Source: Planctomycetota bacterium (GTDB lineage Bacteria > Planctomycetota > MHYJ01 > WSZJ01). From it: a stretch of DNA of 64,000 nt. Shown here one piece after another: positions 1-64,000 of the stretch. The notes under the pieces were generated by a model, which had not been told where the DNA came from, ran no database searches, and was given only the letters and a program-made list of their open reading frames with translations. The DNA is taken from the NCBI GenBank assembly GCA_009773755.1, contig WSZJ01000030.1, positions 7,955 through 71,954 of the forward strand. The letters are read 5' to 3'. A program made the position numbers and the translations under genes. Positions within the stretch are counted from its first letter, which is position 1, and each line of letters opens with the position of its first letter.

Positions 1-897
1 GCCCCCGAACGTCAGCGTTCCGTCCTTCGCGAGTCGCGGAGCCCCGTCGTCGCCGGCGCCAAGCAGCGAGGCGATGAACCCGCGCGTCTTCGGCTCGCCG
101 ACCTTGTAGTCCGCGGCCGCGTCGTCCGCGCGGCACGACCACCCGTAAACGTCGGCGTCGAGGCGGAACGCGCCATTCGAGGCCAGCGCCCAGAACCTGT
201 TGCGCGAGGTCTCCGGTCCGTCGAGAAGGAGCGGTGGCTCGTCGAAATGCCCGTCGAAGCCCGCGAATTCCCCGACGCTCCCCGCCGACTCCCACTCGGC
301 CAGCGGCGCGCGCGGCGGCGAAGACAGCTCTTTGCGCAGGTCTTCCAGTTTTCGGGGAGACGCTCTTGCCAGCTTCGCAAGCGTTTCGGGCGATATCGCG
401 TCTTCAGGGCGCCGCCAGGCGTCCGCGCGAAGCGCCGCGGTCACCAGCGACGCCGCTTCGGACGGCCAGCCGCCGACGCCCAGCGCCTCGAGCAGAGAAA
501 CCGCCGGCAATCGCTCGGCGACCTCGAGCACCTCGTCGCGCAACCGCGAATTCCCGAGCCGCCACGCACAGAGCGCCATCGCGGCCACGAAGTCCTCCCC
601 GGACTTGAGCCCGGCTGACAGCGAGGGCAGGCGAAGAGCGAGCGCTTCCCCCCGGGCATCCAGGTTTTCTACGGCGTTGGAAATCTCCGAAGGAAGCGAA
701 TCTGCGCGGGTCAGGAGGATTCTTCTCAGGGAAGGGAAGACTTTCCGCAAGAGCGTCGTCACGCCCCGGCTCGTGCCGCCGCCGGGGGCGAGGGTTCCTC
801 GACCGGCGTGCAGCAGGATCAGATCGTACACGGACGAGAGCAGCTCGGCGGTCCGGTCGCCCTCTTCCGTGGCGGGCTGCGGACTGGAAACGCGCAT
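1..897 (-). CDS. hypothetical protein, truncated by the window edge (N-terminal 299 codons present)
   Basis: Own minus-strand translation. ATG at 897-895 (MRVSSPQPATEEGDRTAELLSSVYDLILLHAGRG...) stays open to nt 1, so it has no stop in the window and is absent from the ORF track. It lies 48 nt downstream of the ATPase stop. No family recognised. Confidence 0.55.
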   Translation of the reverse strand, partial: MRVSSPQPATEEGDRTAELLSSVYDLILLHAGRGTLAPGGGTSRGVTTLLRKVFPSLRRILLTRADSLPSEISNAVENLDARGEALALRLPSLSAGLKSGEDFVAAMALCAWRLGNSRLRDEVLEVAERLPAVSLLEALGVGGWPSEAASLVTAALRADAWRRPEDAISPETLAKLARASPRKLEDLRKELSSPPRAPLAEWESAGSVGEFAGFDGHFDEPPLLLDGPETSRNRFWALASNGAFRLDADVYGWSCRADDAAADYKVGEPKTRGFIASLLGAGDDGAPRLAKDGTLTFGG

Positions 898-945
898 TCA
901 GGTCGTCTCTCGAAGAGGCGACCCAGGCGCGCAGGACCGTGCTGG

Positions 946-2526
946 CTATCGCGGGTGTTTCAGCTTCCACGGCCGATAGTTGGAATAGCGCTGGTGGTAA
1001 TACTTCAGCTTCACGACGTCGGTGTGGACATGCGCGTACAGCTTGGAAGTCTTCGCAAACTTCGCGAGCGCCGTTTCGATGCGGTTGATCTGCGCGTCGA
1101 CGACGTCCACCGGCGGTTCCGATTTCAAGTGGCCGTTCGCCGTCCAGATCTCGTCGATCTCAGCCACCGGGTCGTCCCGGTCCAGGTTGAGCCGCACGAA
1201 CTCCTCGCACGCGAGGTCCCAGGCCCGGCGCAGCCACGCGATGCGGTCGACGCGGTAGATCTGCGCGCTCTGCTGGTCGAAGTACGGCGACGTCGGGTTC
1301 GGCTGCAGCTTTTCGTGGAGCACAAACGGTGCGATCTGGCGGACGTCCTCGGGCGAGACTTCTTCCGAGCCGCGGAACCAGGCCATCGACTTGGCGAAGG
1401 TAAGAAGCGTCATGAGGCTGCGCACGCTCAAGCCGTTCTCCGTCTGGCTGCAGAGACACTTCGTCTTGTCCCTGCCGCAGTCATTGGCGCAGACGGCCGA
1501 GAGCGTCTTCCCCGCGAGGTGAATCGTGTCCTTCGACTTGTATTCGATATCCACGGACGCCAGGTCGCAGAAATCGAATTGCGCGGCGAAAAACTCGATC
1601 CGCCTCCGAAGCGACCGCGCGATCGGCATCGCCAGGATCTCCTGGTACGACTCGTCCAGCTCCGTTTCCGTGAAAACGTGCTTCTTCTCGGCCTGCATCG
1701 TCTCCTCAGGCCGCTCCCGGTTCTCGAGGCGCTTCTGCAGGACTTCGAGAAATCTCGGATTGAACGTGAGCGCCTTGATGACGACGTCGATCCGGTCCTT
1801 GAGAGCCTCGATCACCTGGTAGGTGCCTCCGCCCGCGTCGTCGTTGGCCGTCAGGAACCACGCGCTTTCAGGGGACTCGATCGTCTGGCCCAGGACCTCC
1901 GCGTAGCCGTCCGCCATGAGCGTCAGGAGCGCCGACTGCGTCCGCGTCGGGATCCGGTTGTACTCGTCGACGATCTTCACGCGCATCTTGATCCACGCGC
2001 GCCACCCGATCCGGATCTTCTCCATGTCGTCGGCCTGGATCAGGTCCTTGGGCAGGGGAGACCCGAGCAGGTCCGCCACCGTCATCTGCGGCTGCCCGTG
2101 CTGCATCGCCCGGCGCATTTCCTTCAGCGGGTAGCCGGCCATGATTCCCATCAGCAGCGCCGAAGCCGTCTTGCCCCGCCCCGGCCCGCCGACGAAGAGC
2201 GCCTTCTTCCGCCCCGCAAACGTCAGCAGCGGCAGCAGCACGAACGACGACCACGAATGCGCCGTCGGAAGCCGCAGATCCGTCCCCGCGCCCTGGAAGC
2301 GGAACGACCGCGGAGCCGCCGTGTTGAATTCGATGTCGTAATGCGGCGTGATCACCGCGTTGTTCACGATCCAGTCGTACGCGTCCTGGAATCGCTCGTA
2401 GAGCGGCTTTCCCGCGCCGGCAGGCTGCCGCGCCTTCGGCTTCGACGCCCCGGACAGGAATTCCTCGATCTCGAAATTCCGGGAAACAGCCTTCTTCGGG
2501 GATTTCGATGAAGAGGGGTGAGGCAT
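946..2526 (-). CDS. MoxR-like AAA+ ATPase
   Basis: ORF 946..2562; the 2562 start is TTG, so I prefer ATG 2526. Walker A is GGPGRGKT. VDEYNRIPTRTQSALLTLMADG and TANDDAGGGTYQVIEALKDRIDVVI fit the MoxR/AAA_3 pattern. Confidence 0.8.
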   Translation of the reverse strand: MPHPSSSKSPKKAVSRNFEIEEFLSGASKPKARQPAGAGKPLYERFQDAYDWIVNNAVITPHYDIEFNTAAPRSFRFQGAGTDLRLPTAHSWSSFVLLPLLTFAGRKKALFVGGPGRGKTASALLMGIMAGYPLKEMRRAMQHGQPQMTVADLLGSPLPKDLIQADDMEKIRIGWRAWIKMRVKIVDEYNRIPTRTQSALLTLMADGYAEVLGQTIESPESAWFLTANDDAGGGTYQVIEALKDRIDVVIKALTFNPRFLEVLQKRLENRERPEETMQAEKKHVFTETELDESYQEILAMPIARSLRRRIEFFAAQFDFCDLASVDIEYKSKDTIHLAGKTLSAVCANDCGRDKTKCLCSQTENGLSVRSLMTLLTFAKSMAWFRGSEEVSPEDVRQIAPFVLHEKLQPNPTSPYFDQQSAQIYRVDRIAWLRRAWDLACEEFVRLNLDRDDPVAEIDEIWTANGHLKSEPPVDVVDAQINRIETALAKFAKTSKLYAHVHTDVVKLKYYHQRYSNYRPWKLKHPR

Positions 2527-2653
2527 TTCTCGGAGCGTGCCAGACGAGAAAAGCAGGGTCAAGGGAAGCGGCGCTCGACGAAGTCAACGGACGCGGGGTC
2601 TCTCAGCTCCGCCGCAAGGATGCGATGCCGCCTTGACGGACGCGTCTAGTATC

Positions 2654-2869
2654 ATGGCCCTGATGAGCGAGCTCATTTTCGTGGTTGAAGAGGCTGTTGA
2701 GGGCGGCTACACGGCCAAAGCCCTGGGTGCCAGCATCTTCACCGAGGCTGACTCCCTGGACGAATTGCGCGCCGGCATTCTGGACGCCGTGAGATGCCAC
2801 TTCGGCGAGTCCGAACGCCCCAAGATGGTCCGTCTGCATCTTGTTCGAGACGAAGTCCTCCCCGTATGA
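2654..2869 (+). CDS. hicB: HicB-like antitoxin (small N-terminal HicB fold)
   Basis: Internal ATG 2654 of ORF 2537..2869. MALMSELIFVVEEAVEGGYTAKALGASIFTEADSLDELRAGILDAV is the typical HicB_lk_antitox pattern. It has a 4-nt ATGA overlap with hicA. Confidence 0.75.
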   Translation: MALMSELIFVVEEAVEGGYTAKALGASIFTEADSLDELRAGILDAVRCHFGESERPKMVRLHLVRDEVLPV

Positions 2870-3108
2870 AGCTGCCGCGGGACCTGAGTGGCTCCGATCT
2901 CGCGAAGCGCCTTGCGAAGTTTGGATACAGCGTGACGCGCCAATCCGGGAGTCACATCCGGCTGACGACCATGATCGGCGGCGAACACCACGTCACCATT
3001 CCCGCTCATTCGACGCTCAAGACTGGAACCCTGAGTGGCATCGTGGGAGACGTCGCGATGCATCTCGGGAGAGACAAGTCCGTTGTTTCAAAAGAACTGT
3101 TCGAGTAG
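2866..3108 (+). CDS. hicA: HicA mRNA-interferase toxin
   Basis: MKLPRDLSGSDLAKRLAKFGYSVTRQSGSHIRLT matches the YcfA/HicA signature (G...R..GSH). Start is the internal ATG 2866 of ORF 2794..3108. Confidence 0.8.
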   Translation: MKLPRDLSGSDLAKRLAKFGYSVTRQSGSHIRLTTMIGGEHHVTIPAHSTLKTGTLSGIVGDVAMHLGRDKSVVSKELFE

Positions 3109-3533
3109 CGGAGCGGGCCTACTTCGTCAATGCGCGAGATTCCAGGATGAATGATTCGCCCTATGCGAGCTGCAGTTGTTTTAGCCAGACCGGCAAGAAC
3201 GAGCGTGGCGGAGTCCCGGTCATGTTCCATCGCGAGATCCAGGATTTGCGATGCCAGGCGTGGACCCGAGAACTGAGCCGGGAGGAGGTGATGTCGGGGT
3301 CGGTCTGGCCCGGGAGTGGCCGGGAGATTGACCGGGAGCCGACGAGATAGGAGAAATTCAAATTCTCCGTTTCCAGAGTATTCCCTCTCAACCTGGTGGA
3401 CACTCTCCCGAAAACTCCCGATCCAACTCCCGGCCTCTCCCGGGCTCCGCCTCTTTTCAATGATGCCCAACGCCCATGGGTACCGTGCTGCAGTAGCCAT
3501 TCTTGCCGCGACTCGCATACCATCTCCCGGCTC

Positions 3534-4346
3534 ATGAACCCGAAGATGATCTACGGCACAGCGTGGAAGGAACTCGAGACCGAGCGACTCGTCGGGCTGG
3601 CGCTTCGGAGCGGCTTCCGCGCGATCGACACCGCGAACCAGCGGAAGCACTACTACGAGGCTGGCGTCGGCGCGGCACTGGCGAAGGCGTATAAGGACGG
3701 GTTGGTGAAACGCGAGGACCTCTTCCTCCAGACGAAATTCACCGACCGCGGCGGGCAGGACCAGCGGCTGCCGTACGACCCGAACGCGGATGCGGCGACG
3801 CAGGTGAAGCAGTCGTTCGCGAGTTCGCTGGAGCACTTGGGGACGGACTACCTCGACTCGTACGTGCTGCACGGGCCGTCGACGCGTTACGGCATCGGCG
3901 AGCACGACCGGGCGATCTGGCGGGCGATGGAGGAGATTGCGAAGGCGGGGAAGGCGCGGGCGCTGGGCGTGAGCAATGTTTCTGCGGAGCAGCTCGAGGA
4001 GCTTTGCGCCTTCGCGAAAGTGCAGCCCGCGTACGCGCAGATCCGGACGTTCGCGCGCAGCGGCTGGGATGCCGACACCCGCGCGGTCTGCCGGGAGCGG
4101 AAGATCGTCTTCCAGGGGTTTTCGCTTCTGACCGCCAACCCGCACGTCGTGATGCATCCCGAAATCGGCCGGCTTGCGGCCGCGCGAAAGGTCACGCCGG
4201 CGCAGCTCACGTTCGCGTGGTGCGTGCACCTCGGAATCCTGCCCCTCACCGGGACGACGAGCGAAGAGCACATGAAGCAGGACCTGGAAGCGGTGAACCT
4301 CCGGTTGAGCGAAACGGAGTCTCAGATTTTCGATCGCCTGCGCTGA
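3534..4346 (+). CDS. aldo/keto reductase
   Basis: From internal ATG 3534: MNPKMIYGTAWKELETERLV...FRAIDTANQRKHYYEAGVG...DSYVLHGP. This is the AKR catalytic-region pattern. Confidence 0.8.
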   Translation: MNPKMIYGTAWKELETERLVGLALRSGFRAIDTANQRKHYYEAGVGAALAKAYKDGLVKREDLFLQTKFTDRGGQDQRLPYDPNADAATQVKQSFASSLEHLGTDYLDSYVLHGPSTRYGIGEHDRAIWRAMEEIAKAGKARALGVSNVSAEQLEELCAFAKVQPAYAQIRTFARSGWDADTRAVCRERKIVFQGFSLLTANPHVVMHPEIGRLAAARKVTPAQLTFAWCVHLGILPLTGTTSEEHMKQDLEAVNLRLSETESQIFDRLR

Positions 4347-4939
4347 CGCTGGGCGGGCATCAGCCCCGGCACTTTGGAAAGTTCCCGGGTCAGGGACTCC
4401 ATTGGCAGCCCGACGACGTTCGTGAACGAACCCCGGATTGCCGCGACCAGTTCGTCGCCGTGCTCCTGGATGGCGTAGGCGCCCGCCTTGTCGAGAACGT
4501 GGACGCGCTTCAGGTAGTCGGAAATGCGTTTCTCTGAAAGGCGCCGGAAGGTCACGCGCGTTCTTTCGATCCAGAGAGTTTCATCCGGCCATGGCGTGCG
4601 AGATAAGCAGACCGCCGTGAGGACTTCGTGCGTCCGTCCGGAGAGCGCCCGCAGCATCGAAGCGGCCGCGCGGAGGCTCGCCGGCTTTCCCAGAGTCTTT
4701 CCGCCCAGTGAGATGACCGTGTCCGCGCCAATGACAAGAGATCGCCGGCGTGTGTGCGACACGACGCTGGCCTTAAGAACGGCGTTGTACCTGGCGATCT
4801 CCTCAGGCGACCACCCGAGGCCCTTCACCTCGGGGACGCAGATGGGCACGATCTCGAAGGGAACTCCCAGACCGCGCAGCAGTTCCGCGCGACGCGGCGA
4901 AGAGGAAGCGAGCACGAGGCGGAGCGTTCGCGGAGGCAC
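4322..4939 (-). CDS. maf: Maf-like nucleoside triphosphate pyrophosphatase
   Basis: LVLASSSPRRAELLRGLGVPFEI...DKAGAYAIQEHG...GSFTNVVGLP are Maf family hallmarks. Its 3' end overlaps the AKR 3' end by 25 nt (convergent). Confidence 0.85.
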   Translation of the reverse strand: MPPRTLRLVLASSSPRRAELLRGLGVPFEIVPICVPEVKGLGWSPEEIARYNAVLKASVVSHTRRRSLVIGADTVISLGGKTLGKPASLRAAASMLRALSGRTHEVLTAVCLSRTPWPDETLWIERTRVTFRRLSEKRISDYLKRVHVLDKAGAYAIQEHGDELVAAIRGSFTNVVGLPMESLTRELSKVPGLMPAQRQRRRSKI

Positions 4940-4990
4940 CTCGGGATCTTAGTCCCGCACTTCGCGCCCCTGCCTTAGAATTCCGGCGCC

Positions 4991-6007
4991 ATGCCCACCG
5001 ACCTCCCCTTCACCTCCCCCTGGCTCCTCGCACCCATGGAAGGCGTCACGGACCCGTGTTTCCGCGACGTGGTCCTCGAGCGCCTCGACCCCCGCGATCT
5101 CGGCGGGGCATACACGGAATTCGTGCGCGTCAGCCACACGCCGATTCCGGAGTGGAAGCTTGCGGAACACCTCGGTCCCCGGAAGTACGGGCAGCCGGTC
5201 GGGCTGCAGGTCATGGGAAGCGACGCCGGGCCGCTCGCCGCGACCGTGGACGCCGCGATCTACGCGGGCGCGCCGCTCGTGGACGTCAACTTCGGCTGCC
5301 CGTCGAAGGGCGCCTTCCACGACTGTGCGGGGTCGGCGCTTCTCGATCACCCCGAGCGCATCGAAGCCCTCGTGCGCGCCTGCGTCACGGCCGCGGGCGG
5401 GCGCGTGCCGGTGACGGCAAAGATGCGAAGCGGCGTCCGTGAGGACTCGCGGCTGGAGGAAGTCGCGCAGGCGGCGGAGGCGGGCGGCGCCGTGATGATC
5501 ACGGTGCACTGCCGGACGCGCGAGGAAGGTTACCGCGACTGCGCCGACTGGAGCCGAGTGGCTCGCGCGGTGGCCGCGGTGCGCGTCCCCGTCTGCGGCA
5601 ACGGAAGCGTCGAAACGCACGCCGACCTGGAGCTCATCCGCCGTGAGACCGGCTGCAAGTACGCCATGGTCGGGCGCGCGGCGCTCGGCGACCCTTGGAT
5701 CTTCAGCGGGCGCTCCGTCACCGTCGCCGAGGCCGCGCGGTTCCTGCTCGACTACGCCGAGGCGCTTCTGACCCGCAGGAAATTCAGCCAGAACGGCGCT
5801 TCGGGGCGCGTGAAGCGGCTGCTCTCGTTCTGGAAAGCAGGCCGTCTCTTCGACGGCGCGGGCCCGGCCGCGACACGGGCTGAAAAGGGGCGTCGATTGG
5901 CCGAACCGAAACCCGAGCGCCTGTGGGCCTGGCTGGAAGAGCGAGCTGCGACGGCTTCCGCAGGCGATTGCGAGGCGGGACGCCCCTCGGCTATTCTCCA
6001 CGCATGA
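4991..6007 (+). CDS. dus: tRNA-dihydrouridine synthase
   Basis: LAPMEGVTDPCFR...VDVNFGCPSKGAF...VTAKMRSG...ITVHCRTREEGY is the Dus family pattern. Confidence 0.85.
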   Translation: MPTDLPFTSPWLLAPMEGVTDPCFRDVVLERLDPRDLGGAYTEFVRVSHTPIPEWKLAEHLGPRKYGQPVGLQVMGSDAGPLAATVDAAIYAGAPLVDVNFGCPSKGAFHDCAGSALLDHPERIEALVRACVTAAGGRVPVTAKMRSGVREDSRLEEVAQAAEAGGAVMITVHCRTREEGYRDCADWSRVARAVAAVRVPVCGNGSVETHADLELIRRETGCKYAMVGRAALGDPWIFSGRSVTVAEAARFLLDYAEALLTRRKFSQNGASGRVKRLLSFWKAGRLFDGAGPAATRAEKGRRLAEPKPERLWAWLEERAATASAGDCEAGRPSAILHA

Positions 6008-6780
6008 TCCGACTCCTCCTCGCGCTCGCCGTCCTCGCCCTCCCCCTGCGCGCGGAGGACTGCGCTTTGTGCACTCCCGCGAAGCTCTGTGCCCCCCACA
6101 CCGAGTCCGACAAAGACGCCTGCAAGAAACTCCAGGCGGGACTCGGCAATCCCGATCCCGCGGTGCGAAAGACCGCAATCGACGCGTTCGCGGCCGCCTG
6201 CTTCGCCCACGCGAACTGCCGCCCCGCCGCCAATGCGCTTCTGCTGGGCGCCGCGCTGAAGGATCCTGACCCCGGGGTTCGCATCCGCGCGGCCGGGCAG
6301 CTCGGCCTGACACAGGATCCCCGCACGAGCGTGAAGCTCTTCGATCCCCTGATCGATCCTCTCCTCAAGAAGCTGGGGAAAGAACCGAAGCCGGGAAATG
6401 AAGAGGTTGCCTGGGACAACGACTTCGATTTCATGAAAGCGATCATTCACGCGCTCTCGGTAGCCGCCGTCCCGGAAGCCGGTCCTCCGATGGCCCGGAT
6501 TCTCTGCGGCAAGCGCATGATCGTCATCGAAGCGGCGGCTCAGGAATGCCACACCATTCGTTCGAAGGACCTGCCGCCTGCGATTCTCGCTTCGCTCGAA
6601 GCAGTGAAGCAGACGCCGCCGGATCCGTTCCGCGACCGGGCTTTCAATGCGCTCACCGCGGCCTGGGAAAAACTCACGTCGTCCGGCGTCAAGGCTCCGG
6701 TAGCGGGTGCCAGCGATGCAAACCGGTGGCTCGCGGAATGCAAGGCGTGGTGGAAGGCGAACGAGAAGGGGTGGAAGTAG
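6004..6780 (+). CDS. secreted HEAT-repeat-like protein
   Basis: Internal ATG 6004 gives an ATGA overlap with the dus stop. Signal peptide MIRLLLALAVLALPLRA. Repeated NPDPAVRKTAIDAF / DPDPGVRIRAAGQLG HEAT-like units. Confidence 0.65.
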   Translation: MIRLLLALAVLALPLRAEDCALCTPAKLCAPHTESDKDACKKLQAGLGNPDPAVRKTAIDAFAAACFAHANCRPAANALLLGAALKDPDPGVRIRAAGQLGLTQDPRTSVKLFDPLIDPLLKKLGKEPKPGNEEVAWDNDFDFMKAIIHALSVAAVPEAGPPMARILCGKRMIVIEAAAQECHTIRSKDLPPAILASLEAVKQTPPDPFRDRAFNALTAAWEKLTSSGVKAPVAGASDANRWLAECKAWWKANEKGWK

Positions 6781-6782
6781 CC

Positions 6783-6948
6783 AAGTAGCTCCTCGATGAT
6801 TCTGGCCCATCCAGCCGCCGCGAATTTCGTCGGCCCGCAAGGAGGAGACCGGAACTGGAGCGGAACGGAGCTCCAGTGAGGATCGACGACGCTGCGGGAC
6901 GACGAAAGGCGCGCGGATGGATGGGCCAGAATCATCGAGGAGCTACTT
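6783..6948. repeat. 166-bp rod-like palindromic element (31-bp perfect terminal inverted repeat)
   Basis: AAGTAGCTCCTCGATGATTCTGGCCCATCCA (6783-6813) is the exact reverse complement of 6918-6948. The interior continues to pair imperfectly (TTTCGTCGGCCCGCA vs TTTCGTCGTCCCGCA). The apex is a 7-bp hairpin, ACTGGAG...CTCCAGT (6854-6877). Confidence 0.85.
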
Positions 6949-7813
6949 AGTTCCCCGCGCCGAGCCGCTTCAGCTCCGCGCGCGCCATGTCGGGTTCCAC
7001 GAATCCGGTGACCGAGCTGCCCACGCAATCCCGGAACCGCTCGATCGCGCCGGCGTCGTCGCCCGCGGCCTCCCGCGCGACGCCTGCGTAGAACGAGGCT
7101 TCGCAGGTGCGCTCCTTTCGCGTCTTCTCGTCGCCGGTGCGCGCGGTCAGCAGCAGCTCGCTCTCGGGGAAATCGCCCTGGAGGAATTCGGCAATCTGGC
7201 GCGGCCAGGCGGTTTCCATCGTCGGACGGTTCTGGCGGAAATGCCGCTTCAGTCCCTCGATCGCCTCGTCACGGCGGTTGGCGCGGAGGCGGGCGGCGGC
7301 GAGCTCGAGCTGGGTGAAATCGAGGTTGGAGCCGGCTTTCTGGGTGCTGCCGGCTTCGGCGAGGTCGGCGATGGCGCCTTCGAGGTCGCCGAGGCAGAAG
7401 CGGGAGTGGCCGCGCGCGCGATAGAATTCAGCTGCGGTGCGGATTGAAAGAGCCTTGGTGTGGTCGGCGACGGCGCCTGCAGGATCTCCTGCGGCCTGCT
7501 TCGCCTTGCCGCGACGGAACCAGACCGTGGCGTCGTCGAGGTTGAGCTCGATCGCTCGCGAGAAGGCCTCGGCCGCGCCGGACTCGTCGCCGGCCTCGCG
7601 CCTGGCCTGGCCGAGGCTGAACCACGTCGAGGCCGATTCGGGCTCGAGGTCGAGCGCGAGTTCAAAGGCGCGCACGGCGCCGGGGGCATCGCCATGCTGC
7701 ATCTTTCTCTCGCCGGTGCTGACCCGGTCGCGGAATTCGCGGATGCGGTTTCCGGGAGCGGTGCAGGCTGAAAGCAGGACGAGCATGGCGATGACGGGAG
7801 ATGCGCGCTTCAT
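6947..7813 (-). CDS. TPR-repeat lipoprotein/secreted protein
   Basis: Internal ATG 7813. MKRASPVIAMLVLLSAC is lipobox-like. Multiple TPR-like units (GAVRAFELALDLEPESASTWFSLGQARREAGD...). Confidence 0.7.
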   Translation of the reverse strand: MKRASPVIAMLVLLSACTAPGNRIREFRDRVSTGERKMQHGDAPGAVRAFELALDLEPESASTWFSLGQARREAGDESGAAEAFSRAIELNLDDATVWFRRGKAKQAAGDPAGAVADHTKALSIRTAAEFYRARGHSRFCLGDLEGAIADLAEAGSTQKAGSNLDFTQLELAAARLRANRRDEAIEGLKRHFRQNRPTMETAWPRQIAEFLQGDFPESELLLTARTGDEKTRKERTCEASFYAGVAREAAGDDAGAIERFRDCVGSSVTGFVEPDMARAELKRLGAGN

Positions 7814-8040
7814 GTGTGATTCCCTGGCCTCGAATCCACCCCGCCCCATTATCAGGGTGACGGCCGGGGACGCGTCGAGAAATGCACCATTTGCCGGCCC
7901 TTTCGCGTATATTCGGAAGTCTCTATGCCCAAAGGGGTTGCATCGGTCTACCACCGTGCCGGCGCTTCACCCCGCCATACGAAATTCCCTTTACCCTGTG
8001 TAACACTTCCTCTTCCCACCGTCCTATTCCCGGCTGACGC

Positions 8041-8595
8041 GTGATAACACCGCTGGAGAGCGAGCACCAGAAAGTTCTTCTCCGCAACTGGGCCCGGGGA
8101 AACCGGGAAAGCGGAGAGGAACTTCTCCGGCAGATGCTTCCGGGGATCTACGGGTTGTGCTACCGGATCCTCGGTCGCGACGCTGATGCGCAGGACGCCG
8201 CGCAGGAGACGTTCGCCCGGATGTGCGCGGAAATCCGGAAAGGGACTGAAATCCGGGACGTGAGAAAGTGGGCGGCCACGGTGGCGATGAACCGCTCGAT
8301 AGACATGAAGCGGGTACGCGGGCGCGAGGTCGAGCTGGAGCCGGAACTCGCGCCGGCCGCCGAAACGGCGGACCCGCTGGACCGAATTGACGGGGAAAAC
8401 TTACGGAAGTGGATGGAGAAGTTGCCTGAGCGTTACCGGGTCGTGCTTCACCACCATTTCTACATGGACATGAAGCCGCAGGAGATCGCGGAAGTCATGA
8501 AGCTGGAAGCGGGGACGGCGAGAGTGCTGCTGCACCGGGCGATCGCCGCGTTACGGAAGGCCGCCGGACAGGAAAAAGGAACGACGGAACCCTGA
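8041..8595 (+). CDS. ECF-type RNA polymerase sigma factor
   Basis: GTG start. Region 2 pattern YGLCYRILGRDADAQDAAQETF and region 4 pattern LPERYRVVLHHHFYMDMKPQEIAEVMKLEAGTARVLLHRA. Confidence 0.85.
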   Translation: MITPLESEHQKVLLRNWARGNRESGEELLRQMLPGIYGLCYRILGRDADAQDAAQETFARMCAEIRKGTEIRDVRKWAATVAMNRSIDMKRVRGREVELEPELAPAAETADPLDRIDGENLRKWMEKLPERYRVVLHHHFYMDMKPQEIAEVMKLEAGTARVLLHRAIAALRKAAGQEKGTTEP

Positions 8596-8596
8596 G

Positions 8597-9604
8597 ATGA
8601 GCATGCACCCGACCCACGAGAAGCTCGCGGAATTCGCCTGGGACGCCCTCGAGGGCGCCGAGGCGGACGCCGTCGAGAAGCACGTCGCCGCCTGCGGCGA
8701 CTGCGCTCTCCAGGTCGAGCGCGTGCGGGCCGAGGCGCGCAAGCTGTCGGCCGCGCTGGAGCTTCCGATTCCCGCCGGGCTCGCCGTGCGCATCCTCGAT
8801 TCGGCGACTCCCGCTGCTGAGAGCGGTCCTCGACTCGCGCCGTGGATTGGGGTTGCCGCCGCGGCGCTCTTCGCCGTCACCGCGGCCTGGGCCTGGCGCG
8901 GGATGGAGAGCGCCAACCGCCGGATCGAAAAGCTCGAGAAGGAACTGGCCTCGCGTCCGACCCCGGGACCGGTCGTCGCGAACCAGACCGAGGACATCGA
9001 CACCATCCTGAAGCAGATGGCGCGGATCGAGATCGAAGGCGAAGCGGGCACCGTGAGCGCTTCGGTCCCCGGACTCACCCCGGACGAAAAGGAATCCCTG
9101 CGCGGCATGATCGTCGACGCGGCGGACACGATTGCCGAGGTGCTCGCAAAAGTCGCCCGCAAAGAAATCGACTGGGACACGCTGGAGCACACGGATTTGT
9201 TCGCGAGCCTCGACCCGGACCTCCTCGCCAAGTTCGAGCGGTCTGACTTTGCCGATATCGTCGCCGCTCTCGAGCGCCCCTCCCGCGCCGATGCCATCGC
9301 CGTCGCCCGCGCTCTCGTCGGCGACCTCGTCGTCGCCGCGGGTCTCGATCAGGCCCAGGCCTCCTCGCTGGAATCTTTCATCGTCGACAAGACGGCTTGG
9401 CGTCGCGATTTCCACTTCCTCCCCGACGTCGTCCAGCGCGAGCTCGCAGCGCGCTTCGTCGGGGCGGGCGGCTCGCTTCGCCCTGAGACGGCCGCGCTTC
9501 TCAGCGATAGCCAGAAATCCCGCGTTCTCAACTACCTGGCAAGCGCGGCGACCGAGCGGAATCGCTACTGGGAAACCCTGAAAAAGAACGCCAACAAACA
9601 CTGA
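8597..9604 (+). CDS. anti-sigma factor (zf-HC2 type) with one TM segment
   Basis: Starts 1 nt after the sigma-factor stop. H-x3-C-x2-C motif (VEKHVAACGDCALQ). TM segment APWIGVAAAALFAVTAAWAW. Confidence 0.7.
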   Translation: MSMHPTHEKLAEFAWDALEGAEADAVEKHVAACGDCALQVERVRAEARKLSAALELPIPAGLAVRILDSATPAAESGPRLAPWIGVAAAALFAVTAAWAWRGMESANRRIEKLEKELASRPTPGPVVANQTEDIDTILKQMARIEIEGEAGTVSASVPGLTPDEKESLRGMIVDAADTIAEVLAKVARKEIDWDTLEHTDLFASLDPDLLAKFERSDFADIVAALERPSRADAIAVARALVGDLVVAAGLDQAQASSLESFIVDKTAWRRDFHFLPDVVQRELAARFVGAGGSLRPETAALLSDSQKSRVLNYLASAATERNRYWETLKKNANKH

Positions 9605-9615
9605 AGGAGACGGTC

Positions 9616-10080
9616 ATGAGGAAGGTGATCGGCGGATTCGCGGCGGGCGTAGTGGCGGTGATGGCGGTGCTGGCGGCGGCGGAGGACAGGAAACCGGCCG
9701 ATCCGGTCAAGCCGCCGGAAGAAGTCTGGCTCGAGGGCGAAGTGATCGACCTGACGAGCTACCTGAAGGATGGGAGCTGCGGCAAGGACCACTGGAAGAT
9801 GGCCAAGGCGCACATCAAGGCGGGGACGCCGGCAGCGCTCAGGACTTTTGACGGCAAGCTGTACGTGATCACGCCCTACAACAACGAAGGGTTCGAGCCG
9901 CTTCAGCGCGGAGGCGAGCAGGTCCGCATGAAGGCCATGGTCTACGAGCGGGACGGCGTGAAGTGCGCTGTGGCGAAGGACGTGAAGAAGCTGCCTCCGG
10001 ACTACAAGCCGGGCGACGATGGCGGCGACCGCGGCCACAACGGCGGCGGCGGCGGCGGCGCGAAAATGGGCGGCAAGTAG
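9616..10080 (+). CDS. secreted hypothetical protein with Gly-rich tail
   Basis: Signal peptide MRKVIGGFAAGVVAVMAVLAAA. Same strand, 11 nt after the anti-sigma gene. Confidence 0.6.
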   Translation: MRKVIGGFAAGVVAVMAVLAAAEDRKPADPVKPPEEVWLEGEVIDLTSYLKDGSCGKDHWKMAKAHIKAGTPAALRTFDGKLYVITPYNNEGFEPLQRGGEQVRMKAMVYERDGVKCAVAKDVKKLPPDYKPGDDGGDRGHNGGGGGGAKMGGK

Positions 10081-10137
10081 CGAATCGGCGGAAGGCCCGG
10101 GCCGGATAGAATCGACCCGGACTTTCGCGTGAATACC

Positions 10138-10650
10138 ATGAACAACAACTTCCTTAGAATGGCCCTGAGCGCCGCGCTGGCGGCGGCCGCGTTCGCTTCG
10201 TGGGCGCCTCCGTCGCGCGCCGACGACAAGAAAGAGGAAGAACGGAAGAAGAAGACGGAGAAGGACCGGGAAGAAGAAGCGAAGAAGAAGAAGGAAGAAC
10301 AGGCGAAGAAGGGTGAGGAAGAGGCGCGCAGGAAGAAGGACGCTGAGGAAGGGTGGGACAAGAAGGACGGTGAGAATCTCGGCTGGCCCGAGCCGCCTGA
10401 CATGGATGAGATGTTCGAGGCAGCGAAGGGTCACGGCGGCGCGGGGCTCGGGCTGGGCGGGGGCGCCGACGAGGAGCCGAAGCCGGGCGTGGGCGGGTAC
10501 CGCAAGCCGCCATCGGACGAAGAGGCTGAAGCCGCGGCGGCGGCCGGCGGAGCGTTCGGCGAGGGCGCGAAAGACGCGGGCGCCAGGGACGAAAAGAAGG
10601 ACGAAAAGAAAGACGGCGAGAAAGGCGAGCACAAGGACGGCAACAAATGA
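10138..10650 (+). CDS. secreted low-complexity Lys/Glu-rich protein
   Basis: ATG 10138 (GTG 10129 is possible). Signal peptide LRMALSAALAAAAFASWA, then a KKEEERKKKTEKDREEEAKKKKEEQAKKGEEE tract. Confidence 0.5.
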   Translation: MNNNFLRMALSAALAAAAFASWAPPSRADDKKEEERKKKTEKDREEEAKKKKEEQAKKGEEEARRKKDAEEGWDKKDGENLGWPEPPDMDEMFEAAKGHGGAGLGLGGGADEEPKPGVGGYRKPPSDEEAEAAAAAGGAFGEGAKDAGARDEKKDEKKDGEKGEHKDGNK

Positions 10651-11612
10651 GGCGCTTCCTCGTCCCCGTCCTCCTTGCGCTGATCCAGGCGCTGGCGGTG
10701 CGGGCGGGAGAGGAGACGAATCGCGCCGGGGGCGGCTCGGCGGAGGAGTTGCGCGCAGTGCTCGAGCTCGACTCAATTCAGGCGGGGCGCGTGCAGACGC
10801 TGTACCGCGACGCCGACGGCGAGCTGCAGCAGTTGCGGACAGGCGCGCGGCAGCGCAACGGCGCGGTCACCATCGAACAGCTCGTCGGCTGGCAAACCGG
10901 GCTGCGCCAGCGAGTCAAGGACGTCCTTCATCCGAACCAGCTCTCGCTTTACGAGGCGTGGCTCGAAAAGAAGCGCCGGCTCGGCGAGGAATACGACAAG
11001 TCGCTCTTCGGCGTCCCCAACGCCACCGAACTCAAGCTGAAGCTTGGATTCGCGCCGGACACGCTGGAGAAGGTGCACGGGATCGCGGACCAGGCGGTCG
11101 TGGACATTCGCAGGAAAATGTCGGAAATGCGCGCGGCAGGGCAATCGGTTTCGTCGATCGGCGACGCGGTGAACGAGCTGCGGAAAGAGGCCGTGAAGAA
11201 GATGGGCGAGGCCGCGTCCTCGGCGGAGAAACGGAAGTTCACCGACTACCTGAAGACCTGGGTGAGGATCCCTGCGGAGAAACTTTCCCGACCCGAGGGG
11301 GACCGGCTGGACCGGATCATGAAGCAGCTCGAGCTGGCCGACGGCGCGGTGACCGACCGGATTCAGTCCCTCGTTTCAGCCGTGCTCTGGCACCAGGAAG
11401 AGAACGCGACGCTGCGCCGCGGGCTGGGAAAGGAGCTGCTGATGACGCTCCTCCAGAAACGCCCCGAATCGGAAGTCTGGACGGCGATTTACGAGTACGG
11501 GACTCTCTTCGACATTCACAACCGGCGCATCAAGGCGCTGCGCGAAGACCTGAAAGCGCTGTTGCCGACGAAGCAGATCGCGAAGCTGGTGGCCGAGGGC
11601 GTGCTCGAGTAG
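10647..11612 (+). CDS. secreted hypothetical protein
   Basis: ATGA overlap with the previous gene. Signal peptide MRRFLVPVLLALIQALAVRA. Helical, no family recognised. Confidence 0.6.
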   Translation: MRRFLVPVLLALIQALAVRAGEETNRAGGGSAEELRAVLELDSIQAGRVQTLYRDADGELQQLRTGARQRNGAVTIEQLVGWQTGLRQRVKDVLHPNQLSLYEAWLEKKRRLGEEYDKSLFGVPNATELKLKLGFAPDTLEKVHGIADQAVVDIRRKMSEMRAAGQSVSSIGDAVNELRKEAVKKMGEAASSAEKRKFTDYLKTWVRIPAEKLSRPEGDRLDRIMKQLELADGAVTDRIQSLVSAVLWHQEENATLRRGLGKELLMTLLQKRPESEVWTAIYEYGTLFDIHNRRIKALREDLKALLPTKQIAKLVAEGVLE

Positions 11613-11665
11613 CGCCCACCCTTCCGCTTTGCGCCCTGCCCCGCGGCGGCTAGAATCGTCAGCTC

Positions 11666-13963
11666 ATGGATCAGGTCGCCCCCCCCCTCCCGCAGGACTT
11701 CGGCGTCACCCACGGGCTGGACTTCGCCCGGTGGATCACCGAGATCGCGAACCTCCTGAAAAAGGCGGACGCTTCCGATCCCACGGTGCAGGTGGCGTTC
11801 CTGGAGATCGCGAAGTCGCTGGAGCGGCTGCGGCGCTACAAGAAGCCGATGATACTTGGGACGTACAAGACATATCTGACGGTGAACGAGTCGGTCGTGA
11901 CGTCTTTCCCGACCGCGGAAATCGTCGCGGCTCCGATGGTGCGTCTCATGGATGCCGCGGGGATCTGGTCGATCGGCGTGGACCACCGGATCGACATCGC
12001 CAACGTCGAAATGCTCGCGACGATGCTCGCGCGACCGGAGGAAGAACGGCCCGACCCGGCCTCCATGAAGTACATCACCATCAATCCCGTGAAATACATC
12101 GTCGTCTTCGCGGGCGAACAGGTCGTCGAGCCTGAAGTCGGGATGCCTACGCCCGACGAAGGCATGGCCGTCGGCGGCTCGCAGGTGGACAAGGAACTGT
12201 TCCACCAGGAAGCCGACGTCAACAACGCCCTCGACGACGCCTTCTCGGGCTGGGGTGGCGAGCAGTCCGACCCGCTCAAGGTCGCCAGCCGCGAAATGGC
12301 GCGCAAGATCGAAAGCGTCCTCCCTTCGCTTGAAAAACTCGCCTCCCTCGACAAGAAGGCTCCCGGAGATTTCCTCCGCGGTTACTTCGAAAGAGATTTC
12401 GGCGACCTCGTCCGAGGCAAGCCGGCGGAAGAATTCCTTACCGCACTCGGGCACGTCCTGCGCGCCCTTCCACCGGAAGTCCAGACGAAGATATTCCAGC
12501 ACTCGTTCAAGAAGTGCGAGCGCGACGATTGTGTCGAGGCCCTGCGCGGCACGTCGCCTGATTTCCGCATGAACTTCCTGCTCGAGCGCATGAAAGGGAT
12601 GGCCGCGTTCAAGGAAGTCCGGGATCTCGCTTCGCTCGTGGTCGCGCCGGGCGGGGAAGTGCTGATGGTCGAGCACATCGCGAAAAAACTGCTCACACCA
12701 GATCTCGCCCCGGACGACCGGGCCAACCTCCAGAAGATGCTCAACGTTTTCGGCTTCGACCCCTCGCGCTCCGAGCGCCGCCGCATCGTCCTCTTCATCG
12801 GCCAGGCCGGCAGCGACTACGACAACATCAACAAGCTTCTGACGAAGCGCGGGTACGGCGTGTTCCTGTGGGACGGGACGGACGCGACCTCGGGGGACGG
12901 CGGGCAGGAACTTCAGCCGGACATCGCGATCGTCGACGCGCCGAACGCGGGAGAAGCGGGGCTGGCGCAGCTCAAGAAGGTCGCGGCGGCGAGCCAGAAG
13001 ACGGCGATCATCGTTTTCAACGAGGGCGCCGTCGATATGACGCCCTTCTATGAGCTCGGCGTCAGCCGCACAACCGTCCTCCAGAAGCCGGTTCCTTCCG
13101 ACATCCTGCTGTCGTTCTTCGAGGACCGCAAAGCCCACACGAAGGTCCCGGCCGTCAAGGCCCCCGGACAGGCCATGCGCGAGAGCACTTCCAAGTACAT
13201 GAAAGCCGACCTGGCGCGCGCGCGCGAAATCCAGGAGAGGCTCATCCCGAAGGACATCCCGAACGTCGCGGGCGCCGAGATCGCGGTCGCCTACCGGCCG
13301 TGCAACGAGGTCGGCGGCGACTACCTCGACCTGTTCTGGACCGCCCCCGGCAAGCTCGGCTTCGTGATCGCGGACGTTTCCGGCAAGGGCGTCGCGGCCG
13401 CCATGGTGATGGTGATGGTGCGAAGCGTCTTCCGCAGCGTCGCCGCGGGCGCCGGGACGGCGAAGGAGACGATGATCCAGGTGAACCGGATGCTGGCGCG
13501 GGATGTGAAGAAGGGGATTTTCGTCTCGGCGCTTTACGGCATCTACGACGTCGACTCCCAGAGAGTCGCGATCGTCAACGGCGGCCACAACCCTCCGGTC
13601 CTGTGGCGCAACGAAGCGGGCACGGGCGAGTACGTCAACGTCACCGGCATGGCGCTGGGCCTGACGGAGCGCCCCGCATTCGACAACTCGATCAAGGAAC
13701 TCGTCCTGGAGCTCGCGCCGGGCGACAAGCTGCTGAATTACACCGACGGCGTCACCGAGGCCTTCGCTGCCGACGGCGACATGTACGGCGAGGACCGGCT
13801 CCTCGAGATTTTCAAGCAGCAGGGCAAGAACGCCGCCCAGCCGCTCATCGACGCCGTCATGCTCGACATCGACAAGTTCGTCGGCAAGGCCCCCCGGAGC
13901 GACGATACGACGATGCTCGTCATCGGGCGGCCCGTGGGGAGCCTGATCGACGCGGTGGGGTAG
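11666..13963 (+). CDS. SpoIIE/RsbU-type PP2C serine phosphatase with central receiver-like domain
   Basis: The C-terminus (ARAREIQERLIPKD...VGGDYLDLF...FVIADVSGKGVAAAMVM...GGHNPP...YTDGVTEA...DDTTMLVIG) is the SpoIIE pattern. Residues around RRRIVLFIG...PDIAIVDAPN...LQKPV resemble a degenerate REC domain. Confidence 0.8.
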   Translation: MDQVAPPLPQDFGVTHGLDFARWITEIANLLKKADASDPTVQVAFLEIAKSLERLRRYKKPMILGTYKTYLTVNESVVTSFPTAEIVAAPMVRLMDAAGIWSIGVDHRIDIANVEMLATMLARPEEERPDPASMKYITINPVKYIVVFAGEQVVEPEVGMPTPDEGMAVGGSQVDKELFHQEADVNNALDDAFSGWGGEQSDPLKVASREMARKIESVLPSLEKLASLDKKAPGDFLRGYFERDFGDLVRGKPAEEFLTALGHVLRALPPEVQTKIFQHSFKKCERDDCVEALRGTSPDFRMNFLLERMKGMAAFKEVRDLASLVVAPGGEVLMVEHIAKKLLTPDLAPDDRANLQKMLNVFGFDPSRSERRRIVLFIGQAGSDYDNINKLLTKRGYGVFLWDGTDATSGDGGQELQPDIAIVDAPNAGEAGLAQLKKVAAASQKTAIIVFNEGAVDMTPFYELGVSRTTVLQKPVPSDILLSFFEDRKAHTKVPAVKAPGQAMRESTSKYMKADLARAREIQERLIPKDIPNVAGAEIAVAYRPCNEVGGDYLDLFWTAPGKLGFVIADVSGKGVAAAMVMVMVRSVFRSVAAGAGTAKETMIQVNRMLARDVKKGIFVSALYGIYDVDSQRVAIVNGGHNPPVLWRNEAGTGEYVNVTGMALGLTERPAFDNSIKELVLELAPGDKLLNYTDGVTEAFAADGDMYGEDRLLEIFKQQGKNAAQPLIDAVMLDIDKFVGKAPRSDDTTMLVIGRPVGSLIDAVG

Positions 13964-13992
13964 TCCGGAGTTCTCCGAACAGGGAGGCGCCA

Positions 13993-14988
13993 ATCTGCCG
14001 CTTTGCCCTTCGACTCGCCTGCTTTGCCTTCGCGGCCCGCGCCGCCTCCGCCGAGAGCATCGATTGGATCGAGAACGACCCCGAACTGGCGATGTCCCGC
14101 GCGAAGGCTGGCGGGAAGTACGTTCATGCCTTCTTTCACGCCGGCTGGTCGTCCTGGAGCCGCGACATTGAAGCGGACGTCTACGGCGACAAGGCTGTGA
14201 TGGAATTCCTGTCGGAGGACTTCGTCAATCTCCGGATCGACGTCGAAAACCAGTCCGCGCGGTCCGCGCTGAACGGGGACGTGCAGGACGCGCCCGTTGT
14301 CTGGATTCTGGACCCCGAAGCCTCTCCGAAAGACCGCCTGCTCGTTCAGATTGGCCAGTATTGTCTGGCACCGGATTTCATCAGCCGGCTCAAGCGGGTG
14401 AAGCCGGAACATGAGCGGCTGAAGAAGGCGCGAGTCGCGTTTTCCGAGAGGCGCGAAGATCCGGCCGTCTGCGTCGAGCTGGGACTTGCCGCTCTCAATT
14501 TCGACAGAATGGGCGAAGCGGAGCCCTGTCTGGAATTCGCTCTTCGGTGTCAGGCTGACAGGTCCTCGCCCGTCGCGCTCGACGCAATGTGGGGCCTCGC
14601 GGTAATCAACTCCGGCAACCGGCCTCGTGAATCCAGGGTCATGCTCGACAGGTTGTTGATTGCGGACTCTGGAAACCGCGGCGGGCGTGCAGACAATGCG
14701 CTTCTGTTGAAGTTGCGACTGACGACCGACCTGTCGACCGCCGAAGTCCGGAGCGCTCTTCAGAATATCGTTGAAAGATACCCGGGCACTGACGGTGCCT
14801 TCGAAGCCATGTTCCTGCTGGCGGCGTCCTTCGCGAATCGAGACGGAGAATTCGCCATGGCTCGACATTGGCTGGAGCGCCTCGCGAAAGAAACGCCGGA
14901 CGGAGTATGGGCACCGCGCGTCAAACTGGCGCTGGGCGTGCTCGAGCGAAATGAACAGGGAGCTGCGGCGGGCGAAAGGAAGCGCTGA
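13993..14988 (+). CDS. thioredoxin-fold (redox-inactive, WSSWS instead of WCxxC) plus TPR protein; start uncertain
   Basis: GKYVHAFFHAGWSSWSRDIEADVY...FVNLRIDVEN is Thioredoxin_7-like, followed by TPR-like helices. The first ATG is 14092. However, GGAGG (13983-13987) sits 5 nt before an in-frame ATC (13993) that opens a signal peptide, (I/M)CRFALRLACFAFAARAASA. Confidence 0.55.
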   Translation: MCRFALRLACFAFAARAASAESIDWIENDPELAMSRAKAGGKYVHAFFHAGWSSWSRDIEADVYGDKAVMEFLSEDFVNLRIDVENQSARSALNGDVQDAPVVWILDPEASPKDRLLVQIGQYCLAPDFISRLKRVKPEHERLKKARVAFSERREDPAVCVELGLAALNFDRMGEAEPCLEFALRCQADRSSPVALDAMWGLAVINSGNRPRESRVMLDRLLIADSGNRGGRADNALLLKLRLTTDLSTAEVRSALQNIVERYPGTDGAFEAMFLLAASFANRDGEFAMARHWLERLAKETPDGVWAPRVKLALGVLERNEQGAAAGERKR

Positions 14989-14994
14989 CCTCCC

Positions 14995-17900
14995 ATGTCC
15001 AGTCCGCCGGAATCAGTGCTGGCCCTCGGCGATTCCGAGGAATTCGTCAAGCGCTCGCTGGGCGCGCTCGAGGGTCGATTCCGCGAACTGGCCCTGCGAT
15101 CCCTTGCATCCTGGGACGGGGTCGGAGTCGTCTCCGTTGAACTGTTCGCCGCAGTTGCGGCGTTGCAGCGGCCTTCCTGGGGATCCTGGAACGGCCTCCT
15201 TACGGCGCTTCGGAGCGCACGAATCAACGTCCTCCGGGGGCGAAGCATCGGCGAGCGAGAACGGGCAGGGGGAGCGACGCGCCTGGCGGAGGTATTGGCC
15301 CGACTCGACGAACCGGCCGGCCTGGATGTGCGAGGACTGTCGGAGATCCTTCGCGTACCTCTCCCTCGCGCCAAGGTCGGGGACGTGCTGGCGCTTCCGA
15401 TCGTGCTCCGAAACCGCGTGGTGCACGACATGCCTGCGGACGCCGCGTGGTGGAAGCGTGCGGCGGAAGCTCTTCGGCCCCTGGTAGCGTGGCAACTCGA
15501 GTCTGCGGACCTGAGGTATGAAGGAGACGCGAGCCCGTGGGTCGTGGCTGAGGGAGGCGAGACCTGGGCATTTAACGGTCTCGGTGCCGACTTCGCCGCG
15601 ACATACGTTTCGAGAACCGGGACGGTCCGGCATGACGAAGAGCGAGGCCGCGCGATTCTGCAGGCGTGCAAGCGGCTGATGGGGAAAGAAGAGGTCCAGG
15701 AGACGGATTTCAGGCGGCTGATGACGAAGCTGGCGCCGGAGGATCTCAAGGGCGTGATGATGGGAGACTTTCTTGTCGGAAGACCTGTCGGAAGCGGCGG
15801 GTTCGCCGAGGTGCATTCGGGTCGGCAGCTTTCCACCGGGCGACGAGTCGCGGTCAAGATCCTCCACGACGGCACGGACGAAGGAGCCCGCGCCCGGTTC
15901 CAGCAGGAGGCCGCGTATCTCGCCCGATTCGATCACCCCAACATCGTGAAAGTGCTGGGATTCGGGGAGGAGAGCTGGACAGCGCCCAGGGCATTCAGCC
16001 TTTCTTCGGAGGACTGGTTCGTCAAGTTCTCGCGAGGCGCGGCTGTCCGATCGTTCATTGCGCTGGAGTGGGTCGAGGGGAAGACCCTGGAGGAAGTATT
16101 CCGAAGCGGGCGCCCCAGGATCAAGTCGGCGACCAGCTGGTTTCTCCAGGCCGCGGAGGCGCTCACGGTCGTTCACGCGTTAGGCCTGATTCATCGGGAC
16201 GTGAAGCCAGGAAATCTGATGGTGACGGACGCCGGGTTGATCAAGCTCATGGATTTCGGAATCGCGCGAAGCCAGGGCGAGGTGCGGACGCTGATGACCA
16301 CGGCAGGCGCGTCGCCCGGCACTCCGGCCTACATGAGTCCCGAGCAGATACGGGCCCGAGACCAGAAAGAGGAGCTGGGCCCCGCGACCGACGTGTATTC
16401 CCTTTGCGCTACTTTTTACGAACTCATGAGCGGGAGGAGGCTCTTCGACCACGACCGGGAAAGCGAGGACATGGTCAAGACACGCAAAGTCCGCGGCGAC
16501 CTTCCGCCCAGTCCCAGGCTTCTTGCCCCGAAACTGCCCTGGGAACTGGAGACGATCATTCTTGGCGGCCTCCAGAAGGAAACGGGCGACCGCTACCGGA
16601 CGATGGAAGGTCTGAAGCGCGACATCCAGCACTACATGCGCTACGAGCCCATTGAGTATCGAAAGCCGTCTCTGGCAAGAAGGGCGGCTCTTGCCTGGCT
16701 CAGGAACCGGGAGAAGTACCGTCCTGTCTTCCCGCTGGCTCGAGCCCTGGCGGCCGTTCTCGTCGTCGTTGCGGCCACCCTGTTCGGCCTTGGAATGTGG
16801 AAGAAAGTCCGGAACGCGAGCGCTGTGACAAGGAACATTCGCGATGCGGCGCAGCGGGGCGCCGACGCGCGGGCGAAAGGCGACTCTCCCAACGCCAGCG
16901 CAGCCTTTGCCGAAGCGTACGCCCTCGCCGTTCTGTCCGGGAATCCGGAGGATCGCGAGGCCGGCGTGAATGCGCTACTCGAGCTCGCAAAGGAAAAAGA
17001 ATCCGTGAAGGACTGGCGGCACGCCAGAGGCGCCTACCGAACACTTCTGGCGCAATTCCCGGATTCGAACCGGGAGGAAGCCGCCCGTTACGGTCTGGCG
17101 AGAAGCGAAGAAGGCCTGGGGCGGGCTGAAGCGGCCTACGAGGGATTCAAGGACGTGCTTCGCAGGGGCAAAGGGAACGCGGAAATGCTGGAAGCGTCTC
17201 GCCGGTCCCGCGACGTTTACGCAGCTCTCTTCCCCGTGACGGATTTTGAGATTCCGGAAGGGCACTACGCCGTCGGTGAACTCGATGATCTACCAGGGCC
17301 CGAAATCGCTATCTGCGGAGCGGATGCGACCATCACCGTTCTTACGCTGCGAAACGGGGCCCTGACCACGCTGTTTTCCGGAAACAATGACCCAGGGCAG
17401 AGCGGCGTGCAAGGGCGCGTCTGGATCGAAGATGTGGACGGCGACCGTAAGAACGAAATTCTCGCAGCCTGGGGGGCTGGGTCAGAAGAGCGAGGTGGCC
17501 TGAACATCTGGCGCCTGGGAGCCGCAAATCTCCGGATGACTGCCTTTCTCGATCTCAAGACGCGGGAAGCGGCGCTTCGCGTGGACGACCTGGACAGTGA
17601 CGGCCGCCCCGAGGTGATTGTCGGCATCGGATACTTCGCGCGGCGTGTCCGCATCTTCCACGTTGACCGAGCGGACGGCGCGGATGCTCATCCGGGCGAC
17701 ACGGTTTCCATCGTGGGGGATTATGTCCCCGACACTTCCTCGGCGACCTTGAGGCAATCGGTGCGAAACGTTTCGCAGGTGATTCCCACGCGATTCGGTG
17801 CCGGGCCCTATACCTTCGGTAGCGACGGGTTTTTCGTCGCCACCGGCGAATACGGCCCCGATCCTGGCTTGGAGATATTTGCGGTCTTCGGCGGGTGGTC

Positions 17901-19845
17901 CTGCTACCAGGGGATGGTCCTTCGATGGGACCCTGCGAGCCGTGACCTGCGGGAGGTCGCCCAGGCCCCGTGGCGGGTCCACGCTCCCTGGTGTTGCATG
18001 CTTCCCGGAGGCACTCTTGTCCTCGCAAACTTCATTCACCCCGACCACGCCAGCTCTTTGCAGCTGTCGACGAGGTTTCAGCCGGGCGAGTTGATGGAAA
18101 ACGGGCTGTACCTGGTGGAAGCGCCCGCGAACGGGCGCATCGCCAACCTGCGCCTTCGCAGCGCGCTCGGCAACGACATCGATGTCTTGAGCGTCACTTG
18201 GGCCCGGCTGGGAGGCAAGCTGCATGTGGTGGTCTCGCTGAAGCCTGCACCTGGCTTTCGGGGAGAGCCGCGCATCGTCATTTACCCGCTCGATGAAAGC
18301 GACCTGACTCGACCGATTGAAGCGCCCGGCGAGACTCAGCTGAGTTCGTACGACCTGGACGGCGACGGGGAAAGCGAGCTCCTTTCGCGATGGACGTGCT
18401 ATGGCGGCCATAGGCTCCGCGTCCGAGGCTACGGGCAGGCCCCGACGACCGCCCACTCCGACACTCCCGTCGGCCACGCGGATCTCGAAACCAGCCTCGC
18501 TCGCGGCCTGCCCGAGGCCGGGCAGGCCGAAGAAGCGCTGGTCAAATTCAGGGAAGACCAAGATCACCTCGGAGCAGGCCAGGCGCTGATGGAATTGGCG
18601 GACATGGCGGGCAATCAACGCGACAAAGAAGGCCGACTGCGGAGCGCCGCAGACGAATTTCAGAGGGAGAACAAAGACAGAACGCGCGCGCTCTGGCGCG
18701 CCCTGGAGTGCCGGCTTGAAGGGCGAGACTGGGCTGGCGTTTCAGGAACGACCGACATGCTTGGAGATCGCATGGACCTGGATCCGCTCGATCGCTCAAG
18801 ACTGTCGGAGATGCGTGGGCGGATTCGCGAGATGAGGTCCTGGATCCGACATCGGACTGAACCTCGTCGCCGCGAGCACTCCATGAATCTCGACCAGTTG
18901 CCCGTCTGGAGCGCCGAAAACCCCTTCCTGTGCCGCAAAGCCGACGACAGTCTCGAGTTGCTGGTCCTCCATGAAGACAGCCGGGGCGCGGGGATCCCGC
19001 TCCTCTACACCGGCGGACCTCTGCTGCTGGAATGGGAAATGCGCCTCACCCGCAACGCATTCCCAACCCCCGTCGAAATCGGCCTCGCGGGACCCGATTC
19101 GCTCTTCGCAGGGTTCTCCGAAAGCGGCAGCGAGCAGAAACCGAGAACCCTCTGGAGTCTCAGCTGGCATGCCGGGCCGCTTCCGGGCGGGAGCTCGTTC
19201 ATGGAGCCCGACCGGTTCAAGCCCGAAGTCGGCGACTGGTTTTCCGTGGCCATTGAATATGTGCCCTGGATGCGGCGCGCCTGGATGGAGTGCGAACGCA
19301 AGGAGGACCACCAGTTTTATGGAACCAGCGTCCTGATGGATTCACCGCTGAGGCCGGGCTCCTATGTGTTCGGATTGAAGGGGCGGAACGAAAGGAGGCC
19401 GGGCGCAACCTACTCATCCGTCCAGATCCGGAATTTCCGCATCGCCTCTTCCGACGATGGAACGAAATTTCAAACGGAGCCGTCGGCACAGACGGCCGAA
19501 TGGAGAGTGCGCTTCGCGGAGGCCAACGGGCTGCTCGCCCAGGGAAGCGGGCCTCAGGCTGACGGCGGCTTGCTCATGCAGAAGCGCGCGCAGGAGGCGA
19601 TCCTGCGGTACGACGAGCTTCTGGCAGAGATTGCGGCCCCGCGACCGCGCACTCAGGAAATGGACTTGCGCGAATTCGCCGTGAGGTTTTTCAGAGCCGT
19701 CGCTCTCGCGCGAACGGGATTCCGGGACGAGGCACGCTCTCTGCTCGTCGCGCTCGAAGAGTCGAATGCGGACGAATTTCCGGTGCTCCGCGCAGAAAGC
19801 GAGATCGGCATGAGCGCGGAGGACCTCGAACTGCTGGGAAGATGA
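14995..19845 (+). CDS. giant membrane Ser/Thr protein kinase with TPR and FG-GAP/VCBS-like propeller regions
   Basis: Kinase motifs VGSGGFAEV...VAVKIL...HRDVKPGNLMV...DFGIARS...GTPAYMSPE. TM segment ALAAVLVVVAATLFGLGMW. DVDGDRKNEIL / DLDSDGRPEVIV / DLDGDGESELL FG-GAP-like repeats. Confidence 0.85.
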   Translation: MSSPPESVLALGDSEEFVKRSLGALEGRFRELALRSLASWDGVGVVSVELFAAVAALQRPSWGSWNGLLTALRSARINVLRGRSIGERERAGGATRLAEVLARLDEPAGLDVRGLSEILRVPLPRAKVGDVLALPIVLRNRVVHDMPADAAWWKRAAEALRPLVAWQLESADLRYEGDASPWVVAEGGETWAFNGLGADFAATYVSRTGTVRHDEERGRAILQACKRLMGKEEVQETDFRRLMTKLAPEDLKGVMMGDFLVGRPVGSGGFAEVHSGRQLSTGRRVAVKILHDGTDEGARARFQQEAAYLARFDHPNIVKVLGFGEESWTAPRAFSLSSEDWFVKFSRGAAVRSFIALEWVEGKTLEEVFRSGRPRIKSATSWFLQAAEALTVVHALGLIHRDVKPGNLMVTDAGLIKLMDFGIARSQGEVRTLMTTAGASPGTPAYMSPEQIRARDQKEELGPATDVYSLCATFYELMSGRRLFDHDRESEDMVKTRKVRGDLPPSPRLLAPKLPWELETIILGGLQKETGDRYRTMEGLKRDIQHYMRYEPIEYRKPSLARRAALAWLRNREKYRPVFPLARALAAVLVVVAATLFGLGMWKKVRNASAVTRNIRDAAQRGADARAKGDSPNASAAFAEAYALAVLSGNPEDREAGVNALLELAKEKESVKDWRHARGAYRTLLAQFPDSNREEAARYGLARSEEGLGRAEAAYEGFKDVLRRGKGNAEMLEASRRSRDVYAALFPVTDFEIPEGHYAVGELDDLPGPEIAICGADATITVLTLRNGALTTLFSGNNDPGQSGVQGRVWIEDVDGDRKNEILAAWGAGSEERGGLNIWRLGAANLRMTAFLDLKTREAALRVDDLDSDGRPEVIVGIGYFARRVRIFHVDRADGADAHPGDTVSIVGDYVPDTSSATLRQSVRNVSQVIPTRFGAGPYTFGSDGFFVATGEYGPDPGLEIFAVFGGWSCYQGMVLRWDPASRDLREVAQAPWRVHAPWCCMLPGGTLVLANFIHPDHASSLQLSTRFQPGELMENGLYLVEAPANGRIANLRLRSALGNDIDVLSVTWARLGGKLHVVVSLKPAPGFRGEPRIVIYPLDESDLTRPIEAPGETQLSSYDLDGDGESELLSRWTCYGGHRLRVRGYGQAPTTAHSDTPVGHADLETSLARGLPEAGQAEEALVKFREDQDHLGAGQALMELADMAGNQRDKEGRLRSAADEFQRENKDRTRALWRALECRLEGRDWAGVSGTTDMLGDRMDLDPLDRSRLSEMRGRIREMRSWIRHRTEPRRREHSMNLDQLPVWSAENPFLCRKADDSLELLVLHEDSRGAGIPLLYTGGPLLLEWEMRLTRNAFPTPVEIGLAGPDSLFAGFSESGSEQKPRTLWSLSWHAGPLPGGSSFMEPDRFKPEVGDWFSVAIEYVPWMRRAWMECERKEDHQFYGTSVLMDSPLRPGSYVFGLKGRNERRPGATYSSVQIRNFRIASSDDGTKFQTEPSAQTAEWRVRFAEANGLLAQGSGPQADGGLLMQKRAQEAILRYDELLAEIAAPRPRTQEMDLREFAVRFFRAVALARTGFRDEARSLLVALEESNADEFPVLRAESEIGMSAEDLELLGR

Positions 19846-19977
19846 GGGTCGTCCTGCCTGTTCGCTGGCGTCAACCTCTCTCCGCACTTCCGTCTCGTCA
19901 GGCAAGGCGGTAAGACAAGACATTTCCCCGTCGCAGCATAGAATCCCCGGCCTTCCCAGCGAGAGGACTTACTCCCC

Positions 19978-21984
19978 ATGCCCGCCCTCCAGCCCCGCAT
20001 GATCGGCGTCGTCGGAAGCGGCCAGATCGGCCCCGACATCGCGCTGTACTTCGCGAAGGTCTTCCACGCGGCGAAGGTTCCCGTGGTCGTGGTCGACATC
20101 CGGCAGGAAGCGCTGGACGCCGGGAAAGAGAAGATGCGGAAGAAGCTGGCGAAGGGGGTCGAGAGCGGCGCGTTCAAACAGGCCGAGTTCGACGGGATGA
20201 TGGCGAACACTTCGTGGACGACGGACTACGGGGCGCTTGCCGGCGCGGACTTCATCGTGGAAGCGGCTACGGAGGACTTGAAGATCAAGCAGCGGATTTT
20301 CGAGGGGCTGGAGAAGGCGGTTTCGAAGGACGCGGTGCTGGCGTCCAACTCTTCGCATCTCGAGCCTGAAGTGATTTTCGAGAAGGCGCAGCATCCGGGG
20401 CGCTGCCTGGTGATCCACTACTTCTTTCCGGCGGAGCGGAACATCATCGTCGAGGTGGTTCCCTCAAACAAAACATCGGCGTCCGTGACCGACGGGATCA
20501 TGAAGCTGTATGAAGGCATCGGGAAAGTGCCGCTCAGGATCGGCAGCCGGTACGGGTACGCGATCGACCCGGTGTTCGAGGGGATGTTCCTGTGCGCGGC
20601 GCGGCTGGTGGAATCCGGCATTGCGACGACGAAGCAGGTCGACGTGATTGCGCAGAAGGCGCTCGGGCTGGGCATCGGGCCGTTCACGGCGATGAATCTC
20701 ACGGGCGGAAACCCGCTCACGGCCGTGGGCCTGAAGCACTACCACACGAAGATCATGCCCTGGTACGACGCGCCGAAGATCCTCGACGCTCAAGTCGCCT
20801 CGGGGAAGCCGTGGGAGACTCCCGGCCGCGGCGAGAACGTGACCTGGACCGACGACCAGTTCCGCGCCGTCGGCGACGCGCTTCGCGGCTGTTACTTCGG
20901 CCTCGTCAGCGAAATCCTCGAGAGCAGGATCGCTTCGGTCGCGGACCTCGAGCTCGGCGTCGAGACGGCGCTGGTCATGAACGCGCCTTTCTCAATGATG
21001 AATGCGGCCGGCGTGCCGGCGGCGCTGGAGCTGGTGCAGGCGTACGCGTCGAAAAATGCAGGGTTCAAGGTGGCGGAGTGCCTCAGGAAGCAGGCGGCTT
21101 CCGGAAAGCCGTGGGAAATCCCGCTCGTTCTGCGCGAGGACGTGAACGGAGTCGCAGTGCTGACGTTCCGCCGGCCGAAAGTCCTCAACGCGCTGAACAG
21201 CGATGTGATGAAGCAGCTTTCGCAGCACCTCGAAGCGGCGCGGGCGGACACTGCCGTCAAAGGGGTCGTTCTCACCGGCTACGGCTCCAAGGCTTTCGTC
21301 TCCGGCGCCGACATCAACGAGCTGGCGGCGCTCAAGACGCCGCAGCAGGCGACGATGCACGCGCTGACCTGGCAGCAGGTCGCCAACTCGGTCGAGGCGT
21401 TCGAAAAGCCCGTCGTCTGCGCCTACAACGGCCTTGCGTTTGGCGGCGGAAACGAGCTGGCGATGGCTTGCCACGCGCGCGTCGCGAAAGAGGGGCTTCC
21501 CATCCTGTTCGCCCAGCCGGAGCCGCGCCTCGGCATCATCCCCGGCATGGGCGGCACGCAACGCCTCCCGCGCCTGGTCGGCCTCGCCAACGCCTGGGCG
21601 CCGCTGCGCACCGGCGCGCCTGTCTCCGGCTCGAAAGCGAAGGAGTGGGGGCTCATCCTCGAGGAATGCGACGAGCCCGTCGCTCGCGCAATCGAGATCG
21701 TCGCGGAAGCCGCTTCCGGCAAACGCACGCTTGCTCCGATCAACCGCGAGCCCCTTGAGGTCCTTGCCGCAATGCCCCCCGTCGAGCTCGGCCACCTTTC
21801 AAAGAAGATCGACGAGATGGTTCAGCGCGCGATTCTCGAGGGCGCGCAGAAGCCTCTCGAGGATGGGCTGCGGAACGAAGCGAAGCTGTTCGGCGACTGC
21901 CTCAAGACCGAGGACATGCGGATAGGGATGGAGAACTTTCTCAAGAACGGGCCGAAGGCGAACGCGGCGTTCGTGAACCGGTAA
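19978..21984 (+). CDS. 3-hydroxyacyl-CoA dehydrogenase / enoyl-CoA hydratase fusion (FadB-like, dehydrogenase domain first)
   Basis: N-terminal Rossmann IGVVGSGQIGPDIA with the HFFxP motif (VIHYFFPAERN). C-terminal crotonase pattern VLTGYGSKAFVSGADINE...AYNGLAFGGGNELAMAC. Confidence 0.85.
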   Translation: MPALQPRMIGVVGSGQIGPDIALYFAKVFHAAKVPVVVVDIRQEALDAGKEKMRKKLAKGVESGAFKQAEFDGMMANTSWTTDYGALAGADFIVEAATEDLKIKQRIFEGLEKAVSKDAVLASNSSHLEPEVIFEKAQHPGRCLVIHYFFPAERNIIVEVVPSNKTSASVTDGIMKLYEGIGKVPLRIGSRYGYAIDPVFEGMFLCAARLVESGIATTKQVDVIAQKALGLGIGPFTAMNLTGGNPLTAVGLKHYHTKIMPWYDAPKILDAQVASGKPWETPGRGENVTWTDDQFRAVGDALRGCYFGLVSEILESRIASVADLELGVETALVMNAPFSMMNAAGVPAALELVQAYASKNAGFKVAECLRKQAASGKPWEIPLVLREDVNGVAVLTFRRPKVLNALNSDVMKQLSQHLEAARADTAVKGVVLTGYGSKAFVSGADINELAALKTPQQATMHALTWQQVANSVEAFEKPVVCAYNGLAFGGGNELAMACHARVAKEGLPILFAQPEPRLGIIPGMGGTQRLPRLVGLANAWAPLRTGAPVSGSKAKEWGLILEECDEPVARAIEIVAEAASGKRTLAPINREPLEVLAAMPPVELGHLSKKIDEMVQRAILEGAQKPLEDGLRNEAKLFGDCLKTEDMRIGMENFLKNGPKANAAFVNR

Positions 21985-22015
21985 GTTCGCGCCGCGGATC
22001 CCACGACCGCATATC

Positions 22016-24946
22016 ATGGGTCCTGCGCGCCGCGCCCTCATGAAAACTCCTTCCCACTCCCAGATCCTCGTCCTTCTGGCTGAGAGCGATCCCGCCTCCG
22101 TGAAGGAGATCCGGACGAGGCTTTCTGAGCCAGGCGATCGGTCGATCCACCTCGAAGTGGTGCCCTCAATCGCTGACGCATTGCACCGCCTGGCCAAGGG
22201 CGAGGTAGGTGCGGTGCTCCTCAGCCTGAACCTCCCCGATCTCACCGGCCCGGCCGCGGTCGCCGCGCTTCGCGCCCGCGCGCCTCTGGTCCCCATCCTC
22301 ATCCTAGTCAATCCGGAGGACTCAGCCCTCGGAGGCGAGTTCATCCGCGCCGGAGCCCAGGACTACGTTGTCCGCGGCACGATCAACGCCAGTTTCCTTT
22401 CGAGGCGCATCCGCAGCGCGATGGAGCGGAAGCGGATCGACGAGGAGGAACGGTTGCTGACGGTGCTGTCGCTGGCCGTCGGACAGTCGGAAGACTTCGA
22501 AAGGGCGATGGAGCGGGCGCTTCGCGACATCTGTGCCTTCACAGGCTGGGACTTCGGGCAGGCGTGGATTCCGGATTCGACCCAGCGCAAGATCGACCCC
22601 GGCCCCTTCTGGCTCGGTTATCCGGCCCTTCACTCGTTCCGGACCGCCAGCGAGAAGTCGGTGACAGGGTACGGGAATGGTCTCGTCTGGAAGGCGTTCC
22701 TCAGCCGCAAGCCACTCCATTTCACCGATCTGTCGGCCGAGCCGTCGTTCTTCCGCGCCTCCGACGCAGCCGAGGTCGGCCTCCGCGGAGGACTGCTTTT
22801 CCCCGTCCTGGCAGGCAAGGACGTCGTCGCCGTCATCGAGTTTTTCATGCGGAACCCGAAATCCGAAGATGCCCGGCTCCTCAACGTCGTCGCGGCGGTC
22901 GCCGCTCAACTTGGCCAGGCGTTCCTCCGGCGCAAGATCGAGGGAGAACTGCTCCTGAGCCAGGAACACTTCAGGAAAATCGTCGAGATCACGTACAACG
23001 GCTACATGATCCAGGAGTCGGGGATCATTCGGGAAGTCAGCCCGGGCAACGCGTCTGTCTTCGGTTACGCCCCTGCGGAGCTGGTCGGCCGCAACGTCCT
23101 CGATCTTGTCGTGCCGGAAATGCGGGAAGAGGTCAAGCGCTACTACACGCCGGAATTTGAAGGCGTGTACGAGATCACGGGACTGCGTAAGGACGGGTCG
23201 CGCTTTCACGCGGAAGTCGTGGGTTTCAATCACCGCTGGAAAGGGTGGCCCGCGCGGATCGGCGCGGTGCGGGACGTTTCCGACCGACGGACGGCCGAAG
23301 AGCGACTGGCACGGCTGAACGACTGCTTCGTCACTTTCGGGCCGGACCCTGCCGGGAACATCGATCGACTCACGTCTTTCTGCGGTCAGGCGATGAATGG
23401 GCTCTGGTCCGTCTACTTTTCAGCCGAAAGCGAAAAGCCGATTCTGCCGGCCTCCCAGTGGCAGGTCCCCGCCGGCTTCGCGTCTGCAGGGAGCCCGCTC
23501 GTCGTATTTGCGCACCAGGTCCTTGGCTCGGCACGGACCGACCTCGTGGTCGGCGGCGGTCGGCCGCCGGTCCGCCACGGCGACACGAACCCCAACATCC
23601 TGCGCGGCCCCGAGGCAACCCTCGTCGGGCGCGTCGTCTGGTGCGGCGGCGTTCCTCGCGGCGGCCTCTGCATCGCCCTTGCCGGCAAGGCCGAACCGAG
23701 CCGCGAAGATTCCCGCTTCATGGGCATCATCGCCAGCGCGATCGGCGTCGAGGAAGAACGCCGCCTTGCCCAGCAGAAACTGCAGGCGATGGAAGAGAAT
23801 CTCCGGCAGACGACGAAGATGGAGGCGATCGGGCGGCTGGCCGGCGGCGTCGCGCACGACTTCAACAATCTGCTCACCGCGATCATCGGGTATGCGGAAC
23901 TTGCGAGGGACCGTTTTTCGGAGTCGGACCCGACGCGGAAGGAAATGGACGAGATCCTGAAGGCCGGCGAACGCGCTTCCGGTCTCACCCGCCAGCTTCT
24001 CGCCTTCAGCCGCAAGCAGGTGCTGCAGCCGCAGGTGCTTGAACTGAACGCCGTGGTGACGGACATGGAGAAGCTGTTGCGGCGGCTGATTGGCGAGAAC
24101 ATCCGCCTCGAGATGTCCCTGTCGACCGATGCAGGCAGGATCCGGGTCGACAGGAGCCAGGTCGAGCAGGTCATCGTCAACCTCGCGGTGAATGCGCGCG
24201 ACGCCATGCCCAAGGGCGGCCGGCTTACATTGAAAACGTCGAACATCCCTGCCGTGGAAGTCGCCGCCACGCCAGGGGGGGGCGCCACGCCGCCCGCCGC
24301 CTTCGCCCGCCTTTCCGTCTCCGACTCCGGCGTCGGCATGAGCCCGGAAGTCATCGCTCACCTGTTTGAGCCCTTCTTCACCACCAAGGAGCGCGGCCGG
24401 GGCACCGGCCTCGGCCTCGCCACCGTCTACGGAATCGTCCGCCAGAGCGGTGGCCACGTCGTCGTCAACAGCACGCCGGGCCAGGGCTCGACGTTCGACG
24501 TCGACTTGCCGTGCGTCGAGGAAGCGGGCGTTGAGAAGGCGCCGGAGCGGCCGCGCGCGGCGCCGACCGGGCCCGAGACCGTGATGATCTTGGAGGATGA
24601 GGAGCAGCTGCGGGTCCTGATGGTGAGAGCGCTTCGGGGCCTCGGGTACACCGTTCTTGAAGCGGGAGAAGGCGCTGAGGCGATGCGTGTCGCCGCCGCT
24701 CACGCGGGCGAGATCCATCTGCTGGTCACCGACGTCGTCATGCCTGGCGAGAGCGGCCCGCAAGTCGCGACCCGGATCGCAGGCGCGCGCCCCTCGATGC
24801 GCATCCTCTACATTTCCGGCTACACGGACGACGCCCTCAGCCGGCACGGCCTGGTCGACAGCGAAATTGAATTCCTGTCGAAGCCTTTCACCCCGCGGGC
24901 ACTGGGCGAAAAAGTGCGCGAGGTTCTCGAGAAACGGCGGTCGTGA
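22016..24946 (+). CDS. hybrid sensor histidine kinase (REC-GAF-PAS-HisKA-HATPase-REC)
   Basis: N-terminal REC (ILVLLAESDP...). H-box GRLAGGVAHDFNNLLTAIIGY. N/G boxes NLAVNARDAM...DSGVGM...GTGLGLATVYG. C-terminal REC VMILEDEE...LLVTDVVMPGESG...LSKPF. Confidence 0.85.
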   Translation: MGPARRALMKTPSHSQILVLLAESDPASVKEIRTRLSEPGDRSIHLEVVPSIADALHRLAKGEVGAVLLSLNLPDLTGPAAVAALRARAPLVPILILVNPEDSALGGEFIRAGAQDYVVRGTINASFLSRRIRSAMERKRIDEEERLLTVLSLAVGQSEDFERAMERALRDICAFTGWDFGQAWIPDSTQRKIDPGPFWLGYPALHSFRTASEKSVTGYGNGLVWKAFLSRKPLHFTDLSAEPSFFRASDAAEVGLRGGLLFPVLAGKDVVAVIEFFMRNPKSEDARLLNVVAAVAAQLGQAFLRRKIEGELLLSQEHFRKIVEITYNGYMIQESGIIREVSPGNASVFGYAPAELVGRNVLDLVVPEMREEVKRYYTPEFEGVYEITGLRKDGSRFHAEVVGFNHRWKGWPARIGAVRDVSDRRTAEERLARLNDCFVTFGPDPAGNIDRLTSFCGQAMNGLWSVYFSAESEKPILPASQWQVPAGFASAGSPLVVFAHQVLGSARTDLVVGGGRPPVRHGDTNPNILRGPEATLVGRVVWCGGVPRGGLCIALAGKAEPSREDSRFMGIIASAIGVEEERRLAQQKLQAMEENLRQTTKMEAIGRLAGGVAHDFNNLLTAIIGYAELARDRFSESDPTRKEMDEILKAGERASGLTRQLLAFSRKQVLQPQVLELNAVVTDMEKLLRRLIGENIRLEMSLSTDAGRIRVDRSQVEQVIVNLAVNARDAMPKGGRLTLKTSNIPAVEVAATPGGGATPPAAFARLSVSDSGVGMSPEVIAHLFEPFFTTKERGRGTGLGLATVYGIVRQSGGHVVVNSTPGQGSTFDVDLPCVEEAGVEKAPERPRAAPTGPETVMILEDEEQLRVLMVRALRGLGYTVLEAGEGAEAMRVAAAHAGEIHLLVTDVVMPGESGPQVATRIAGARPSMRILYISGYTDDALSRHGLVDSEIEFLSKPFTPRALGEKVREVLEKRRS

Positions 24947-25293
24947 TGGATCCTGCAGCGGCGTTCGAGCTCTATCGCCGGAGGGTATTCGCCCAACCGG
25001 AGCTCACGTCCGCCGACGGCGGATTATTTGCGGCCATGCGCGCCGAAGACAAGAAGGCCAATCTTCGCCTGATCATGGGCGTGTCGCGCTGGCTGATCGA
25101 GCGCATCGAAGCGATTCCCCAGTCCGACCAGATCGCGGCCGGTCTGGACCCTCTGGCGCTGCTGACGCAGGCCAACGCCGTCGTGGGGGAAAAGCTGCGG
25201 GCCTACCGCGGCGAGAGCATCGACGAATTCAAGGGCATTCTCCTTCCGGCGCTGGATGCGCGACTTCATGCCCTCTTCGGCAGAAAAGTCTGA
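24943..25293 (+). CDS. hypothetical protein, translationally coupled to the kinase
   Basis: ATGA overlap with the kinase stop. 116 aa, no family recognised. Confidence 0.5.
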   Translation: MMDPAAAFELYRRRVFAQPELTSADGGLFAAMRAEDKKANLRLIMGVSRWLIERIEAIPQSDQIAAGLDPLALLTQANAVVGEKLRAYRGESIDEFKGILLPALDARLHALFGRKV

Positions 25294-25300
25294 GCCGGCC

Positions 25301-25334
25301 AATAAAAACGGGGCGCCCGGTTTGCCGGCGCCCC
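25301..25334 (-). terminator. intrinsic terminator for the minus-strand thioredoxin-fold gene
   Basis: GGGGCGCCCGG-TTTG-CCGGCGCCCC hairpin (25310-25334). On the minus strand it is followed by GTTTTTATT (25301-25309). It lies between convergent genes. Confidence 0.6.
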
Positions 25335-25357
25335 GCAAGTTCAACCCCGGTTGGACC

Positions 25358-26227
25358 TCACTTCACCCGGTTCTTCTCTTTCTCCACGATGTCCGCCATG
25401 GCTTGCTCGGCTTGCTTGCAGACGGGGAGTCCTTTGTACTGGGCGATGACCTTCTTAAGTCCTTCTTTCGCGCGCGGGAAGTCCGAGGCGGCGGCAGCTT
25501 CCGTCGCCTGTTCGAGGAGCGCCTTGCCGGATTCATTGAGCCTGTTGAGGCCGTCCTGCGCGCGGCCCGCCATCGTCTTCGCGCCCGGCGCCTTCTCCTG
25601 CTTCACGACGGTGTTGTAGGCCTTGATCGCCTCCGCGATCTTGCCGTCCGACGCGGCCTTGTCGCCCGCGGCGATCTGGTCGCCCATGAAGGTGTACTCG
25701 TCCGCGCCCAGCCCGGGGCCGACTTTCTTCGCCGCTTCCGCCATCTTGTCCGTGAGCAGCTTCGTGGCCATCGCGCCCTTTTCGCGTCCGATTTCGTTCC
25801 CCTCGACATCGCCCCAGATGTGGTGCGGCATGAGGATCGAGCCCTTGAAGAATTTTCCGTTCAGCTCCTGGTAGGCCTGGACGTGTTCTTCGCACGTGAT
25901 GCTCGGAATGATCGAGCACATCTCCTTGTCGCCGACCTTTTTCGTCCCGTGCGTCGTTTCCTTGTTGCAGTAGATCGAGACCCACTTCTTCGAGCTTCCC
26001 ACGAAATCTTTGTTCGGATAGACGGAGCCGTCCATCGTGGTGCAGCCGCCTCAGCCGTCCTTGTGGAACGCGAACATGATCGGCACGTTCCGCGTTTTTG
26101 CTTCTTCCTGGGCTTCCTTCCAGCTGTGGGCCCAGCGCATGGCGGGGCCGGAGCCGTCGGGCGGTTTGGCGAGTGCGACCGCGCCGGTCAGGGCGATCGC
26201 GATCGCGGTCAGGGACAGGTGGCGCAT
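25358..26227 (-). CDS. secreted thioredoxin-fold protein with in-frame TGA in a U-G-G-C motif (candidate selenoprotein)
   Basis: ORFs 26051..26341 and 25358..26035 share a frame and are separated only by TGA 26053-26051. The junction reads ...NVPIMFAFHKDG-TGA-GGCTTMDGSVYPNKDF. AAGGAG SD, ATG 26227 and signal peptide MRHLSLTAIAIALTGAVALA. Confidence 0.7.
26017..26036 (-). promoter_or_regulatory. candidate bacterial SECIS hairpin
   Basis: Starts 14 nt 3' of the TGA. 8-bp stem GAUGGACG/CGUCUAUC (one G-U pair) with a GCUC loop. The apical loop is about 22 nt from the UGA. Confidence 0.45.
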
Positions 26228-26430
26228 GGCTTCTCCTTGAAGGGGCGTGAGGTTCTTTGGAAAGAGGACTTGCGGAGACGGTCTCTGTTTCAGGAATACG
26301 CCGCGCCTGCGGCTTGTATTCCGCTGAAATGTCTCGGACAATCCGGAGATGCTAGGGAATCAGCGGCGGAAAAGCGACGCCGAATGCGGCACAAACATGA
26401 CTTAAGTGATCACCTATACGCGGTTTGCGA

Positions 26431-27549
26431 CTACTCGCCCGTCGCGCCTCCCACGTCGTCATCCGCGGCCCCCGTCGTGCGGTGCGCCGCCGGCGCCGCC
26501 GACCCCGGCTCAAGGTTGATGAGGTCAATCATCTGCCTCAGCCGCCCCTGATTTCGCCGGTTGAAATTCATCGCCAGGCGCGGAAGGTGCGCCACCCGCT
26601 CCTCGCGCGCCTCCTCCGGATGCACTCCCGTCATCTCCAGGTCCCCGCCGTGGATGTCGGCGAACTCCGCTTTCAGTCGCGCCACCGTCCCGGCGGACAG
26701 CGGCCCGTTCAGGCGAATAATGAAGCGGCCCTTCACGTACCGCGAAGAGTTGTACACGCGGTAGAAGTTGCAGATTTCGTCGCACGCCTCGTTCACGGAG
26801 TAGGCCACCTTGAAGAGCCGGTTGTCCTCTTCGCTCACGAGCCCGCGATAGATCAGCCGCTCGACGAATCCGTGCCAGTCGGCCCAGTAGGTCCCGCCGG
26901 GCGCGTCGACCATCACGAGCGGAATCGGCACCGTCTTTCCCGTCTGCACCAGCGTCAGCGTCTCGTACATTTCGTCCATCGTCCCGAACCCGCCCGGGAA
27001 AAACGCGACGCCGTCCGCTTCCTTGATGAACATCAGCTTGCGCGTGAAGAAATACCGGAAGGTGACGAGCTTCTTGTCCCCGTAGATAACGGTGTTGGCG
27101 CGCTGCTCGAACGGGAGCCGGATGTTCACGCCGAAGGATTTCTCGGCCCCCGCGCCTTCGTTCCCGGCCCGCATGATCCCCGGCCCGGCGCCGGTGATGA
27201 TCATGAATCCGCGCTTCGCCATCTCTTTCCCGAATTCCAGCGCCTGCTTGTACCCCAGGTGGTCCGTCGGCGTCCGGGCGCTGCCGAAGACCGAAACTTT
27301 TCGAACTTCTTTCCAGGGAGCGAACGTCTTGAAGGCGTAGCGGAGTTCTTTGAGCGCGCTGGAGACGATCTTCACGTCGCCGCGTTCGGCGGAGTCGTCG
27401 GCGAGGCGCAGCGCGGTGACGATCAACTCGCGGACGAGGTCGGCGTTGCTGGTGATGGCGAGTTTTGTGAGCAGCTCATCCGCGGCGCGGTCGAACGCGC
27501 CGAAATCGCGGCGGAATCCGGGGATGCCGGGTTGGGAATCAGGGGGCAT
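26431..27549 (-). CDS. LOG family / TIGR00730 Rossmann-fold protein (long form)
   Basis: VSVFGSARTP...FMIITGAGPGIMRAGNEGA...PGGFGTMDEMYETLTLVQTGK are LOG hallmarks (PGGxGTxxE). Confidence 0.8.
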   Translation of the reverse strand: MPPDSQPGIPGFRRDFGAFDRAADELLTKLAITSNADLVRELIVTALRLADDSAERGDVKIVSSALKELRYAFKTFAPWKEVRKVSVFGSARTPTDHLGYKQALEFGKEMAKRGFMIITGAGPGIMRAGNEGAGAEKSFGVNIRLPFEQRANTVIYGDKKLVTFRYFFTRKLMFIKEADGVAFFPGGFGTMDEMYETLTLVQTGKTVPIPLVMVDAPGGTYWADWHGFVERLIYRGLVSEEDNRLFKVAYSVNEACDEICNFYRVYNSSRYVKGRFIIRLNGPLSAGTVARLKAEFADIHGGDLEMTGVHPEEAREERVAHLPRLAMNFNRRNQGRLRQMIDLINLEPGSAAPAAHRTTGAADDDVGGATGE

Positions 27550-27746
27550 CGCGCCATGGTAAGGGCGCGCGCGCGGGGCGGAAAGGAAGTCGGGAGAGTT
27601 GAGTCGGGAGTCGGGAGAAAAAACGACCGAATGGAATCATGACCGGGGTGGTCAACCAGGACTTGGCCATTACAAGTCTCTGTGACATCATTTCCCGCCA
27701 CGCCCCCCCCCACGGGCGCCGTCGCCTTTCACCTGGAGGTCGTTCC

Positions 27747-28874
27747 ATGACGCGCGCCGCCGCTTTCTGCCTCTGCCTCTCCGCCTCTGCCGCTTTCGCG
27801 CAAGGCAAGGCCGCTGCCCCGAATCAGCCGCTTCTCGACGCCCGCAAATCGGCCATCGAGGAATTGACGAAGCTGCGCGGCTCCATGGCCCAGCTCGGCT
27901 GCAAGGGCGAAGTCGACGACTGCGACTCCGTGATGAAGAAGATCCTGGAGCCGTCGAAGAGCATCAACGACAAGGGGATGGGGACGCCCTACCCGGGGGA
28001 CGAGAAGCTTGCGGAGCTGATGAAGACCTGGAGTGAGGCCGGCGACCGGCTCTCGGCGAGCTTCAAGGAGGCGGCAGCGCAGCTTGAAGGCGATGCGAAG
28101 GCGGAAGCGGAGATGTTCGCGGGCTGGTTCGAGTCGTGGAGCCACGTTGCGAAGGGCGTGACGCACCTGAACCGCCGGCGGAAATTCTGCAAGCTCACGC
28201 CGGTGATGGCGGACTGGTCGGGGACGCTGGGCGGCTACCTGCACGGCGTCTACATGGCGAAAAATCGCGACAACCGCGCGGCCGCTTCCGACCCGCATCA
28301 CGAGGACGGCAAGCTTCCCGGTTACACGCTCGAGGGAGCTGCGGCTGCGGGCGGCATCCTCGGCGGCGGATCCTCCGAGTACGTCATGGATTCGTGGCTC
28401 GGCTCCGAGTACCACCGCGAGCCCGTCTGGAGCCGCAACTGCTCGCGCGTCTGCTTCGGCGGTCTCGCGCCCGGCGGCTGGTGGTCGTGCAGGAACGGCG
28501 GCGGCGGCTCCGGCAACGTCCTGGCCGACGTCATCACGTTTCCCGGCGACGGCGACACGGACATTTCACCGATCTTCGGCGGCGAGGGTCCCAACCCGCT
28601 CGAAAAATACGGGATGTCCCAGTCCGGCACCCTTTTCGTCATCGACTTCCTGCGCGGCAAGCCGAAGAAACCGACCGTCACGCTCAAGGATCCCGAAGGC
28701 AACGCATCGGAACTGCTCGAGCTCGGCAAGGCGCCGATGAGCTTCGTCGCGAAAAATGCGCTCAAGGAAAACACGAAGTACACCGTCGAGGTTCTCGGCC
28801 AGGACGGCGCGAAATTCTCGTTCAGCTTCACGACGGGCGGGAAGTGGGGCGGGAAGGGCGGACAGGAAAAGTAA
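27747..28874 (+). CDS. secreted hypothetical protein
   Basis: Internal ATG 27747 preceded by GGAGG. Signal peptide MTRAAAFCLCLSASAAFAQG. No family confidently recognised. Confidence 0.6.
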   Translation: MTRAAAFCLCLSASAAFAQGKAAAPNQPLLDARKSAIEELTKLRGSMAQLGCKGEVDDCDSVMKKILEPSKSINDKGMGTPYPGDEKLAELMKTWSEAGDRLSASFKEAAAQLEGDAKAEAEMFAGWFESWSHVAKGVTHLNRRRKFCKLTPVMADWSGTLGGYLHGVYMAKNRDNRAAASDPHHEDGKLPGYTLEGAAAAGGILGGGSSEYVMDSWLGSEYHREPVWSRNCSRVCFGGLAPGGWWSCRNGGGGSGNVLADVITFPGDGDTDISPIFGGEGPNPLEKYGMSQSGTLFVIDFLRGKPKKPTVTLKDPEGNASELLELGKAPMSFVAKNALKENTKYTVEVLGQDGAKFSFSFTTGGKWGGKGGQEK

Positions 28875-28889
28875 CGGCGTGCGAAGCGA

Positions 28890-29615
28890 TTACTTGCCGT
28901 CCCCCGGCGCTTCCTCGTTCCCGTCCTTCCGGTCGATCACGATCGACATCCCCGCGCCGCCGAAGTCCGAGATCTTCCCCGCCTTCTTCAGCTCTTCGTA
29001 CTTGTCCTGCTGCGCCAGGTCCAGCTCCCGCTTCACCGATTCCTCGCACGTCTTCCGCAGCTCCGCCGCCTTCGCTTCCGTCCCGCGCCAGTCCTTCCGC
29101 CCTTCTTCCGTCTGCCACAGTTCCATCGTGGCGTCGTCGCGTTCCTTGAAGTGCTGCGCGATGCGCGTCTTCTGGATCGGCGAAAGCTTGAGTTCGCGCT
29201 CCATGACGACGAGCGGGTCCTCGAAGTTCATGATCTGCGCGAAAGGGTTCTTCTTGTCGCGCTCGGCGAGTTTCTTGTCGATCAGCTTCTCGATTTCTTT
29301 CTCGGAGAGCGATCCATCCGCCTTCCGGGAAGCGGGTTTCTTCGCCGACCCCGTGTCCGCTGCGCCGGCTGCTCCCGCAGCGCCCGCCGGATCGGTCGCG
29401 CCGTTCGTGCTTCCGCCTTTCGCGCCGGCCGCCGCCGGGTCCGTCGCTCCCGTTCCGTCCGCCTTCGCGACGCTGGCGACGGTCGGGGGCGCCGCTTCCA
29501 GTTTCCCGATCTGGTCCTGCAGCTTCGCGAGCCGCATGGAAGTCGCGACCTGCATGGCGAGAAGTGCAATGACGGCGGCGCCGAGAATCAGCGGGGCGAG
29601 GAAGCTGCGCTGCAT
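28890..29615 (-). CDS. membrane-anchored coiled-coil/low-complexity protein
   Basis: Internal ATG 29615. N-terminal anchor MQRSFLAPLILGAAVIALLAMQVA, an Ala/Gly-rich linker, and a charged C-terminal region. Confidence 0.55.
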   Translation of the reverse strand: MQRSFLAPLILGAAVIALLAMQVATSMRLAKLQDQIGKLEAAPPTVASVAKADGTGATDPAAAGAKGGSTNGATDPAGAAGAAGAADTGSAKKPASRKADGSLSEKEIEKLIDKKLAERDKKNPFAQIMNFEDPLVVMERELKLSPIQKTRIAQHFKERDDATMELWQTEEGRKDWRGTEAKAAELRKTCEESVKRELDLAQQDKYEELKKAGKISDFGGAGMSIVIDRKDGNEEAPGDGK

Positions 29616-29790
29616 GGTCGAATCCTCAGGAAGGGGAGCGTGGCGCGCCCGGGTCCCCCGACACCGGCCGCCGCGGCTGAGAGAGCATACGCGAAGTGGG
29701 GCCTGAAGTTGGCCCGTTCCCTGGGCGGAGCGCTCCTGCCGGAGGATGAGACGACGCGGGAGGCGGAATTCCTCGGGAAAACTCCGATTC

Positions 29791-29936
29791 GTTACACGGA
29801 GGTCACGGAGACCACAGAGGTCACAGAGAGAAATTCTTATTGAAAACTCTCCGGGCTGCAATGGCCCGGGACGTCGCGATACTCTCCCGTCTCTTATTCT
29901 CTGTGCGCTCCGTGCTCTCAGTGTCCTCCGTGTAAC
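29791..29936. repeat. REP-like imperfect inverted repeat built from CACAGAG/CACGGAG units
   Basis: The left arm GTTACACGGAGGTCACGGAGACCACAGAGGTCACAGAGAGAA (29791-29832) pairs imperfectly with TTCTCTGTGCGCTCCGTGCTCTCAGTGTCCTCCGTGTAAC (29897-29936). An inner CCGGGC...GCCCGG hairpin lies at 29852-29869. Confidence 0.7.
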
Positions 29937-30017
29937 CAGAAGAATCTCACTCTGCGAGTATCGTCACCCTCCCTCCTTTGCCAGAATGACCACCGCTTCC
30001 ACCATCAGGAGCCTTCC

Positions 30018-30518
30018 ATGCGCCATACCTTCACCACCCCCTGGGGCCGCTTCGCCATCCAGTGGTCCGATCTTGGCATCACGCGCGTCGAGTTGCCTCC
30101 GGCTCAAGCCGGCGAAATCGGCACGCCGCCGCCGGAAATCCGCAAGGCCGCGCAGGCGATCCAGGAGCATCTCGCCGGCCGCACGGTCCGCCTCGACCTG
30201 CGCGTGGACCTCGGCGGCGTCTCGAACTTCGAGCGACGCATCTTCGAGGTCCTCCGCGAGACCTGTCCCGGCGAAACGCTCTCCTACGCAGACCTGGCTT
30301 CGCGCGCAGGCCGCCCCGGTGCCGCGCGCGCCGTCGGAAACGCGCTTCGCAAGAATCCTGTTCCCGTCCTGGTCCCCTGCCACCGCGTTCTCGCAGCGGG
30401 CGGCAAGATCGGCGGCTTCAGCGCGCCGGGCGGGACCGACACCAAGCGCCGGCTGCTGTCGCTTGAAGGATGGAAAGGGGAGGAGCGTGGGGTGAGGCGG
30501 GGAAGGGGCGTCGAATGA
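30018..30518 (+). CDS. ogt: methylated-DNA--protein-cysteine methyltransferase
   Basis: Active-site motif VPCHRVLAAGGKIGGF, with the upstream ETLSYADLASRAGRPGAARAVGNA helix-turn-helix. Confidence 0.85.
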   Translation: MRHTFTTPWGRFAIQWSDLGITRVELPPAQAGEIGTPPPEIRKAAQAIQEHLAGRTVRLDLRVDLGGVSNFERRIFEVLRETCPGETLSYADLASRAGRPGAARAVGNALRKNPVPVLVPCHRVLAAGGKIGGFSAPGGTDTKRRLLSLEGWKGEERGVRRGRGVE

Positions 30519-30733
30519 TCGCGCGAGGGATGCCTATGTTTGCGGTCGTGCGGGACGACACGCTGACGGGGGGAGTCGAGGTGCTCTCCTGCGGCGTGAG
30601 CCAGGCGTTTGCCGAGGGGAAGATGGACGACTACAGGGCTACGTCTTCGGGGAAGCGCCGGAAGGTGGCCTTGGTGAAGTTGGCGGTTGAGGCGGTGGTT
30701 GAGGAATACGAGGAGGTGTCGGTCAGCGGCTAG
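30515..30733 (+). CDS. small hypothetical protein
   Basis: ATGA overlap with the ogt stop. 72 aa (MIARGMPMFAVVRDD...). No family. Confidence 0.35.
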   Translation: MIARGMPMFAVVRDDTLTGGVEVLSCGVSQAFAEGKMDDYRATSSGKRRKVALVKLAVEAVVEEYEEVSVSG

Positions 30734-30747
30734 GGGCTGCAAAAAGG

Positions 30748-30862
30748 GCAACAACGAAAGAAAAAACGAAAAACGAAAAACAAAAAACGAAAAATCCGGC
30801 CGAATTCAGGCCGTCGTTTTCGTTTTTTCTTTTTCGTTTTTCGCTTTTCGTTTCGTTGTCGC
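30748..30862. repeat. 115-bp imperfect palindrome of (ACGAAAA)n-like repeats
   Basis: GCAACAACGAAAGAAAAAACGAAAAACGAAAAACAAAAAACGAAAAATCCGGCC - GAATTCA - GGCCGTCGTTTTCGTTTTTTCTTTTTCGTTTTTCGCTTTTCGTTTCGTTGTCGC. The arms are near-complementary. It fills the gap between convergent genes. Confidence 0.8.
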
Positions 30863-30875
30863 ACTTTTTACTCCG

Positions 30876-31808
30876 CTATTTCCCCTCCTTGTCCATCGAC
30901 TCCGCAGGGATCTCATTCCCCCGCATCCACCCATGCACTCCATCCCTCACAACCTGAGGCAGCGAGTGTCCCCCGGCGAACGGGAAGAAGTCGTGCTTCA
31001 CCCCGTGCTTCTCCAGCGCCTCGACAAATTTCTTCCCCGTCACGTACGGCACAACCGAATCGCTCGTCCCGTGCGCGATCAGGATCCGGATCCCCTTCGC
31101 CTTCTCGAAATCCGCTTCCGCCACCAGCGAGGGGTCGTGTCCGCCGCTGATCACGATCGTCCCGGAGATCTGGTCCGCGTACTGAAGTCCGCAGTGCGCC
31201 GCCATGAACGCGCCCTCGCTGAAGCCGAGCAGGTACACCTTCTTCGGGTTCACCGGGTACTTTTCCTTGAGCGACTTGAGCGCGCGCTCGACCGTTGCTG
31301 CCGACAGCTTGTACGCCTCCTTCGTGTTCTCCTTCCCCGACTCCCACGGCGCCCAGCAGCGCCCGTTGCGTCCGCCGGGAAGGGCGAGCACGTACGGCGT
31401 TTCGAGCGAAGCCACCAGAAAATCTTCGCCGCGCCAGTCCTCGACGCCTTCGAGAAAATGTTCCGCCGTGTCGCCGCGGCCGTGGAGGAGGATCAGCAGC
31501 CCGTAGGTCTTCGTCGAGTCGTAGCCCTTCGGTTTGCGCACGTAGCAAGGCAGCAGCGCGTCGCCTGCGATCCATTCCGTCTTCGGCTTCGTCCCCGAAG
31601 CCGTGTCGATCTCCTTCACGATCGCCTTGTACGCCTTCTTCTTCCGGATCGACTTCAGGTCCGGATCCGACTTCATGTGGTTCGCGTCCTTGAACCCGCC
31701 TTTCACGGCCTGCTCCAGCGCCGAGATCGCGTCGTTCTTGCGCTCCAGCAGCGCGAGGCAGCACGCGAGGTTGTACCAGGCGCTCCCGTCGTCCGGCCGC
31801 TTCGTCAC
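30876..31808 (-). CDS. TPR + alpha/beta-hydrolase (carboxylesterase/phospholipase-type); N-terminus apparently frameshifted
   Basis: The ORF track start 31808 is GTG. LLILLHGRGDTAEHF, YLLGFSEGAFMAA and IAHGTSDSVVP give the esterase triad context. The frame stays open upstream (ALPCLADGITDALLKAIEQ...) and matches the paralog. The only ATG with a signal peptide (31999) is in another frame. Confidence 0.7.
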   Translation of the reverse strand: MTKRPDDGSAWYNLACCLALLERKNDAISALEQAVKGGFKDANHMKSDPDLKSIRKKKAYKAIVKEIDTASGTKPKTEWIAGDALLPCYVRKPKGYDSTKTYGLLILLHGRGDTAEHFLEGVEDWRGEDFLVASLETPYVLALPGGRNGRCWAPWESGKENTKEAYKLSAATVERALKSLKEKYPVNPKKVYLLGFSEGAFMAAHCGLQYADQISGTIVISGGHDPSLVAEADFEKAKGIRILIAHGTSDSVVPYVTGKKFVEALEKHGVKHDFFPFAGGHSLPQVVRDGVHGWMRGNEIPAESMDKEGK

Positions 31809-32102
31809 GTGCTCGAGATACGCCGCCGCCGCTTCCTCGTAGTTCTTCTCGTTGTAGAGCGCATCCCCGCGCGCCGATTCCGGCGGCTTTTTCGTCTGCT
31901 CGATCGCCTTGAGAAGCGCGTCGGTGATGCCGTCGGCGAGGCAGGGGAGGGCGAGGGCGAAAACGACAAAACGACGGCGAGCGTGCGAAGGCGAAGCATG
32001 GGAATCTCCCGAAGAAGAAAGTTGAGCCGGCGAATGGCCGCCGGCGCGTTAGACAACTGGTACGGAAGCGAAACTGGATCTGATAGGACCGAGAACGCGA
32101 TT

Positions 32103-32369
32103 CTAATCGCCGGCGGAGTCTCCGGTTGGCGCCGTAGAGCTGGGAGACCCGGAGTCATCGAGATCCGTGATCCAGTTCCCGTACTTGGTGCTGCAGGCGC
32201 GACTTGTTAGCAGCCGGCAAGGAATTCCGTCGATGTAGTCGAAGGAACGAACAGCCTCCTTCGGAGGCGTGGGAATCGACTGAAGCCTTCGAGGCTCCGG
32301 CCATCCTGCCGCCCACCCGAGCGCGAAAACCGCGATTGCCGCATACGCGAATCTGAAGGAGGCCCGCAT
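32103..32369 (-). CDS. small secreted hypothetical protein
   Basis: Signal-like MRASFRFAYAAIAVFALGWAAG. Only 26 nt from the divergent MFS start, which lowers confidence. Confidence 0.35.
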   Translation of the reverse strand: MRASFRFAYAAIAVFALGWAAGWPEPRRLQSIPTPPKEAVRSFDYIDGIPCRLLTSRACSTKYGNWITDLDDSGSPSSTAPTGDSAGD

Positions 32370-32395
32370 CGCCGGAGTGTACTCTCTGCGGCCCG

Positions 32396-33700
32396 ATGTC
32401 TATTCACCGCGACTACGTCACGCACCTGCGCGCCTTTTCGCCGAACGCCCGTCGTTTCCTGCTGGCGAATGCCTTCTTCGCGCTCGGTGGGGCGCTGCTC
32501 GGCGTGACGCGAAACCTGTATCTGAAAGGGGCTGGGTACAACGAAGCGGACATTGGTTTCTTCCTGACGGCAGCGCAACTCGGCACCGTCTTCTGCGTCG
32601 TCCCAGCGGCGCTGCTGCTCGATCGCTGGAAGATGAAGCCGCTGCTGGTGCTTTCCGTGCTCATTTCGATGGCCGGAAGCGCCGGGACGGCGCTGTTGAC
32701 GGGGAAAGTGCTGATCGCGGCCGCGTCGTTCGTGGCGGGAGCGGGAGGCGCGGCGTTCGGCGTCGCGGCGAGCCCGTTTTACGCGCGCAACTCGACGCCG
32801 GCGGAGCGAGGGCATTTGTTCGGCGTCTCGATCGGCCTTTCGGCGTTGGCGGGGACGCTCGGGACGCTCGCGGTCGCGCCGCTGGAACGCTGGCTCGGCT
32901 CCGGATCCGACGCGCTGCGCACGATGATGCTCTGCGGGGCGGGCGGCGCGATCCTCGCCGTCCTGCCGATCGCGATATTGACAGACACTCCAGGCGCCGC
33001 CGCCGCGCGCCGCACGCTCCGCGATTTCCTCTTCGCCCGCGACTGGAAGACTCTCTTCAAACTCTGCGCTCCCGACGCCCTCATCGGCGCCGGCGCCGGC
33101 CTCACCATTCCCTTCATCAATCTCTACTTCCAGGGGCGTTTCGGAAAATCCCCCGCGCAGATTTCCTACTACTTCGCGGCCTCGAACGCCATGAACATGA
33201 TCGGCTTCTTCGCCGCGCCCGCCATCGCCCAGCGCTTCGGCCGCGTCGCGACGATCGCGGGCTCGCAGCTCCTCTCGATCCCGTTTTTCGCCGCGCTCGC
33301 CCTCACGACCTCTCTCCCCGTCGCCGTCGTCGCCTTTCTCCTTCGCTCCGTCCTCATGAACCTCTCCCACCCCGTCAACTCCGCCTTCGTCATGGACATG
33401 GCCGCCGCCGACCAGCAGGCCGTCACGAACTCGCTCAAGCAGGTCTCGTGGAACGTCTGCTGGGCGATCTCCGCGTCCGCGGGCGGCTGGATGATCCACC
33501 ATGTTCAGGTCGGCCGCGACGGCTACACGCTTCCCATGTTCTGCACGATCGGGACTTATGTCGTGGGAAGCGGCTTGTTCATCGCGTTCTGGGGAGGCAA
33601 AGGCAGCCGTTCGCACGGCCAGGCCCAGCCGAGTTTGCCGGCAGAACCGGTCGCGAATGGCGACCAGCCGCGCCGAGCAAATCAAATTAATAATTTATAA
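32396..33700 (+). CDS. MFS transporter
   Basis: About 12 hydrophobic segments and an MFS-like loop (LLDRWKMKP). 434 aa. Confidence 0.75.
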   Translation: MSIHRDYVTHLRAFSPNARRFLLANAFFALGGALLGVTRNLYLKGAGYNEADIGFFLTAAQLGTVFCVVPAALLLDRWKMKPLLVLSVLISMAGSAGTALLTGKVLIAAASFVAGAGGAAFGVAASPFYARNSTPAERGHLFGVSIGLSALAGTLGTLAVAPLERWLGSGSDALRTMMLCGAGGAILAVLPIAILTDTPGAAAARRTLRDFLFARDWKTLFKLCAPDALIGAGAGLTIPFINLYFQGRFGKSPAQISYYFAASNAMNMIGFFAAPAIAQRFGRVATIAGSQLLSIPFFAALALTTSLPVAVVAFLLRSVLMNLSHPVNSAFVMDMAAADQQAVTNSLKQVSWNVCWAISASAGGWMIHHVQVGRDGYTLPMFCTIGTYVVGSGLFIAFWGGKGSRSHGQAQPSLPAEPVANGDQPRRANQINNL

Positions 33701-33735
33701 TTATAAATTAGAAATTATAAATTGTCGTTGGTCCC

Positions 33736-34839
33736 TTACTTCGGCGCCGGAGCCTTCAATTCCTCCGGAATCGCCTCACCCCTCAACCACTTTCCAATCC
33801 CCTCGATCATCTTCTGCGTCAGCGCATGTTCTCCGTCGTACCAGTAGCTCTCCGCCTGCACGCCCGCGGCCTCGAGCGACTTCGCGAACTCGGCCTGCAT
33901 CTTCCACGTGATGACAGAGTCCTTCACGCCGTGCGAAATCAGCAGCCTTTTCCCCTTCCATTTCTCCAGGGACCCTCCCGGATTTCCGCCCCCGCTGTTG
34001 AACACCGCGCCGGCCAGCTTTTCGCCGAACGCGCTCACGCACCGCGCCGTCAGGTACGCGCCTTCCGACGACCCGACGAGGTAGATCTTTTTCGCGTCAA
34101 TCGAGAGCTTCGCCTGCACCTTCGCGATCGCCTTCTCGACCTGCTTCACCACCAGTTCCGACCCTCTCGCCGCGTCCTCGCCGCCCGCCTGCGGCGACCA
34201 CCCGTACCCCTGCGTCCCGTCCGCCGCCCCCGCCGGATACGGCGACTCCAGCGCCGCCACCACGAACTCGTCCCCCGGCCAGTCCGGCACCGACCGGATG
34301 AAATCGTCCGCGTTCGCCCCGTGACCGTGCAGCAGCAGCACCAGCCCGTACGTCTTTGCCGCGTCGTATTTCTTCGGCCGCGTCATTTCGCAGCGAAAAA
34401 GCGCTTCCGCCTCGACCCACAGCATCTCGACGTTGATCGGCTTGTTCGCGCGGTACGCCTTGAGCGCCATCTCGTACCCCTTCGTGGCCCGCAATGCCGC
34501 GAGATCTGCATCCGCTTTCACGTGCTCGAGGTCGGAATATCCCGCGAGGAATGCCCCCTGAAGCGCGTTCGCCGCCGCCGCCGTGCGCCCGGCCTTCGAC
34601 AGCGCGCACGCGAGGTTGTACCAGGCGTTCCAGTCGTCCGGCCGCCGGGTCACGTAGTCCGTGTACGCCTTCGCCGCTTCAACGAATTTCTTTTCCTTGA
34701 AGAGCCCGTCCGCGCGCGCGGTGCTCGCCGGCCGCGTCGAGTCCTTGAGCGCCTGGATGACGCGGTCGTCGAGGTCGTCGGCGGGGCAGGCGGGCGGGCG
34801 GGCGAGCAGGCAGGCAAGCAGGAGTGCGGTGGTGCGCAT
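33736..34839 (-). CDS. TPR + alpha/beta-hydrolase, paralog of 30876..31808
   Basis: ATG 34839 with a GGAG SD (34872 is GTG). Signal peptide MRTTALLLACLLARPPACPA. RRPDDWNAWYNLACAL TPR; LVLLLHGHGANADDF, YLVGSSEGAYLTA and ISHGVKDSVI are collinear with the paralog. Confidence 0.8.
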   Translation of the reverse strand: MRTTALLLACLLARPPACPADDLDDRVIQALKDSTRPASTARADGLFKEKKFVEAAKAYTDYVTRRPDDWNAWYNLACALSKAGRTAAAANALQGAFLAGYSDLEHVKADADLAALRATKGYEMALKAYRANKPINVEMLWVEAEALFRCEMTRPKKYDAAKTYGLVLLLHGHGANADDFIRSVPDWPGDEFVVAALESPYPAGAADGTQGYGWSPQAGGEDAARGSELVVKQVEKAIAKVQAKLSIDAKKIYLVGSSEGAYLTARCVSAFGEKLAGAVFNSGGGNPGGSLEKWKGKRLLISHGVKDSVITWKMQAEFAKSLEAAGVQAESYWYDGEHALTQKMIEGIGKWLRGEAIPEELKAPAPK

Positions 34840-34979
34840 GGGGGCTCCGAGAAGTGTGTTGCTCGAAGTCACTACGAAATCAAGGGAGACGTTCTTCCAG
34901 TCAGTGTAACTGCGCAGTCAGGGAGAGGGTCGTCTTCTCTTGCATACAAGTTACGATATTCGTAATCTATCAACAAATC

Positions 34980-35633
34980 ATGCAAACTCTGACAGAGAAG
35001 GTGATGAGGCTGGACCCGCCGGGGTCGCTCTTCGATGAGGCGGTCCTTCACAACCTGTTCCCCGAATCGACGTCGGGCGCGAAAAAGCTTCTCGTACATC
35101 GAAGCGTCCAGCACGGAGAAGTCGTCCGCCTGAAACCCGGGATCTACTGCCTCGCACCCGAGTATCGGAAAACCCATGCCCATCCGTTTGCCGTCGCCGC
35201 CACCCTCCATTCGCCGTCGCACATCAGCCTCGAAAGCGCGCTGGCCTGGCACGGCCTGATCCCGGAGGCCGTGGCGCAGGTCTCCAGCGTGACCGTCAGC
35301 CGCAGCCGCATCTTCGACACGCCTCTCGGGACCTTCTCCTTCCAGCGCGTCCCCTGCACTGCGCCGCGGGCCGGCGTGCGGGCGGTGAAGCTGGACGCCA
35401 GCAGCTGGGCTTTCGTCGCCATGCCGCTTCGCGCGATCGCCGACCTTGTCTATCTGCGAAAGGAAATTTCCTGGGATCGCGACGGCCTTGGATTTCTCAC
35501 GGTTTCCATGCGAATGGAAGCGGATGAACTCCGCGAACTACCCACGGAAGATTACACGCCGGTCCACAATGCCATGCGGAATCTGAGAACGAAACGCTAT
35601 CTGGAAGGACTGAAGAAGGAGATGAGCCCATGA
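34980..35633 (+). CDS. abiEi: AbiEi-family antitoxin/transcriptional regulator
   Basis: Internal ATG 34980. VRLKPGIYCLAPEY...FAVAATLHSPSHISLESALAWHGLIPEAV is the AbiEi_4 pattern. Confidence 0.75.
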   Translation: MQTLTEKVMRLDPPGSLFDEAVLHNLFPESTSGAKKLLVHRSVQHGEVVRLKPGIYCLAPEYRKTHAHPFAVAATLHSPSHISLESALAWHGLIPEAVAQVSSVTVSRSRIFDTPLGTFSFQRVPCTAPRAGVRAVKLDASSWAFVAMPLRAIADLVYLRKEISWDRDGLGFLTVSMRMEADELRELPTEDYTPVHNAMRNLRTKRYLEGLKKEMSP

Positions 35634-36502
35634 TGAAGGACATTCTCTCGGACAGACTGAAGGAGTACGCGCCGGCAAACGCCATCGAACAGGAAAACGC
35701 GCTCGCGGAAATCATGCAGCATTACGTGCTCGCGAGCCTCGCCCGCGCACGCTTCTTTGGCCGGGCGATCTTTCACGAGGGCACATGCCTGCGCATCCTG
35801 TATGGATTGCATCGCTTTTCCGAGGATCTGGATTTCGTCCTGAAGGATGCAGACCCTGCGTTTGACTGGAAATCCTGCGTGGACCGCATTCGTCATGATT
35901 GCGCGGCGGAAGGGATCCAACTGGACGTGCAGGGGCGCGCCGGGAAAGAGACCGCCGTTCGAAAGGTTTTCCTCAAAACGGATTCGATCGGGCAGATCCT
36001 CAACCTGGAGTTGCCCTACGCGAGGCATGCCACCCGGAAAATCCGCATCAAGCTGGAAATTGATACCAATCCTCCGGGAGGCGCGACCTTTGAAACGCGG
36101 TTCATCACCTTCCCGATGGCCACCGCCATCACCTGCATGGACCTGCCCTCCGGCTTCGGATCCAAATGTCATGCCCTGCTCTGCAGCGAATACGTCAAGG
36201 GCCGCGACTGGTACGACTTCCTCTGGTACGCGTCCCGGAAAGTGACGCCGAATCTCGACCTGCTGTCGCATGCCCTCGCCCAGCAGGGCCCGTGGGCCGG
36301 GCAACAGATCGCTGTCACGACAGCCTGGTTTCTCAAAACGCTGCGATCCCGAATCATGGAAATCGACTGGCGGGTCGCCGCGCAGGACGTCGCACGCTTT
36401 ATCATGACGCGCGAACAGGAGGGGCTGCGTGTGTGGTCCGCCCCGCTGTTTCTCCAGCATCTGGAAGACCTGGCCGGGAAGATGGCGGAAGCCGGGCGAT
36501 GA
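35630..36502 (+). CDS. abiEii: AbiEii/AbiGii nucleotidyltransferase toxin
   Basis: ATGA overlap with abiEi. EQENALAEIMQHYVLASL...FHEGTCLRILYGLHRFSEDLDF is the DUF1814/AbiEii pattern. Confidence 0.8.
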   Translation: MMKDILSDRLKEYAPANAIEQENALAEIMQHYVLASLARARFFGRAIFHEGTCLRILYGLHRFSEDLDFVLKDADPAFDWKSCVDRIRHDCAAEGIQLDVQGRAGKETAVRKVFLKTDSIGQILNLELPYARHATRKIRIKLEIDTNPPGGATFETRFITFPMATAITCMDLPSGFGSKCHALLCSEYVKGRDWYDFLWYASRKVTPNLDLLSHALAQQGPWAGQQIAVTTAWFLKTLRSRIMEIDWRVAAQDVARFIMTREQEGLRVWSAPLFLQHLEDLAGKMAEAGR

Positions 36503-36931
36503 AGTCATGGGCGATGGTGAATGCGGATACGAACTACGGACAAACCTGCACGTACCGCCTCCAGACCTTCTTCCGCCGACCCGGTAGCCTCCAGAAATCC
36601 TCACTCCCGTGGAACCTCGAGGTCATCCGCCTGCGAGCCTCCTCGAGGCGCGACAACCCCCTCGAACGCCGACGTGATCGACGTCACCAACGCAGGCGAC
36701 TCCCCGGCACCAGGAGGTAGAACCGTCCCGAGAAGTTCGGGTTCCGTCACGGGCGGGTAGCATCGGCGCGACGTGCGCGAACCTGACGCGGCCGTGCGGG
36801 CCAACGAGCCATTCGCTCGACGCGGCGCAGCGGGGTCGGTAGCGTCGTCGGGATGAAGAGGGCGACAACAGAGCGAATTCCGCGCATCTGCCCCTTGAAC
36901 ACGGGCGGTGCCTAGTTTCGAGGTAGAACTC

Positions 36932-37909
36932 ATGACCAAAGCGAAGGGGCACGACCCCGCAGTGTTTCCACCACCGATGGACCTGCCGAAACTCAATTCC
37001 GTCGAAGAAGTCGTGAGTCTCCTGCGGAGGGGGAATCACCGCCTCTATGTGCGACCGGCAGGTGAGATCCCCCGTTCTCCTGATCGCTGGTACGTCGCCC
37101 GAAATCCGCTGCCCTCCAGCGCGGCTGACCCACTTGTCCGAATCCATCGAACCGAGTCGGCCGCGCCCGGCGCAGAGTATCTGGGTGCCTGCTTCGATGG
37201 CATCATCCAAGGTGACGCGATCGCGGAAGTGCCTGAAAGCGTTTGCACGCAGATCGAGTCGAAACTGGACTCGGACGAGCCGATTCGGTGGCTCTCGACT
37301 CGGCCGATCGTCCGCACGTTCCTGTACCTCGACATCTCGGACTTCTCGACCTACCCTCCGGGGCAGCAGGCACTGATCGTGGCCTGTTTGCCGAAGTTTG
37401 TTAGTGAAGCTCAAAAGGGCCGCCGCGCGGAACACACTGGAACACCGCAGCAGATGATCTGCACAGGCGACGGCTACATCTTTGTCTTTCTCGATCCAGT
37501 GGCGGCAACTTGGTTCGCGGCACAGCTCGCCACGGAGATCGACTACGCCGTCGCGAAGCCTATGGGTTCAGTGGAGATTCACTACCGCATGGGAATTCAC
37601 ATCGGCGAGGTTTTCCCTTTCGAGGAAGGCGCAGAGCGAAATCGCTGGAACTTCGCTGGCGACGGTATCAACGGAGGCCGGCGGGTGCTCGACGCGATCG
37701 GAAGGAATGCGGACGACTTGGTGTTTCTGTCCGGAGACGTCGTGAAGTCGATTCATGCAAAGGCTGAGTGCTCCACGGGTTTCGGCGAGATCATGCAGTA
37801 CTTGGTGAATCGGGGACGGAGAAAGGACAAGCATAAGAAGCCTTGGCGGGTATATGAGCTGAACCACAGGGATGCCGCCTCGAACTCAAGGCAGATCAAG
37901 CCATCATAA
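36932..37909 (+). CDS. class III nucleotidyl cyclase-domain protein with unknown ~125-aa N-terminal domain
   Basis: ATG 36932 (GAGG SD). RTFLYLDISDFS (metal Asp), ICTGDGYIFVF (second Asp), YRMGIHIGEV and NFAGDGINGGRRVLD (Asn/Arg) are collinear with adenylate/guanylate cyclase catalytic motifs. Confidence 0.65.
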   Translation: MTKAKGHDPAVFPPPMDLPKLNSVEEVVSLLRRGNHRLYVRPAGEIPRSPDRWYVARNPLPSSAADPLVRIHRTESAAPGAEYLGACFDGIIQGDAIAEVPESVCTQIESKLDSDEPIRWLSTRPIVRTFLYLDISDFSTYPPGQQALIVACLPKFVSEAQKGRRAEHTGTPQQMICTGDGYIFVFLDPVAATWFAAQLATEIDYAVAKPMGSVEIHYRMGIHIGEVFPFEEGAERNRWNFAGDGINGGRRVLDAIGRNADDLVFLSGDVVKSIHAKAECSTGFGEIMQYLVNRGRRKDKHKKPWRVYELNHRDAASNSRQIKPS

Positions 37910-38550
37910 GTTCGCGATCTGCGCGGGGCGCGAGATCCTCGATGACGGCATGGAGGTTGCCTTTGACGAGGCGACAGACAGGCAGTGGTTCGTGATCGAG
38001 GGCACTTAGCACGCTCAAGCGGGGATACCGTACTGCGCAGGGAGCGGCTTGGCCGAAGCGGCGTTCGCCTTCTTCGCCGTCCACGTCTCGTGCTCATCCC
38101 GTCCAGCCCAGCTTCGCCGCGATCGGCCGCAGGTGCCGCTCGGTGAACGGGACAGAGGGTACGCGGTCCCCTCTCGGAGTTCATCGTGCTAGGGGGTCGA
38201 GACGGTTCGGAAAAGAATCTCTTCTAGTGTCGAGGAGCTTCGATTCGACGACCCTGCGAACCCCTTCGCTTCTCAACAACCTGGCCGAGCGCCAAACAGC
38301 CCGGCGAAGGGATCGTCGGAACTGGAGACCCAGGGCGAAACCAGCCTGTGATTTGAATCCAAGGGATGGGCGCATCAGCCGAAAGAGTTCAAGGATATAA
38401 CCCCACGCCGACTGTTCCAAGACTGAGCCTTGAGCCTGAGACCCGCCTGCTGCCGCCCCGGAGTACCGGCGAGTAATTGCAACGCCTGCGATCGTCGCCA
38501 ATTTGGGGGCGCGCGCCCGCGTTGATCGGGCGTCCCCGCGAGATTCCACT

Positions 38551-41430
38551 CTACACGCTTCTCGCCTTCGAAAGCAGTTCCTCCATGGTGGCGAGATCAC
38601 GTTTCACTACGACCTCCGGCTTGATGAGCTTCATTGCATTGCCTGCGACCTCGACCTCTTCACTGCTCCATTCTTTTGGCAGGGCTCCGACCCAAGAAGA
38701 GCTGATAGGTCCCACGAGAATCCTGGGAATCGCCGATCTTCGGTCGTTCGACGCGGTCTCCGCAAGTCGCTTTGTTTGCTTCGCCGAAGCACTGTTCTTG
38801 ACAGAGATCAACTGGCCAAGCGGCCCAGATCCCACTTTGTCATGTGTAATTCCAAAATATGGGCGCCAAGGCGTGACAGGCTCCGGCTGCAGTAGCAGCG
38901 AATGTTCGTCACCGATTGTTAATCCCCAAGACGCCCCTCGTATCGCATCCACGCCTCGCTGATAGACCCCAAGACTCTTGTCGCCAGCATCCTCAACAAT
39001 CGGAGCCAGACGCCCTCCGAAGACTCGGGACCAATTTAGCAAAGCGTGAATCCCCCTCCTATGCCAGAGAGGTGCTGTGTCGGGAGGAACTCCGGAGGAT
39101 CCCGCCAGATCTACATAACTTAGGTACGCCTCAAGACTTTCGCCGGAGGCGAGTCGAACCCTGTCGGCCTCATAAACCTCTGCGACCTGATCCGCGCCAA
39201 GCAGGGCAGCGGCCCACAATTCAAGCCTTCTCAGCAGTTTCTTGATCGCTTCATGGGTGGTAGCTGATCCAACAGAATCCGCTTCTGGAACCATTAGAAG
39301 GGCGAGCGACTCAACATCCCTTGTGGCAACTCGATCTACACCTAATGCCGTGGTCGCATATGTGGCGACATCCGCGTACCACTTCCATGCACGCAGCAAC
39401 AGACCATCGGGACGTACCCGCCGCACCAGACTCTGGCGCAGATCTTCGTTGTAGGATCCAGTCCGGCTCGACAAGGCGCCATCGATCTCGGGTTGGATTT
39501 CCTCTGACTTGCCCAGGATTTCGACTTTTGCACGCAACCCTGCCAGCGACGCCAAGGCATCGTCCGGCGAACGCGTCGCCCGGGCATCAGGAAAGATAGA
39601 ATCAGTTCGTACCTGTTTCGGATTTGCCTCTAGGTAGGCCTCCAACCCTGAAAGCGCCTCCGAGACGTTTTCGCAAAGGTCGCTCAATCCTCCGTCATTA
39701 GTGCCATGGAGACTCACGTACAGAAGGCGCTGCAGAGTTGTGAACTTCGAGGATGACGAGTGGCAACTGTTCATGATCACTTCCATAGGTGCGATGAAAG
39801 GGGCTAGTCGAGATTCGCGCTGAATTGAGCGCCTAAGACTATCGAATCCCGGTTTCAATACGTACTCTTTCTTGACGGTGTCATACGCATAAAGCTCACT
39901 GAATATTGTTGGAAGGGGCTGTGGCCTACCATTGACATTTGCGCTGGCAAGACGCCCGAATGTGTAGTGGCCAGCATTGGCATGCTCAATTTGCATTCCA
40001 AAATTATGCTGCAGAATAGCAACGGTCTTCTCTATCGTGCCTCGAGAAGCCACGCCTCCCATCATGTGCGTTGCAAAAGCAATTATCATCTCAATCAGGT
40101 GCCGCTCTTTTCTTGCGTTCTCCCCGATCTCTGTCAATCGAAGCGCGCGAGCATGGTCTTCTCTATAAAAGGCGGTCGCTTGAACATAGTCGCACAGTGC
40201 ATCAACTGCAGCATGAATTTCTAGAGGCGACGAGCCCTCCGGAGGGCATTGCAACAGTTCGGAGATTGTTTCGCCGTGGGATTCCCACTTTCTCACATCA
40301 AGGCAGTGGCGATTATGTTCCAAGTACGAGGAATTAAGTCGATCCCGAATCTTCACCATCGTTTCCAAGTAGTCAATCGAGCGACTGTTGTCTTCAATTG
40401 CTCGTTCCATGACTTGCGAGTGAGGATTTCTCAGGTGTTGCAAGATCGCAGGCATTAGGTCTTTGGCAATCGCATTCCCATAGTACCTGATCAGGGGGGT
40501 TGTGTTCGGAGTGACCCGTTCGCGAAGGTTCCTCGGTGAGAAGACATCGGTATTCAAGTACCGGGCCGCCAGTTCAACTCTCAGGCCAAGACTATTCGCA
40601 TCGAAAACGTCCCTCAATCTCGCCCCTGGACCTGAGGTTCCCGATCGAATCATGTCAGCGTAGCCAGCCGCCAGTGCAAATGCTGAGTCCGGCGTTCTCT
40701 TTCGATGATTCGCAAACGCCATCGGCACTAACCTGAGGGTTCCTGAAGATGGCGAATACCAAAGGCGAATTTTGGGAGGAACATCAAAGCTAGGTGGATT
40801 GTCCAGTCTGAATAGAACGCTCGCCGTCAAATGGTCGCCTCGCTTGCCGTAATCAAGGACGTTTCCAAAGCGTGCCGAGGACCGAAGCAACTCCAACCAG
40901 GAATCGTTTGATACTGATTCCGCTTCAAGCACAACTTGATTTGGTCCTGACGGATAGTAGTGATCCAAGCAAATGTCCTGTAACGACCGAAAGAAACGTG
41001 CGTATTCTTCTGGTGACGATACTTCGTAACCGATCTTGACATCGGGTGGCGGGGCAGATAGCGCGGGCCTGCCTGATCGCGGCAATCTTGTAAACAGCAG
41101 GGCATACTTATCAATTGTAGAAAAAGGTCGGCTGCGTAGGTCATTGTAGATCCGTCGTTGAACGCCACCAGCAAAGAGCGTATCGTCAATTAGTGCGGCG
41201 CGCTTGCCGATTAACTGTGAATCGGGAACAAAATCGAATGCCCTCGGGAGCATGATTGTTGGGTTCCGCGCCAAAAGGGGCGGCGCGTTGCGCTTGAGGA
41301 TCTCAAGTGTACGGTCGAGAAGAACTGTGCCCTTGCCCGGCACTGGAATGAGGTAGTCATAGTTCTGGAGGAGAGCGTTTCTTGCGAGGAAGTCGGCCAA
41401 GATGCCAAGTAGTTCTGTCATTCCCTTCAT
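38551..41430 (-). CDS. 959-aa protein: N-terminal phosphoribosyltransferase-like domain, long helical middle, possible palm-like C-terminus
   Basis: YLIPVPGKGTVLL... and KRAALIDDTLFAGGV resemble the PRTase PRPP-binding loop (acidic pair then T-x-G-x-T-like). C-terminal YVDLAGSSG...EDAGDKSLGVY...FGITHDKV is weakly cyclase/GGDEF-palm-like. Low GC. Confidence 0.6.
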   Translation of the reverse strand: MKGMTELLGILADFLARNALLQNYDYLIPVPGKGTVLLDRTLEILKRNAPPLLARNPTIMLPRAFDFVPDSQLIGKRAALIDDTLFAGGVQRRIYNDLRSRPFSTIDKYALLFTRLPRSGRPALSAPPPDVKIGYEVSSPEEYARFFRSLQDICLDHYYPSGPNQVVLEAESVSNDSWLELLRSSARFGNVLDYGKRGDHLTASVLFRLDNPPSFDVPPKIRLWYSPSSGTLRLVPMAFANHRKRTPDSAFALAAGYADMIRSGTSGPGARLRDVFDANSLGLRVELAARYLNTDVFSPRNLRERVTPNTTPLIRYYGNAIAKDLMPAILQHLRNPHSQVMERAIEDNSRSIDYLETMVKIRDRLNSSYLEHNRHCLDVRKWESHGETISELLQCPPEGSSPLEIHAAVDALCDYVQATAFYREDHARALRLTEIGENARKERHLIEMIIAFATHMMGGVASRGTIEKTVAILQHNFGMQIEHANAGHYTFGRLASANVNGRPQPLPTIFSELYAYDTVKKEYVLKPGFDSLRRSIQRESRLAPFIAPMEVIMNSCHSSSSKFTTLQRLLYVSLHGTNDGGLSDLCENVSEALSGLEAYLEANPKQVRTDSIFPDARATRSPDDALASLAGLRAKVEILGKSEEIQPEIDGALSSRTGSYNEDLRQSLVRRVRPDGLLLRAWKWYADVATYATTALGVDRVATRDVESLALLMVPEADSVGSATTHEAIKKLLRRLELWAAALLGADQVAEVYEADRVRLASGESLEAYLSYVDLAGSSGVPPDTAPLWHRRGIHALLNWSRVFGGRLAPIVEDAGDKSLGVYQRGVDAIRGASWGLTIGDEHSLLLQPEPVTPWRPYFGITHDKVGSGPLGQLISVKNSASAKQTKRLAETASNDRRSAIPRILVGPISSSWVGALPKEWSSEEVEVAGNAMKLIKPEVVVKRDLATMEELLSKARSV

Positions 41431-41714
41431 GAAGTGTTCCTGAGCTATTATATGATGTGTGAGTACCCGTCAGTACTGAATTGATTCTTGACGCTCTTTG
41501 GACTCCCACCAAGGGAGTCAGAGATTTCTACCTCATGCGTGGCACCGAATCAAGTGAAACCAGCTTCCGTCGTCGGGAGTGTGGCAACATTTTCATAAAC
41601 CGCGGGTCGTGGAGATGTAAGGTACCAAGACCTTCTTCATCGTCGTGATTTGCGGAGCTCGAGGGCAGGCGGGCTTCGTATCTGAGCCTTGCTTTTGCAA
41701 GGTGGGAGACACTG

Positions 41715-44591
41715 ATGGGCATGAACCGTGGGTCCGAGTGGGCGCGTTGGGATGTGCACCTTCATACCCCCGGGACCGCACTCAACGATCAGTTTCCTGC
41801 AGACTCTATGGACCAGTTCATCGACAAAGTGAACGGCGCTTCTCCCTCCGTGATCGCCTTGGGCGTGACCGATTACCTGTCGGTGGAAAACTACGCCATC
41901 GTCCGCGCTCGGTGGGAAAAGGGGGAGATGCCCAACGTCCTCCTCCTGTTTGCGAACGTGGAGCTTCGGCTCTCGATTCAGACCGAGAAGCCTCAGCCGC
42001 TGAACCTACACATCCTCGTCTCACCCGACGACCCCGAGCACCTTCAGAAAATCAGGGCAAAGCTGGGTCTCCTGACCTTCGACTACAAGAAGGAGCCCTA
42101 CCAGTGCACGCCCGAGGACTTGGCTAGACTTGGGGCGGTCTGTTGTCCTGAGATCCAGGACAAGAACCTCCGGCTCTCGGCAGGTGTGAATGCGTTCAAG
42201 CCCGATTTCGGCAAAGTTCGCACTTGGTTTGAGGGTGACAAGTGGTTGAAGGACAACTGCCTCGTCGCCGTTGACGGTGGAAAGAACGCCGGCGCAAGCG
42301 GACTTCAGGGAGACGGGGGCATGGTTTCAGTGAGAAAGGAGATTCAGCGGTTTTCGGACATCGTTTTTTCTGGAAATCCCAAGGATCGCGAATTTTGGCT
42401 CGCGCAGAATCCTGAATTCAGAGAGGAGGTTCTGAGGGAGTACCGCAGACCAAAGCCTTGTCTTCACGGATCGGATGCGCACCGTCTCGAAGAGGTGCTG
42501 GAACCGAAGGAAGAGCGGCGCTGCTGGATACGGGCCCGCCCCACGTTTGACGGTCTCAGGCAAGTCTTGTTCGAGCCCGGAGAGCGCGTCTGGCTTGGTT
42601 CCGAGCCGCCTACGCGGCCGCGGAACAACTGGGTGCGAGGCTGTGGGATTCGTGACGCCGAATGGTCCAAGACTCCAGATGTGCCACTGAATGCGGGCCT
42701 GGTCGCGATCATCGGCCCGAGGGGATCGGGGAAGACGGCACTCGCCGACCTAATCGCGCACGGCGCAGACTCATTCGTGTCGGGAGGATCGTCCTTCCTA
42801 GACAAGGCGATAGACTTCATGGGCGGAGCCAAGGTCGACCTGACTTGGGCCGGAGATCCGGAGAATCCCACTCGGCGAGTCGTCGGAGAAGGAGTGCAGG
42901 ACTCCCCTGGAGCCAGGTACCTTTCCCAGCATTTCGTTGACCAACTGTGCTCCCCGCAGGGACCGACTGATGGACTGGTTGATGAGCTCGAGCGAGTGAT
43001 ATTCGACGCGACCGAGGAAACTCAACGACTCCGGGCATCGTCGTTCGCGCAACTTCGAGAAGCAGTCACCCAGGGCAGCGCAGCACGAGTTGAGGCGCAC
43101 CGGATCGAGATCACCAAGTGCAACACTGAGATCGCGAAAGAAATCGCGTCGAAGGAACGCTTGGCACCCTGCGAGCTGCGACTCGTGAAGTTGCAAGAGA
43201 CTGCGACTGAACTTGCGAATACCGCTTCGAAATTGGTCGTGAAAGGGAAGGAAGCGAAAGTCGAACAGCTTCGACAACTACGAGAATCCACCGCCCTGAT
43301 CGAGGAGAAGATCGCGCAGCTTCTTGCGATCGATCAGCAGATCCAGGACGTCGCTGGCGAACTCGCAACTCTGCGACAGTACATGGAAGATCAGTACGCC
43401 TACATGTCGGCTCGGCTGACTTCGATGGGACTTTCTGCCGTCGACGTGGAGTTTTTCCGACTCCGATTCACAGGAGATGTGGACTCGGTACTCCAGCGAC
43501 GCAGGGAGCAAATCGTCGGAGAAATTGAACGTCGCAAGACTGGGCCAGATGGTGGAGGCCAGCAAGTAGGCCTGCAGAAAATGAAGGAGCAGCTGGCAGC
43601 CCTTCAGAAGGAGGTGTCCGGAGACCTCGCACGTGAGCATCAGTTAGTCGAGATTCAGAAACGCGAGAAACTCACGCGACAGGAGAGAGAGAAGGTCTCG
43701 GCAGAAATTGTCGTCATCAAGTCCGCCAGCGAGAGAATCCGCGTCGCGAGCAAGCGGCGCATGGATCGTTATCTGCAAGTCTTTGACGAGATCCGAGGTC
43801 AGAAGTCGGCGATGGAGCGACTGTATGCCCCGGTCACCGACCGTCTGCGCAATGGGCCTCTCGAACGCCGGAAACTTGAGTTCTACGTTCGAACCGAAGT
43901 CAACACGCCTGCTTGGGCTGCGCGTGGAGAGGCTCTGATTGACCTGCGGAGAGCCTCGCCGTTCCAAACTCCAGGCAGTCTCCTTCTCAGTGCTAGACGG
44001 TCGCTCGAAAAGCCGTGGAGGGAGGGCGATCGAACAAGCATCGAGAAGGGCCTTCAGGAGATGTATCAGGCATTCAGCGAGGGAAAACAGATGCTTGTGA
44101 AGGAAGCCACCTTGGCCAGTCTAGCGGAATGGCTGTTCTCGACGGATCATGTGCGCATTTCGTACGGCATCCGTTTCGAAGGAACGGAGATCGAAAAGCT
44201 GTCTTCAGGCACTCGAGGGATCGTGCTCCTCATGCTCTACCTCGGGCTAGACGACCAGGACGATCGGCCACTTCTCATCGACCAGCCAGAGGAAAACCTG
44301 GATCCTCAGTCGGTATTCGAGGTACTCACGGAGTACTTTAAGCTCGTGAGGAAACGGCGACAGGTCATCTTGGTCACCCACAACGCCAATCTCGTCGTGA
44401 ACACCGACGCGGATCAGGTCATCATCGCCAGCGGTGTGCGAGACCAACTTGGAAGTTTACCATCGATCCGGTACGAGGCGGGAGCGTTGGAGGATTCTGA
44501 GATTCGGGCAAGGGTCTGCCAGATCCTCGAAGGCGGCGCCGAAGCATTCCTCCAGCGAGAACGGAGGTACGGCTTGCAACGACTTCTCTAG
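41715..44591 (+). CDS. PHP-domain + ABC/OLD-type ATPase protein (Ppl-like single-gene defence architecture)
   Basis: N-terminal WDVHLHTPGT...GVTDY...ANVELR (PHP metal ligands). Walker A GPRGSGKTALADLI, a long coiled-coil insertion, signature-like LSSGTRG, Walker B LLIDQPEENLDP and VTHNANLVVNTDADQVI. Confidence 0.7.
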   Translation: MGMNRGSEWARWDVHLHTPGTALNDQFPADSMDQFIDKVNGASPSVIALGVTDYLSVENYAIVRARWEKGEMPNVLLLFANVELRLSIQTEKPQPLNLHILVSPDDPEHLQKIRAKLGLLTFDYKKEPYQCTPEDLARLGAVCCPEIQDKNLRLSAGVNAFKPDFGKVRTWFEGDKWLKDNCLVAVDGGKNAGASGLQGDGGMVSVRKEIQRFSDIVFSGNPKDREFWLAQNPEFREEVLREYRRPKPCLHGSDAHRLEEVLEPKEERRCWIRARPTFDGLRQVLFEPGERVWLGSEPPTRPRNNWVRGCGIRDAEWSKTPDVPLNAGLVAIIGPRGSGKTALADLIAHGADSFVSGGSSFLDKAIDFMGGAKVDLTWAGDPENPTRRVVGEGVQDSPGARYLSQHFVDQLCSPQGPTDGLVDELERVIFDATEETQRLRASSFAQLREAVTQGSAARVEAHRIEITKCNTEIAKEIASKERLAPCELRLVKLQETATELANTASKLVVKGKEAKVEQLRQLRESTALIEEKIAQLLAIDQQIQDVAGELATLRQYMEDQYAYMSARLTSMGLSAVDVEFFRLRFTGDVDSVLQRRREQIVGEIERRKTGPDGGGQQVGLQKMKEQLAALQKEVSGDLAREHQLVEIQKREKLTRQEREKVSAEIVVIKSASERIRVASKRRMDRYLQVFDEIRGQKSAMERLYAPVTDRLRNGPLERRKLEFYVRTEVNTPAWAARGEALIDLRRASPFQTPGSLLLSARRSLEKPWREGDRTSIEKGLQEMYQAFSEGKQMLVKEATLASLAEWLFSTDHVRISYGIRFEGTEIEKLSSGTRGIVLLMLYLGLDDQDDRPLLIDQPEENLDPQSVFEVLTEYFKLVRKRRQVILVTHNANLVVNTDADQVIIASGVRDQLGSLPSIRYEAGALEDSEIRARVCQILEGGAEAFLQRERRYGLQRLL

Positions 44592-44659
44592 GAGGGTGCG
44601 AGGTCGGCAATCGTCGCGAGCCGTCCTCGTCTGTTGGGACGAGAGGGCAATCGCGGCAA

Positions 44660-46132
44660 TCAAGGAGTTTTCCTGCTGGCGACGAATCGGCGGACCGCTC
44701 GGATGGCTGAGAGAGCCTCCTCTCGACCGATGGCAGCTTTGGATCTCATCTCAACCTTGGCGTGAACATGATTTCGGAATTGCCGAAGGCTGTCGGAAAC
44801 ATAGACGTTTCCAGGTGAAAGCAAGCCTGCCTCTTCGCATCGGTCAATCATCGAATCGAACGTCCAGGCGAGCGCTTCCTTCGAGTCCTTTCCTGCGGCC
44901 GCTTTGCACTTGCTCTGCACCTTGGGCCAGTTGGCTTGAAGCATGTCGACGAGGAGCGCCTCGATCATTCCGCCAGCACAAACAATCGACATCTTCCAAG
45001 CACCAGCAAGGTAGCACGCGATCACCTCACGATAGTCGCGCTCCAGGAGCTTCCGCATCTCTGGCGACGCCACTATCGAGCCGAAGTCGGGTAATTGAAA
45101 ACACTCCGGCTCGATCCGCTTCTCGATCGCCAGCGCCAGTCCTTCCATGAAATCTCGGAGAACTGCGCTTGACTTCGCTCCCAGGATGCCGGCGGTCCCC
45201 GAGAGTGAGTGCTGTTCAGCGGCAGCATCGTAGAGTTGGCGTACTTCCCGAAGCAATGTCGGGGCTTCGGAGACGCCGCGTTCCAGGAATTCCTCCACGA
45301 TCTCAGCATGTCGGATGGATGCGAGGCAACTGGCGAGAGCCCCGCCGTACTGGAGAGCGCGCGGCTTCCAGTCCGGCATCTGGTGTGTGTTGTTCGAGAT
45401 GAGATCTACGGCGTTTTTCAGGTGAGGGAGCGCTTCCTTGAGAAAGGCGGAAGCGGAAGCTGTGTTGAGTACTCGCAGTTCAAGTTGACCTCGCAGGTAT
45501 GGCGCCAGCGCGACAGCGAACTCGAAGCGGCTCTCGTACAGTGGAGCGAACTCCGTCCATCTGGGAAGCGATCGAAGCGCCTCCAACGCCCTCGTCGCGT
45601 CAGCCAAGGACATTCTGCAGTCGTCAAACCGCGCGAGGAGTGCGAAATGCATCGTTTCATTCACTGCCGCCTCGAGCAGCGATTCGGCTGCGATTGCTTC
45701 GAACCGCTCCCGTTCCTCGACGAAGGTAGTGCCGAGGAGGGAGAACCGGTGAGCGGCTTCTCGGAATGAACCACCCGCCTCTTCGAAGTCGAGATCTCCC
45801 GCTTCCTCGTAGCCTTGGCAGTACTTCTGATAAGCGCGCACGCGACGGAGGTTCCCCTGATCACTTGCTAACTCGAACTCTTTTGCGCTCCTGGCGAGGA
45901 TGCCACGCGTTTCTTCCCACGATCCAGTCGTCTTCAGGATGGCAAGTGCATGGCAGAAGACCGCGCATGCGAACGCTCTACGGGAATTGGCCTGCCATGA
46001 GGTCCTCACCATCTGTTTCGAGAGCTGCTCGTAGAGCTTGCTTGCGAGCTCGAAGTCGAAACTCTGGCGCGCGGCTTCGGCGCGCCGGTACTTTTCGGCG
46101 CCATCAGCGGAGAGATTCAACGGTCCGAGCAT
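44660..46132 (-). CDS. helical (TPR-like) protein with C-terminal DUF4145/HEPN-like domain
   Basis: ATG 46132 with GAGGCGAG upstream (GTG 46180 is possible). The C-terminus reads DYREVIACYLAGAWKMSIVCAGGMIEALLVDML...MIDRCEEAGLLSP...LRQFRNHVHAK, i.e. an R-x4-H motif in the DUF4145-type helix arrangement. Confidence 0.55.
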   Translation of the reverse strand: MLGPLNLSADGAEKYRRAEAARQSFDFELASKLYEQLSKQMVRTSWQANSRRAFACAVFCHALAILKTTGSWEETRGILARSAKEFELASDQGNLRRVRAYQKYCQGYEEAGDLDFEEAGGSFREAAHRFSLLGTTFVEERERFEAIAAESLLEAAVNETMHFALLARFDDCRMSLADATRALEALRSLPRWTEFAPLYESRFEFAVALAPYLRGQLELRVLNTASASAFLKEALPHLKNAVDLISNNTHQMPDWKPRALQYGGALASCLASIRHAEIVEEFLERGVSEAPTLLREVRQLYDAAAEQHSLSGTAGILGAKSSAVLRDFMEGLALAIEKRIEPECFQLPDFGSIVASPEMRKLLERDYREVIACYLAGAWKMSIVCAGGMIEALLVDMLQANWPKVQSKCKAAAGKDSKEALAWTFDSMIDRCEEAGLLSPGNVYVSDSLRQFRNHVHAKVEMRSKAAIGREEALSAIRAVRRFVASRKTP

Positions 46133-46487
46133 GTAGACTCGCCTCGATCGAGGGGTGTTCGACCTTGATCGCCGTCCCACACATAAGGTTCACAATCATA
46201 CAGAGGTACTTCAACTCTGCCGTGGAGAGTTCAGTTGTCTGAAACACCGTTCCTTGCCTGAGCCCAAGAGCCGCGAGAGCTGCGCCTCCAGGAACCAAGC
46301 GGGGGCGGGATCGTTGTCGAGAGAGAAGCGCGCCGGTTCCGGATCGCGTTCGGAAAAAGGCGGACGGCTTTGAGTCCACACCCGGTAGGGCGAGCCGGTC
46401 TGAATTCGGACTAGGACGATGCTGGGCGCCACAGGAACTCAGCGCATGTCCTACTCACGCAGGAGTGATTGCATTCTGACCGGGCTT

Positions 46488-48794
46488 TCATTCCCGGCAC
46501 GCCCAAGGATCGCCGTAGAAACAGTACGCCGCGTAGGTGTCTTGGAGTGGGTTCTTCTCGTCGTACGCGCGGGCTCGAATCCCCCGGAGAATTTCTGCGA
46601 ATGGCAGCGCGGGATTCTTAAGCGCCTCCTCGTAGAACTCTTTCGCAATGAGATGGGCAATATCGTCCTCCACGCTCCAGAGTGCCGCGATCACCCCACC
46701 GGCCCGCTGCTTGACGAGTGCCTGGACGAGGCCTCCCACGCCGCTCAGCGCCGGAGCCGGCCGCCCTACCTCGCAGGCGTTGAGCACCACCAACGTCGGC
46801 GCTCTGGAAAACGCAGATCTGAACTCTGGGCAGCCCCTCACCTTGGTCGATGTCAGCGTCTGCAATTGTTCCAGGTCCAGACTCTGTCCGCCCGCCGCCG
46901 ATCCGTGGCCGACAAAATGAACCAGGTTGCACTTGCTCTCGGTCAACGACTTTGTAATGGACTCCATCTCCGCCGGATTGGCCTGCCGGCCAGGTACTTT
47001 TCCGAGCACGAAGACGGCCTCTTCCTTCGATGTTGGAAGATCCCGCGTGTCCCCGTAACTCGGAGCGATCACGAGGCTCCGGTCAATTGCAAACCGTTGA
47101 GGGCCGGAGGTGTTGTCGGCCGGCACCCATCGGCCGATCACGAACTCTACGCCGAGCGGCTGCCGCTCCTGGTCCCCACGATTCGGGATCATTAGCTCCC
47201 AGGGAATGAAGGGCTCATCGGTAACGATTGCGATCGTCCGGGGGAGCTTGTTCGCATCGACCAGTTGCCAGAACAACTTACGGAATTGCTTGGGCGAAGC
47301 ATCAAATAAATTTAGACCAGCGCCCCTAAGCTCGCCGAGCCTGCCCGCGGCGTCGTTGTTCGGATCCACGAACTGCTTCATGTAATCGCGGACGATCCGC
47401 TCTGCTCTGCCCTTTAGCTTCCATGTGTGGCACTTGTTCAGCAGGTTTGACTTGATCAACGAAGTCCGCAGAAAGCAGCAAAAATCGGTCTCCTCGCCCT
47501 CCGGAACCGCATGGATCTGCACGATCAGGTCGGCAGGTTTCGCCGTCGGATCTACTGCAATAGTCCCCGGAAGGGGTGACGGAGGCACCTCCTTCCCCTG
47601 ACTGGAACTGATAGCGATCGGGACGGTGATCCGAACCTCCCCCGCTGGCCTTCCCCGATGAAGGAACAGCACCGAAATCCCGCCATGATCGACGCGCGTT
47701 GGATCCGGAAAGCGGTTTCGAAGTTCGGCCTCGCACCGGACCCGCACCCGGAAATCGATTCGCTCCGTCCGCTCTCGGGACACTTCCATTGGGAACGGTT
47801 GGCTGTGGTCTCCGACTGGCTCGAAGTGATCACTGACTAACAGTTCCGCTACCAGGTCGATCCGCTTGATTCCCGGAGGCACCTCGACGTCGATCGGAGT
47901 GACATCCTCGCCCTTCCGCGCGGGCTTTGTGTCGGCCCAGATTGTGAGCGTGAATTCCATCGCGGGTTTCACAGGCGCCTTGGGTGAGAGTTCGACGTGC
48001 GGAGTCCGGTGGATGGTGCGCGGGACCACCGGCCGACGAGGGGTTCCTTCAACCGGTTGCGTTCGCCTCGGCAAGAAGGGCCTTGGTTTGGCTGAATGCG
48101 GAGGGAGATCTTGACCCCGCTGCAAGGGCTGGAAGTCGACAAAGGCTTCAAGCCCCGCATCGTCCCACTGCTCCGATAACTTGCGCAATGCCTCCTGGAG
48201 CGGACCCACAACCGGGGCTTCGAGCTGTGACTTGTAGTCCGCCCAAGCTTCAAATAATTCGCTTTGCCCTGTCAGTAGGCTCAAGTCCCCTCGCAAGATT
48301 GCCGCCCCCGAAACTGGCGCTTGCAATTTGAAGAGTTGTCCGGCCGTGGCTTCCAACACTCTGGTGATCTTCCTCCCTGAAGCCGGTTCGTCCCCGCGAT
48401 CCTTCAAGGCAAGTGCTTCGATGAGACCACGGTCGGTTTCGACGCTCCCCATTACCACCTCATGCGGCTCGACGATGCGCGCCATTGTAGGGGACTTCAG
48501 TCCGAAATACAGATGCAGGTCCTTCTGCCTCCGTGCAAGGAGCCAGCGGAGTTGCATCAATCGGCCTGCATCCACCCGGCCCAGCTTGGCATTTTTTTCC
48601 AACGCCTCGAGGACCCTGATCCTGGAACGCAAGTCAAGCTCCCAGAGCGTGCCGAGTGCGGCGCGGATCGGCTTCGCGATTGGGTTGCCAACTCTATGGA
48701 AGGAGCTCAAGAGGGATCGGGCTTGGAATACACGGCCGCTGGCCACGAGCTGCGCCGCCTTGATCACGTCAGTTCGCTGAGGATTGGGAGGCAT
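46488..48794 (-). CDS. CHAT-domain (caspase-like) protease with long N-terminal helical and beta-rich regions
   Basis: Start ATG 48794, 4 nt after the hydrolase stop. The C-terminal CHAT pattern has catalytic His in LVHFVGHGS and Cys in LVVLNACEVG, ending ...YCFYGDPW. Confidence 0.8.
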   Translation of the reverse strand: MPPNPQRTDVIKAAQLVASGRVFQARSLLSSFHRVGNPIAKPIRAALGTLWELDLRSRIRVLEALEKNAKLGRVDAGRLMQLRWLLARRQKDLHLYFGLKSPTMARIVEPHEVVMGSVETDRGLIEALALKDRGDEPASGRKITRVLEATAGQLFKLQAPVSGAAILRGDLSLLTGQSELFEAWADYKSQLEAPVVGPLQEALRKLSEQWDDAGLEAFVDFQPLQRGQDLPPHSAKPRPFLPRRTQPVEGTPRRPVVPRTIHRTPHVELSPKAPVKPAMEFTLTIWADTKPARKGEDVTPIDVEVPPGIKRIDLVAELLVSDHFEPVGDHSQPFPMEVSRERTERIDFRVRVRCEAELRNRFPDPTRVDHGGISVLFLHRGRPAGEVRITVPIAISSSQGKEVPPSPLPGTIAVDPTAKPADLIVQIHAVPEGEETDFCCFLRTSLIKSNLLNKCHTWKLKGRAERIVRDYMKQFVDPNNDAAGRLGELRGAGLNLFDASPKQFRKLFWQLVDANKLPRTIAIVTDEPFIPWELMIPNRGDQERQPLGVEFVIGRWVPADNTSGPQRFAIDRSLVIAPSYGDTRDLPTSKEEAVFVLGKVPGRQANPAEMESITKSLTESKCNLVHFVGHGSAAGGQSLDLEQLQTLTSTKVRGCPEFRSAFSRAPTLVVLNACEVGRPAPALSGVGGLVQALVKQRAGGVIAALWSVEDDIAHLIAKEFYEEALKNPALPFAEILRGIRARAYDEKNPLQDTYAAYCFYGDPWACRE

Positions 48795-48798
48795 CGGG

Positions 48799-50064
48799 CT
48801 AGCGCAGCATCTTTCGGATGAAGCTGAGAGTCTCTGGCTGCTCAAAGTAGTTGGTGTGATGCACACGATCGGTACTCTTGAAATCGAAGATCTGGTCGTC
48901 GCCGAGCCTCGCCGTATCCGCAAGCTCAATCATCGACTCGCTGTCGACCACCAGGTCGTTTTCGCCGTCGAAGACGAAACTGGCAGCGAGATCCTTCAAT
49001 CGACCGCCAGGTCGCCGGAAGTACCTCCAGAACTTCCACCCTGGCTTTTCGCTTTCGAAATTGGAGCGCACCGCGAAGTAGCGGCTCCGCCACTCGACAG
49101 CCGCGCTTCGAAGGCTCAACAGCTCAGAAGCGTTGCCCACACGGCTCTGCGCCGCCATCCCAGGGAGGAGAGCGATGGCAGCATCGATGGCCGGAGTTTT
49201 TGAGGCGATCTTTGTAACGGACGAAATTATGCGGAACACTCCGGTGAGGACTGTCAGAAATGGAAGGCCAGCGCTGGCCGCACCTAGGACGTTCGCGATG
49301 TTGGAGAGGAGGCTCAGGCTGTGTTTGATGTTGGGTGGAGAAGCGAGCCCGGTGCCGGCCAATGGCGAACCCACGAACACTGCTCTCCGCCGGTTGGCGG
49401 GCCCCCTGTCGAACGCCTCGAGCCACCAGCGGGCGACAAGTCCGCCGCGACTGTGGCAGACGACATCCACCGCGGCCTTCGACTCCCGGAAGTGAAGTGC
49501 GAGTGCCCGAGCATTCAGCATCGGGCTCACCGACAGAGTGGGATGATCGAATGTTATCACCTGATCGTATCGGGTGTTCATCCAATCGAGGAATGATCTC
49601 CCCTCTGGATTCTTTGCGATCCCGGCCAGGATGTTCTCGGTGTTGGAGAATGTGCCGTGGACGAGGAGTAAGATCCTTCCTTCATCGGATGGCCTGTGGT
49701 CCTTGGTCGACTCAAGGTTCCCGTCTTGCCAGCGACGAAGTCCCTGGTTCGGAGTGAGCTTCCTGTCGAGCGACTCGAGCCAATCGGTGACCTGTGAATG
49801 ATCGAGCTTCGCCAGCACTCGTTCCCACACGAGGATTCCTGGAGAAGAAATACCCTGCGCACCGCGGCGCCGAGGACCAGTCGGGACGAACTGCGGAGAG
49901 TCGTCCACTTGAAGGACCCCGTCGTGCTCCACGATCCTCATGGTGAGGGCTCCTTCACTTGCGATGGGCCTGACCGCTCCTCTGCGGCGGGCCGGCTTGG
50001 GGCACGCGCCCAGCTCCTGGGTCAGCTTGTCTAACGCGGCTGACAACGTATCCCCTCCGTTCAT
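48799..50064 (-). CDS. lipase-like alpha/beta hydrolase with ~140-aa N-terminal extension
   Basis: AAGGAGG SD. ILLLVHGTFSN (oxyanion region), VVCHSRGGLVA (nucleophile elbow), FDGENDLVVD and RVHHTNYF (Asp/His candidates). Confidence 0.7.
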   Translation of the reverse strand: MNGGDTLSAALDKLTQELGACPKPARRRGAVRPIASEGALTMRIVEHDGVLQVDDSPQFVPTGPRRRGAQGISSPGILVWERVLAKLDHSQVTDWLESLDRKLTPNQGLRRWQDGNLESTKDHRPSDEGRILLLVHGTFSNTENILAGIAKNPEGRSFLDWMNTRYDQVITFDHPTLSVSPMLNARALALHFRESKAAVDVVCHSRGGLVARWWLEAFDRGPANRRRAVFVGSPLAGTGLASPPNIKHSLSLLSNIANVLGAASAGLPFLTVLTGVFRIISSVTKIASKTPAIDAAIALLPGMAAQSRVGNASELLSLRSAAVEWRSRYFAVRSNFESEKPGWKFWRYFRRPGGRLKDLAASFVFDGENDLVVDSESMIELADTARLGDDQIFDFKSTDRVHHTNYFEQPETLSFIRKMLR

Positions 50065-50156
50065 CGTACTACCTCCTTAACTCTGCTCCGGAGAGTGCTT
50101 CGGGGCCCAAGATCCCATCGAAAGGAGAGGCTCGGATTCTCCCCATGAGGGATGGG

Positions 50157-51374
50157 CTAATCGACGCTCACAATTCCTCCCTGCACCCGCCCGGGTGGCG
50201 GGAATAAATAAAACGCAATCGACCGCCAGCCCACAAAATAGATTGACGTTCCAACGAGCAGTACGAACAAACCCAGGAGCAACCTGACCAGCTTTCGTTC
50301 GAATTTGTCGACACCAAGCTTGGCATCGGCATCGATTCCCCAGCGTTTCGATGTGGCTGTGAGGACGGCAATCAACACCACCATCACTAGGAAGGTTACC
50401 GACAAACCTAGCCACACGTGCGATTGCTTCAGTCCAGCGATCAGTACAACAAGAGCTGATACGACAGTGGACGAAACAAAATAGAATCGAACCAATCGAC
50501 TCTTGGCCAACAAAAACTGTGGCGCGAAACTGGCCACGCCACAAGCAAGTAGAGATGTTGTGACGACAAGGCACTCCGCCATGCGGAAGCCCCAAAGGTC
50601 CGCACGACCAATTATCGCACTCTCTAGGGAGTTAAAGGCGTGCCCTCGCAGGAAGGAAACTGTTTCTCCCGGGTATCCGGCCATCCAGCTAACTCCCACC
50701 GACGTTATTGCGAGCGCAAGAAACACCAAGCCCGAAGAGATCTGGGATTCTGGCTTTTGCATCCCGGCAATAACGTGAGACCACATCAGCGAAGCGACCA
50801 GATAAATCATCAAGAGAGCTAAAAAAGCAGCAATGCGCAATGAGATCTGAACGTCTGCGCTCCAGGCCGCAATTAACCCGAGAGCAGCGCTCATTGAACT
50901 CGTGGCGAAGAACATTAGGTCAAACAAGTCGCTGTGCGTTATCGGCGGGCGCGGTTGTGATGACAAGAGTGTCGCGAAGACTCCATTCGACCCTACTCCC
51001 AACAGCTCTTCCAACTTCTTGCCCGCCTCGGTACAGGATCTATAGAGTTCGCGATTGCGGATTTCCAACCCCCAGAATAGCAACGAGCCGGCGGACACGC
51101 AGAACGGAATTGCCCACTGAACAGCTAGAAGCAGATCTTTCGTCTTGATTGTCGCAAAGGCGACACAGTTCGCGGCTACAAACGTGAAAAAACCAACTAG
51201 AAGTCTGTGCCGCCATCCTAAGTAATGAATGAAGAGATCGACAACCTGAGCGTAGACAGCTTCAGGATTGCCAATTTCCTTCGGTCGACCGGGGGCGTCT
51301 TCCTTCCTCGCGAGGCCGGCATCTGGTCGAACAATGACCTTGAAGGTTCTTTCCGGCGGCTCTCCTCCGGCCAT
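50157..51374 (-). CDS. polytopic membrane protein (about 9 TM segments)
   Basis: GGAGGTG SD. Nine hydrophobic stretches, e.g. LLVGFFTFVAANCVAFATI, LLLAVQWAIPFCVSAGSLLFWGL and HVWLGLSVTFLVMVVLIAVLTA. No family recognised. Confidence 0.7.
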   Translation of the reverse strand: MAGGEPPERTFKVIVRPDAGLARKEDAPGRPKEIGNPEAVYAQVVDLFIHYLGWRHRLLVGFFTFVAANCVAFATIKTKDLLLAVQWAIPFCVSAGSLLFWGLEIRNRELYRSCTEAGKKLEELLGVGSNGVFATLLSSQPRPPITHSDLFDLMFFATSSMSAALGLIAAWSADVQISLRIAAFLALLMIYLVASLMWSHVIAGMQKPESQISSGLVFLALAITSVGVSWMAGYPGETVSFLRGHAFNSLESAIIGRADLWGFRMAECLVVTTSLLACGVASFAPQFLLAKSRLVRFYFVSSTVVSALVVLIAGLKQSHVWLGLSVTFLVMVVLIAVLTATSKRWGIDADAKLGVDKFERKLVRLLLGLFVLLVGTSIYFVGWRSIAFYLFPPPGRVQGGIVSVD

Positions 51375-51568
51375 CGAATCACCTCCGAATCCAATTCCGT
51401 TAGCGTTCCTCGGGCGTCACGCGAGCGACATTGACAATTAGAGTAGAGTATCTCTGGAAGTCTGCTGCAGAAGACTCATTAGTGTTCTTGAGCATCGCCT
51501 CGATAATTCCGAGGTGATGGAGAGATGACACTTTCATCATCATAAATCTGTGCAGCGACTACCTGGGT

Positions 51569-53260
51569 CTACTTCTCTTCCTTCTTCTCCTCGCGACGAG
51601 CAAGCCCCGCCTCGATTTGCTTCTTGATGTACTCCTGAAGCGCTTCCTTCAAACTCGTGTTGAAGGTCTGCGCCGCAGCAGCGGTCTGTTCGACAAGGTG
51701 CTTTGCGTCGCTTGAGTCCTTCTCATTGACTTTGAATTTCACGCCCCAGGTACCCGAGGCAATCTCTCCAACTCGCGTCCATGGCGGCGGGTTCGGCTCA
51801 TTACCTTTGGTGAAGTGATTGCGGAGCGTAGCTTGGTCACTCAGGACGTTTGCCTTCCAAATCGCCTGCGTTGCTTGGGCCGATTTCAATCGCCTTTCGA
51901 TCTCTTCGCTTTCGGTTCGTCTGCCTTCAAAAGCCGCTTGGTATTTCCGCAAATCGCCGAACAGCCTCTTAGCATCTTCTGACGCTTTCGAAAGAGCGTC
52001 GTTTGCCTTTGCGAGCGCCTTCTCGGAGTCCACGATCGGCTGAGATCCTGGTGGGTTGTCCCTCTTTGCGAACTCAAGATCCATTTTGCAGGACGAGACG
52101 TTCTTCTCGGCGGTTCTAAGCGCAGTTCGTGACTCTTTCAAACTCGCCTTCGCAACATCGACTTCGTCTTCCGCAGCCTTCTTCAGAATCTCAACTTCGT
52201 TTTTCAAGACGATCACGGCTCGCACCTCACCTCCGCTCAGCCAGGTTAGCTGATCATCGAAGCGTTTGATAAGTGGAGAGATCAGTTCATCGACCCCCCC
52301 GGGCCTCCGAACAGAACGAAACCATCCTTCGGACTTTGCTCTGCTGGGCAAAAACAGGTCGTTATCAGGAGCGTCTAGGTCGACGTAAGGCAATTTGAAG
52401 GTCGATGTGGTAAGAGTGGGAGTGGACAGTTCTCCGTCCTTGGAAAATGCTTCCAGCACGTCCAATTGCACCTCCAAGGACACCTCTCCATCCGCGCCGA
52501 TCAGGAATTGCCAGAAGAGGATCGGAAATAGCCCGTAACTCCACCACCGAGTGTCGGAGACACGAGCTTTTGTCGCAATCACTCGACCGGCTAGTGGAGC
52601 AATCAAGAACGTGCCTTCGTCCTTCTGACATATACCTAGGATCAACTCTACGGCGGGTCGCTCTTCCGGGCTCTGATTCTCATAGGATTTAGCGGTAGGC
52701 TTGTAAATGTGACCTTCAACTTCGCGAATGAGACGTACTGCACTGTACTTCGGAACCCATTTTGTCTGTTGCATCTCTATGATCGCATAGTTGATGCCGG
52801 GCACCTTGTAACTAAATTCAGCCTCATCCGCCGCCTTGCAAGGAACGTAAATCGTTCGTTCACAGAGAACCCAAAACTCGTTGTCGGCGGCGGATTGGGC
52901 ATACTCGGCCTCGTGCTTTGCGGCCTCTGCTGCTACAGCGCGCTGCATGAGATCCAAGGCGATGCCCGACAGGGCTCCCGCGGCGTCAGATCCGACTTTA
53001 GTGATCAGAGCCGCAGCCGCGGCACTTGATGTCGCTAGAGACTTCTCGTCCTTGCTCCAATTCGCAGGCTCAGCATTGAACGCAGCCCGGTAGCGATCTG
53101 TCAGTCCCATTGCGGCGAGGTCGTCTGGGGTCAGGAAGTCAACGCTGATGCGCTCTCCGCTTGACATGTCGGAGTTCTCGTTCCGCGGAAGGAGGAACTG
53201 GCATCCGACACCCAGCACGCAGTTGGCCAAAGCGAGAACGAAGAGACATCTCCTCGACAT
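51569..53260 (-). CDS. putative lipoprotein with C-terminal coiled-coil region
   Basis: GAGGAG SD. MSRRCLFVLALANCVLGVGC is a signal peptide plus Cys. There is a long Lys/Glu/Ala heptad-like region (KNEVEILKKAAEDEVDVAKASLKESRTALRTAEKN...). No family recognised. Confidence 0.65.
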   Translation of the reverse strand: MSRRCLFVLALANCVLGVGCQFLLPRNENSDMSSGERISVDFLTPDDLAAMGLTDRYRAAFNAEPANWSKDEKSLATSSAAAAALITKVGSDAAGALSGIALDLMQRAVAAEAAKHEAEYAQSAADNEFWVLCERTIYVPCKAADEAEFSYKVPGINYAIIEMQQTKWVPKYSAVRLIREVEGHIYKPTAKSYENQSPEERPAVELILGICQKDEGTFLIAPLAGRVIATKARVSDTRWWSYGLFPILFWQFLIGADGEVSLEVQLDVLEAFSKDGELSTPTLTTSTFKLPYVDLDAPDNDLFLPSRAKSEGWFRSVRRPGGVDELISPLIKRFDDQLTWLSGGEVRAVIVLKNEVEILKKAAEDEVDVAKASLKESRTALRTAEKNVSSCKMDLEFAKRDNPPGSQPIVDSEKALAKANDALSKASEDAKRLFGDLRKYQAAFEGRRTESEEIERRLKSAQATQAIWKANVLSDQATLRNHFTKGNEPNPPPWTRVGEIASGTWGVKFKVNEKDSSDAKHLVEQTAAAAQTFNTSLKEALQEYIKKQIEAGLARREEKKEEK

Positions 53261-54163
53261 GGCACTCTCCTCAATTGGAAATCCGGATCACACGTCGGGG
53301 TTCCCACGTCAGCAAGTCAAAACGGCTCAACCCCTCATCGGCAGTTACTTGAATCTAAGAGACTGATTGCTGATCTCATCAGCCCCCACCTCACCGGACA
53401 CGGCAAATGACTTAACCAACTCTCTTCGGACATCGCCTTTGAGGAATTGCTGGGACTCTCCGTTGGGCGTCTTACTTGACGTGATCTGAGTCGAGGCCTT
53501 GTGGTGGACTGGTAACCAGCTGGTCCTTTGCCGCCGGACGACCGCACAACTCGAGTTGCCAGGTAGATGCTTCGTGTTGGATCTCTCTCAGCGCCACGGA
53601 CGCTGATTTCTGCAGAACGACATCCGCTTCACGAGGGTTTGGAAGGGACGCCCTCGCCGCGAGTTGAGAGGGGTTCTGTTGTGGCACCTGGATTGAGCGC
53701 GGCACCAAGACCAGGTTCGATCCAAGGGAGCAAGTAGCCCCATTTCGCCGACCTCATCTCCACCCCTCCTGACACAACCAGCCAGAAACCTGCGACTCCC
53801 TCCCGGGGAATGTGGCAGAATTTACCGGTCCTGGGCGCGTGTGGTCAAGAGAAATGCACCCCCCATGATGAGAAAAAATGAAACCGGAGTTCAGTCTTGT
53901 ATCAAACTGATGCTTCGTGAGCTGACGGTGGTCGCCGTGCCGGGAACACTCCGGTCGACTTCCTGTCTCCCACGGGCTACACGCGGGATGTGATCATCCG
54001 TCACGACAAGAACGAGCGACGTTGCAGAGATCGAAGGGGAAGATGGACGCGATTCGAGAGAGCTGCCGCAGGTGCAGTCGCTGTCCGAGCGATCCCGTTC
54101 GCTCCGTACACAGCTGAGCCTTCGCACTCTTCAGCTTTGCAGTAGAGCGACCTATCGGGAGTT

Positions 54164-55729
54164 CTAGCTCGACCGGCGAGCGAAGAGCAACTCGTTCACG
54201 GCTTGCAGGAGTTCGCTTGGGTTGAACGGTTTCTGCAGGAATCGAACGTGGTCGCGGTTCAGGACGTCGGGTCCGAGTTCGTCCTTGGGATACCCCGAGA
54301 CGAACAGCACCGGGAGTTCGGGCTGGGTCTGCCACAGTCGCCCGGCAAGTTCGCGGCCGCCCATCGCTGGCATCACGACATCTGAGACGAGGATTTGAAC
54401 TTCCCGAGCGCTCCGCTCAAGTACTTCCAAGGCCGCCTTTCCGTCTCCGGCTTCAAGCACTTCGTAGCCGTCGCGGCGCAGCGCTATCGACACGACGTTG
54501 CGGACCGACGGCTCATCTTCGACGAGCAACACCGTAACACCGCTCGAGGATTGCACCGATTCCGATGGTGGGAGATTCGCGGTCGGACGCGCTACCTCGG
54601 TCGAAGACGGCAGCAGGATCCAAAACACGCTTCCTGCACCCGTCTTGCTTTCGACGCCGATCTGGCCTCCGTTCTGCATTACGATTCCGTGGCACGTTGC
54701 CAAACCGAGGCCGGTTCCCTTGCCTTGCTCTTTCGTGGTGAAGAAGGGCTCGAAGGCGTGCTCGAGCGCCTCAGGGCTCATTCCGGAGCCGGTATCGGCC
54801 ACTTCCACGCGGACATGAGGGCTGGAACGCTCTGACTTCGTTCCTGTCTTCGAGTCTCCGTCGAGCATCACGTTTGCTGTCCGAATCTCGAGCGTTCCGC
54901 CGTTTGGCATGGCGTCGCGAGCGTTCGTGGCGAGGTTCATCAGGATGTCTTCGAGTTGTCCGGGGTCGATTCGCACGCGCGCGAGGCCTGTAGCCAAAAT
55001 CGTTTTCTGCGTGACGCCGGCGCCCAGCTCTCGGCTCAGTGTTTCACGCATGCCCTCGATAGCAGCATTGACATCAACGACTCGTGGCTGCGCGGTCTGT
55101 TTCCGTGCGAATCCCAACAGCTGCCTCACCAACGCGGACGCGCGCAGAGCGGTCTTTCGAATGGCGTCCACTTCCGCTGGAGCGCTTCCGGGTGACCGAC
55201 GGTCCAGCTGGTCCGCGTACCCGAGGATCGCGGTCAGCATGTTGTTGAAGTCGTGAGCAACTCCGCCAGCCAGCCGCGCTACGCTCTCGATTTTCTGCAC
55301 TTTGAGCGCCTGCGCTTCCAAGCGCTTCAGCTCCGTGATGTCCTCGACCATCGCCTGCCACCCTCGGCGTCCGTCCAGCATGATCGGCTCAAGGCTCAAC
55401 CTGGTGAGGTAGTGCGAACCGTCCTTCCTCTTGAAGCGAACCTCGTGCTGTCTCAGGAACCCTTGCTTCCGCGCGAGAGCCAGCGCCCGGTCTCGATCCT
55501 CCGAGAATGCGTACAGCGCCGCGACGTTGCCGATTCGTTCGACTTCTTCGCGCGTGTACCCGCCGGGGCGCATCATCGCCTCGTTGAAGGCCAGCAGCGC
55601 TCCTCGCTCGTCTGCTACGCCCAGCCCGACGGGCGAGCTCTCGAACAAGGTCCTGTAACGCGCCTCGCTCTCACGCAGGGCCATCTCCGCGAGCGAGTTG
55701 CCTTCGCTTGGTGGCAACGAGTTGGTCAT
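54164..55729 (-). CDS. PAS sensor hybrid histidine kinase (PAS-HisKA-HATPase-REC)
   Basis: PAS region YRTLFESSPVGLGV. H-box ARLAGGVAHDFNNMLTAILGY. NLATNARDAM...DTGSGM...GTGLGLATCHG. C-terminal REC VLLVEDEP...ILVSDVVMPAMGG...LQKPF. Confidence 0.85.
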   Translation of the reverse strand: MTNSLPPSEGNSLAEMALRESEARYRTLFESSPVGLGVADERGALLAFNEAMMRPGGYTREEVERIGNVAALYAFSEDRDRALALARKQGFLRQHEVRFKRKDGSHYLTRLSLEPIMLDGRRGWQAMVEDITELKRLEAQALKVQKIESVARLAGGVAHDFNNMLTAILGYADQLDRRSPGSAPAEVDAIRKTALRASALVRQLLGFARKQTAQPRVVDVNAAIEGMRETLSRELGAGVTQKTILATGLARVRIDPGQLEDILMNLATNARDAMPNGGTLEIRTANVMLDGDSKTGTKSERSSPHVRVEVADTGSGMSPEALEHAFEPFFTTKEQGKGTGLGLATCHGIVMQNGGQIGVESKTGAGSVFWILLPSSTEVARPTANLPPSESVQSSSGVTVLLVEDEPSVRNVVSIALRRDGYEVLEAGDGKAALEVLERSAREVQILVSDVVMPAMGGRELAGRLWQTQPELPVLFVSGYPKDELGPDVLNRDHVRFLQKPFNPSELLQAVNELLFARRSS

Positions 55730-56395
55730 GCGAATCGACTGACCAGAATCATCGCCGAAAGCGCGTGCTTGGATCGAAGCATGTTTCTCCTTCAGCCATG
55801 GACGTCGAAGCGCGTGAACCAGGAAGCTTCGCGAGCCGAATCCCGCTCATCGTGTGCCCGTCATTCCCTCTCCCAAGGGGAAGCGAGCTTAACCCGGATT
55901 CTGGCAGGGATGCCCAGCTCCTGATCCGCTACGCTTCGGACGAAGAGAAGCTGACGCCTGGCAGAATCCACATCACTTCTGCGCCAGGCTCGACCTTGAA
56001 CGGCGAGCTTGGATTGGTGGGGCCAGATCCGAGGGAGCGCGTGAAATGCATAAAGCTGGGGCATTTCATGGCTTTTCGGAAAGATGAAATCTTGTGGTCT
56101 CGAACCAATCGGAAGCCGCCTGGCGTGCGAAGGTGCACGCGCCACTTTTTTGTCCAGAGAGCGTCGTTTCCGCTTGACACGAATTTGAAAACTGCGGACT
56201 TTGTGAAGCAGAGTCCGGCGCAAGGGCGAGGCGAGTAGTTTCCAGCTAGTGGCGGCCAGCTTGCGCTTGTCCACTTGGAGCGGCCGTCGTGAGAGTTGCC
56301 ATCTTCATCGACGGAAAGAACTTCCATGCCGGCTGGAAGGACGCAGACCGCACGCCAAGCCTCACGGTCGAGAGTTCGTGTTTCGTACATCAACA

Positions 56396-56467
56396 TGGGC
56401 GATGACGGGATCGAACCGCCGACCCGCTGCGTGTAAAGCAGCCGCTCTGCCGCTGAGCTAATCGCCC
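56396..56467 (-). tRNA. tRNA-Val (anticodon UAC)
   Basis: The reverse complement GGGCGAT-TA-GCTC-AGCGGCA-GAGC-G-GCTGC-TTTACAC-GCAGC-GGGTC-GGCGG-TTCGATC-CCGTC-ATCGCCC-A folds as a 72-nt cloverleaf. The anticodon loop UUUACAC gives UAC. CCA is not encoded. Confidence 0.9.
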
Positions 56468-56551
56468 TTCAAGAGGATGATAGCTGAAGCTTGCCGGAAG
56501 CACCGTGCGAGTATTGTGTAATCGCTTAAATCTCGGTGGTATGATCCGCGC

Positions 56552-56785
56552 ATGGCACCTAAAAAGTCGAAACGCGGCCGCCCGCCGATGAAGCAGGGAC
56601 AGGCCAAGTCCATTCTGATCCAGGTCCGGGTCACGCCGGAAGAAGCGAAGGCGATCGAGGAGCAGGCGACGCAGTCGCACAAGCCGCGCTCCGAGTGGAT
56701 CCGCCGCAAGCTCGTGCAGCCCGGCGAACCGAAGCCGCCGCCGAAACCCGAGGAGCCGAAACCCCAGCCGCCGGCGAACCCATGA
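56552..56785 (+). CDS. ribbon-helix-helix (CopG/MobC-like) small DNA-binding protein with Pro/Lys-rich tail
   Basis: ILIQVRVTPEEAKAIEEQATQSHKPRSEWIRRKL is the beta-strand/helix/helix RHH pattern. Confidence 0.6.
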   Translation: MAPKKSKRGRPPMKQGQAKSILIQVRVTPEEAKAIEEQATQSHKPRSEWIRRKLVQPGEPKPPPKPEEPKPQPPANP

Positions 56786-57390
56786 GCGCCGACCCCGTCT
56801 GGGATGGCGCGCAATACGTCGAGCGGTGGGCAGGGGAAGTCAGAGTCAACCTGCTGCGGATCGTCGCGCTCGCGGCGTTTTATGGCTGGCACCTCTTCAA
56901 TTACCTGAACAAGGCGCCGGACCTCACGCCGCAGATCCATTTTGCGATCACGGCGGCCTGCCTCGTCTGGGGTCTCTCCGCGCTGGCGGTTCACCTCGCG
57001 CTCAACCGGCGGTATTGTCCTCCCGCGCTCCGGTACGGCGCGATCGCGATGGACGCGCTGATGGCGACGACCGTGCTGCTGGTGGCCGACGGGCCGAAGA
57101 GCCCGCTCGTCGTCGTTTACTTCCTCGTCGTCGCGAGCGCCGCCCTGCGCCTCGACCTCAAGGCCGTCTGGGTCGCGGTGCTCGCGGCCGTCCTCGGCTA
57201 CGCCACGCTCTGCGGCCAGGCGAAATGGCGCCGCCCGGAGATGAACGTCCCGCGCCGCGCGCAGGTCACCGTCGCCCTCGCCCTCGGCTGCGCCGGGCTC
57301 GTCGCCGGGCAGATGGTGCGGCAGGCGAAGCGGCTCGCGCGCGATTACGGCGAGAGGCTGACGGCGAAGGACGAAGAGGCAAAAGCGTGA
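56782..57390 (+). CDS. membrane protein (4-5 TM)
   Basis: ATGA overlap with the previous gene. Hydrophobic segments include LLRIVALAAFYGWHLF, ITAACLVWGLSALAVHLAL and AIAMDALMATTVLLVA. Confidence 0.6.
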   Translation: MSADPVWDGAQYVERWAGEVRVNLLRIVALAAFYGWHLFNYLNKAPDLTPQIHFAITAACLVWGLSALAVHLALNRRYCPPALRYGAIAMDALMATTVLLVADGPKSPLVVVYFLVVASAALRLDLKAVWVAVLAAVLGYATLCGQAKWRRPEMNVPRRAQVTVALALGCAGLVAGQMVRQAKRLARDYGERLTAKDEEAKA

Positions 57391-57836
57391 GCCACGTCCG
57401 TTGCCCGTGCTGCCGAACCGTCGCAGAAGCGACGTTCCGCTTCTGCTACGTCTGCGGTACTGAGTTCGCGACGGGCGGCCGTCTCAACGCGGCGGCGCCG
57501 CCGCTGGCTGCTCAGCAGGCGCGTACGGACTCTCGATCGTCCTCCGTGGCCATCTCCGTTCTCGGGGCGCTCGGCGCGGTTGGGGCGCTTCACGTCGTCC
57601 TCGTGCTCCAGATCCCGATGGTCCAGAAGCTCCTTCTGCTGGCGCTCGTCGGCGGGTTCGCCGCTTTCGGGTTCACCGCAGCGTTCAAGCGGGGAAGCGA
57701 GCACGCCGCTCTGGGCCGAGCGGTCCTCAGAGGATTCGCGGCGCTCGCGTGGGTGTTCCTGATCGGGTTTGTCGTCATCGTCGGCATCGTGATCTACCTC
57801 TTCATCCTCTGCGCCCAGCACGTCGGCAAGTTCTGA
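57387..57836 (+). CDS. zinc-ribbon membrane protein
   Basis: GTGA overlap. N-terminal CPCC...FCYVCG zinc ribbon, then 3 TM segments. Taken from the tail of ORF 56826..57836. Confidence 0.55.
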   Translation: MSHVRCPCCRTVAEATFRFCYVCGTEFATGGRLNAAAPPLAAQQARTDSRSSSVAISVLGALGAVGALHVVLVLQIPMVQKLLLLALVGGFAAFGFTAAFKRGSEHAALGRAVLRGFAALAWVFLIGFVVIVGIVIYLFILCAQHVGKF

Positions 57837-58276
57837 TGGGGCAATTCCGCTGCCTTAACTGCCGGACGGTGCCGCTCGAGGGACACCGCTTCTGTTACGT
57901 CTGCGGCGCCTCGTTTCCGGGCCCGGTCCCGGCGGCAGCTCTGCGCCCGGAGGTGGAGGTCGAAGGCTCCCTCGACATTCGCAGGACCGGAGTCACGATC
58001 GCAGGCCTGACCGGGCTGATTCTGCTCGGGGTCGCGAAGTCTCTCGCTTCCGATTCGAAAAGTTCGTGGCCGCTTGCGGCGCTCCTTCTGATGGCGGGAT
58101 CGTGCACGCTCGTCTGGGCGCTTCAGCCGCGGGGAGAACGGGCGAGCGCGGGCGGCGTGGCGCTCGACGTGCTGCGCACGGTCATTCTCTACCTGCTGCT
58201 TGCGCTCGCCGTCGGCGGCGGGTTGCTGATGCTGCTGATCGGAACGTGCCATTCGTTTGTCGGCAATACAAGCTAG
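57836..58276 (+). CDS. zinc-ribbon membrane protein (paralog of the previous gene)
   Basis: TGATG overlap. MGQFRCLNCRTVPLEGHRFCYVCGASF zinc ribbon plus 3 TM segments. Confidence 0.55.
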   Translation: MGQFRCLNCRTVPLEGHRFCYVCGASFPGPVPAAALRPEVEVEGSLDIRRTGVTIAGLTGLILLGVAKSLASDSKSSWPLAALLLMAGSCTLVWALQPRGERASAGGVALDVLRTVILYLLLALAVGGGLLMLLIGTCHSFVGNTS

Positions 58277-58288
58277 CATGGGAAATTC

Positions 58289-59692
58289 ATGAGCGCGCTT
58301 CGCGACTACACCTACCTCGGCCTGACGCAGTCGCTCTGCCCGAAGTGCCTCCGCCTCGTGCAGGCGAAGATTGCGGTGCGCGAGGGGCGGGTGTTTTTCC
58401 TCAAGACGTGCCCCCAGCACGGGAAGATCGAGGACTTCGTCTGCTCGGACGTGAACTACTACGACCGGCAGGAATTCTCGCGGCCGTCGCGGAAGCCGCT
58501 GTTCTATGCGACGGAAGCGCAGAAGGGATGCCCGTACGACTGCGGGCTGTGCCCGGAGCACGAGCAGCACACGTGCATCGGCCTGGCGGAGATCACGACG
58601 GCGTGCAATCTCGAGTGCCCGATGTGTTACGCGGTGAGCGGGCCGGGCGGGGTGCACTGGAGCTACGAGACTTACACGGAAGTGGTGGACCGCTTCGTGC
58701 GCGCGGAGGGCTCGCCCGACGTGCTGCAGCTTTCGGGGGGCGAGCCGACGATCCACCCTGAGTTCCTGCGGATGGTGAAGTACGCTTATTCGAAGCCGGT
58801 CCAGGTCCTGATGGTCAACTCGAACGGCATCCGCCTCGCCAACGACCAGCGTCTCGTCGACGGCCTCGCGGAATTCCGCGACCGCCTCGAGATCTACCTC
58901 CAGTTCGACGGGTTCGAGAAGAAAACGTGGGAGACGCTTCGAGGCGAATCCCTCCTCGACGTCAAGATGCGCGCCCTCGACAATCTCGCCGCGCGCGGCA
59001 TCCGCTCGACGCTCGTCTGCACCGTCCAGCACGGCCTGAACATGCACGAGATGGGCGCGATCGTGAAACTCGGGATGGAGCGCGAGTGGGTGCGCGGCGT
59101 CTCGTTCCAGCCCGCGACGTACTCCGGTCGCCACATCAATCCCGCCGACCTCCACAACCGCGCGACGATGCCCGACGTCGTCAAAGGCATCGTCGCCCAG
59201 ACCGGCGGCTGGCTCCGCGAGGACGACTTCATGCCCCTCCCGTGCGCCCACCCGAACTGCCACATGATGTGCTTCATCTGGCGCGGCGCCGGAGGGCCGC
59301 TTCCCGTCGGCCGGCTCGTCGACATCAAAAAAAACCTCGACCTCGTCGCCAACACGATCGTCTACACGCCGCACAAGGCGAAAAACGTCGTCGCGGAGTT
59401 TCTCAAGCGTGAAGCGGCGTGCTGCGCACCGGGCGAGTCCTGAGGTCCCGACGAGGCCCCGGCGGTGCCGGGATTCCTGGAAGCGGCGTTGGCGGAGAAG
59501 CTGACCGGCAAGGAAGTGTTCCGGATCACGCTGACGGCGTTTCTCGACAAGCACATCTTCGACGTGCGGCGCGTGATGAAGTGCTGCACGGCGATGCTGC
59601 TGCCGACGGGGCACACGGTGCCGTTCTGCGCGTACAACACCTTGTACCGGGACGGGACGGTGCCGCTGCCGCCGATTGCGGGAGCCCGTTGA
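58289..59692 (+). CDS. radical SAM enzyme (MJ0619/Tes-like architecture) interrupted by one in-frame TGA at 59441-59443
   Basis: CPKC...CPQHG ribbon, CPYDCGLCPEHEQHTC, the radical SAM CNLECPMCYA, and SGGEPT. ORF 59465..59692 is in the same frame and supplies the expected C-terminal KCC...PFCAYN motif. The junction reads ACCAPGES-TGA-GPDEAPAVPGFLE. Confidence 0.65.
59454..59478 (+). promoter_or_regulatory. candidate bacterial SECIS hairpin
   Basis: CCCGGC-GGU-GCCGGG perfect 6-bp stem (59458-59472), extendable by AGG/CCU. The apical GGU loop starts 20 nt after the UGA. Confidence 0.4.
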
Positions 59693-59693
59693 A

Positions 59694-60530
59694 ATGTCGC
59701 GGCCGTACTGGGCGGACGATCCGATGCGCCGAGGCATCTGGGCGTTGTTTGCGGTCGGCCTTTTCTTACTGACGTTCGGAGCGATCGCATTCTTCACCTG
59801 GGCGCGGATGCCCGACTTGGACGATCCACAAGGCCGCACGCGAGTTTCGAATGCGCAGATGTACGCCGTCTTCCAGATCCTCGCGCTTCTCACGGCGATC
59901 GCCCTTCGCCCGAAATCGCTGCTTCCCTGGCGCCGGCGCCTTGCGCTCTACGCGGGGGCGATTGCGGGGGCCGGGATCGGGTCGAAGCTGCCGTTTGCGA
60001 TCACGGGGAGCGAGCCGTTCTGGGCGGCGGGGGCGTGGTTTACGGACGGGAAGACGATTCTCGCGGGGATGGCGGGCGGGTACATCGGCGTCGAGATCGC
60101 GAAGCTCGTCGCGGGTATCCGGGAGAAGACCGGGGACGGCTTCGCGGTGCCGCTGGCCGCGGCTGTGGCGGTGGGGAGGTGGGGGTGCTGGTTCAACGGG
60201 TGCTGCTCGGCGCCAAACGTCCCGGTGCCGATCATCGAGAGTGCGTTCCACGCGACGATGGCCTTCATACTCTGGCGCCTGCAGCGGATTGACGCGCTGC
60301 GTCATCAGCGCCTGAAGTTGTACCTTATTTCCTACTGTATTTTCCGCTTCGGCATCGAATTCGTCCGCACCGAGCCTCGGATCGCGTGGGGCCTCACGGC
60401 GTACCAGTTCGGCGCGGCGGCGTTCGCGGCGGCGCTGGCGGTGCACTGGGTCGTGGACTCCAGGCTCTACGGAAGCGTGGAGACACGGGCAACGGCCCCG
60501 TGGCTGGGCGAAAAACTGCCGGAACGCTGA
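59694..60530 (+). CDS. Lgt-family (prolipoprotein diacylglyceryl transferase-like) membrane protein
   Basis: ATG 59694, 1 nt after the upstream stop. Multi-TM. AVGRWGCWFNGCC resembles the Lgt GR.GN/C..NGE/C motif. YCIFRFGIEFVR resembles the Lgt Y...RF..EF.R motif. Confidence 0.6.
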   Translation: MSRPYWADDPMRRGIWALFAVGLFLLTFGAIAFFTWARMPDLDDPQGRTRVSNAQMYAVFQILALLTAIALRPKSLLPWRRRLALYAGAIAGAGIGSKLPFAITGSEPFWAAGAWFTDGKTILAGMAGGYIGVEIAKLVAGIREKTGDGFAVPLAAAVAVGRWGCWFNGCCSAPNVPVPIIESAFHATMAFILWRLQRIDALRHQRLKLYLISYCIFRFGIEFVRTEPRIAWGLTAYQFGAAAFAAALAVHWVVDSRLYGSVETRATAPWLGEKLPER

Positions 60531-60645
60531 AAGGCGCGGAAAGGGCCGGAAAGGCACCGCCCGCCGCTCACCTCCTGACTCACTCCCCACTCCGCACTGC
60601 TCGCTACTCAATCCGCGATACTCAACACTCGATTCTCCGGATTCG

Positions 60646-61686
60646 TTAGTAGACCGGTCCTGCACTCTCAACCTTCCCATCCTTCGCAATCTTTACCAGC
60701 CGGCAAGCCGACGTCACCCCCCAGAACCCTCCATCCGCCGCTGTCGTAAATCCAGCCCAATACTCCGGCCACCCCGGCAGCCGGTCGACTTCAAACTTCA
60801 CCGCCGTCCCTCCATCCAGCGTGCAGATCGCCCCCGACCTCAACCCGCCTCCGATCGCCAGCTTCCCGTCCGCCGACCAGCCGCGCCCGTAGTTGTAGCT
60901 CGTCGTCACCTCGAAAATCGTGACTTCCCCCTTCGGCGTGATCCGCGCGCACACGTCGTCGTACGGCATGATCCACGCATACTCCCCGGCCGACATCACG
61001 CCCACTCTCCCTCGCGCCGTGAAAAACGTCTTCGCTTCCGCCAGCGGCTTCCCGGTCGGCGCCTCGAACCACTTCACGCTCGCCGACAGCGCGTCGTTCT
61101 TCTGGATCCACTCCTTCCGCGCCGCCCCCTTCAGCTCTTTCGGGATCGCGCTGTAGTCCGCCTTCGGTTCCGCCTTGTCCTCCTCCGGCTCCATCACCAC
61201 CACCGCTTTCGTCCCCGCCGCGTCGATTCCCGCCGAGCCGATCCTTCCTTTGATCGCCGTCTTTCCCTTCTCGACGCCGTCCGTCATCGACAGGAAGCGG
61301 ATCCCGTTTTCCTTCCCGGAGATCGCCAGGCAGAGGTCTGCCGTCGGCGCGAAGGCGCAGTCGCCCGCGTCCGCGACCTTCTGGACTTCTTTCCACGTTG
61401 AGGTATCGAAGAAGTGGAGAACCTCGTCGTCGTCCTCGAGGCACAGCCGTGTTCCGTCTTTGGAGAACGCGAGCGCGCCGACGCGCGCCTGGATCCAGAT
61501 CCGCTGCTTCACTTCGCGCGTCGCGGCGTCGAGCACATACAGCACGCGGTTCTCGCCGCCGCAGACGACGGTTTTCCCGTCCGGGCTTGCGGCCACGGCG
61601 CCGAGACCGCCCCATTCAGGGTCGCGGGCGGCCGAAATCGAAGCGCAGACAACGAGCAGGGCGAAGGCGGCGAGGGCGCGCGGCAT
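60646..61686 (-). CDS. secreted beta-propeller (WD40-like) repeat protein
   Basis: Internal ATG 61686. Signal peptide MPRALAAFALLVVCASISAA. Repeats SPDGKTVVCGGENRVLYVLD / SKDGTRLCLEDDDEVLHFFD. Confidence 0.65.
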   Translation of the reverse strand: MPRALAAFALLVVCASISAARDPEWGGLGAVAASPDGKTVVCGGENRVLYVLDAATREVKQRIWIQARVGALAFSKDGTRLCLEDDDEVLHFFDTSTWKEVQKVADAGDCAFAPTADLCLAISGKENGIRFLSMTDGVEKGKTAIKGRIGSAGIDAAGTKAVVVMEPEEDKAEPKADYSAIPKELKGAARKEWIQKNDALSASVKWFEAPTGKPLAEAKTFFTARGRVGVMSAGEYAWIMPYDDVCARITPKGEVTIFEVTTSYNYGRGWSADGKLAIGGGLRSGAICTLDGGTAVKFEVDRLPGWPEYWAGFTTAADGGFWGVTSACRLVKIAKDGKVESAGPVY

Positions 61687-62114
61687 GGGGATCTCCGGGG
61701 AATTGGAAGGCGCGAGGCTATTCCGGGGAGAGCCGGGATGCAAGGGAGGGCGGCTCGCAGGGTGCATGGCCGGTATTGCGGGGCCGCCCGGGAGTCCCCC
61801 TGCGTTCCGCCTCGGCAGCGGGAAACGGCAAAGGCAAAAAGGAGAATTCTCAAGGAAACGACAAGAGCCAAAGGACAAGTCAGGCAGCTTCGTGGATGCC
61901 GCGGATCATGGCGCTCAGCACACGAAGCGCGAACCGATTCGTCCGTTCGCGGATGTCGACTGGCTTGCCGGGAGGCGGCTTTCCGGGCATTTGTTTCTCC
62001 TCTTTGACTTTGGCGTTTGGCTTGGCGTTTCGCCGTTTTGAATTTGCCTTTTCGGGTCGCCCTCGAAGGTTATTGCAATACCGGCCATGCACCCCGGCTC
62101 GCACCACCGATCGA

Positions 62115-62549
62115 TCAACAGTGTTCCGGCGACACGATGACAGGGTCACGGGGCTTGTCTTTCGGCAGGGAGTCATTCCCCGGCTTCGAGATGAAAAGCG
62201 TTCTGAGCGCAGAGGCCGGGATTTTGAGCAGGCCGAAACCCGTGTTGAAGTCGAGCGTCGCGAAGTTCTCGATGCGGCCCTTGAAGACTTCCTCGCTCGT
62301 GGTCACCGTGTCGAACTCTCCCTCGCTCGCGTTTCCCCAGGCAAGGCCGCGCACGTCCTTCAGCGCGAACTTCAGCAAGCCGTGCCGGGTTTTCAGCTCG
62401 ATCGATGCGAGGTTCTCGATCGAACCCTTGATGAGGGATCCGTTCTTGAGCTGCACCTCCCAGCCAATCCCCTCTTCCTTCGGTTCCTCCGACAAACCGC
62501 ACAGGCTGCACAGCAGAGCGAGCACGAATCCGGCGGCGATGTGGCGCAT
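62115..62549 (-). CDS. small secreted hypothetical protein
   Basis: Internal ATG 62549. Signal peptide MRHIAAGFVLALLCSLCG. Internal duplication (GSIENLASIELKTRHGLLKFALKDV / GRIENFATLDFNTGFGLLKIPASAL). Confidence 0.6.
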   Translation of the reverse strand: MRHIAAGFVLALLCSLCGLSEEPKEEGIGWEVQLKNGSLIKGSIENLASIELKTRHGLLKFALKDVRGLAWGNASEGEFDTVTTSEEVFKGRIENFATLDFNTGFGLLKIPASALRTLFISKPGNDSLPKDKPRDPVIVSPEHC

Positions 62550-62577
62550 GACCGATCTCCCTGTCGAGTGATTGGAA

Positions 62578-63465
62578 CTAACAGTCGTGACGAAGCGCTT
62601 CGAGCGCGATCCGTGCTTCCCGCGCCGTCGACGGATCCTGCGCCTGGAGGACGGCGCGCTCGGCGAGGCGAAGAAGTGTCGCTTTGCTCTCCAGAATGCG
62701 GTTGGCGTCGTCCAGCCGGTCGCGCGCGCTTTCAAGCAGGTTGAGCAGGCGCAGGGCGCGAAGGGCGTGCTCTTCGAGACCGTCGCCGCTGCTCGCGATC
62801 GCGTTCGCATACGAACCGTCCGCGAGCCGTTCGGCCATCTGAATAGACTCGTTGAAAAACTCCGTCTCCGCAGGCCGCGCGACGCGGACCCAGGCCTCGA
62901 AGGCGGCGCTTGAAGCGCCTGCCGAGAGAGAGTGGCGCGCGGTCTCGCGGATGACCTCGTTCAGGTCGCGCGTGGCTGCGTCCTCGAGCGCGTCGACGGC
63001 CGCAACCAGTCGCGCGGGGTCGCCGTCGCGCAGCCGCAGGACGTCCGCCAGGTCGCGAATCGCGACAATCCGGGCGAACGGGTCCGGGGCACGGCGCGCG
63101 CGATCGAGCAAGTCTGCGAATCCGCCCTCGTCCAGGGGGATGTTGGCAGCCCTTCAGCCGAGGACAAAACCCTTCAGCCGGTCGTTGAGGGTCAGCTCCG
63201 CGGGCGTGCACCCCGGTTGCGGGTCGGCCGGCTTGACAGCCGCCGTTTCAAGCGGGACCGCGATCTCGATGGCCGCGGCGGACGATGAATTCGTCGCCGA
63301 ATCTGCAGGCGCCGCGGATGCGGCCTGAACAGGTTCCGCGATCGGCGCGGAGCCCACGGTGACCGGCAATGGGCGAAGCGCGACGACCGGTGCTGCCGCG
63401 CCGGAAGCGCACAGCAGCGCCAGCAGGATGACCTTCCTCGCCTTTCCACTTTCTTCGCTTCGCAT
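62578..63465 (-). CDS. secreted hypothetical protein interrupted by in-frame TGA at 63156-63154 (readthrough/Sec candidate or pseudogene)
   Basis: ORFs 63154..63465 (signal peptide VILLALLCASGAAA) and 62578..63111 are in the same frame. The downstream ORF begins only at TTG with no SD. The junction reads LKGFVLG-TGA-RAANIPLDEGG. Confidence 0.4.
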
Positions 63466-63585
63466 GGCTGCCTTCTCCGTGGATCTGGTCCCTCCACCTG
63501 AGTGACCGGAAGCGCCCGGTTCAATACCGGAAAATCGGATTCGCGGGGAACGGGGCGTTCACGCAGCCGGAATGGCTGAAGTAGA

Positions 63586-64000
63586 TTACTTCTCGCTGTT
63601 CTTGTCGGCGATCGCCTGCACGTAGCTCTTTCCGTTCGCGGCGAATTCCGGAAGCTGCTTCAGCTCATCGTCCGTCAGCGCGCGGTCCCAGATCGCGAGC
63701 TCGTCCATCGCGCCTGCGAACGCGGAAAAGGCCTGCCCACTCGACAGTTTCGACCTGCCGATGGTGATTGCTTCGGCCTCCGGCGCGGGCTTTTCGGGAA
63801 GGGTGAAGGGCGGCCGCTTCAGCTCCGGCCGTTCCGTGGGCCTGGGCGGGCGGCCTCCCGGCTCGCCTTTGAGGACGAAGCCGTCGTTGAGGACGCCGTC
63901 GACGGCGATGCGCACCGAGCGGTCGCCGTCCCAGACGACCGCGAGGTGATGCCATCCTTCGAAAATGCCGCGCGCGCCGGTCACGACGCCCGATTCCACG
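63586..64000 (-). CDS. LamG/concanavalin-A-like lectin domain protein, N-terminus beyond window
   Basis: GWHHLAVVWDGDRSVRIAVDGVL...FAGAMDELAIWDRALTDDELKQL is the Laminin_G_3 pattern. The frame is open to the window end. Confidence 0.65.
   Translation of the reverse strand, partial: VESGVVTGARGIFEGWHHLAVVWDGDRSVRIAVDGVLNDGFVLKGEPGGRPPRPTERPELKRPPFTLPEKPAPEAEAITIGRSKLSSGQAFSAFAGAMDELAIWDRALTDDELKQLPEFAANGKSYVQAIADKNSEK

Follow-up and report, generated by a model that had tools for sequence, protein, structure and literature searches.

A conserved in-frame UGA marks a candidate selenoprotein family of thioredoxin-like proteins with predicted export in Planctomycetota

Among predicted bacterial selenoproteins, the commonest class consists of thioredoxin-fold proteins with selenocysteine (Sec) in the first position of a UxxC motif. 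Those listed in Table 1 of the 2026 selenoproteome review comprise the PF13098 thiol:disulfide interchange proteins, Trx, DsbA-like, DsbG-like, and thiol-disulfide isomerase-like proteins (PMC13188914). The bacterial SECIS element (bSECIS) is defined there by a 3- to 9-nt loop on a 4- to 16-bp stem, a G at loop position 1 or 2, a distance of 16 to 37 nt from the UGA, and a minimum free energy (MFE) of ≤ -7.5 kcal/mol (PMC13188914). Planctomycetes are not mentioned in the review (PMC13188914), and full-text literature searches returned no description of a selenoprotein family from Planctomycetota. The current analysis of a planctomycetal gene interrupted by an in-frame TGA indicates that it is very probably one intact gene, which, as judged from its sequence and that of its homologs, would encode a secreted thioredoxin-like enzyme with Sec in place of the active-site Cys, inserted at a recoded UGA.

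The gene is located on the minus strand of the 64-kb window, i.e., the whole stretch of DNA that was analyzed, and its features are as follows (5' to 3' in the direction of transcription).

26234..26239, minus strand: Shine-Dalgarno-like AAGGAG, read from the sequence, 5 nt 5' of the ATG (26227-26225)
25358..26227, minus strand: full reading frame of the candidate selenoprotein, 289 codons followed by the terminal TGA (25360-25358), from translation
26168..26227, minus strand: predicted signal peptide MRHLSLTAIAIALTGAVALA with an A-x-A cleavage motif, followed after the cleavage site by KPP, read from the sequence
26051..26053, minus strand: in-frame UGA, the proposed Sec codon in the first position of U-G-G-C, from the sequence and the homologs
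26042..26044, minus strand: TGC of the resolving Cys of the UxxC motif, the invariant C62 of the family alignment
26017..26036, minus strand: SECIS-like hairpin GAUGGACG-GCUC-CGUCUAUC, 8 bp and a 4-nt loop with G in first place, from folding and the homologs
25301..25336, minus strand: terminator-like G+C-rich hairpin followed by UUUUUAUU, 21 nt 3' of the stop codon, from folding of 25296-25360

An earlier note on this DNA had described two open reading frames (ORFs) in one frame, split solely by the TGA at 26053-26051, and all of its coordinates were verified in the sequence. The read-through product of 289 residues (...VPIMFAFHKDG-(stop)-GGC-TTMDGSVYPNKDF... in the translation of the minus strand) has the stretch ...FHKDG-U-GGCTTMDGSVYPNK at the proposed Sec residue. 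Both stop-to-stop pieces exhibit a coding-type composition in this one frame, with GC3 values of 0.76 and 0.87 at a G+C content of the window of 62.5%. The AAGGAG and the ATG, which the note had assigned to the upstream piece together with a signal peptide, are found at their positions; the N-terminus resembles signal peptides of the Sec pathway, as predicted by eye, which implies export to the periplasm. Downstream, the terminator-like hairpin was revealed by folding and missed by a consensus terminator scan because its stem is bulged. The GenBank annotation is limited to the 3' fragment, a 225-aa "hypothetical protein" of a Planctomycetota metagenome-assembled genome (MAG) (FD180_1464/KAF0245596.1). 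A LOG-family gene is located upstream of the candidate gene and this synteny is present in several carriers; the LOG gene gives no hint of function.

The TGA is conserved in a single alignment column of 15 genes, namely, the window gene and 14 homologs with 29 to 77% protein identity (L001, L002 [= L003], L004, the two tandem copies of L005, both with the TGA, L010, L012, and L014 to L020), every one of which stems from Planctomycetota or from metagenome contigs that are unbinned. A sequencing or assembly error in place of TGC or TGT, for which just the prior speaks that MAGs contain errors, is contradicted and extremely unlikely, since three independent assemblies from different runs (L007, L008, and L009; two from ENA and one from Logan) match the window gene at 870/870 nt, TGA included. 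The codon for which the earlier note had considered TGC or TGT upon resequencing is thus TGA in all of them, and orthologs in unrelated samples share it. A scan of GTDB species representatives, among which the MAG of the window was not returned, yielded 13 loci, 12 of them from Planctomycetota MAGs and one labelled just "bacterium"; the TGA was found in nine (down to 29% identity) and a Cys codon in one, and the motif is lost in the remaining three.

The annotation of the downstream fragment alone as a hypothetical protein would be compatible with a pseudogene, i.e., a nonsense mutation in a former CxxC thioredoxin-like gene. This reading is contradicted by the occurrence of the same TGA in 15 genes as distant as 29% identity and without other disruptions, even though a single base exchange would restore TGC or TGT, a reversion that has not been taken. 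Furthermore, substitutions in the 28 codons 5' of the TGA (13 genes) amount to 414, 388, and 978 at codon positions 1, 2, and 3, respectively; because they fall mostly on third positions, the upstream piece is translated in this frame and under purifying selection. Coding selection is present on both sides of the UGA, and a pseudogene is very improbable.

Automated gene calling consistently splits the family. Four more distant homologs (40 to 76% identity) are represented by calls of 221 to 229 aa that all start at the same Met, and on each of their contigs a 55- to 60-aa ORF precedes the call and ends in TGA at the same column. Of the 150 top-ranking representatives of clusters at 50% identity, 27 are predicted proteins whose start is exactly the first Met after the TGA, and six are short predicted proteins that end right before it. 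The earlier note had predicted that a gene caller would report two fragments or a pseudogene; a pair of fragments is called in every carrier examined, and GenBank holds the 225-aa fragment alone. The same pattern would be expected if a secreted peptide of 58 aa and a protein of 225 aa, the latter starting at the ATG at 26035, were encoded by two real genes. However, the thioredoxin fold and the CxxC motif cross the junction, so that neither piece makes sense alone, as the note had argued; the Cys forms are single 287-aa proteins, and the ATG at 26035 is positioned inside the hairpin stem without a ribosome-binding site of its own. The existence of two separate genes is contradicted by these observations and has very little probability.

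Full-length relatives with a Cys codon instead of the TGA provide the counterpart of the proposed Sec forms. P0004 (from locus L006) and L011 have Cys (TGC) in the TGA column, with the motif HKD[GN]-C-P-K-C compared to HKDG-U-G-G-C in the window, and Cys is also present in this column in P0247, P0254, P0268, and P0329. P0004 (287 aa, 48% identity) aligns end to end with the read-through product of the window. The hydrophobic N-terminus is retained in every full-length homolog, and the resolving Cys (C62) is invariant in the family alignment. The placement of the TGA at the first Cys of a CxxC motif, the central claim of the earlier note, for which it had proposed a comparison of Cys and TGA in homologs, is supported by P0004 and L011 and by the alignment of the column with the catalytic Cys of AGR2.

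The second element expected of a bacterial selenoprotein gene is the hairpin. The 8-bp stem (26036-26029 paired with 26024-26017) and the GCUC loop (26028-26025) are present as previously described, with a folding energy of -9.5 kcal/mol. The hairpin begins 14 nt 3' of the UGA, and the distance from the UGA to the loop is 22 nt, the value given in the note and within the bacterial range of 16 to 37 nt (PMC13188914). With 8 bp, GCUC, 22 nt, and -9.5 kcal/mol, it lies within the limits of 4/4 published bSECIS constraints. Rfam models recovered tRNA-Val alone from the window, with no match to a general bacterial SECIS model. By folding energy alone, the 71-nt region is indistinguishable from shuffled sequence (z = 0.12), and the question of whether the hairpin exceeds chance was therefore judged by comparative evidence.

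Twelve further genes share this TGA along with the hairpin, and 98.1% of the cells are paired over the 13 Sec forms that are alignable without gaps, on which covariation was counted. Compensatory changes affect the outer stem pair (GC in 10 genes, CG in three) and the loop-closing pair (AU in six, GC in five, and unpaired in two); the two unpaired cases are A.C intermediates, with a G still at the second loop position. The observed covariation score was reached by 0/500 shuffles, and shifting the partner column abolishes pairing. Since six of the eight stem pairs are invariant and overlap the conserved residues M-D...V-Y, the covariation rests on two pairs. L019 and L020 were handled separately because the distant L019 was misaligned by MAFFT; these most distant Sec forms have other residues and sequences, yet they possess hairpins whose loop starts with G, at UGA distances of 18 and 24 nt. 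The synonymous sites of the codons GAC, GTC, and TAT, which lie within the six invariant pairs, are frozen in the 13 closer Sec forms. TAT accounts for 15% of the Tyr codons in confident window genes, yet it is invariant at the hairpin; the candidate gene has six Tyr codons, and no other of them is TAT. Two Cys forms keep the residues M-D..V-Y with the codons GAT, GTC or GTG, and TAC, and folding did not produce the SECIS-like hairpin in them (-3.5 kcal/mol). Following the UGC of the two L006 Cys forms, a weak hairpin (6 bp, -5.7 kcal/mol) was detected in one and none in the other. Taken together with the 15-gene TGA column and the Cys homologs, the bSECIS fit and the compensatory changes support the candidate selenoprotein that the earlier note had proposed.

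With respect to the protein, the Pfam domain Thioredoxin_7 (PF13899) is recognized on residues 32 to 75 with 23.9 bits (E = 4.5e-5), which is below the gathering score of 27, and Thioredoxin_2 (PF13098) also remains below its gathering score; for the homolog P0004, precomputed matches to PF13899 (weak) and PF13098 are on record. TPR matches of Pfam in the C-terminal part are weak and all below the cut-offs. An AlphaFold2 model, made for the Cys homolog P0004, has an overall pLDDT of 72.7, with values above 90 in the helical domain, below 50 for residues 53 to 64 (the active-site loop), and low in an insert of about 45 residues that is rich in Cys, three of them conserved. The model exhibits a thioredoxin topology, i.e., a strand at 46-51, the CxxC motif (55-58) at the start of a helix at 63-75, and subsequent strands and helices, followed by six long helices in the C-terminal part. 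The best whole-chain match in Foldseek was Escherichia coli YbbN/CnoX (PDB 3qou; E = 3.6e-4, TM score of 0.29 to 0.30, 10% identity). The N-terminal domain matched DsbH, ERp19, AGR2, and DsbD-gamma (TM score of 0.5 to 0.6, normalized to the target), and the C-terminal domain matched YbgF/CpoB. The closest solved structure to the family profile is AGR2 (Thioredoxin_7), whose active-site Cys aligns with the Sec column. The protein may therefore be read as an exported thiol/selenol-disulfide oxidoreductase with a predicted client-binding helical domain.

Genes of the Sec machinery, the search for which had been recommended at the outset, are not found within the 64-kb window (selA, selB, selD, and tRNA-Sec; about 50 ORFs scanned, with tRNA-Val as the sole tRNA). 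A SelB search with the L006 protein as query yielded 7993 matches, and the SelB of the MAG of the window was not located among them; 0/8 GenBank SelB matches carry a KAF02... accession. In related genomes, selB and TGA forms co-occur: SelB P0013 is encoded on JAIOPR010000123.1, whose assembly (JAIOPR01) carries the TGA forms L012 and L018, and SelB P0014 is encoded on JABWAY010000113.1, whose assembly (JABWAY01) carries the TGA form L017. In the set of loci searched, tblastn with SelB gave a match in L006 only, where selB is located directly 5' of two family members, and tblastn with the family protein on three selB loci (L023 to L025) revealed no adjoining family member. A global reassignment of UGA was considered as well and is excluded, because UGA is otherwise an ordinary stop in the window: TGA terminates seven of 16 confident window genes, the candidate gene included.

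The only serious rival to Sec is the insertion of Cys. UGA would then be recoded via SelB and the hairpin, with Cys delivered by a tRNASec-like tRNACys (tRNAReC/selC*), and the product would be an ordinary CxxC protein. According to Vargas-Rodriguez 2018, as cited in PMC13582414, tRNAReC/selC* recodes UGA with Cys given a SECIS. A tRNA-Sec-like gene with a GCA anticodon and a U after the acceptor stem is indeed present in L006 directly 5' of selB and the two family members (RF01852, 46.1 bits, just under the gathering score of 47). However, this tRNAReC-like gene was seen only in the genome whose family members already use TGC, and none is present in the 64-kb window. The long retention of UGA and hairpin in many lineages, together with the loss of the hairpin in Cys forms, corresponds moreover to classic Sec/Cys pairs. 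Insertion of Cys at the UGA thus appears unlikely, and Sec is the preferred assignment.

A broader scenario would be that of an exported Trx7-TPR family, uncatalogued and restricted to Planctomycetota, whose members have changed repeatedly between Sec, Cys, single-Cys, and redox-dead states, in some cases inside one genome, and in which at least one lineage has its Cys-codon members in an operon-like cluster of selB and the tRNASec-like gene (GCA). We regard this scenario in its entirety as doubtful. If it were true, the tRNA(GCA)-selB cluster would suggest a SelB-dependent delivery of Cys or Sec at the UGC of these genes. The position of such a tRNASec-like tRNA(GCA)-selB cluster beside Cys forms bears on the question of what tRNAReC is for.

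The window harbors a second gene with an in-frame TGA, a TrsS-like radical SAM gene on the plus strand.

58289..59692, plus strand: gene of a TrsS-like radical SAM (seleno)protein with an in-frame TGA (59441-59443)
59458-59472, plus strand: hairpin CCCGGC-GGU-GCCGGG, 6 bp with the loop GGU, 14 nt after the UGA, -10.3 kcal/mol

Homologs of this gene are full length (455 to 480 aa), and six of them have Cys in the TGA column, e.g., P0396 (JGI, same 90%-identity cluster) with ...CCGPGES-C-GPS versus ...CCAPGES-U-GPD in the window. The best NCBIfam match is NF045646 (TrsS), a family known to include selenoproteins; it is nearly full length (positions 3 to 437 of 441, E = 3.9e-98) and reaches 328.9 bits, below the equivalog cut-off of 490, whereas the model of the tetraether lipid synthase Tes scores nearly as high (275.5 bits). 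The MFE fold picks a structure other than the CCCGGC-GGU-GCCGGG hairpin. By its UGA/Cys pair, the gene is a second candidate for recoding in this window; together with the selB genes of related genomes, it provides good indirect evidence with regard to the Sec machinery.

For the thioredoxin-like gene, the following mode of action is proposed. The product of about 29 kDa would be exported, with a Thioredoxin_7-type fold between a signal peptide and an all-helical, TPR-like domain, and Sec would be the nucleophile at the first position of the CxxC redox motif (U-G-G-C). SelB-GTP-Sec-tRNASec would bind the 8-bp hairpin located 14 nt 3' of the UGA, as in other bacteria, and SelB would deliver Sec to the ribosome instead of termination taking place. 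The mature periplasmic protein may then act as a thiol/selenol-disulfide oxidoreductase that alternates between the selenolate and a selenenylsulfide with Cys62, and the helical domain probably holds client proteins, comparable to the Trx-TPR protein YbbN/CnoX. Whereas the conserved UGA, the Sec/Cys pairing, the coding selection, the covarying hairpin, the fold class, and the co-occurrence with selB in related genomes were observed, we infer the actual insertion of selenium, the route of export, and the redox reaction with its substrate and direction. Recognition of the gene would add a selenoprotein family to Planctomycetota. Since callers split the gene in every carrier examined, a widespread family of putatively exported planctomycetal redox enzymes is effectively invisible in current annotation, and a curated model would correct many annotations. 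Its Sec, Cys, and inactive forms represent a natural series for investigating why selenium is kept or lost.

Compared to known systems, the gene appears to represent a new, uncatalogued family within a well-known kind of selenoprotein and not a new mechanism. The family is absent from the 2026 list of 119 selenoprotein families, and no selenoprotein model of NCBIfam reaches its cut-off for the thioredoxin-like protein. The PF13098 UxxC selenoproteins (representative WP_011366075.1) resemble it in their thioredoxin fold, in a UxxC motif that opens with Sec, in having Cys homologs, and in a SECIS hairpin directly after the UGA. They are set apart by the profile score (17.7 bits for the window protein versus a cut-off of 27) and by the described features, as the window protein has an additional TPR-like domain and the insert of about 45 residues with three Cys, and its family is so far confined to Planctomycetota. 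The Trx7/PDZ (seleno)protein NF041199 likewise has a Thioredoxin_7-type base and shows weak similarity over the first approximately 58 profile positions, but the window protein scores 17.2 bits against a cut-off of 300 and has no PDZ match, and NF041199 is listed with CxxU (Sec second), in contrast to UxxC. CnoX is a cytoplasmic protein without a CxxC motif; YbbN/CnoX (3qou), in which a thioredoxin domain is fused to a TPR domain, is the best Foldseek match for the two-domain architecture, whereas the window protein has a predicted signal peptide and a UxxC motif. AGR2, ERp18-19, DsbH, and DsbD-gamma, finally, are the closest solved structures of the N-terminal domain, with the Cys of the AGR2 CPHS motif aligned to Sec, but the sequence similarity is marginal (E about 1e-3), and none of them has Sec or the helical domain.

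Besides the thioredoxin-like candidate selenoprotein gene, the window contains another gene that has a TGA in frame; its product is a radical SAM protein:

58289-59692, plus strand: TrsS/Tes-like radical SAM gene with in-frame TGA
59441-59443, plus strand: its in-frame TGA
59458-59472, plus strand: its hairpin (6 bp, loop GGU), beginning 14 nt past the UGA

The same spacing between UGA and hairpin is found in the thioredoxin-like gene. In the alignment, six homologs carry Cys at the column of the radical SAM TGA, and P0396, a JGI sequence from the 90%-identity cluster of this protein, has Cys opposite the TGA. The corresponding GenBank entry (KAF0245622.1) is a fragment of 384 aa.

The thioredoxin-like gene is paired with a LOG-family gene, an arrangement that is also present in four other loci (L001, L002, L007, and L008). 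Two tandem paralogs, both with an in-frame TGA, lie on one contig (L005):

26431-27549, minus strand: LOG-family/SLOG cluster 4 gene (Lysine_decarbox), directly upstream of the candidate selenoprotein gene on the same strand
L005, 705-1568: first tandem paralog
L005, 1578-2156: second tandem paralog

The MAG JAIOPR01 carries four paralogs (L011, L012, L013, and L018): two are Sec forms, one is a Cys form, and the fourth lacks the redox motif. Among proteins P0249-P0393, the first Cys is missing from most full-length relatives; many retain the second motif Cys alone, e.g., in HKDGSAPC or QQDNNPGC, and a large subgroup of ca. 400 aa has no Cys at the motif site (IQDGEEANERIV). The family thus includes many members that are probably redox-inactive.

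Elsewhere in the window, a large kinase-domain ORF is followed by a hybrid histidine kinase:

14995-19845, plus strand: ORF of 1616 aa; a Ser/Thr protein kinase domain lies close to the N terminus, and the long remainder is uncharacterized
22016-24946, after the kinase ORF: hybrid histidine kinase of 976 aa with two receiver domains

The stretch at ~35600-53300 has a G+C content of 0.53-0.60 versus ~0.65 elsewhere and looks like an acquired defense island. It carries genes for a nucleotidyltransferase resembling the AbiEii toxin, an AAA_21/SMC-like ATPase of 958 aa, a CHAT-domain protein, and a DUF7379 protein; several of its large ORFs had no Pfam match.

The neighbors of selB are conserved in three Planctomycetota (L023, L024, and L025): upstream of selB lies a divergently oriented queuosine-synthesis gene, and downstream a gene for an ECF sigma factor. 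In none of these three loci (12-22 kb each) did ARAGORN detect a tRNA gene. Locus L006 harbors the following cluster:

L006, 2895-2985: tRNA-Sec-like tRNA (~90 nt), directly upstream of selB and two family genes
L006, 3065-4996: selB
L006, 5148-5966: first family member with a TGC codon
L006, 6001-6864: second family member with a TGC codon

One of these Cys-codon genes has a weak hairpin past the UGC, and none was found past the UGC of the other. The tRNA scored 46.1 bits against the tRNA-Sec model RF01852 (gathering score, 47), carries the Cys anticodon GCA and a U after the acceptor stem, and matches the published operational definition of tRNAReC/selC*, the tRNASec-like tRNACys.

Follow-up and report, generated by a model that had tools for sequence, protein, structure and literature searches.

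Recombination into the tip of a tRNA gene is the usual behaviour of islands carried by tyrosine integrases. Such tRNA-linked islands include P4-type islands and integrative mobilisable elements (Williams 2002, PMC100330, as cited in PMC10121019). Defence hotspots have been described across the E. coli pan-genome (PMC10121019), and core defence hotspots are the subject of a Pseudomonas aeruginosa report (PMC10250203). The locus described here lies in a 64,000-nucleotide stretch of a contig from a Planctomycetota bacterium, referred to below as the window. The region from 34.9 to 56.4 kb is probably a mosaic, horizontally acquired accessory region at a tRNA-Val(UAC) hotspot, in which 36.5–56.4 kb is framed by a pair of attachment sites, an element having recombined with the tRNA tip and the frame having been kept while the cargo was replaced. 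As a genomic island, the feature at the tRNA-Val locus is of an ordinary type. Its unusual traits are the lack of a recombinase gene, its inversion relative to the same locus in relatives and a conserved attachment-site module, with an open reading frame (ORF) for a small protein, at its edge. The features are listed in Table 1.

Table 1. Coordinates of the features of the tRNA-Val island and its edges, as positions in the window.
Feature	Position	Strand	Basis
Left limit of homology to relatives (~34910), then AT-rich promoter-like stretch before AbiEi	34912..34979	.	Alignment
AbiEi antitoxin / transcriptional regulator, 217 aa (as called in other assemblies)	34980..35633	+	PADLOC, NCBIfam
AbiEii nucleotidyltransferase toxin; start overlaps AbiEi stop	35630..36502	+	Pfam PF08843, 4.2e-26
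Core direct repeat CATGGGCGATG, attR-type; equals tRNA 3' end plus 2 nt	36506..36516	.	Exact match
Conserved small ORF, 68 aa, MVNADTNYGQTCTYRLQTFFRRPGSLQKSSLPWN...	36514..36720	+	Alignment of copies
Class III nucleotidyl cyclase-fold protein, unrecognised N-terminal domain	36932..37909	+	AlphaFold2 and Foldseek
139-aa ORF, downstream of and overlapping the 959-aa gene	38181..38600	-	Called in independent assembly
959-aa protein, N-terminal phosphoribosyltransferase-like domain	38551..41430	-	PF00156 matches of relatives, Foldseek
TrlF-family PHP/AAA-like ATPase, Ppl-related, stand-alone gene	41715..44591	+	NCBIfam, PADLOC
490-aa protein	44660..46132	-	No family match
Four-gene operon: 563-aa, 405-aa, DUF7379 (421 aa), CHAT protease (768 aa)	46488..53260	-	Pfam; gene calls in L040
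~900 nt without convincing ORF	53261..54163	.	No integrase similarity
Hybrid histidine kinase, PAS-HisKA-HATPase-REC	54164..55729	-	Pfam
~640 nt without convincing gene	55730..56365	.	No integrase similarity
Arm GAGAGTTCGTGTTTCGTACATCAACAT, abuts tRNA 3' end	56366..56395	.	Junction comparison and shuffle tests
tRNA-Val(UAC) (anticodon tac), 3' end toward island	56396..56467	-	tRNA call
tRNA upstream (promoter-like) region, moves with tRNA	56468..56508	-	Comparison with relatives

A foreign, low-GC block of about 21 kb, consisting mostly of genes predicted to be of the phage-defence type, abuts the tRNA-Val gene. The GC content of the genome is 65.7% (2-kb windows: mean 0.656, sd 0.026). All 2-kb windows from 37 to 54 kb lie at or below the 2.1st percentile genome-wide, and GC at 39–41 kb and at 51 kb is below that of every other window of the genome. 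Tetranucleotide distance reaches the 98th percentile or more across 36–56 kb and is normal to the left and right; in GC and tetranucleotide content together, 36–56 kb is within the most extreme 1–2% of the genome. These genome-wide windows bear out the low-GC island recognised in an earlier, sequence-only reading. That reading placed its start at 36.5 kb; the foreign block is real, but foreign DNA starts at about 34.9 kb, with the AbiEi/AbiEii pair. GC is a mosaic inside the island, and the proposal that it is composite holds, although the histidine kinase on which the proposal was based has an intermediate GC (62.3%; GC3 0.74 versus 0.84–0.91 in the host) rather than a host-like one.

Comparison with relatives sets the limits of the region. 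In the alignment with G003 and G006, similarity fades soon past the hydrolase start codon at 34872, which places the left breakpoint of the inverted, variable DNA at 34912..34979. Right-flank homology across the genus begins at 56509, which is the right breakpoint. The AbiE pair is foreign and lies just outside the attachment frame, to the left of 36.5 kb, and the recombination event proposed to have framed the island does not explain it. No AbiEii was found at the relatives' copies of the locus. Inside the island, 53261..54163 is possibly decayed sequence between modules.

The tRNA-Val gene is the assembly's sole gene for a UAC isoacceptor, and its 3' end (56396) does face the low-GC block from the minus strand, as first read. 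The 11-mer shared by this end and position 36506 was likewise verified: CATGGGCGATG has exactly two copies in the window, at 36506 and 56394 (expected 0.07; at least two copies in 0/100 shuffles). The core is just 10–11 nt long, and the similarity that follows it after a 6-nt insertion (12/19) is weak alone and is supported by the comparative data. The repeat had been taken for a decayed attachment repeat. It is of the attachment type, but it is not simply decaying: it opens a module, conserved across the genus and present in single copy, that consists of the core GGGCG(A/T)TG and a 68-aa ORF. Chance does not account for the repeat at 36.5 kb. In G003 and G005 it is 88–93% conserved at the distal limit of the variable DNA linked to tRNA-Val, and the element continues into a duplicated tRNA-Val flank in G002 and G005. 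The first codons of the small ORF overlap a pseudo-tRNA-Val 3' fragment, read antisense. Its alignment contains seven copies with 12 invariant residues. The element is present as one copy per genome in six of eight genomes of the genus and in none of four other genomes of the order. Synonymous codon changes make up 34% in the frame of the small ORF versus 10–28% in the other five frames, and the ORF appears from these comparisons to be under purifying selection. The element's single copy and restriction to the genus are as compatible with an old, domesticated scar as with a mobile element.

The relation between arm, core and ORF bears on the proposed recombination. In three other sequences these parts are contiguous as one unsplit site, and the window arm is homologous to the stretch just upstream of the small ORF in the unsplit copies. 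Both in the window and in G003, the tRNA-adjacent arm matches the one that immediately precedes the ORF in L047, G001:C198 and G006:C214. In shuffle tests the similarity of the window arm gave p<0.001 for L047, p=0.007 for G001b and p=0.004 for the tRNA side of G003; the arm in G006, 45 nt from the core, showed no significant similarity. The core letter follows the target, being GGGCGATG beside UAC genes and GGGCGTTG in CAC-type copies. In G002, the element is 3 kb downstream of tRNA-Val(CAC) and 16/20 identical to the 3' end of that gene, while in G003 it is at the distal edge of the tRNA-Val-linked DNA. The tRNA(CAC) flank (F) occurs at both ends in G002, which requires either that a tandem duplication took place or that the site exists in a second variant. 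The window arm abutting the tRNA 3' end is, as far as sequence can tell, the pattern expected from site-specific recombination at the tRNA tip. A circular element bearing an arm-core-ORF site would have recombined with the tip of tRNA-Val, leaving the core, which is the final ~10 nt of the tRNA, at both ends, followed by the arm on the tRNA side and by the small ORF on the far side. Afterwards the frame would have been retained and the cargo swapped piecemeal.

Empty and differently filled sites in same-genus relatives speak for an acquired region. G002 and G007 have the empty site, in which the MFS gene, tRNA-Val, 37–48 nt and the RHH gene follow one another, whereas G001, G003, G004 and G006 have different DNA there. 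None of the island genes of the window was found at the relatives' tRNA-Val loci. Neither outcome that was to refute the earlier reading occurred, and its island at a tRNA gene is supported. The locus is a hotspot that varies across the genus. The same frame holds mutually unrelated cargo in the window, G003 and G002, implying that the present 20 kb was not acquired as one element. The cargo of relatives includes non-defence genes, for example those for a kinase, a FIST protein, a sigma factor-like protein and an ISL3 transposase. Set against all six comparable relatives, the tRNA–island block is inverted: the tRNA and the MFS gene are co-directional in 6/6 relatives and opposite in the window, and the tRNA points toward the RHH gene in G002, G005, G006 and G007, where the flank is linked, and away from it in the window.

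No tyrosine or serine recombinase was detected on the contig (no PF00589 or PF00239 match at E<=1), and tblastn with the seven integrases of the genome gave noise only in the island, including the gaps at 53.3–54.2 and 55.7–56.4 kb, in keeping with the first impression that the island has no integrase. The relatives' contigs with the tRNA-Val locus or the element also have neither type of recombinase. With no recombinase gene left, the island would be immobile today or reliant on an enzyme encoded elsewhere. This absence weighs against recombination at the tRNA tip, and so do the short core, the single-copy element limited to the genus, the unrelated cargo within one frame, the flank at both ends in G002, the non-significant G006 arm and the AbiE pair outside the frame.

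These results also bear on a recombinase-free explanation, in which tRNA-Val and the small ORF are conserved neighbours, flank-based homologous recombination or illegitimate recombination adds and removes the foreign DNA between them, and core and arm survive from a single ancient event, or from tandem duplication of tRNA-Val, and had no part in bringing in the present cargo. No recombinase accompanies the copies in any of the eight genomes, cargo in the same frame is unrelated between genomes, the element is single-copy and genus-limited with an ORF apparently under selection, G002 shows the duplication of tRNA(CAC) plus flank, the island GC is a mosaic, and published defence hotspots without identifiable mobilisation are on record (PMC10250203, as cited in PMC10121019). 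The explanation is nevertheless somewhat unlikely, as the split versus unsplit pattern of arm, core and ORF, seen in two genomes at the UAC gene, is what reciprocal site-specific exchange predicts, and the core letter tracks the type of the target tRNA.

That the island is still mobile or invertible, with a recombinase elsewhere or an unrecognised one in the island acting on the core and with excised, inverted or cargo-swapped forms in the population, is distinctly improbable. In its favour, the genome encodes seven tyrosine recombinases and one serine recombinase at other loci, orientation has changed repeatedly here (in the window and in G003, which has a flipped RHH stub), and the k=31 contigs of two independent runs break either side of the same 29-mer at 36510–36538, where the core meets the start of the ORF, whereas long-k assemblies pass through it. 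However, the break could stem from co-occurring sister species that share it, the inversion breakpoints (~34.9 kb and 56508/9) do not match the position of the core, and the source assembly has a single copy of the element. Little credence is likewise given to the fuller proposal that the arm-core-small-ORF module is a live recombination site for tRNA-Val genes, served by a recombinase elsewhere or of an unrecognised type, with cargo swapped, excised or inverted within populations, the contig breaks in two samples reflecting this heterogeneity and the 68-aa protein acting as a site-specific accessory factor. The source genome is a MAG of 302 contigs, 88% complete, and for the 11-mer alone, with several candidate words allowed, the chance expectation is a few percent; even so, coincidence or misassembly can scarcely be credited and is already largely refuted. 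Three assemblies agree (37, 77 and 129 kb), a 37-kb contig of another assembly covers both junctions at 100% identity, and the two junctions recur at 99.9–100% identity in independently assembled data from other samples; the repeat also belongs to a conserved module beside tRNA-Val-linked DNA in other genomes. Recombination into the tRNA tip, with later replacement of cargo, is the preferred reading.

The cargo includes two recognised systems, the full AbiE pair and the Ppl-related TrlF ATPase (PADLOC, NCBIfam, Pfam), plus CHAT, cyclase-fold and PRTase candidates, as in a defence island. AbiEi, also called in L041 and L044, matches its models strongly (PADLOC 2.9e-48; NCBIfam TAA_AbiEi 1.4e-13) and has a GC3 of 0.71. 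The ATPase first described as Ppl-like is a TrlF-family PHP/AAA ATPase related to Ppl (NF045780, 564 bits, cut-off 350). Ppl models give 92–110 bits, and Ppl proper was rejected with NF042955 at 110 against a curated cut-off of 1000. TrlF occurs in 11/301 genomes of the phylum sample; the homolog in G003 is alone, beside tRNA-Arg. The CHAT operon is confirmed by Pfam (CHAT, PF12770 1.8e-14; DUF7379, PF24096 7.3e-38), its DUF7379 partner being present in 3/301 genomes of the phylum sample and 0/3 same-genus genomes. The histidine kinase belongs to a large paralog family as one of its accessory members; the closest homolog of the kinase is in G003 at another locus (66%; all others <=48%). The ten island proteins gave no PHROGs match to phage-type structural, replication or packaging genes, and thus no sign of a prophage or phage satellite.

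The remaining genes are harder to place. The predicted cyclase domain is borne out at the level of fold. The protein has no Pfam match, yet its AlphaFold2 model (pLDDT 82.6) retrieves only adenylyl and guanylyl cyclases among the Foldseek top 50 (best E 7.5e-10; target-normalised TM 0.6–0.76), and part of its homologs carry the JGI name class 3 adenylate cyclase. No gene around it matches an effector or cNMP-binding family, as Pycsar or CBASS would call for. The 959-aa gene has the lowest GC of the island genes (53.3%). Its product retrieves itself alone in a word-indexed search and has 45 distant relatives among 1.84 billion representatives, a rare family; the proposed PRTase head is supported by PF00156 matches in 11/18 aligned relatives and by Foldseek, where HGPRT and PyrR come on top over ~140 residues (E ~1e-3). 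The overlapping 139-aa ORF has no family match. The 490-aa protein had been called HEPN-like, which was not confirmed by Pfam, PADLOC, NCBIfam or PDB sequence searches; its single homolog (63%) sits among NYN, Schlafen/AlbA_2, integrase, SIR2 and SocA genes.

To our knowledge, the mobile elements and defence systems of Planctomycetota are little studied. Here the anchoring of a defence-gene island at a tRNA gene of this phylum is documented with empty sites and both types of junction, and a compact attachment module of arm, 10-nt core and conserved 68-aa ORF is defined with no recombinase beside it. Uncatalogued candidate conflict genes are placed in context, among them the nearly orphan PRTase-headed protein, a cyclase-fold protein without recognised effector and the four-gene CHAT/DUF7379 operon. 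The repeated changes of orientation caution against drawing island boundaries from a single genome.

Like tyrosine-integrase islands, the island lies at a tRNA 3' end with a direct repeat of the tRNA tip at its far end, and it has foreign composition, accessory cargo and an empty site in close relatives. Unlike them, it has no integrase or excisionase gene or remnant, its distal repeat is embedded in a conserved small ORF, its frame is single-copy per genome with different cargo in every genome, and the tRNA–island block is flipped with respect to its flanks. The adjacent, overlapping AbiEi and AbiEii genes, with their strong model matches, form a predicted system with no sequence-level difference from AbiE, the type IV toxin-antitoxin and abortive infection system that is a typical occupant of defence hotspots. 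As in Ppl, a single-gene anti-phage system with a PHP domain and an ATPase, the window TrlF joins a PHP-type N-terminus to an ABC/OLD-type ATPase that contains a long insertion, and the family occurs as a stand-alone gene in islands next to tRNA genes; its scores set it apart from Ppl, and its defence role is putative. Unlike in published hotspots, only AbiE and the TrlF ATPase match catalogued systems, the cyclase-fold, PRTase and 490-aa proteins and the CHAT/DUF7379 operon being uncatalogued candidates, and relatives hold non-defence cargo at this site. Some published hotspots share the absence of an identifiable mode of mobilisation, and, as in E. coli and P. aeruginosa, several defence-type genes are clustered at a tRNA-associated variable locus.

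Between 37 and 54 kb, no 2-kb window exceeds the 2.1st percentile of GC content in the source genome, a metagenome-assembled genome of 5.78 Mb in 302 contigs with 65.7% GC (2-kb windows, mean 0.656, standard deviation 0.026), and the lowest GC values of the whole genome are those at 39-41 kb and 51 kb. Tetranucleotide distance, taken in 4-kb windows, reaches the 98th percentile or more throughout 36-56 kb, with maxima at 38-44 and 48-54 kb, and both flanks are ordinary. The low-GC island described in the sequence-only reading is therefore real and internally heterogeneous. The cargo has a patchy distribution. Of 301 genomes sampled from the phylum, 11 have the TrlF-type ATPase and three the DUF7379 protein, which none of the three same-genus genomes of that sample has; no relatives of a 959-aa protein turned up when 5.8 billion proteins were searched by word index, and only 45, all distant, among 1.84 billion representatives. 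Composition, patchy cargo and the empty sites of a variable locus together show horizontal acquisition into a locus that varies across the genus. What lies at this tRNA-Val hotspot is a real defence-type island, mosaic and acquired horizontally; it lacks a recombinase and is probably immobile.

The 3' end of tRNA-Val(UAC) faces left because the gene lies on the minus strand. Comparison of the locus in seven same-genus genomes (G001-G007) found the empty tRNA-Val site in G002 and G007, where the order is an MFS gene, 40-120 nt, tRNA-Val(UAC), 37-48 nt and an RHH gene. The insert of G006, 6.1 kb long, includes an ISL3 transposase; that of G003, 5.8 kb long, comprises a hybrid kinase, a FIST protein and a sigma-like gene; and G001 and G004 have different DNA beyond the tRNA. 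A tblastx comparison of the island with all these loci revealed no common cargo, so relatives do not carry the same genes here. On the left, similarity to the closest relative, G003, whose flanks are 81-85% identical, stops at ~34910, shortly inside the start of the TPR-hydrolase gene. The next two genes, a complete AbiEi/AbiEii pair, have a GC3 of 0.71-0.76 against 0.84-0.91 in flanking genes and are missing from relatives at the same locus; the foreign region therefore begins ~1.6 kb to the left of the start first assigned to it, so that the foreign block stands and its left limit moves.

The right side of the locus is itself variable. The RHH, membrane protein, radical-SAM and Lgt operon is present in the window, G002 and G001, and is cut down to an RHH stub adjoining the 60645 gene in G003, G005, G006 and G007. 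In G001 (contig C179, handle L024) a group II intron reverse transcriptase/maturase gene (3983-5932) lies directly left of the RHH gene. Elsewhere in the window's own genome, contig C69 holds a tRNA gene array of at least 27 genes by ARAGORN numbering, in which tRNA-Val(CAC) and tRNA-Val(GAC) are adjacent with 1 nt between them. An Rfam search of 30-64 kb gave the tRNA alone, plus spurious matches on the palindromic repeat at 30.7 kb.

Features of the island and its surroundings (window coordinates)
Feature	Position	Strand	Basis or remark
Palindromic repeat, ~127 nt	30742-30868		spurious microRNA-type Rfam matches only
AbiEi/AbiEii, complete pair	34980-36502		first two genes after ~34910
Conserved 55-bp element	36507-36561		
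Small ORF, 68 aa	starts 36514		conservation runs ~140 nt
Cyclase-fold protein	36932-37909		MSA-based model, pLDDT 82.6; only class III cyclase matches, E to 7.5e-10
TrlF-family ATPase, full-length	41715-44591		564 bits, cut-off 350
tRNA-side arm	56366-56395		abuts tRNA 3' end
tRNA-Val(UAC)	56396-56467	minus	ARAGORN and Rfam
RHH/membrane protein/radical-SAM/Lgt operon	56552-60640		
Repeat, ~340 nt	~61760-62100		

The 11-mer CATGGGCGATG occurs at only two places in the window, 36506 and 56394; 0.07 occurrences would be expected, and shuffling never yielded two matches. The 55-bp element overlapping the first copy is 93% identical to the far edge of the G003 insert and 88% identical to a stretch adjoining the RHH gene in G005, and both copies form a direct repeat relative to the tRNA. 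Judged by this conservation, the repeat is not the chance 11-mer that had been considered. The small ORF shows 12 invariant residues in an alignment of seven copies, and synonymous changes make up 34% of differing codons in its frame against 10-28% in the other five. By profile search, six of the eight genus genomes have a single copy each, and four further genomes of the order have none; a metagenome scan for the element gave one contig of 1 kb. A decayed tRNA pseudogene with tRNA-like folding was rejected as an identity for the 55-bp element, since its T-arm-like stretch, inspected by eye, is unable to pair as a stem, and the forward frame's surplus of synonymous changes also argues against it. 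Rather than decaying, the repeat belongs to a module that is conserved and probably coding.

Once all junctions are placed on one strand, three configurations of this module emerge. In the unsplit form (metagenome contig L047, contig C198 of G001 and contig C214 of G006) a GTTCGT-rich arm is followed by the core GGGCG(A/T)TG and then by the ORF. In the window and G003 the module is split at tRNA-Val(UAC), the arm abutting the tRNA 3' end and the core and ORF lying 20 kb and 5.8 kb away, respectively. In G005 and on contig C60 of G002, core and ORF abut a flank that in G002 follows tRNA-Val(CAC) and in G001 follows tRNA-Val(UAC); the C60 copy lies 3 kb downstream of tRNA-Val(CAC). By shuffle tests the window's tRNA-side arm matches the ORF-side arms of L047 (p<0.001) and C198 (p=0.007) and the tRNA-side arm of G003 (p=0.004), and has no match to the G006 arm. 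The sixth letter of the core tracks the tRNA type, A in UAC-type and T in CAC-type copies. Between the G002 copy and the tRNA-Val(CAC) 3' end, 16 of 20 positions agree without insertion, and 11 nt, GGGCGATGACG, are common to the G006 copy and the UAC gene. Around the unsplit site of G001, GC is low over at least 15 kb (C198, handles L048/L022, 13.3-28.4 kb; 0.55-0.62 against 0.70-0.73); this block also encodes a Schlafen/AlbA_2-like protein, together with sigma-factor-like and WD40-like genes in pairs.

An attP-like site would have recombined reciprocally with the tip of tRNA-Val, leaving the arm at the tRNA end of the frame (36.5-56.4 kb) and the core with the small ORF at the other. The split and unsplit junctions match the pattern that such an exchange leaves and thus support the att-type reading of the 11-mer; of the decayed att repeat first proposed, the att-type character stands and the decay does not. 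The main rival is a hotspot that works without a recombinase, and the absence of an integrase from the island, already remarked on from the sequence, fits it: a six-frame search with PF00589 at E<=1 had zero matches on the contig, PF00239 had none in the island, and the seven integrases of the genome itself, used as tblastn queries, returned only noise there. The relevant contigs of the relatives have no integrase, and the translated ORFs of the G001 island with the unsplit site, read by eye, include nothing recombinase-like. The rival gains further from the lack of a recombinase linked to any module copy, from frame cargo that is unrelated between the window, G003 and G002, from the element being single-copy in each genome, and from the G002 flank duplication, which calls for a second site variant or a tandem duplication. 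Owing to these reservations about recombinase, cargo, copy number and flank, a site-specific origin of the frame is favoured by a narrow margin over even chances.

The frame has also changed orientation. The tRNA has the same orientation as the MFS gene in all six relatives with a linked left flank, and the tRNA or the element has the RHH gene downstream of it in G002, G005, G006 and G007. The window's tRNA lies on the other strand and diverges from the RHH gene, so that the ~34.9-56.5 kb block is inverted compared with the usual arrangement in the genus. A promoter-like upstream sequence of ~41 nt moves with the tRNA, and right-flank similarity begins at 56509. G003 retains the divergent tRNA/RHH pairing with the whole frame flipped back and a 258-bp RHH stub on the other side, implying at least two orientation changes in the clade. 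Repeats at the inversion breakpoints, inverted or direct, amount to short chance-level matches. The arrangement is not an assembly artefact, as independent contigs agree: a 37-kb contig of the separate assembly ERZ27284375 matches 32932-41909 and 48164-61729 at 100% identity, and the left side recurs, 99.9-100% identical, in contigs of ERZ27284376, SRR8863439 and SRR8438314. The k=31 (Logan) contigs of SRR8863439 and SRR8438314 stop and resume around one 29-mer (36510-36538), which long-k assemblies cross, so this 29-mer has a second sequence context in both samples.

Most of the cargo predicted from the sequence was recovered, in part under other names. The Ppl-like ATPase is indeed related to Ppl but belongs to the TrlF family, its score falling far under the Ppl cut-off. 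A G003 homolog (contig C26, handle L036, 10143-13230; 49% identity) stands alone 140 nt after tRNA-Arg(CCT), a second tRNA-linked site of this defence-type gene, and a tyrosine integrase lies ~4 kb beyond it. A two-gene system of TrlF and the divergent 959-aa gene was rejected, the homologs in G003 and in another genome (G115) having no common neighbours. The CHAT operon is borne out by firm CHAT and DUF7379 matches, in a four-gene operon with two upstream genes; a literature search on TrlF and DUF7379 found nothing usable. The predicted cyclase-domain protein agrees with the class III matches of its structural model; Pfam was negative and no partner effector was recognised. An N-terminal PRTase domain in the 959-aa protein is supported by PF00156 matches in 11 of 18 distant relatives and by Foldseek matches to HGPRT/PyrR (E ~1e-3), the other ~800 residues being without assignment. 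The HEPN-like assignment of a 490-aa protein was not confirmed. Its single homolog lies amid NYN, Schlafen, SIR2 and SocA genes beside an integrase, a neighbourhood that supports a conflict context only. Sequence-only searches of the cyclase, 959-aa and 490-aa proteins (PDB phmmer, Pfam at E<=10, PHROGs) were all negative, and ten island proteins had zero matches to phage protein families. The histidine kinase noted as high-GC does lie inside the mosaic island; it is a hybrid kinase of intermediate composition and an accessory member of a large paralog family, with its closest homolog (66% identity) at a different locus. Its candidacy as a conserved tRNA neighbour was rejected, the G003 neighbour being 39% identical and in opposite orientation.

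Two repeats lie outside the island. The palindromic repeat, which looks like a MITE/REP-type element, has dozens of copies on both strands in this and all same-genus genomes, and the ~340-nt repeat, likewise present in relatives, has copies 84-94% identical on six or more further contigs of this genome. The interest of the island lies in the module of arm, core and small ORF, the inversion and several uncatalogued cargo genes. Surveys of hotspots in the literature (PMC10121019, citing PMC10250203 and PMC100330) describe tRNA-linked defence islands and also hotspots without identifiable mobilisation.

Follow-up and report, generated by a model that had tools for sequence, protein, structure and literature searches.

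A phosphoribosyltransferase joined to a probable class III cyclase-like palm: the fused form of a rare two-gene module in a Planctomycetota low-GC island

Introduction

What would a phosphoribosyltransferase (PRTase) be doing at the head of a 959-residue protein whose far end resembles a nucleotide-synthesising palm? This question is raised by P0001, a gene of a 64,000-nucleotide stretch of Planctomycetota DNA (hereafter the window). PRTases of defence systems, such as ShosT, PsyrT, the retron III effectors and OpnC of Ophion, are an active theme in phage-defence research, and cyclase signalling, as in Pycsar, CBASS and Panoptes, is a second and separate one. Here we ask whether P0001 is a real gene, what its domains are, which genes accompany its relatives, and how the two ends of the protein could work together.

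Results and discussion

P0001 and its genomic island

The P0001 open reading frame runs from ATG to stop, encodes 959 residues and fills exactly 38551..41430 of the minus strand (−). It is a genuine coding gene and not a chance ORF, because the same protein is carried by three to four independent metagenome contigs, with identical sequence on several of them, and because 44 distant homologues exist. Its GC content by codon position (0.60/0.46/0.55) is of the coding type, while the small ORFs downstream have flat profiles. The overall GC content of the gene is 0.533 against a background of about 0.65, and the 40–42 kb bin has the lowest GC of the window (0.527), in agreement with an earlier note on this DNA that had placed the gene among the window's lowest in GC. 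The orientation of the neighbours given in that note, and every motif it quoted from the translation, also proved correct: P0001 converges with a cyclase-like gene (325 aa, 36932..37909, +) and diverges from a TrlF/Ppl-like gene (958 aa, 41715..44591, +).

The gene sits within a low-GC island, between AbiE (AbiEi/AbiEii) and the Ppl-like TrlF ATPase, which bears out the defence setting suggested previously. The low-GC stretch has a tRNA-Val gene at its far end. Mobile or defence genes (integrases, transposases, toxins, defence genes) likewise flank most relatives of P0001, and near them are found integrases, IS elements, DruA, RHS, SymE, HipA, bacHORMA and DUF4365. Two relatives have housekeeping neighbours: L011 lies between uvrC and the thymidine kinase gene tdk, and L004 beside guaA and another PRTase gene.

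The convergent cyclase-like gene had been implied as a functional partner, a role it does not hold: it belongs to a family of its own, a close relative occurs alone in a different defence island, and it is present in none of the 16 relatives' loci. It is an independent gene of the defence island. Nor is there any sign that P0001 cooperates with the TrlF gene, which is transcribed divergently from it and does not occur in the relatives' loci. Among the window neighbours there is no reverse transcriptase and no radical-SAM gene, nor is a PycTM or PycTIR gene found next to P0001, and no DprA-like neighbour is seen in the loci of the window and the relatives.

P0001 is the fused form of a two-gene module

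Searches with the whole protein and with its N- and C-terminal pieces against Pfam, PADLOC, NCBIfam and PDB sequences returned no match, a word-index homologue search recovered only P0001 itself, and an alignment-mode search added one irrelevant match. Forty-four distant relatives (23–39% identity, down to E=2e-31) came to light in an exhaustive search, which gives a family of 45 clusters among 1.84 billion representatives whose members are 20–50% identical to one another. The family is very sparse: across 185,579 species genomes only two loci were found, and a plasmid collection searched by tblastn contained no match. As the full family alignment was too diverse for scanning loci, a subset of short forms was used instead, yielding the two genome loci and four metagenome loci.

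The relatives fall into two size classes. The short forms ("A", ∼440 aa) cover residues 1–440 of P0001, and every one of them is followed by a gene of 520–563 aa ("B") homologous to P0001 residues ∼440–959. This order is seen in L013, L014, L015, L016, L018, L019 and L020, where the two genes either overlap by 20 nt or are separated by 6–19 nt. In HMM comparisons the B proteins of split loci correspond to the C-terminal half of the fused forms (E=4e-16 and 3e-13), and tblastn with the B protein of L016 finds residues ∼566–856 of the window protein at E=4e-11. Judged by these homologies, P0001 is a gene fusion of a conserved two-gene A+B module, a relationship that the earlier note had missed. 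A and B are adjacent and tightly packed in all split loci and fused here, and would therefore act as one unit.

For structure prediction, AlphaFold was supplied with the family alignment, since the model made from the single sequence was useless (pLDDT 37); the family-based model of the complete 959-residue A+B chain has a pLDDT of 82.5 and a pTM of 0.73.

A type-I PRTase at the N-terminus

The N-terminal head (residues 1–160; 40951..41430, −) is confirmed as a type-I PRTase, as had been proposed from its sequence motifs. The Pfam PRTase family PF00156 is matched by 35 of the 45 family members (best E=2.9e-9), and the window protein itself has no Pfam match even at E≤10; its membership of PF00156 therefore follows by transitive homology. 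The top 50 Foldseek matches of the model are all PRTases of the HGPRT/PyrR type, at probability 1.00 over about 140 aligned columns, showing the Rossmann-like PRTase core fold, and viral PRTases are also matched in BFVD. A profile of the short forms searched against the PDB matches PRPP synthetase, PyrR, APRT and ShosT through the PRPP loop. Two of the short forms are annotated by JGI as orotate phosphoribosyltransferase, and weak PADLOC matches among the relatives comprise eight to ShosT, five to PsyrT and seven to PRTase_III-A (E≥1.3e-4 for ShosT and PsyrT).

The catalytic signature of PRTases (KG, DD, G, DH) is nearly invariant across the family. The motif YLIPVPGKG (residues 26–34; 41329..41355, −) forms a β-strand and a loop equivalent to the PPi loop, in which no family member departs from K33 and G34; in place of the 97% conserved E31 the window copy has proline. 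In the PRPP-binding loop AALIDDTLFAGGV (residues 78–90; 41161..41199, −) the window copy retains D82, D83 and G88, but where the family consensus is DDTVFTGRT it reads DDTLFAGGV, with both threonines of TGxT replaced (AGGV). The last motif, PSGPNQ (residues 160–165; 40936..40953, −), is a degenerate form of P-x-x-x-D-H, which the short forms have without exception as RPSxPDH: D164 (97% conserved) is changed to N and H165 (92%) to Q. By residue conservation, then, the window copy stands out as divergent within its family, having lost the near-invariant E31, D164 and H165 together with two PRPP-loop threonines, and because of these losses its PRTase may bind PRPP or a nucleotide without normal catalysis. 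With three near-invariant residues lost and the membrane partner of some relatives absent (see below), this copy may even be inactive, and it is probably not the best member of the family for experiments.

The middle of the protein

About 550 largely helical residues had been expected to follow the PRTase. The model shows instead a succession of distinct units: a β-rich domain (∼160–245), helices (247–372), a helix-helix-hairpin unit (389–441) closing with the motif R428/R431/T433/E434, an α/β unit (445–540) and a helical bundle (543–755). The first three of these, residues 161–441 (40108..40950, −), make up the rest of the A module, whose extent is given by the ∼440-aa short forms. Its topology in the model suggests that A may include a small winged-helix-like unit. 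The α/β unit and helical bundle form the N-terminal part of the B module (residues 442–755; 39166..40107, −), defined by homology to the split B proteins. Neither residues 161–441 nor residues 442–755 gave a database match.

A probable class III cyclase-like palm at the C-terminus

The last ∼190 residues (756–940; 38611..39165, −) probably form a palm of the class III cyclase type, divergent in sequence, by a link that is moderate and transitive. When the domain of the split forms was compared with four real cyclase domains by hhalign, it aligned in the correct register over 98 columns (Prob 50, P=1.6e-4), and all forms together gave P=4e-4. Against GGDEF the P values were 0.45 (split forms) and 0.1 (all forms), and reversed controls lay at 0.4–0.8. 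The fused forms alone are not significantly similar to cyclases (P=0.15), and the cyclase link of the window protein is therefore transitive. A profile search of the PDB gave the cyclase 3mr7 as its sole match, so that the link consists of comparisons at P∼1e-4 made with small profiles, plus this one marginal PDB match (E=0.095). Searched with P0001, 17 C-terminal domains and six B proteins, Pfam, NCBIfam and PADLOC yielded no cyclase match, and the profile of the fused-form C-terminal domain on its own retrieved only noise from the PDB and Pfam. The topology of the model (β1-α-β2-β3-α-β4-α-β-β-β by DSSP, residues 765–936) fits a palm; the Foldseek lists against PDB and BFVD were filled by PRTases.

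The motifs noticed earlier lie in order along this domain: YVDLAGSSG (772–780), EDAGDKSLGVY (813–823), FGITHDKV (859–866) and KNSAS (878–882). Two of them contain the candidate metal-binding aspartates. D774 (39109..39111, −), at the end of β1 in YVDL, does not vary among the fused and split forms and aligns with the aspartate of the cyclase motif F-x-D-I-x-G-F-T. D817 (38980..38982, −) belongs to a G-D in the β2-β3 hairpin; G816-D817 is kept by about 88% of the fused forms and by every split form, and aligns with the GD of cyclases. Cyclases carry their transition-state Asn and Arg as N-x-x-x-R on the helix after β4. In what may be the same place, the register being uncertain, the split forms have an invariant Asn followed four residues on by His, Ala or Lys, and the sequence H-x-L-K-G-K, containing an invariant Lys (K887 in the window), is seen in the fused forms, where the Asn/Arg pair is not clearly retained. 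The original reading of this region as a weak resemblance to cyclase/GGDEF palms thus stands in part: the collinear motifs align to class III cyclases, but curated models do not detect them, and a palm of the GGDEF/mCpol type is not supported by profile comparison (GGDEF P=0.45).

Membrane partners in relatives and the gap beside P0001

A membrane protein accompanies the module in about five of the 16 relatives' loci. PycTM proper (PF18967) is found in two: after B in L013 (E=3.4e-11), and after the fused gene in L006, there scoring 22.5 bits and so short of the cut-off at 27.2 bits. The L013 and L006 proteins are homologous to each other (E∼6e-14), and other small multi-TM proteins adjoin L007, L008 and L009. 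The PycTM partners are 159–178 aa long, and at this size seemingly have no room for a cyclic-nucleotide-binding domain. The commonest arrangement is A+B without a membrane gene (L010, L011, L012, L014, L015, L016, L018 and the window).

In the window, the position of the membrane effector of some relatives corresponds to a 640-bp gap without a credible gene (37910..38550, unstranded). ORFs in this interval have neither coding periodicity nor hydrophobic helices, tblastn with the TM partners of relatives found nothing in the window, the gap holds no terminator, and Rfam gave no match across 36500–42000 at E≤1. We considered a 139-aa ORF at 38181..38600 as an operon partner and rejected it (no coding periodicity, Arg-rich, no TM helix); a supposed parallel in L004 turned out to be guaA. 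A retron or other non-coding RNA in the gap was likewise discarded, there being no Rfam match and no terminator.

Possible functions of the module

The adjacency of the two halves in relatives, sometimes followed by a Pycsar-type membrane protein, points to the P0001 family as a nucleotide-based anti-phage module, very rare and undescribed so far. We propose, with a probability of roughly one half, that P0001 is the single-chain version of a two-component conflict module, probably directed against phage. Component A would consist of the type-I PRTase, the β-rich/helical region and the small winged-helix-like unit, and component B of the α/β and helical region ending in the divergent class III nucleotidyl-cyclase-like palm. 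The helical and winged-helix parts would keep the enzyme off until infection is sensed, whereupon the palm, having retained both metal aspartates, would make a nucleotide signal. Where a membrane partner is present it would act as the effector, bringing about killing or growth arrest as in Pycsar; where there is none, as in the window, the PRTase head itself would be the effector, acting on PRPP and the nucleotide pool in the manner of ShosT. A bolder version, which we regard as doubtful, is that A+B represents a new defence class in which PRTase and class III-type cyclase are obligately coupled by their chemistry, with PycTM-type pores as optional effectors. The PRTase might, for example, join PRPP and a base into an unusual nucleotide for the cyclase to convert to a non-canonical second messenger; or PRTase activity that drains PRPP or purines might be triggered directly by the product of the cyclase.

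Other divisions of labour have to be weighed against this proposal. P0001 could be only the sensor-cyclase of a Pycsar-like system, its PRTase a regulator sensing PRPP or nucleotides, with the downstream membrane protein as the obligatory effector and the window copy an orphaned remnant, probably non-functional. The homologous PycTM proteins after one fused and one split member, the small TM proteins beside L007, L008 and L009 and the preserved metal aspartates would suit such a scheme, as would the loss of E31, D164, H165 and both TGxT threonines from the window copy and the empty 640-bp gap at its partner position. We nevertheless consider it rather unlikely, for loci without a membrane gene are the most common, so the A+B core should be self-sufficient; the near-invariant KG, DD, G, DH signature suits an enzyme better than a mere sensor, and the window ORF is intact through 959 codons and identical on several contigs. 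It is also conceivable, if unlikely, that the palm is a lookalike which makes no signal, at the end of a long autoinhibitory or scaffolding tail on a ShosT-like PRTase toxin, B serving as antitoxin in cis or trans or as phage sensor. The defence PRTases characterised so far are indeed toxins restrained by a partner (10.1101/2025.09.30.679545; PMC12961424; PMC11961720). The translationally coupled A-B pairs resemble toxin-antitoxin pairs, the relatives' weak PADLOC matches are to ShosT, PsyrT and retron III-A PRTases, and curated cyclase models leave the C-terminal domain undetected. A purely structural domain would not be expected, however, to show its strongest conservation at the two aspartates that align with the cyclase metal ligands (D774 invariant, GD in ∼90%). 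Also counting against this account, the profile match is specific to class III cyclases over GGDEF and controls, the recurring PycTM partner suits signalling, and neither a DprA-like antitoxin nor a reverse transcriptase is found nearby.

The family might finally have no part in defence and be a nucleotide-salvage or regulatory protein, a PyrR-like PRTase with a DNA/RNA-binding unit, that came to lie on the island by chance. PyrR is among the structural and sequence matches, the uvrC–thymidine kinase and guaA/PRTase settings of L011 and L004 are those of housekeeping genes, and JGI's orotate phosphoribosyltransferase label on two short forms agrees with this. Such a role appears very improbable given the extremely sparse and patchy distribution (45 clusters, 2 loci in 185,579 species genomes), the integrases, transposases, toxins or defence genes flanking most loci and the low-GC island around the window gene; housekeeping PRTases, moreover, are ∼180–230 aa long and have no such extensions.

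Comparison with known systems

Type III-A retrons also have a PRTase effector domain, and it is their PRTase_III-A model that seven relatives match weakly in PADLOC, but near P0001 there is no reverse transcriptase, msr/msd-type RNA or Rfam match, and the overall architecture is entirely different. In Ophion (rSAM-PHP-PRTase) the PRTase OpnC is required for defence, and a Ppl-like gene does adjoin P0001 in the window; the radical-SAM gene, however, is missing, and TrlF is divergently transcribed and not shared with the relatives' loci. Panoptes pairs a small palm nucleotide cyclase (mCpol) with a 2TM membrane effector, an arrangement reminiscent of the relatives with membrane partners, but it has no PRTase, the P0001 family has no Pfam mCpol match, and our profiles favour class III cyclases, with GGDEF as the sole member of the GGDEF/Cas10/mCpol branch compared (P=0.45).

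Another parallel is offered by ShosTA/PsyrTA, in which a defence-type PRTase is the likely toxic or effector part and a second protein presumably restrains it. For ShosT, PRPP binding is needed for toxicity and purine metabolism is disrupted (PMC12961424, PMC11961720). ShosTA and PsyrTA have a DprA-like antitoxin, whereas in the P0001 family the PRTase is paired with a helical protein whose end is a cyclase-like palm. While relatives match the PADLOC ShosT/PsyrT models weakly (E∼1e-4), the window protein does not match them. The position of the PRTase differs as well, being N-terminal in P0001, whereas in the structures of ShosT (chains of 432 aa) it is residues ∼324–364 that weakly match the family's PRPP-loop region (E∼0.9).

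Pycsar combines a class III-type cyclase with PycTM or PycTIR (PMC11224242, PMC13069673). Shared with it are the probable palm of the class III cyclase type, in which the two metal aspartates are kept, the PycTM-family (PF18967) protein directly downstream in two relatives (L006, L013) and the occurrence in defence islands, an abortive-infection logic being plausible for both. The palm of the P0001 family is, in contrast, undetected by Pfam Guanylate_cyc (PF00211) or the PADLOC Pycsar models, and the PADLOC cyclase models match neither the family nor the B proteins. It forms, furthermore, the tail of a B module of ∼520–560 aa, and B never occurs apart from a PRTase-containing A, to which it is either coupled or fused; most loci, the window included, have no membrane or TIR effector, and those PycTM partners that do occur are short (159–178 aa), with no evident cyclic-nucleotide-binding domain. 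Being invisible to Pfam, NCBIfam and PADLOC, the family is missed by current annotation pipelines, yet it physically unites the themes of defence PRTases and cyclase signalling. If functional, it would constitute a new wiring of nucleotide metabolism to nucleotide signalling, and a compact two-gene or one-gene system in which to test how PRTase toxins are controlled.

The gene, its family and a fusion of two modules

The 959-aa protein is encoded by an ORF bounded exactly by 38551..41430 (-), with 959 codons running from ATG to stop and a coding-like codon-position GC of 0.60/0.46/0.55, the small ORFs directly downstream being flat. The earlier note's observation of this gene is confirmed. The motifs it quoted are found at residues 26-34, 78-90, 772-780, 813-823, 859-866 and 878-882; of the two neighbours, one of 325 aa (36932..37909, +) converges on the gene and one of 958 aa (41715..44591, +) is transcribed away from it. 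Its low GC was also confirmed, at 0.533 against a window background of ~0.65, with the 40-42 kb bin (0.527) the lowest in the window. Three to four independent metagenome contigs encode an identical 959-aa protein, beside the same neighbours in each case.

Searches of Pfam, PADLOC, NCBIfam and PDB sequences with the protein, whole and in pieces, gave no match, and a word-index search returned only itself. An exhaustive phmmer search of 1.84 billion cluster representatives identified 44 relatives (E 2e-31 to 2e-4, 23-39% identity), among them ~16 full-length proteins of 950-986 aa, alignable across the entire query, and ~20 short forms of ~440 aa, whose alignment is restricted to residues 1-440. 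Sequences vary greatly within the family, in which the window protein is an outlier: the relative closest to it shares ~27-31% identity. Members are rare in genomes too: pattern scans confirmed only two loci in 185,579 species genomes, both in Aminicenantes MAGs, and four in the metagenome collection.

Wherever the contig of a short form continues past the ~440-aa gene (A), a second gene (B) of 520-563 aa comes next, overlapping A by 20 nt in L013 and separated by 6-19 nt in L014, L015, L016, L018 and L019; in L020 the contig ends 248 aa into B. An HMM built from the C-terminal half of the fused forms matches the B proteins of L013 (E=4e-16) and L014 (E=3e-13), and that of L016 directly matches residues ~566-856 of the window protein (E=4e-11). 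Together, A (438-446 aa) and B (520-563 aa) make up the length of a fused form (~950-990 aa). The 959-aa protein is a gene fusion of A and B, and by Rosetta-stone logic, the two being fused here and adjacent genes at split loci, A and B are likely to act as a single unit.

The PRTase head

The proposal of a phosphoribosyltransferase (PRTase)-like N-terminus is upheld by both profile and structure searches. Pfam Pribosyltran (PF00156) matches 35 of 45 family members (best E=2.9e-9), the window protein itself not being among those matched. Modelling from the single sequence was unusable (pLDDT 37), but an AlphaFold2 model using the 45-sequence family alignment as MSA reached a mean pLDDT of 82.5 and a pTM of 0.73; a Foldseek search of the PDB with this model gave nothing but type-I PRTases (HGPRT, PyrR) among its top 50 hits, every one at a probability of 1.00 over ~140 columns, and BFVD gave viral PRTases. 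The short-form profile matches PRPP synthetase, PyrR, APRT and amidophosphoribosyltransferase in the PDB, and solved ShosT chains weakly, all through the PRPP-loop region, while relatives show weak PADLOC affinities to defence PRTases, namely ShosT (n=8), the retron III-A PRTase (n=7) and PsyrT (n=5). The family consensus reads DYxVPxExKG ... RAFDF ... AxxDDTVFTGRT.

The window copy keeps 56 of the 82 columns conserved at >=75% among relatives, including PRTase residues K33, G34, R63, D82, D83 and G88, the end of module A (R428, R431, T433, E434) and, in the C-terminal domain, Y772, D774, W800, G816, D817, W835 and K887. It has lost E31 (97% conserved, here P), D164 (97%, N), H165 (92%, Q) and T90 (V), and the TGxT element of the PRPP loop is AGGV. 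The D-to-N and H-to-Q changes are isosteric, a pattern that would be characteristic of catalytic decay. Binding of PRPP or a nucleotide without normal chemistry is therefore possible for this copy, a divergent member of the family that may be partly decayed.

The C-terminal domain

No curated model detects the C-terminal domain, in which collinear family motifs (aYDL/I-x-G ... NW-x-I-x-F-G-G ... GD-x-x-x-x-F ... A-x-x-A-x-W ... G-x-x-I-x-x-G) are followed by a conserved helix. Comparison by hhalign with four real class III cyclase domains, taken through PDB alignments (Cya2 2w01, CyaB 3r5g, AC9 C1 and AC9 C2), gave P=1.6e-4 for split-form B domains (Prob 50, 98 columns) and P=4e-4 for all forms, the fused forms alone not being significant (P=0.15). 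Reversed cyclases gave P=0.61 (split) and 0.42 (all), GGDEF domains 0.45 and 0.1, and the A module against cyclases 0.66. With profiles so small the test is conservative, since true cyclases against GGDEF reach only P=0.18. In this register, YD-I/L of split-form B falls on the aspartate of the cyclase F-x-D-I-x-G-F-T motif, its GD on the GD of the hairpin and its AGiGeG on the G-i-h-t-G strand. Of 177,635 PDB sequences, the split-form domain profile matched a single one within an E<=10 cut-off: 3mr7, an adenylate/guanylate cyclase (E=0.095), aligned in the identical register. The full-length B profile recovers 3mr7 again.

PRTases saturate the Foldseek list for the full model, whose secondary structure over residues 765-936 (b1-a-b2-b3-a-b4-a-b-b-b) fits a palm, b1 ending at D774 and the b2-b3 turn containing G816-D817. 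On this evidence, moderate and for the window protein transitive, the domain is best read as a probable palm of the class III cyclase-like type, though a divergent one; of the nucleotidyl-cyclase/GGDEF resemblance noted earlier, the cyclase side is favoured and the GGDEF side not supported.

Genomic context and putative partners

The gene lies in a defence setting, as had been proposed. On one side is a complete AbiEi/AbiEii pair (type IV toxin-antitoxin/abortive infection; 34824..36502, +; PADLOC E=3e-48 and 3e-88) whose genes overlap by 4 nt; on the other, across a 284-bp spacer, the divergent 958-aa gene encodes a full-length TrlF-family AAA-like ATPase (NCBIfam NF045780, 564 bits, cut-off 350) related to the anti-phage protein Ppl (PADLOC 6e-27). 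Beyond it, a minus-strand run (44660..53260) encodes a 490-aa unknown, a CHAT-domain protease (768-813 aa), a DUF7379 protein (421 aa) and unknowns of 405 and 563 aa; none has a PADLOC match, and the run may be a CHAT-based conflict system. Just past the low-GC stretch (~38000..54000, 0.53-0.60 vs 0.65) lies a tRNA-Val (56396..56467, -), which suggests that the genomic island is tRNA-associated; the 64-kb window yielded no integrase. Adjacent is a gene for a 521-aa PAS-HisKA-HATPase-receiver hybrid kinase (54164..55729). Neighbours of the relatives include integrases, IS66 and Y1 transposases, DruA, an RHS toxin, SymE/RadC, HipA, a DUF927 primase, bacHORMA, DUF4365 and AbiE-like genes.

The adjacent 325-aa cyclase-like gene had been put forward as a partner. 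It has no Pfam, PADLOC or PDB match, but aligns to real class III cyclases by hhalign (P=4e-4 over 117 columns; control 0.87) and belongs to a family of its own, with 24 homologous clusters (25 with its own), mostly Planctomycetota (as are the named MAGs), and several JGI-named "class 3 adenylate cyclase". A 51%-identical relative (L021, 8001..8960) stands alone in another defence island, with type III R-M, UvrD helicase, Mrr and HNH genes but no PRTase giant, and the gene is absent from all PRTase-family loci. The partnership is therefore rejected; the 325-aa gene is a separate defence-island gene, and may be an uncharacterised single-gene defence candidate.

Some relatives do have candidate membrane partners. 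The gene following the fused form in L006 encodes 178 aa with a sub-threshold Pfam PycTM match (E=1.6e-4; 22.5 bits, gathering score 27.2), and a 159-aa PycTM protein (E=3.4e-11) follows B in the split locus L013. As these two are mutually homologous (E~6e-14), the association spans the deepest split of the family. Unrelated small multi-TM proteins lie downstream in L007 and L009. In L008, from a 5.6-Mb genome, upstream of the fused member lies a gene (6598..7458) whose 286-aa product has two TM helices at its N-terminus and faintly resembles SLATT_1 (E=0.064); the locus adjoins an integrase gene, IS elements and DruA. No membrane partner was found in L010, L011, L012, L014, L015, L016, L018 or the window. 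The 640-bp gap between the convergent genes (37910..38550) holds only ORFs lacking coding periodicity or hydrophobic helices, and the 139-aa and 62-aa ORFs called there look spurious. A tblastn search of it with TM proteins from the relatives gave nothing, and it matches no Rfam family and has no recognisable terminator.

Interpretation and comparison with known systems

In the best-supported reading, the 959-aa protein joins in one chain the two components of a so far undescribed conflict module centred on nucleotides. What is shown is that A and B occur both fused and split, that the head has a PRTase fold, that the gene sits in an island and that a PycTM partner recurs but is optional. The palm would make a nucleotide signal, with output via the membrane partner where present; elsewhere, the PRTase would act on PRPP or the nucleotide pool. 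The earlier note's nucleotide-signal or -depletion system is partly borne out: it retains its PRTase and defence context, and probably its palm, but not the partnership with the neighbouring cyclase.

Among rival readings, the PycTM genes of L006 and L013 would also fit a Pycsar-like system in which the membrane effector is obligatory, and the window copy would then be an orphan. The weak ShosT affinities of relatives would suit a ShosT-like toxin with a non-catalytic tail, to be set against the cyclase match of the split-form B domains. A non-defence regulator of nucleotide metabolism would sit easily in the housekeeping surroundings of two relatives, L011 and L004, and less so among the mobile and defence genes at other loci. 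L004 also carries a second PRTase, a separate 221-aa Pribosyltran gene (459..1124) ~430 bp upstream of the fused giant, whose 3' end is overlapped by guaA.

When searched as text, the literature yielded no PRTase-cyclase architecture, which we regard as new and testable, with moderate support for its putative cyclase domain. Defence PRTases serve as the effectors of type III retrons, ShosTA, PsyrTA and Ophion (10.1101/2025.09.30.679545). The toxicity of ShosT depends on its binding PRPP and upsets purine metabolism (PMC12961424, PMC11961720), and Pycsar combines a class III-type cyclase with PycTM or PycTIR (PMC11224242, PMC13069673). By the membership tests for Pycsar, for ShosTA/PsyrTA and for type III retrons, the 959-aa feature falls outside each of these systems.

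Follow-up and report, generated by a model that had tools for sequence, protein, structure and literature searches.

The locus analysed here raises the question of which of four co-directional genes (A, B, C and D) belong together in one system, and what such a system would do. The genes lie on the minus strand of the window, i.e. the whole stretch of 64,000 nucleotides of DNA that was analysed, and an earlier reading made from the sequence alone had joined all four into one envelope-linked system. The four ORFs, together with the 4 nt (cccg) between the TAG stop codon of C and the ATG of D, were found where this sequence-only reading had placed them (Table 1). The remaining gaps are 194 nt (A-B) and 92 nt (B-C), and the mechanically predicted ORF of D reaches back to a TTG at 48929, within C. 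Of the strong SD sequences claimed for all four genes, those of A (gaggag), B (ggaggtg) and C (aaggagg) could be located. Since D has no SD sequence of its own, its translation is presumably coupled to that of C. A 47-aa small ORF suggested at 51400-51543 (minus strand) is present, and nothing backs its status as a gene.

Table 1. Features of the four-gene locus, with positions in the window
Feature	Position	Strand	Description
Gene A, 563 aa	51569..53260	-	Signal/lipoprotein-like N-terminal segment; orphan neighbour, not a conserved component
Gene B, 405 aa	50157..51374	-	Polytopic membrane protein; lineage-specific neighbour, not a conserved component
Gene C, 421 aa	48799..50064	-	DUF7379 alpha/beta hydrolase, lipase-like; predicted latent effector (zymogen)
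C, N-terminal extension, aa 1-129	49678..50064	-	Predicted prodomain; precedes Pfam domain
C, RRRG motif 1 (R26-G29)	49978..49989	-	Predicted site R28|G29; R26 in 102/110 and R27 in 84/110 homologues
C, RRRG motif 2 (R65-G68)	49861..49872	-	Predicted site R67|G68; R67 in 105/110 homologues
C, H136-G137	49654-49659	-	Partner of Ser205; 110/110 homologues
C, catalytic Ser205	49450..49452	-	CHSRGG nucleophile elbow; 110/110 homologues
C, helical lid insertion, aa 243-320	49105..49338	-	From AF2 secondary structure, hydropathy and conservation
C, D370 in NDLVVD	48943-48960	-	Partner of Ser205; 110/110 homologues
C, H403 in HHTNY	48847-48861	-	Partner of Ser205; 110/110 homologues
Gene D, 768 aa from ATG	46488..48794	-	CHAT (caspase-fold, C25-like) cysteine protease; predicted activator of C
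D, variable N-terminal region, aa 1-256	48027..48794	-	Predicted helical; candidate sensor/autoinhibitory region
D, conserved core, aa 257-768	46491..48026	-	Beta-rich middle region and CHAT; 55-member conservation profile
D, CHAT domain, aa 520-749	46548-47237	-	Pfam
D, catalytic His630	46905-46907	-	52/52 family members
D, catalytic Cys674	46773-46775	-	53/54 family members
Terminator-like hairpin	46360..46379	-	109 nt 3' of D

Comparison of related loci indicates that the conserved unit consists of C and D only. The order C then D recurs in six independent loci, all of them lacking A and B. This succession of C-like and D-like genes was found in Azotimanducaceae L001, in L081 and L082/L083 (both JGI and Logan contigs), and in L085 and L086. 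The hydrolases of these loci group as one clade, while the flanking genes differ in every case, and a search for a third conserved neighbour family beside the C-D relatives returned none. Because the adjacency is conserved, the junction also measures 3-4 nt in L081 and L083, and fusions occur elsewhere, the functional link between C and D that had been proposed earlier is supported. In the fusions, DUF7379 is joined to CHAT in Ruegeria pomeroyi (WP_051420469) and to a Peptidase_C14 caspase in Anabaena sp. 90 (WP_015081610). Both partners are also exchanged. D-type CHATs are usually found beside a metallophosphoesterase of about 476 aa (40 of the 50 metagenome loci with room upstream), which is unrelated to C and has an N-terminal extension with four conserved (D/E)RRG motifs. 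DUF7379 hydrolases, for their part, are in most cases paired with a different protease-like protein of about 773 aa. An hhalign comparison of the N-terminal extensions of C and of the metallophosphoesterase detected no domain homology, so that the feature they share is the short RRG motif.

C matches the Pfam family DUF7379 (PF24096, 7e-38), for which at least 1491 homologues were collected. Its AF2 model (mean pLDDT 78.6) shows an alpha/beta-hydrolase fold with the Proteus lipase (6jd9/4hs9), esterases and thioesterases as the best matches in the PDB, and the sequence profile matches the putative lipase 7x2p (3e-6). The catalytic pattern originally read from the sequence is invariant in 110 homologues, the active site being composed of H136-G137, S205, D370/D374 and H403. 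A conserved hydrophobic stretch (aa 259-283) is located inside the lid insertion. The length of the N-terminal extension is conserved across the family, as is the presence of RR-G motifs. For the second motif, the residue after R67 is G, S or A in 102 of the 110 homologues, and both motifs fall in loops of the AF2 model whose pLDDT is below 50 (aa 28-32 and 65-72). The strict [RK]R[GS] pattern is missing from 14/110 homologues.

For D, Pfam searches identified a CHAT domain (1.6e-14) and a weak match to Peptidase_C25 (1.2e-5), the Arg-specific gingipain family. The His and Cys of the catalytic dyad, already recognised by the sequence-only reading, are kept in nearly all non-gap members of the 55-member family profile (H630 in VHFVGHG, C674 in LNACEVG). 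Similarity to CHAT and SAVED-CHAT entries in the PDB and PADLOC is weak, and the structure model (pLDDT 33) is unusable. Residues 1-256 show low conservation (0.11-0.24) with 21-71% gaps in the family profile and gave no match in Pfam; no recognisable sensor domain was found in D.

By analogy with characterised modules, we consider it moderately probable (about 0.6) that C and D form a two-gene protease-effector module of the abortive-infection type, located in a defence island. C would be a cytoplasmic lipase-like hydrolase made as an inactive zymogen with its 129-aa N-terminal extension. A signal, presumably sensed by the variable N-terminal 256 aa of D and/or its conserved middle region, would activate D; a neighbouring TPR-CHAT protein may take an upstream role in some relatives. 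Active D would then cut C after Arg at R28|G29 and R67|G68, and this double cut would excise a segment of about 39 aa and yield an active hydrolase. This enzyme, with its hydrophobic lid, may destroy an ester substrate, most plausibly a membrane lipid, leading to cell death or arrest. Cleavage of the extension of C by the CHAT protease to give a cell-killing enzyme is the best-supported mechanism, because the RR(R)-G motifs are conserved and an experimental precedent has been published. Removal of this extension had been suggested before; two cuts within it are now predicted.

The expected island context was confirmed. The window also carries AbiEi/AbiEii (34.8-36.5 kb), a TrlF/Ppl-like ATPase (41.7-44.6 kb) and a tRNA-Val at the island edge. 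Elsewhere, L082 adjoins a type I R-M system, the Ruegeria fusion adjoins a SIR2-PtuA-like ATPase, and on Agrobacterium pTi a metallophosphoesterase-CHAT pair is situated amid TIR, HipA, CHAT and caspase genes. Gene content around the related loci is nevertheless mixed and often of housekeeping type, as seen at L081 and in a Pfam census of 128 neighbours, which makes enrichment of C-D relatives near defence genes anecdotal. Since PADLOC v2 contains no model of the C-D pair, it provides no independent defence call.

The same neighbours bear on the possibility that C-D is a protease-licensed hydrolase acting outside anti-phage defence, in programmed cell death linked to stress or development, in kin discrimination or, for bacteria with complex envelopes (e.g. 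Planctomycetota, Acidobacteriota and Verrucomicrobiota), in regulated lipid remodelling. The many related loci amid housekeeping genes would fit such a role, as would the concentration of the family in phyla from soil and water whose lifestyles are complex, and stress-response roles have been raised for some modules (Evans et al. 2025). The family is also essentially absent from the viral contigs searched, which points in the same direction but is neutral evidence. On the other hand, the patchy distribution across phyla, the partner swapping and the fusions are typical of conflict systems, and related pairs repeatedly adjoin AbiE, R-M, TIR, SIR2-ABC and Ppl-like genes. We therefore regard a non-defence role as unlikely.

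It is also quite improbable that D itself acts as effector without C being its substrate. In that case D would be a promiscuous caspase-like executioner, like ThsE of type IV Thoeris or PCaspase, and C would be independent, a second effector or an upstream regulator, e.g. one that produces or eliminates a small-molecule signal. Caspase-like proteases without an effector are able to defend alone (Evans et al. 2025), type IV Thoeris has a caspase-like effector, and the TPR-CHAT genes adjoining C-D at L001 and L085 are a hint of protease cascades. Against this, conserved RR-G motifs occur specifically in the N-terminal extensions of the two alternative partners of D-type CHATs, a hydrolase has been shown directly by experiment to serve as substrate elsewhere, and the tight translational coupling of C and D suggests stoichiometric partners.

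Genes A and B belong to the lineage-specific cargo of this island, unrelated to C-D, and are not conserved partners. A has one signal-like hydrophobic N-terminal segment that includes Cys14 and Cys20, and its lipobox is non-canonical; its homologue search returned only itself, and family searches gave no match. B has eight segments over the hydropathy cut-off used and no full-length homologue among 1.84 billion representatives. Similarity is limited to its residues 38-170, which match small proteins of about 145 aa with two TM segments (best E 1.8e-13), and searches of Pfam, PADLOC and NCBIfam gave no match. Neither gene occurs in any of the 165 related loci examined, the closest C-D relatives (61-69% identity) among them. 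The same holds for the 80 genome loci of C homologues and for the D-homologue loci, where the closest C-D pairs are at 54-69% identity. The GC content, estimated earlier at about 50%, is 0.53-0.54 for A and B (0.544 for A). It reaches 0.60 in C and D and about 0.645 in the backbone, and the difference between the two gene pairs suggests that they were acquired separately. A and B may still be co-transcribed with C and D. No terminator-like site was found in the A-B and B-C gaps, and the hairpin 3' of D is weak evidence for a transcript end ahead of gene E, terminator-like sites occurring at chance level across the region (16 found vs 12.1 expected). The four-gene model has lipoprotein A and membrane protein B as sensors of envelope damage or infection that pass a signal to CHAT, which then activates the lipase. 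It is thus not supported and very improbable: co-directionality, short gaps, SD sequences on three genes, a terminator-like site after D with none in the A-B and B-C gaps, and the known ability of protease-effector modules to recombine with a wide variety of sensors (Evans et al. 2025) speak for it, but the four genes occur together in none of the other loci examined, A and B being missing at the loci of C homologues and at all D-homologue loci, with no third conserved neighbour family.

The earlier reading knew of no described system that couples CHAT to a lipase-like enzyme and two envelope proteins; as regards the coupling of a CHAT/caspase-like protease to a lipase-like enzyme, this no longer holds. 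Kaur et al. 2020 (PMC7159879; eLife e52696), who predicted such modules, reported that the caspase domain always has a neighbouring alpha/beta-hydrolase gene. In Lysobacter capsici, LcCaspase makes two cuts in LcHydrolase, both at R|G sites and 44 aa from each other, and the cut hydrolase is toxic (Evans et al. 2025, PMC12642450; bioRxiv 10.1101/2025.11.14.688446). As in C-D, an alpha/beta-hydrolase gene with lipases as closest similarity lies next to a gene for a caspase-superfamily cysteine protease; the spacing of the R|G motif pair is comparable (39 aa in C), and the zymogen logic predicted for C-D and its defence or conflict contexts also correspond. The differences are that C is a DUF7379 protein of 421 aa and LcHydrolase has about 295 aa, that the predicted sites of C are in the N-terminal extension and those of LcHydrolase inside the hydrolase core, and that D is a CHAT/C25-like protease with some 500 unassigned N-terminal residues, whereas LcCaspase-type proteins are caspases fused to WD40 or STAND sensors.

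Evans et al. 2025 (PMC12642450) list modules of a metallophosphoesterase (MPE)-like effector and a protease as predicted and refer for them to Krishnan et al. 2020 NAR. The pairs of MPE and D-type CHAT found here, in 40/50 metagenome loci that were informative and also on Ti plasmids of Agrobacterium, may correspond to these modules. The pairs share with C-D the protease family, the order effector then protease and an RRG-rich N-terminal extension, but their effector is a calcineurin-like phosphoesterase instead of a lipase-like hydrolase.

Bacterial gasdermin-protease systems, reportedly described by Johnson et al. in Science in 2022, are likewise two-gene effector-then-protease operons, often with CHAT or caspase-like proteases. 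In these systems cleavage removes an inhibitory segment, which leads to a membrane-damaging effector and cell death. The gasdermin effector is pore-forming whereas C is an enzyme, and the inhibitory segment is a C-terminal peptide in gasdermins, in contrast to the N-terminal or internal one predicted for C. In type III-E Craspase (TPR-CHAT Csx29) and in SAVED-CHAT, for which a type III-B SAVED-CHAT to PCaspase cascade is said to have been described by Steens et al. in 2024, CHAT is a protease that is gated by a signal and cuts a dedicated partner, as proposed for D. TPR-CHAT genes flank some C-D relatives. The substrate class is different and no CRISPR, SAVED or TPR elements are present in the window. 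Taken together, C-D is an uncharacterised variant of a kind of module already described between 2020 and 2025.

The region between 46488 and 53260 carries four co-directional open reading frames, all on the minus strand, which are designated here A to D; C encodes an alpha/beta hydrolase and D a CHAT protease. The 4-nt spacing that the sequence-only reading had described between the hydrolase stop and the CHAT start was found again between the TAG of C and the ATG of D. Strong Shine-Dalgarno sequences, claimed for all four genes, precede A (gaggag), B (ggaggtg) and C (aaggagg), while D has none of its own, and its translation is presumably coupled to that of C. C and D matched FD180_1481 and FD180_1480, respectively, of a Planctomycetota MAG at 100%. 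The intergenic gaps are 194 nt (A-B) and 92 nt (B-C). Promoter and terminator scans of the region gave counts at chance level; at that level, a terminator-like site was located 109 nt 3' of D and none within the A-B or B-C gaps. It is possible that A and B share a transcript with C and D. The small reading frame proposed between A and B is an intact ATG-to-stop ORF, flanked on both sides by orphan genes.

Coordinates of the features discussed (window positions, or positions within the related loci L001-L165, fetched with flanks from other genomes, metagenomes and plasmids)
Feature	Location	Strand	Remarks
AbiEi/AbiEii pair	34824-35633, 35630-36502	+	PADLOC AbiEi 2.9e-48, AbiEii 3.3e-88; Pfam AbiEii 4e-26
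ORF G	38551-41430	-	959 aa; inside island
TrlF-family AAA-like ATPase	41715-44591	+	958 aa; NCBIfam 7e-169; Ppl-like C-terminus, PADLOC Ppl 6e-27
ORF E	44660-46180	-	506 aa; inside island
Gene D (CHAT protease)	46488-48794	-	768 aa
Gene C (DUF7379 hydrolase)	48799-50064	-	421 aa
Gene B	50157-51374	-	405 aa
Two-TM module of B	50865-51263	-	aa 38-170
Small ORF between A and B	51400-51543	-	47 aa
Gene A	51569-53260	-	563 aa
Hybrid PAS histidine kinase/response regulator	54164-55729	-	upstream of A
tRNA-Val(TAC)	56396-56467	-	right boundary of low-GC stretch
TPR-CHAT genes next to C-D	L001:13115-16492; L085:451-3873	+	1125-1140 aa
773-aa partner of DUF7379 hydrolases	L002-L080, e.g. L006:7620-9941	+	
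Metallophosphoesterase partner of D-type CHATs	L087-L162, e.g. L092:385-1809; L165:4220-5575	+	
Ruegeria pomeroyi megaplasmid fusion	L163:5398-8298		966 aa; DUF7379 7.5e-42, CHAT 2.8e-53
Anabaena sp. 90 pANA01 fusion	L164:3409-6873		1154 aa; Peptidase_C14 caspase and DUF7379

C matched the Pfam family DUF7379 (7e-38), with at least 1491 related proteins at E <= 1e-3, and its family is conserved along the entire length, the N-terminal extension included. The lipase-type catalytic pattern noted from the sequence is intact, with H136-G137, Ser205 (CHSRGG), Asp370 and His403 present in all 110 full-length homologues. In the AlphaFold2 model (mean pLDDT 78.6, pTM 0.82), a canonical alpha/beta-hydrolase core starting at about aa 108 is accompanied by an additional N-terminal beta/alpha region and a helical lid (aa 243-320) that contains a conserved hydrophobic stretch. 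The best matches of this model in the PDB via Foldseek were bacterial lipases, esterases and thioesterases, and the sequence profile of C matched the putative lipase 7x2p at 3e-6. The N-terminal extension carries two RRRG motifs, R26-G29 and R65-G68. R67 is found in 105 of 110 homologues, followed by G, S or A in 102, and R26 is likewise present in 102/110. The N-terminal portion of the model is of low confidence in just two loops, aa 28-32 and 65-72, and it is here that the two motifs are located. At the sequence level, these two conserved Arg↓Gly motifs are predicted cleavage sites. A Tat signal was ruled out as the meaning of the RRRG motifs by the lack of a hydrophobic h-region after the motif; neither C nor D has a signal peptide according to sequence and hydropathy.

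For D, a CHAT domain was assigned by Pfam at aa 520-749 (1.6e-14), next to a weaker Peptidase_C25 match, and the His and Cys reported as intact are conserved in the family (H630 in 52/52, C674 in 53/54 members). Conservation covers aa 257-768, with aa 1-256 being variable. Residues 1-519 received no assignment from Pfam, PADLOC or NCBIfam, none of which revealed a TPR or SAVED domain in D. A protein homologue search with D gave two proteins, and its relatives were obtained instead from a metagenome pattern scan, in which the D-family alignment yielded 79 loci. A phage-borne origin was rejected, as viral contigs contained no relatives of C and a single relative of D.

The pairing of C and D could be followed in other genomes. 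With each GTDB species represented by one genome, at least 551 C-family loci were confirmed in a pattern scan; 80 of these, belonging to Planctomycetota, Acidobacteriota, Pseudomonadota, Verrucomicrobiota and Gemmatimonadota, were fetched with 10-kb flanks. Across these 80 loci, tblastn found D in L001 only. Among the relatives of C on usable contigs, the two nearest are P0003 (69%) and P0005 (61%). Both are followed by a D-like CHAT gene, at a junction of 3-4 nt in L081 and L083; one stands among metabolic genes and the other beside a type I restriction-modification system. Besides L081-83 and L001, a C-type hydrolase was located upstream of a D-type CHAT only in L085 and L086, so that adjacency of an alpha/beta hydrolase and a caspase-superfamily protease was observed in the window, L001, L081, L082/83, L085 and L086. 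No third conserved component emerged from all-against-all neighbour clustering or from a Pfam census of 128 neighbours, in which the commonest extra families were further CHAT (6), Sigma70_r4_2 (4) and Metallophos (4) proteins. Two of the six loci with a C-D pair also have a TPR-CHAT gene beside it, a hint of a protease cascade or of a sensor encoded separately; no such gene is present in the window.

The reading that we favour, with a probability of roughly 0.6, is that C-D forms a two-gene module in which a protease licenses a zymogen. D, as a caspase-superfamily CHAT protease, would license the zymogen C by cutting its N-terminal extension at the RR↓G motifs, and the activated lipase-like C would then act in abortive infection or cell suicide. 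The cleavage of C by D, the toxicity, the trigger and the substrate are what we infer. The earlier idea of a CHAT-activated lipase-like effector is retained for the C-D pair, on the strength of adjacency, motifs and published precedent; the four-gene envelope-linked architecture is dropped.

Most DUF7379 hydrolases are found in other company. Room upstream is available in 72 of the C loci, and the hydrolase is abutted there by a same-strand gene for a protein of about 773 aa in at least 60 cases. The N-terminal half of this partner is weakly CHAT-like, with a conserved His228 and with Ser292 replacing the catalytic Cys of CHAT, and its C-terminal half is transglutaminase-like (Cys625 in 44/44, His651 in 43/44); its Pfam matches are marginal only. 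In a neighbour-joining tree, the hydrolases mated to D-type CHATs formed one clade nested among those with the 773-aa partner, which points to a single exchange of partners. It is possible, and we propose it only tentatively, that DUF7379 hydrolases (in all at least 1,500 proteins and 550 species-level loci) are mostly licensed by this undescribed two-domain protein, which joins a transglutaminase-like Cys/His protease to a CHAT-like His+Ser fold. Under this reading, unrelated proteases and effectors would be freely exchangeable by virtue of their RR↓G prodomains.

As for D-type CHATs, 50 of their loci have room upstream, and in 40 of these the partner is a protein of about 476 aa. Its calcineurin-like metallophosphoesterase domain is preceded by an N-terminal extension of about 195 aa, in which four (D/E)RRG motifs are conserved. 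On Agrobacterium Ti plasmids the pair is annotated as 'metallophosphoesterase' and 'CHAT domain-containing protein', with a 4-nt overlap. In pTiCFBP5877 (L165, record 48343-61803) it is situated in a dense cluster of conflict genes encoding HipA, two TIR-domain proteins and two further CHAT proteins; a TIR+caspase pair in the cluster is reminiscent of type IV Thoeris. A shared adaptor domain in the extensions of C and of the metallophosphoesterase partner was rejected by hhalign, which detected no homology (probability 1.7%); the RRG motifs alone are in common. Based on this result, the common feature of the two alternative partners of D is a short Arg-Arg-Gly motif and not a fold. A tblastn search of plasmids with the C-type domain additionally led to two larger fusion proteins, in which DUF7379 is joined to CHAT (Ruegeria pomeroyi megaplasmid) or to a Peptidase_C14 caspase (Anabaena sp. 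90 pANA01). The gene following the former encodes a SIR2/PtuA-like ATPase, and that following the latter a TPR-CHAT.

Genes A and B showed a different distribution from the C-D pair. Neither matched Pfam or PADLOC, and nothing exceeded the NCBIfam threshold. A has one N-terminal signal-like hydrophobic segment, and a protein search of limited sensitivity recovered A itself only. B has eight hydrophobic segments above the hydropathy cut-off and no full-length homologue among 1.84 billion representatives. Its two-TM module resembles free-standing, uncharacterised 2-TM proteins of about 145 aa (best E 1.8e-13; B itself aside, 131 proteins match at E <= 1e-3), and the remainder of B is without relatives. 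This 2-TM family has no significant Pfam family, and neither SLATT nor 8xMP was significant as an identity for the module. The co-occurrence of all four genes elsewhere, expected under the envelope-linked architecture of the sequence-only reading, was not seen, since tblastn detected no match to A or B in the 165 related loci. As no related locus contains either gene and their GC is unlike that of C and D, we regard A and B as cargo of the island, specific to this lineage, and not as system components. It is very improbable that C-D is wired to these envelope proteins (A lipoprotein-like, B with 8-9 TM) as a sensor of membrane damage or phage adsorption acting via the variable N-terminus of D. 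Licensing by the 773-aa partner is the more probable and the less radical reading of the two.

The GC content of about 50% previously assumed for the cluster was too low: A and B have values of 0.53-0.54, C and D have 0.60, and the flanking chromosome has approximately 0.645. The region is low in GC relative to the chromosome, and forms part of a stretch at about 38-56 kb with a GC of 0.53-0.60 that is bounded on the right by a tRNA-Val gene. tRNA genes are classical insertion sites of islands; no integrase was present among the window ORFs scanned. Just left of the stretch lies a complete AbiEi/AbiEii abortive-infection (type IV toxin-antitoxin) pair, and inside it a TrlF/Ppl-like ATPase, a probable single-gene defence protein, whose gene is convergent with E. 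The large ORFs G and E gave no match in Pfam, PADLOC or NCBIfam, and no tblastn match in 162 C- and D-family loci. Given the AbiE pair, the ATPase, the tRNA-Val edge and the orphans G and E, the neighbourhood of C-D in the window is defence-island-like. The hybrid histidine kinase gene upstream of A, CckA-like by NCBIfam but far below the cut-off, is separated from A by a gap of about 900 nt without a convincing ORF.

Taken as a natural experiment, these loci combine one protease family with two unrelated effectors (lipase-like hydrolase and metallophosphoesterase) and, conversely, one effector family, DUF7379, with two unrelated protease partners. Since the swapped modules share only the short RR↓G motif carried by an N-terminal extension, their specificity code is directly testable. 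A functional hypothesis is also provided for DUF7379, a large unannotated Pfam family, and the logic of protease-licensed death effectors is extended to enzyme and protease families that are new to it, in phyla that have received little study.

Regarding known systems, the pair is not called by PADLOC: D matched none of its models, and PADLOC v2 covers neither C and D nor their alternative partners, the metallophosphoesterase and the 773-aa protein, which places the CHAT family of D outside current defence finders. The view that no described system couples a CHAT or caspase-like protease to a lipase-like enzyme has to be given up in light of two precedents. In NTP-dependent conflict systems, the caspase domain was described as 'additionally always' occurring with a neighbouring alpha/beta-hydrolase gene (Kaur et al. 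2020, PMC7159879). In Lysobacter capsici, a caspase-like protease cleaves LcHydrolase, which HHpred places nearest to lipases and oligopeptidases, after R73 and R117, both of them R↓G sites, and the cleaved form kills E. coli; a metallophosphoesterase-like enzyme is among the predicted protease-associated effectors (Evans et al. 2025, PMC12642450). Like this pair, C and D are adjacent and have intact active sites, and the sequence of C shows two R↓G motifs that are conserved and spaced by about 40 aa. Unlike LcHydrolase, of about 295 aa, C has 421 aa, with its predicted sites within the N-terminal extension. The difference in protein size and the family size (at least 1491 proteins versus 161 analysed homologues) suggest that the family of C is a distinct one. 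D also differs from the Lysobacter protease in being CHAT/C25-like, with about 500 N-terminal residues lacking any assignment and no recognisable sensor. In gasdermin systems the effector is a pore-forming gasdermin, whereas the partner in the window is an alpha/beta hydrolase with no gasdermin match in Pfam or PADLOC. Type III-E Craspase and SAVED-CHAT systems carry TPR or SAVED on the CHAT protein in the vicinity of CRISPR-Cas, while D has neither domain and no cas genes occur among the window ORFs scanned. C-D opens no new system category, and the envelope-sensor idea is unsupported; the pair is an uncharacterised variant within the known protease-effector logic, and its value lies mainly in the annotation of DUF7379 and in the partner-swap data.
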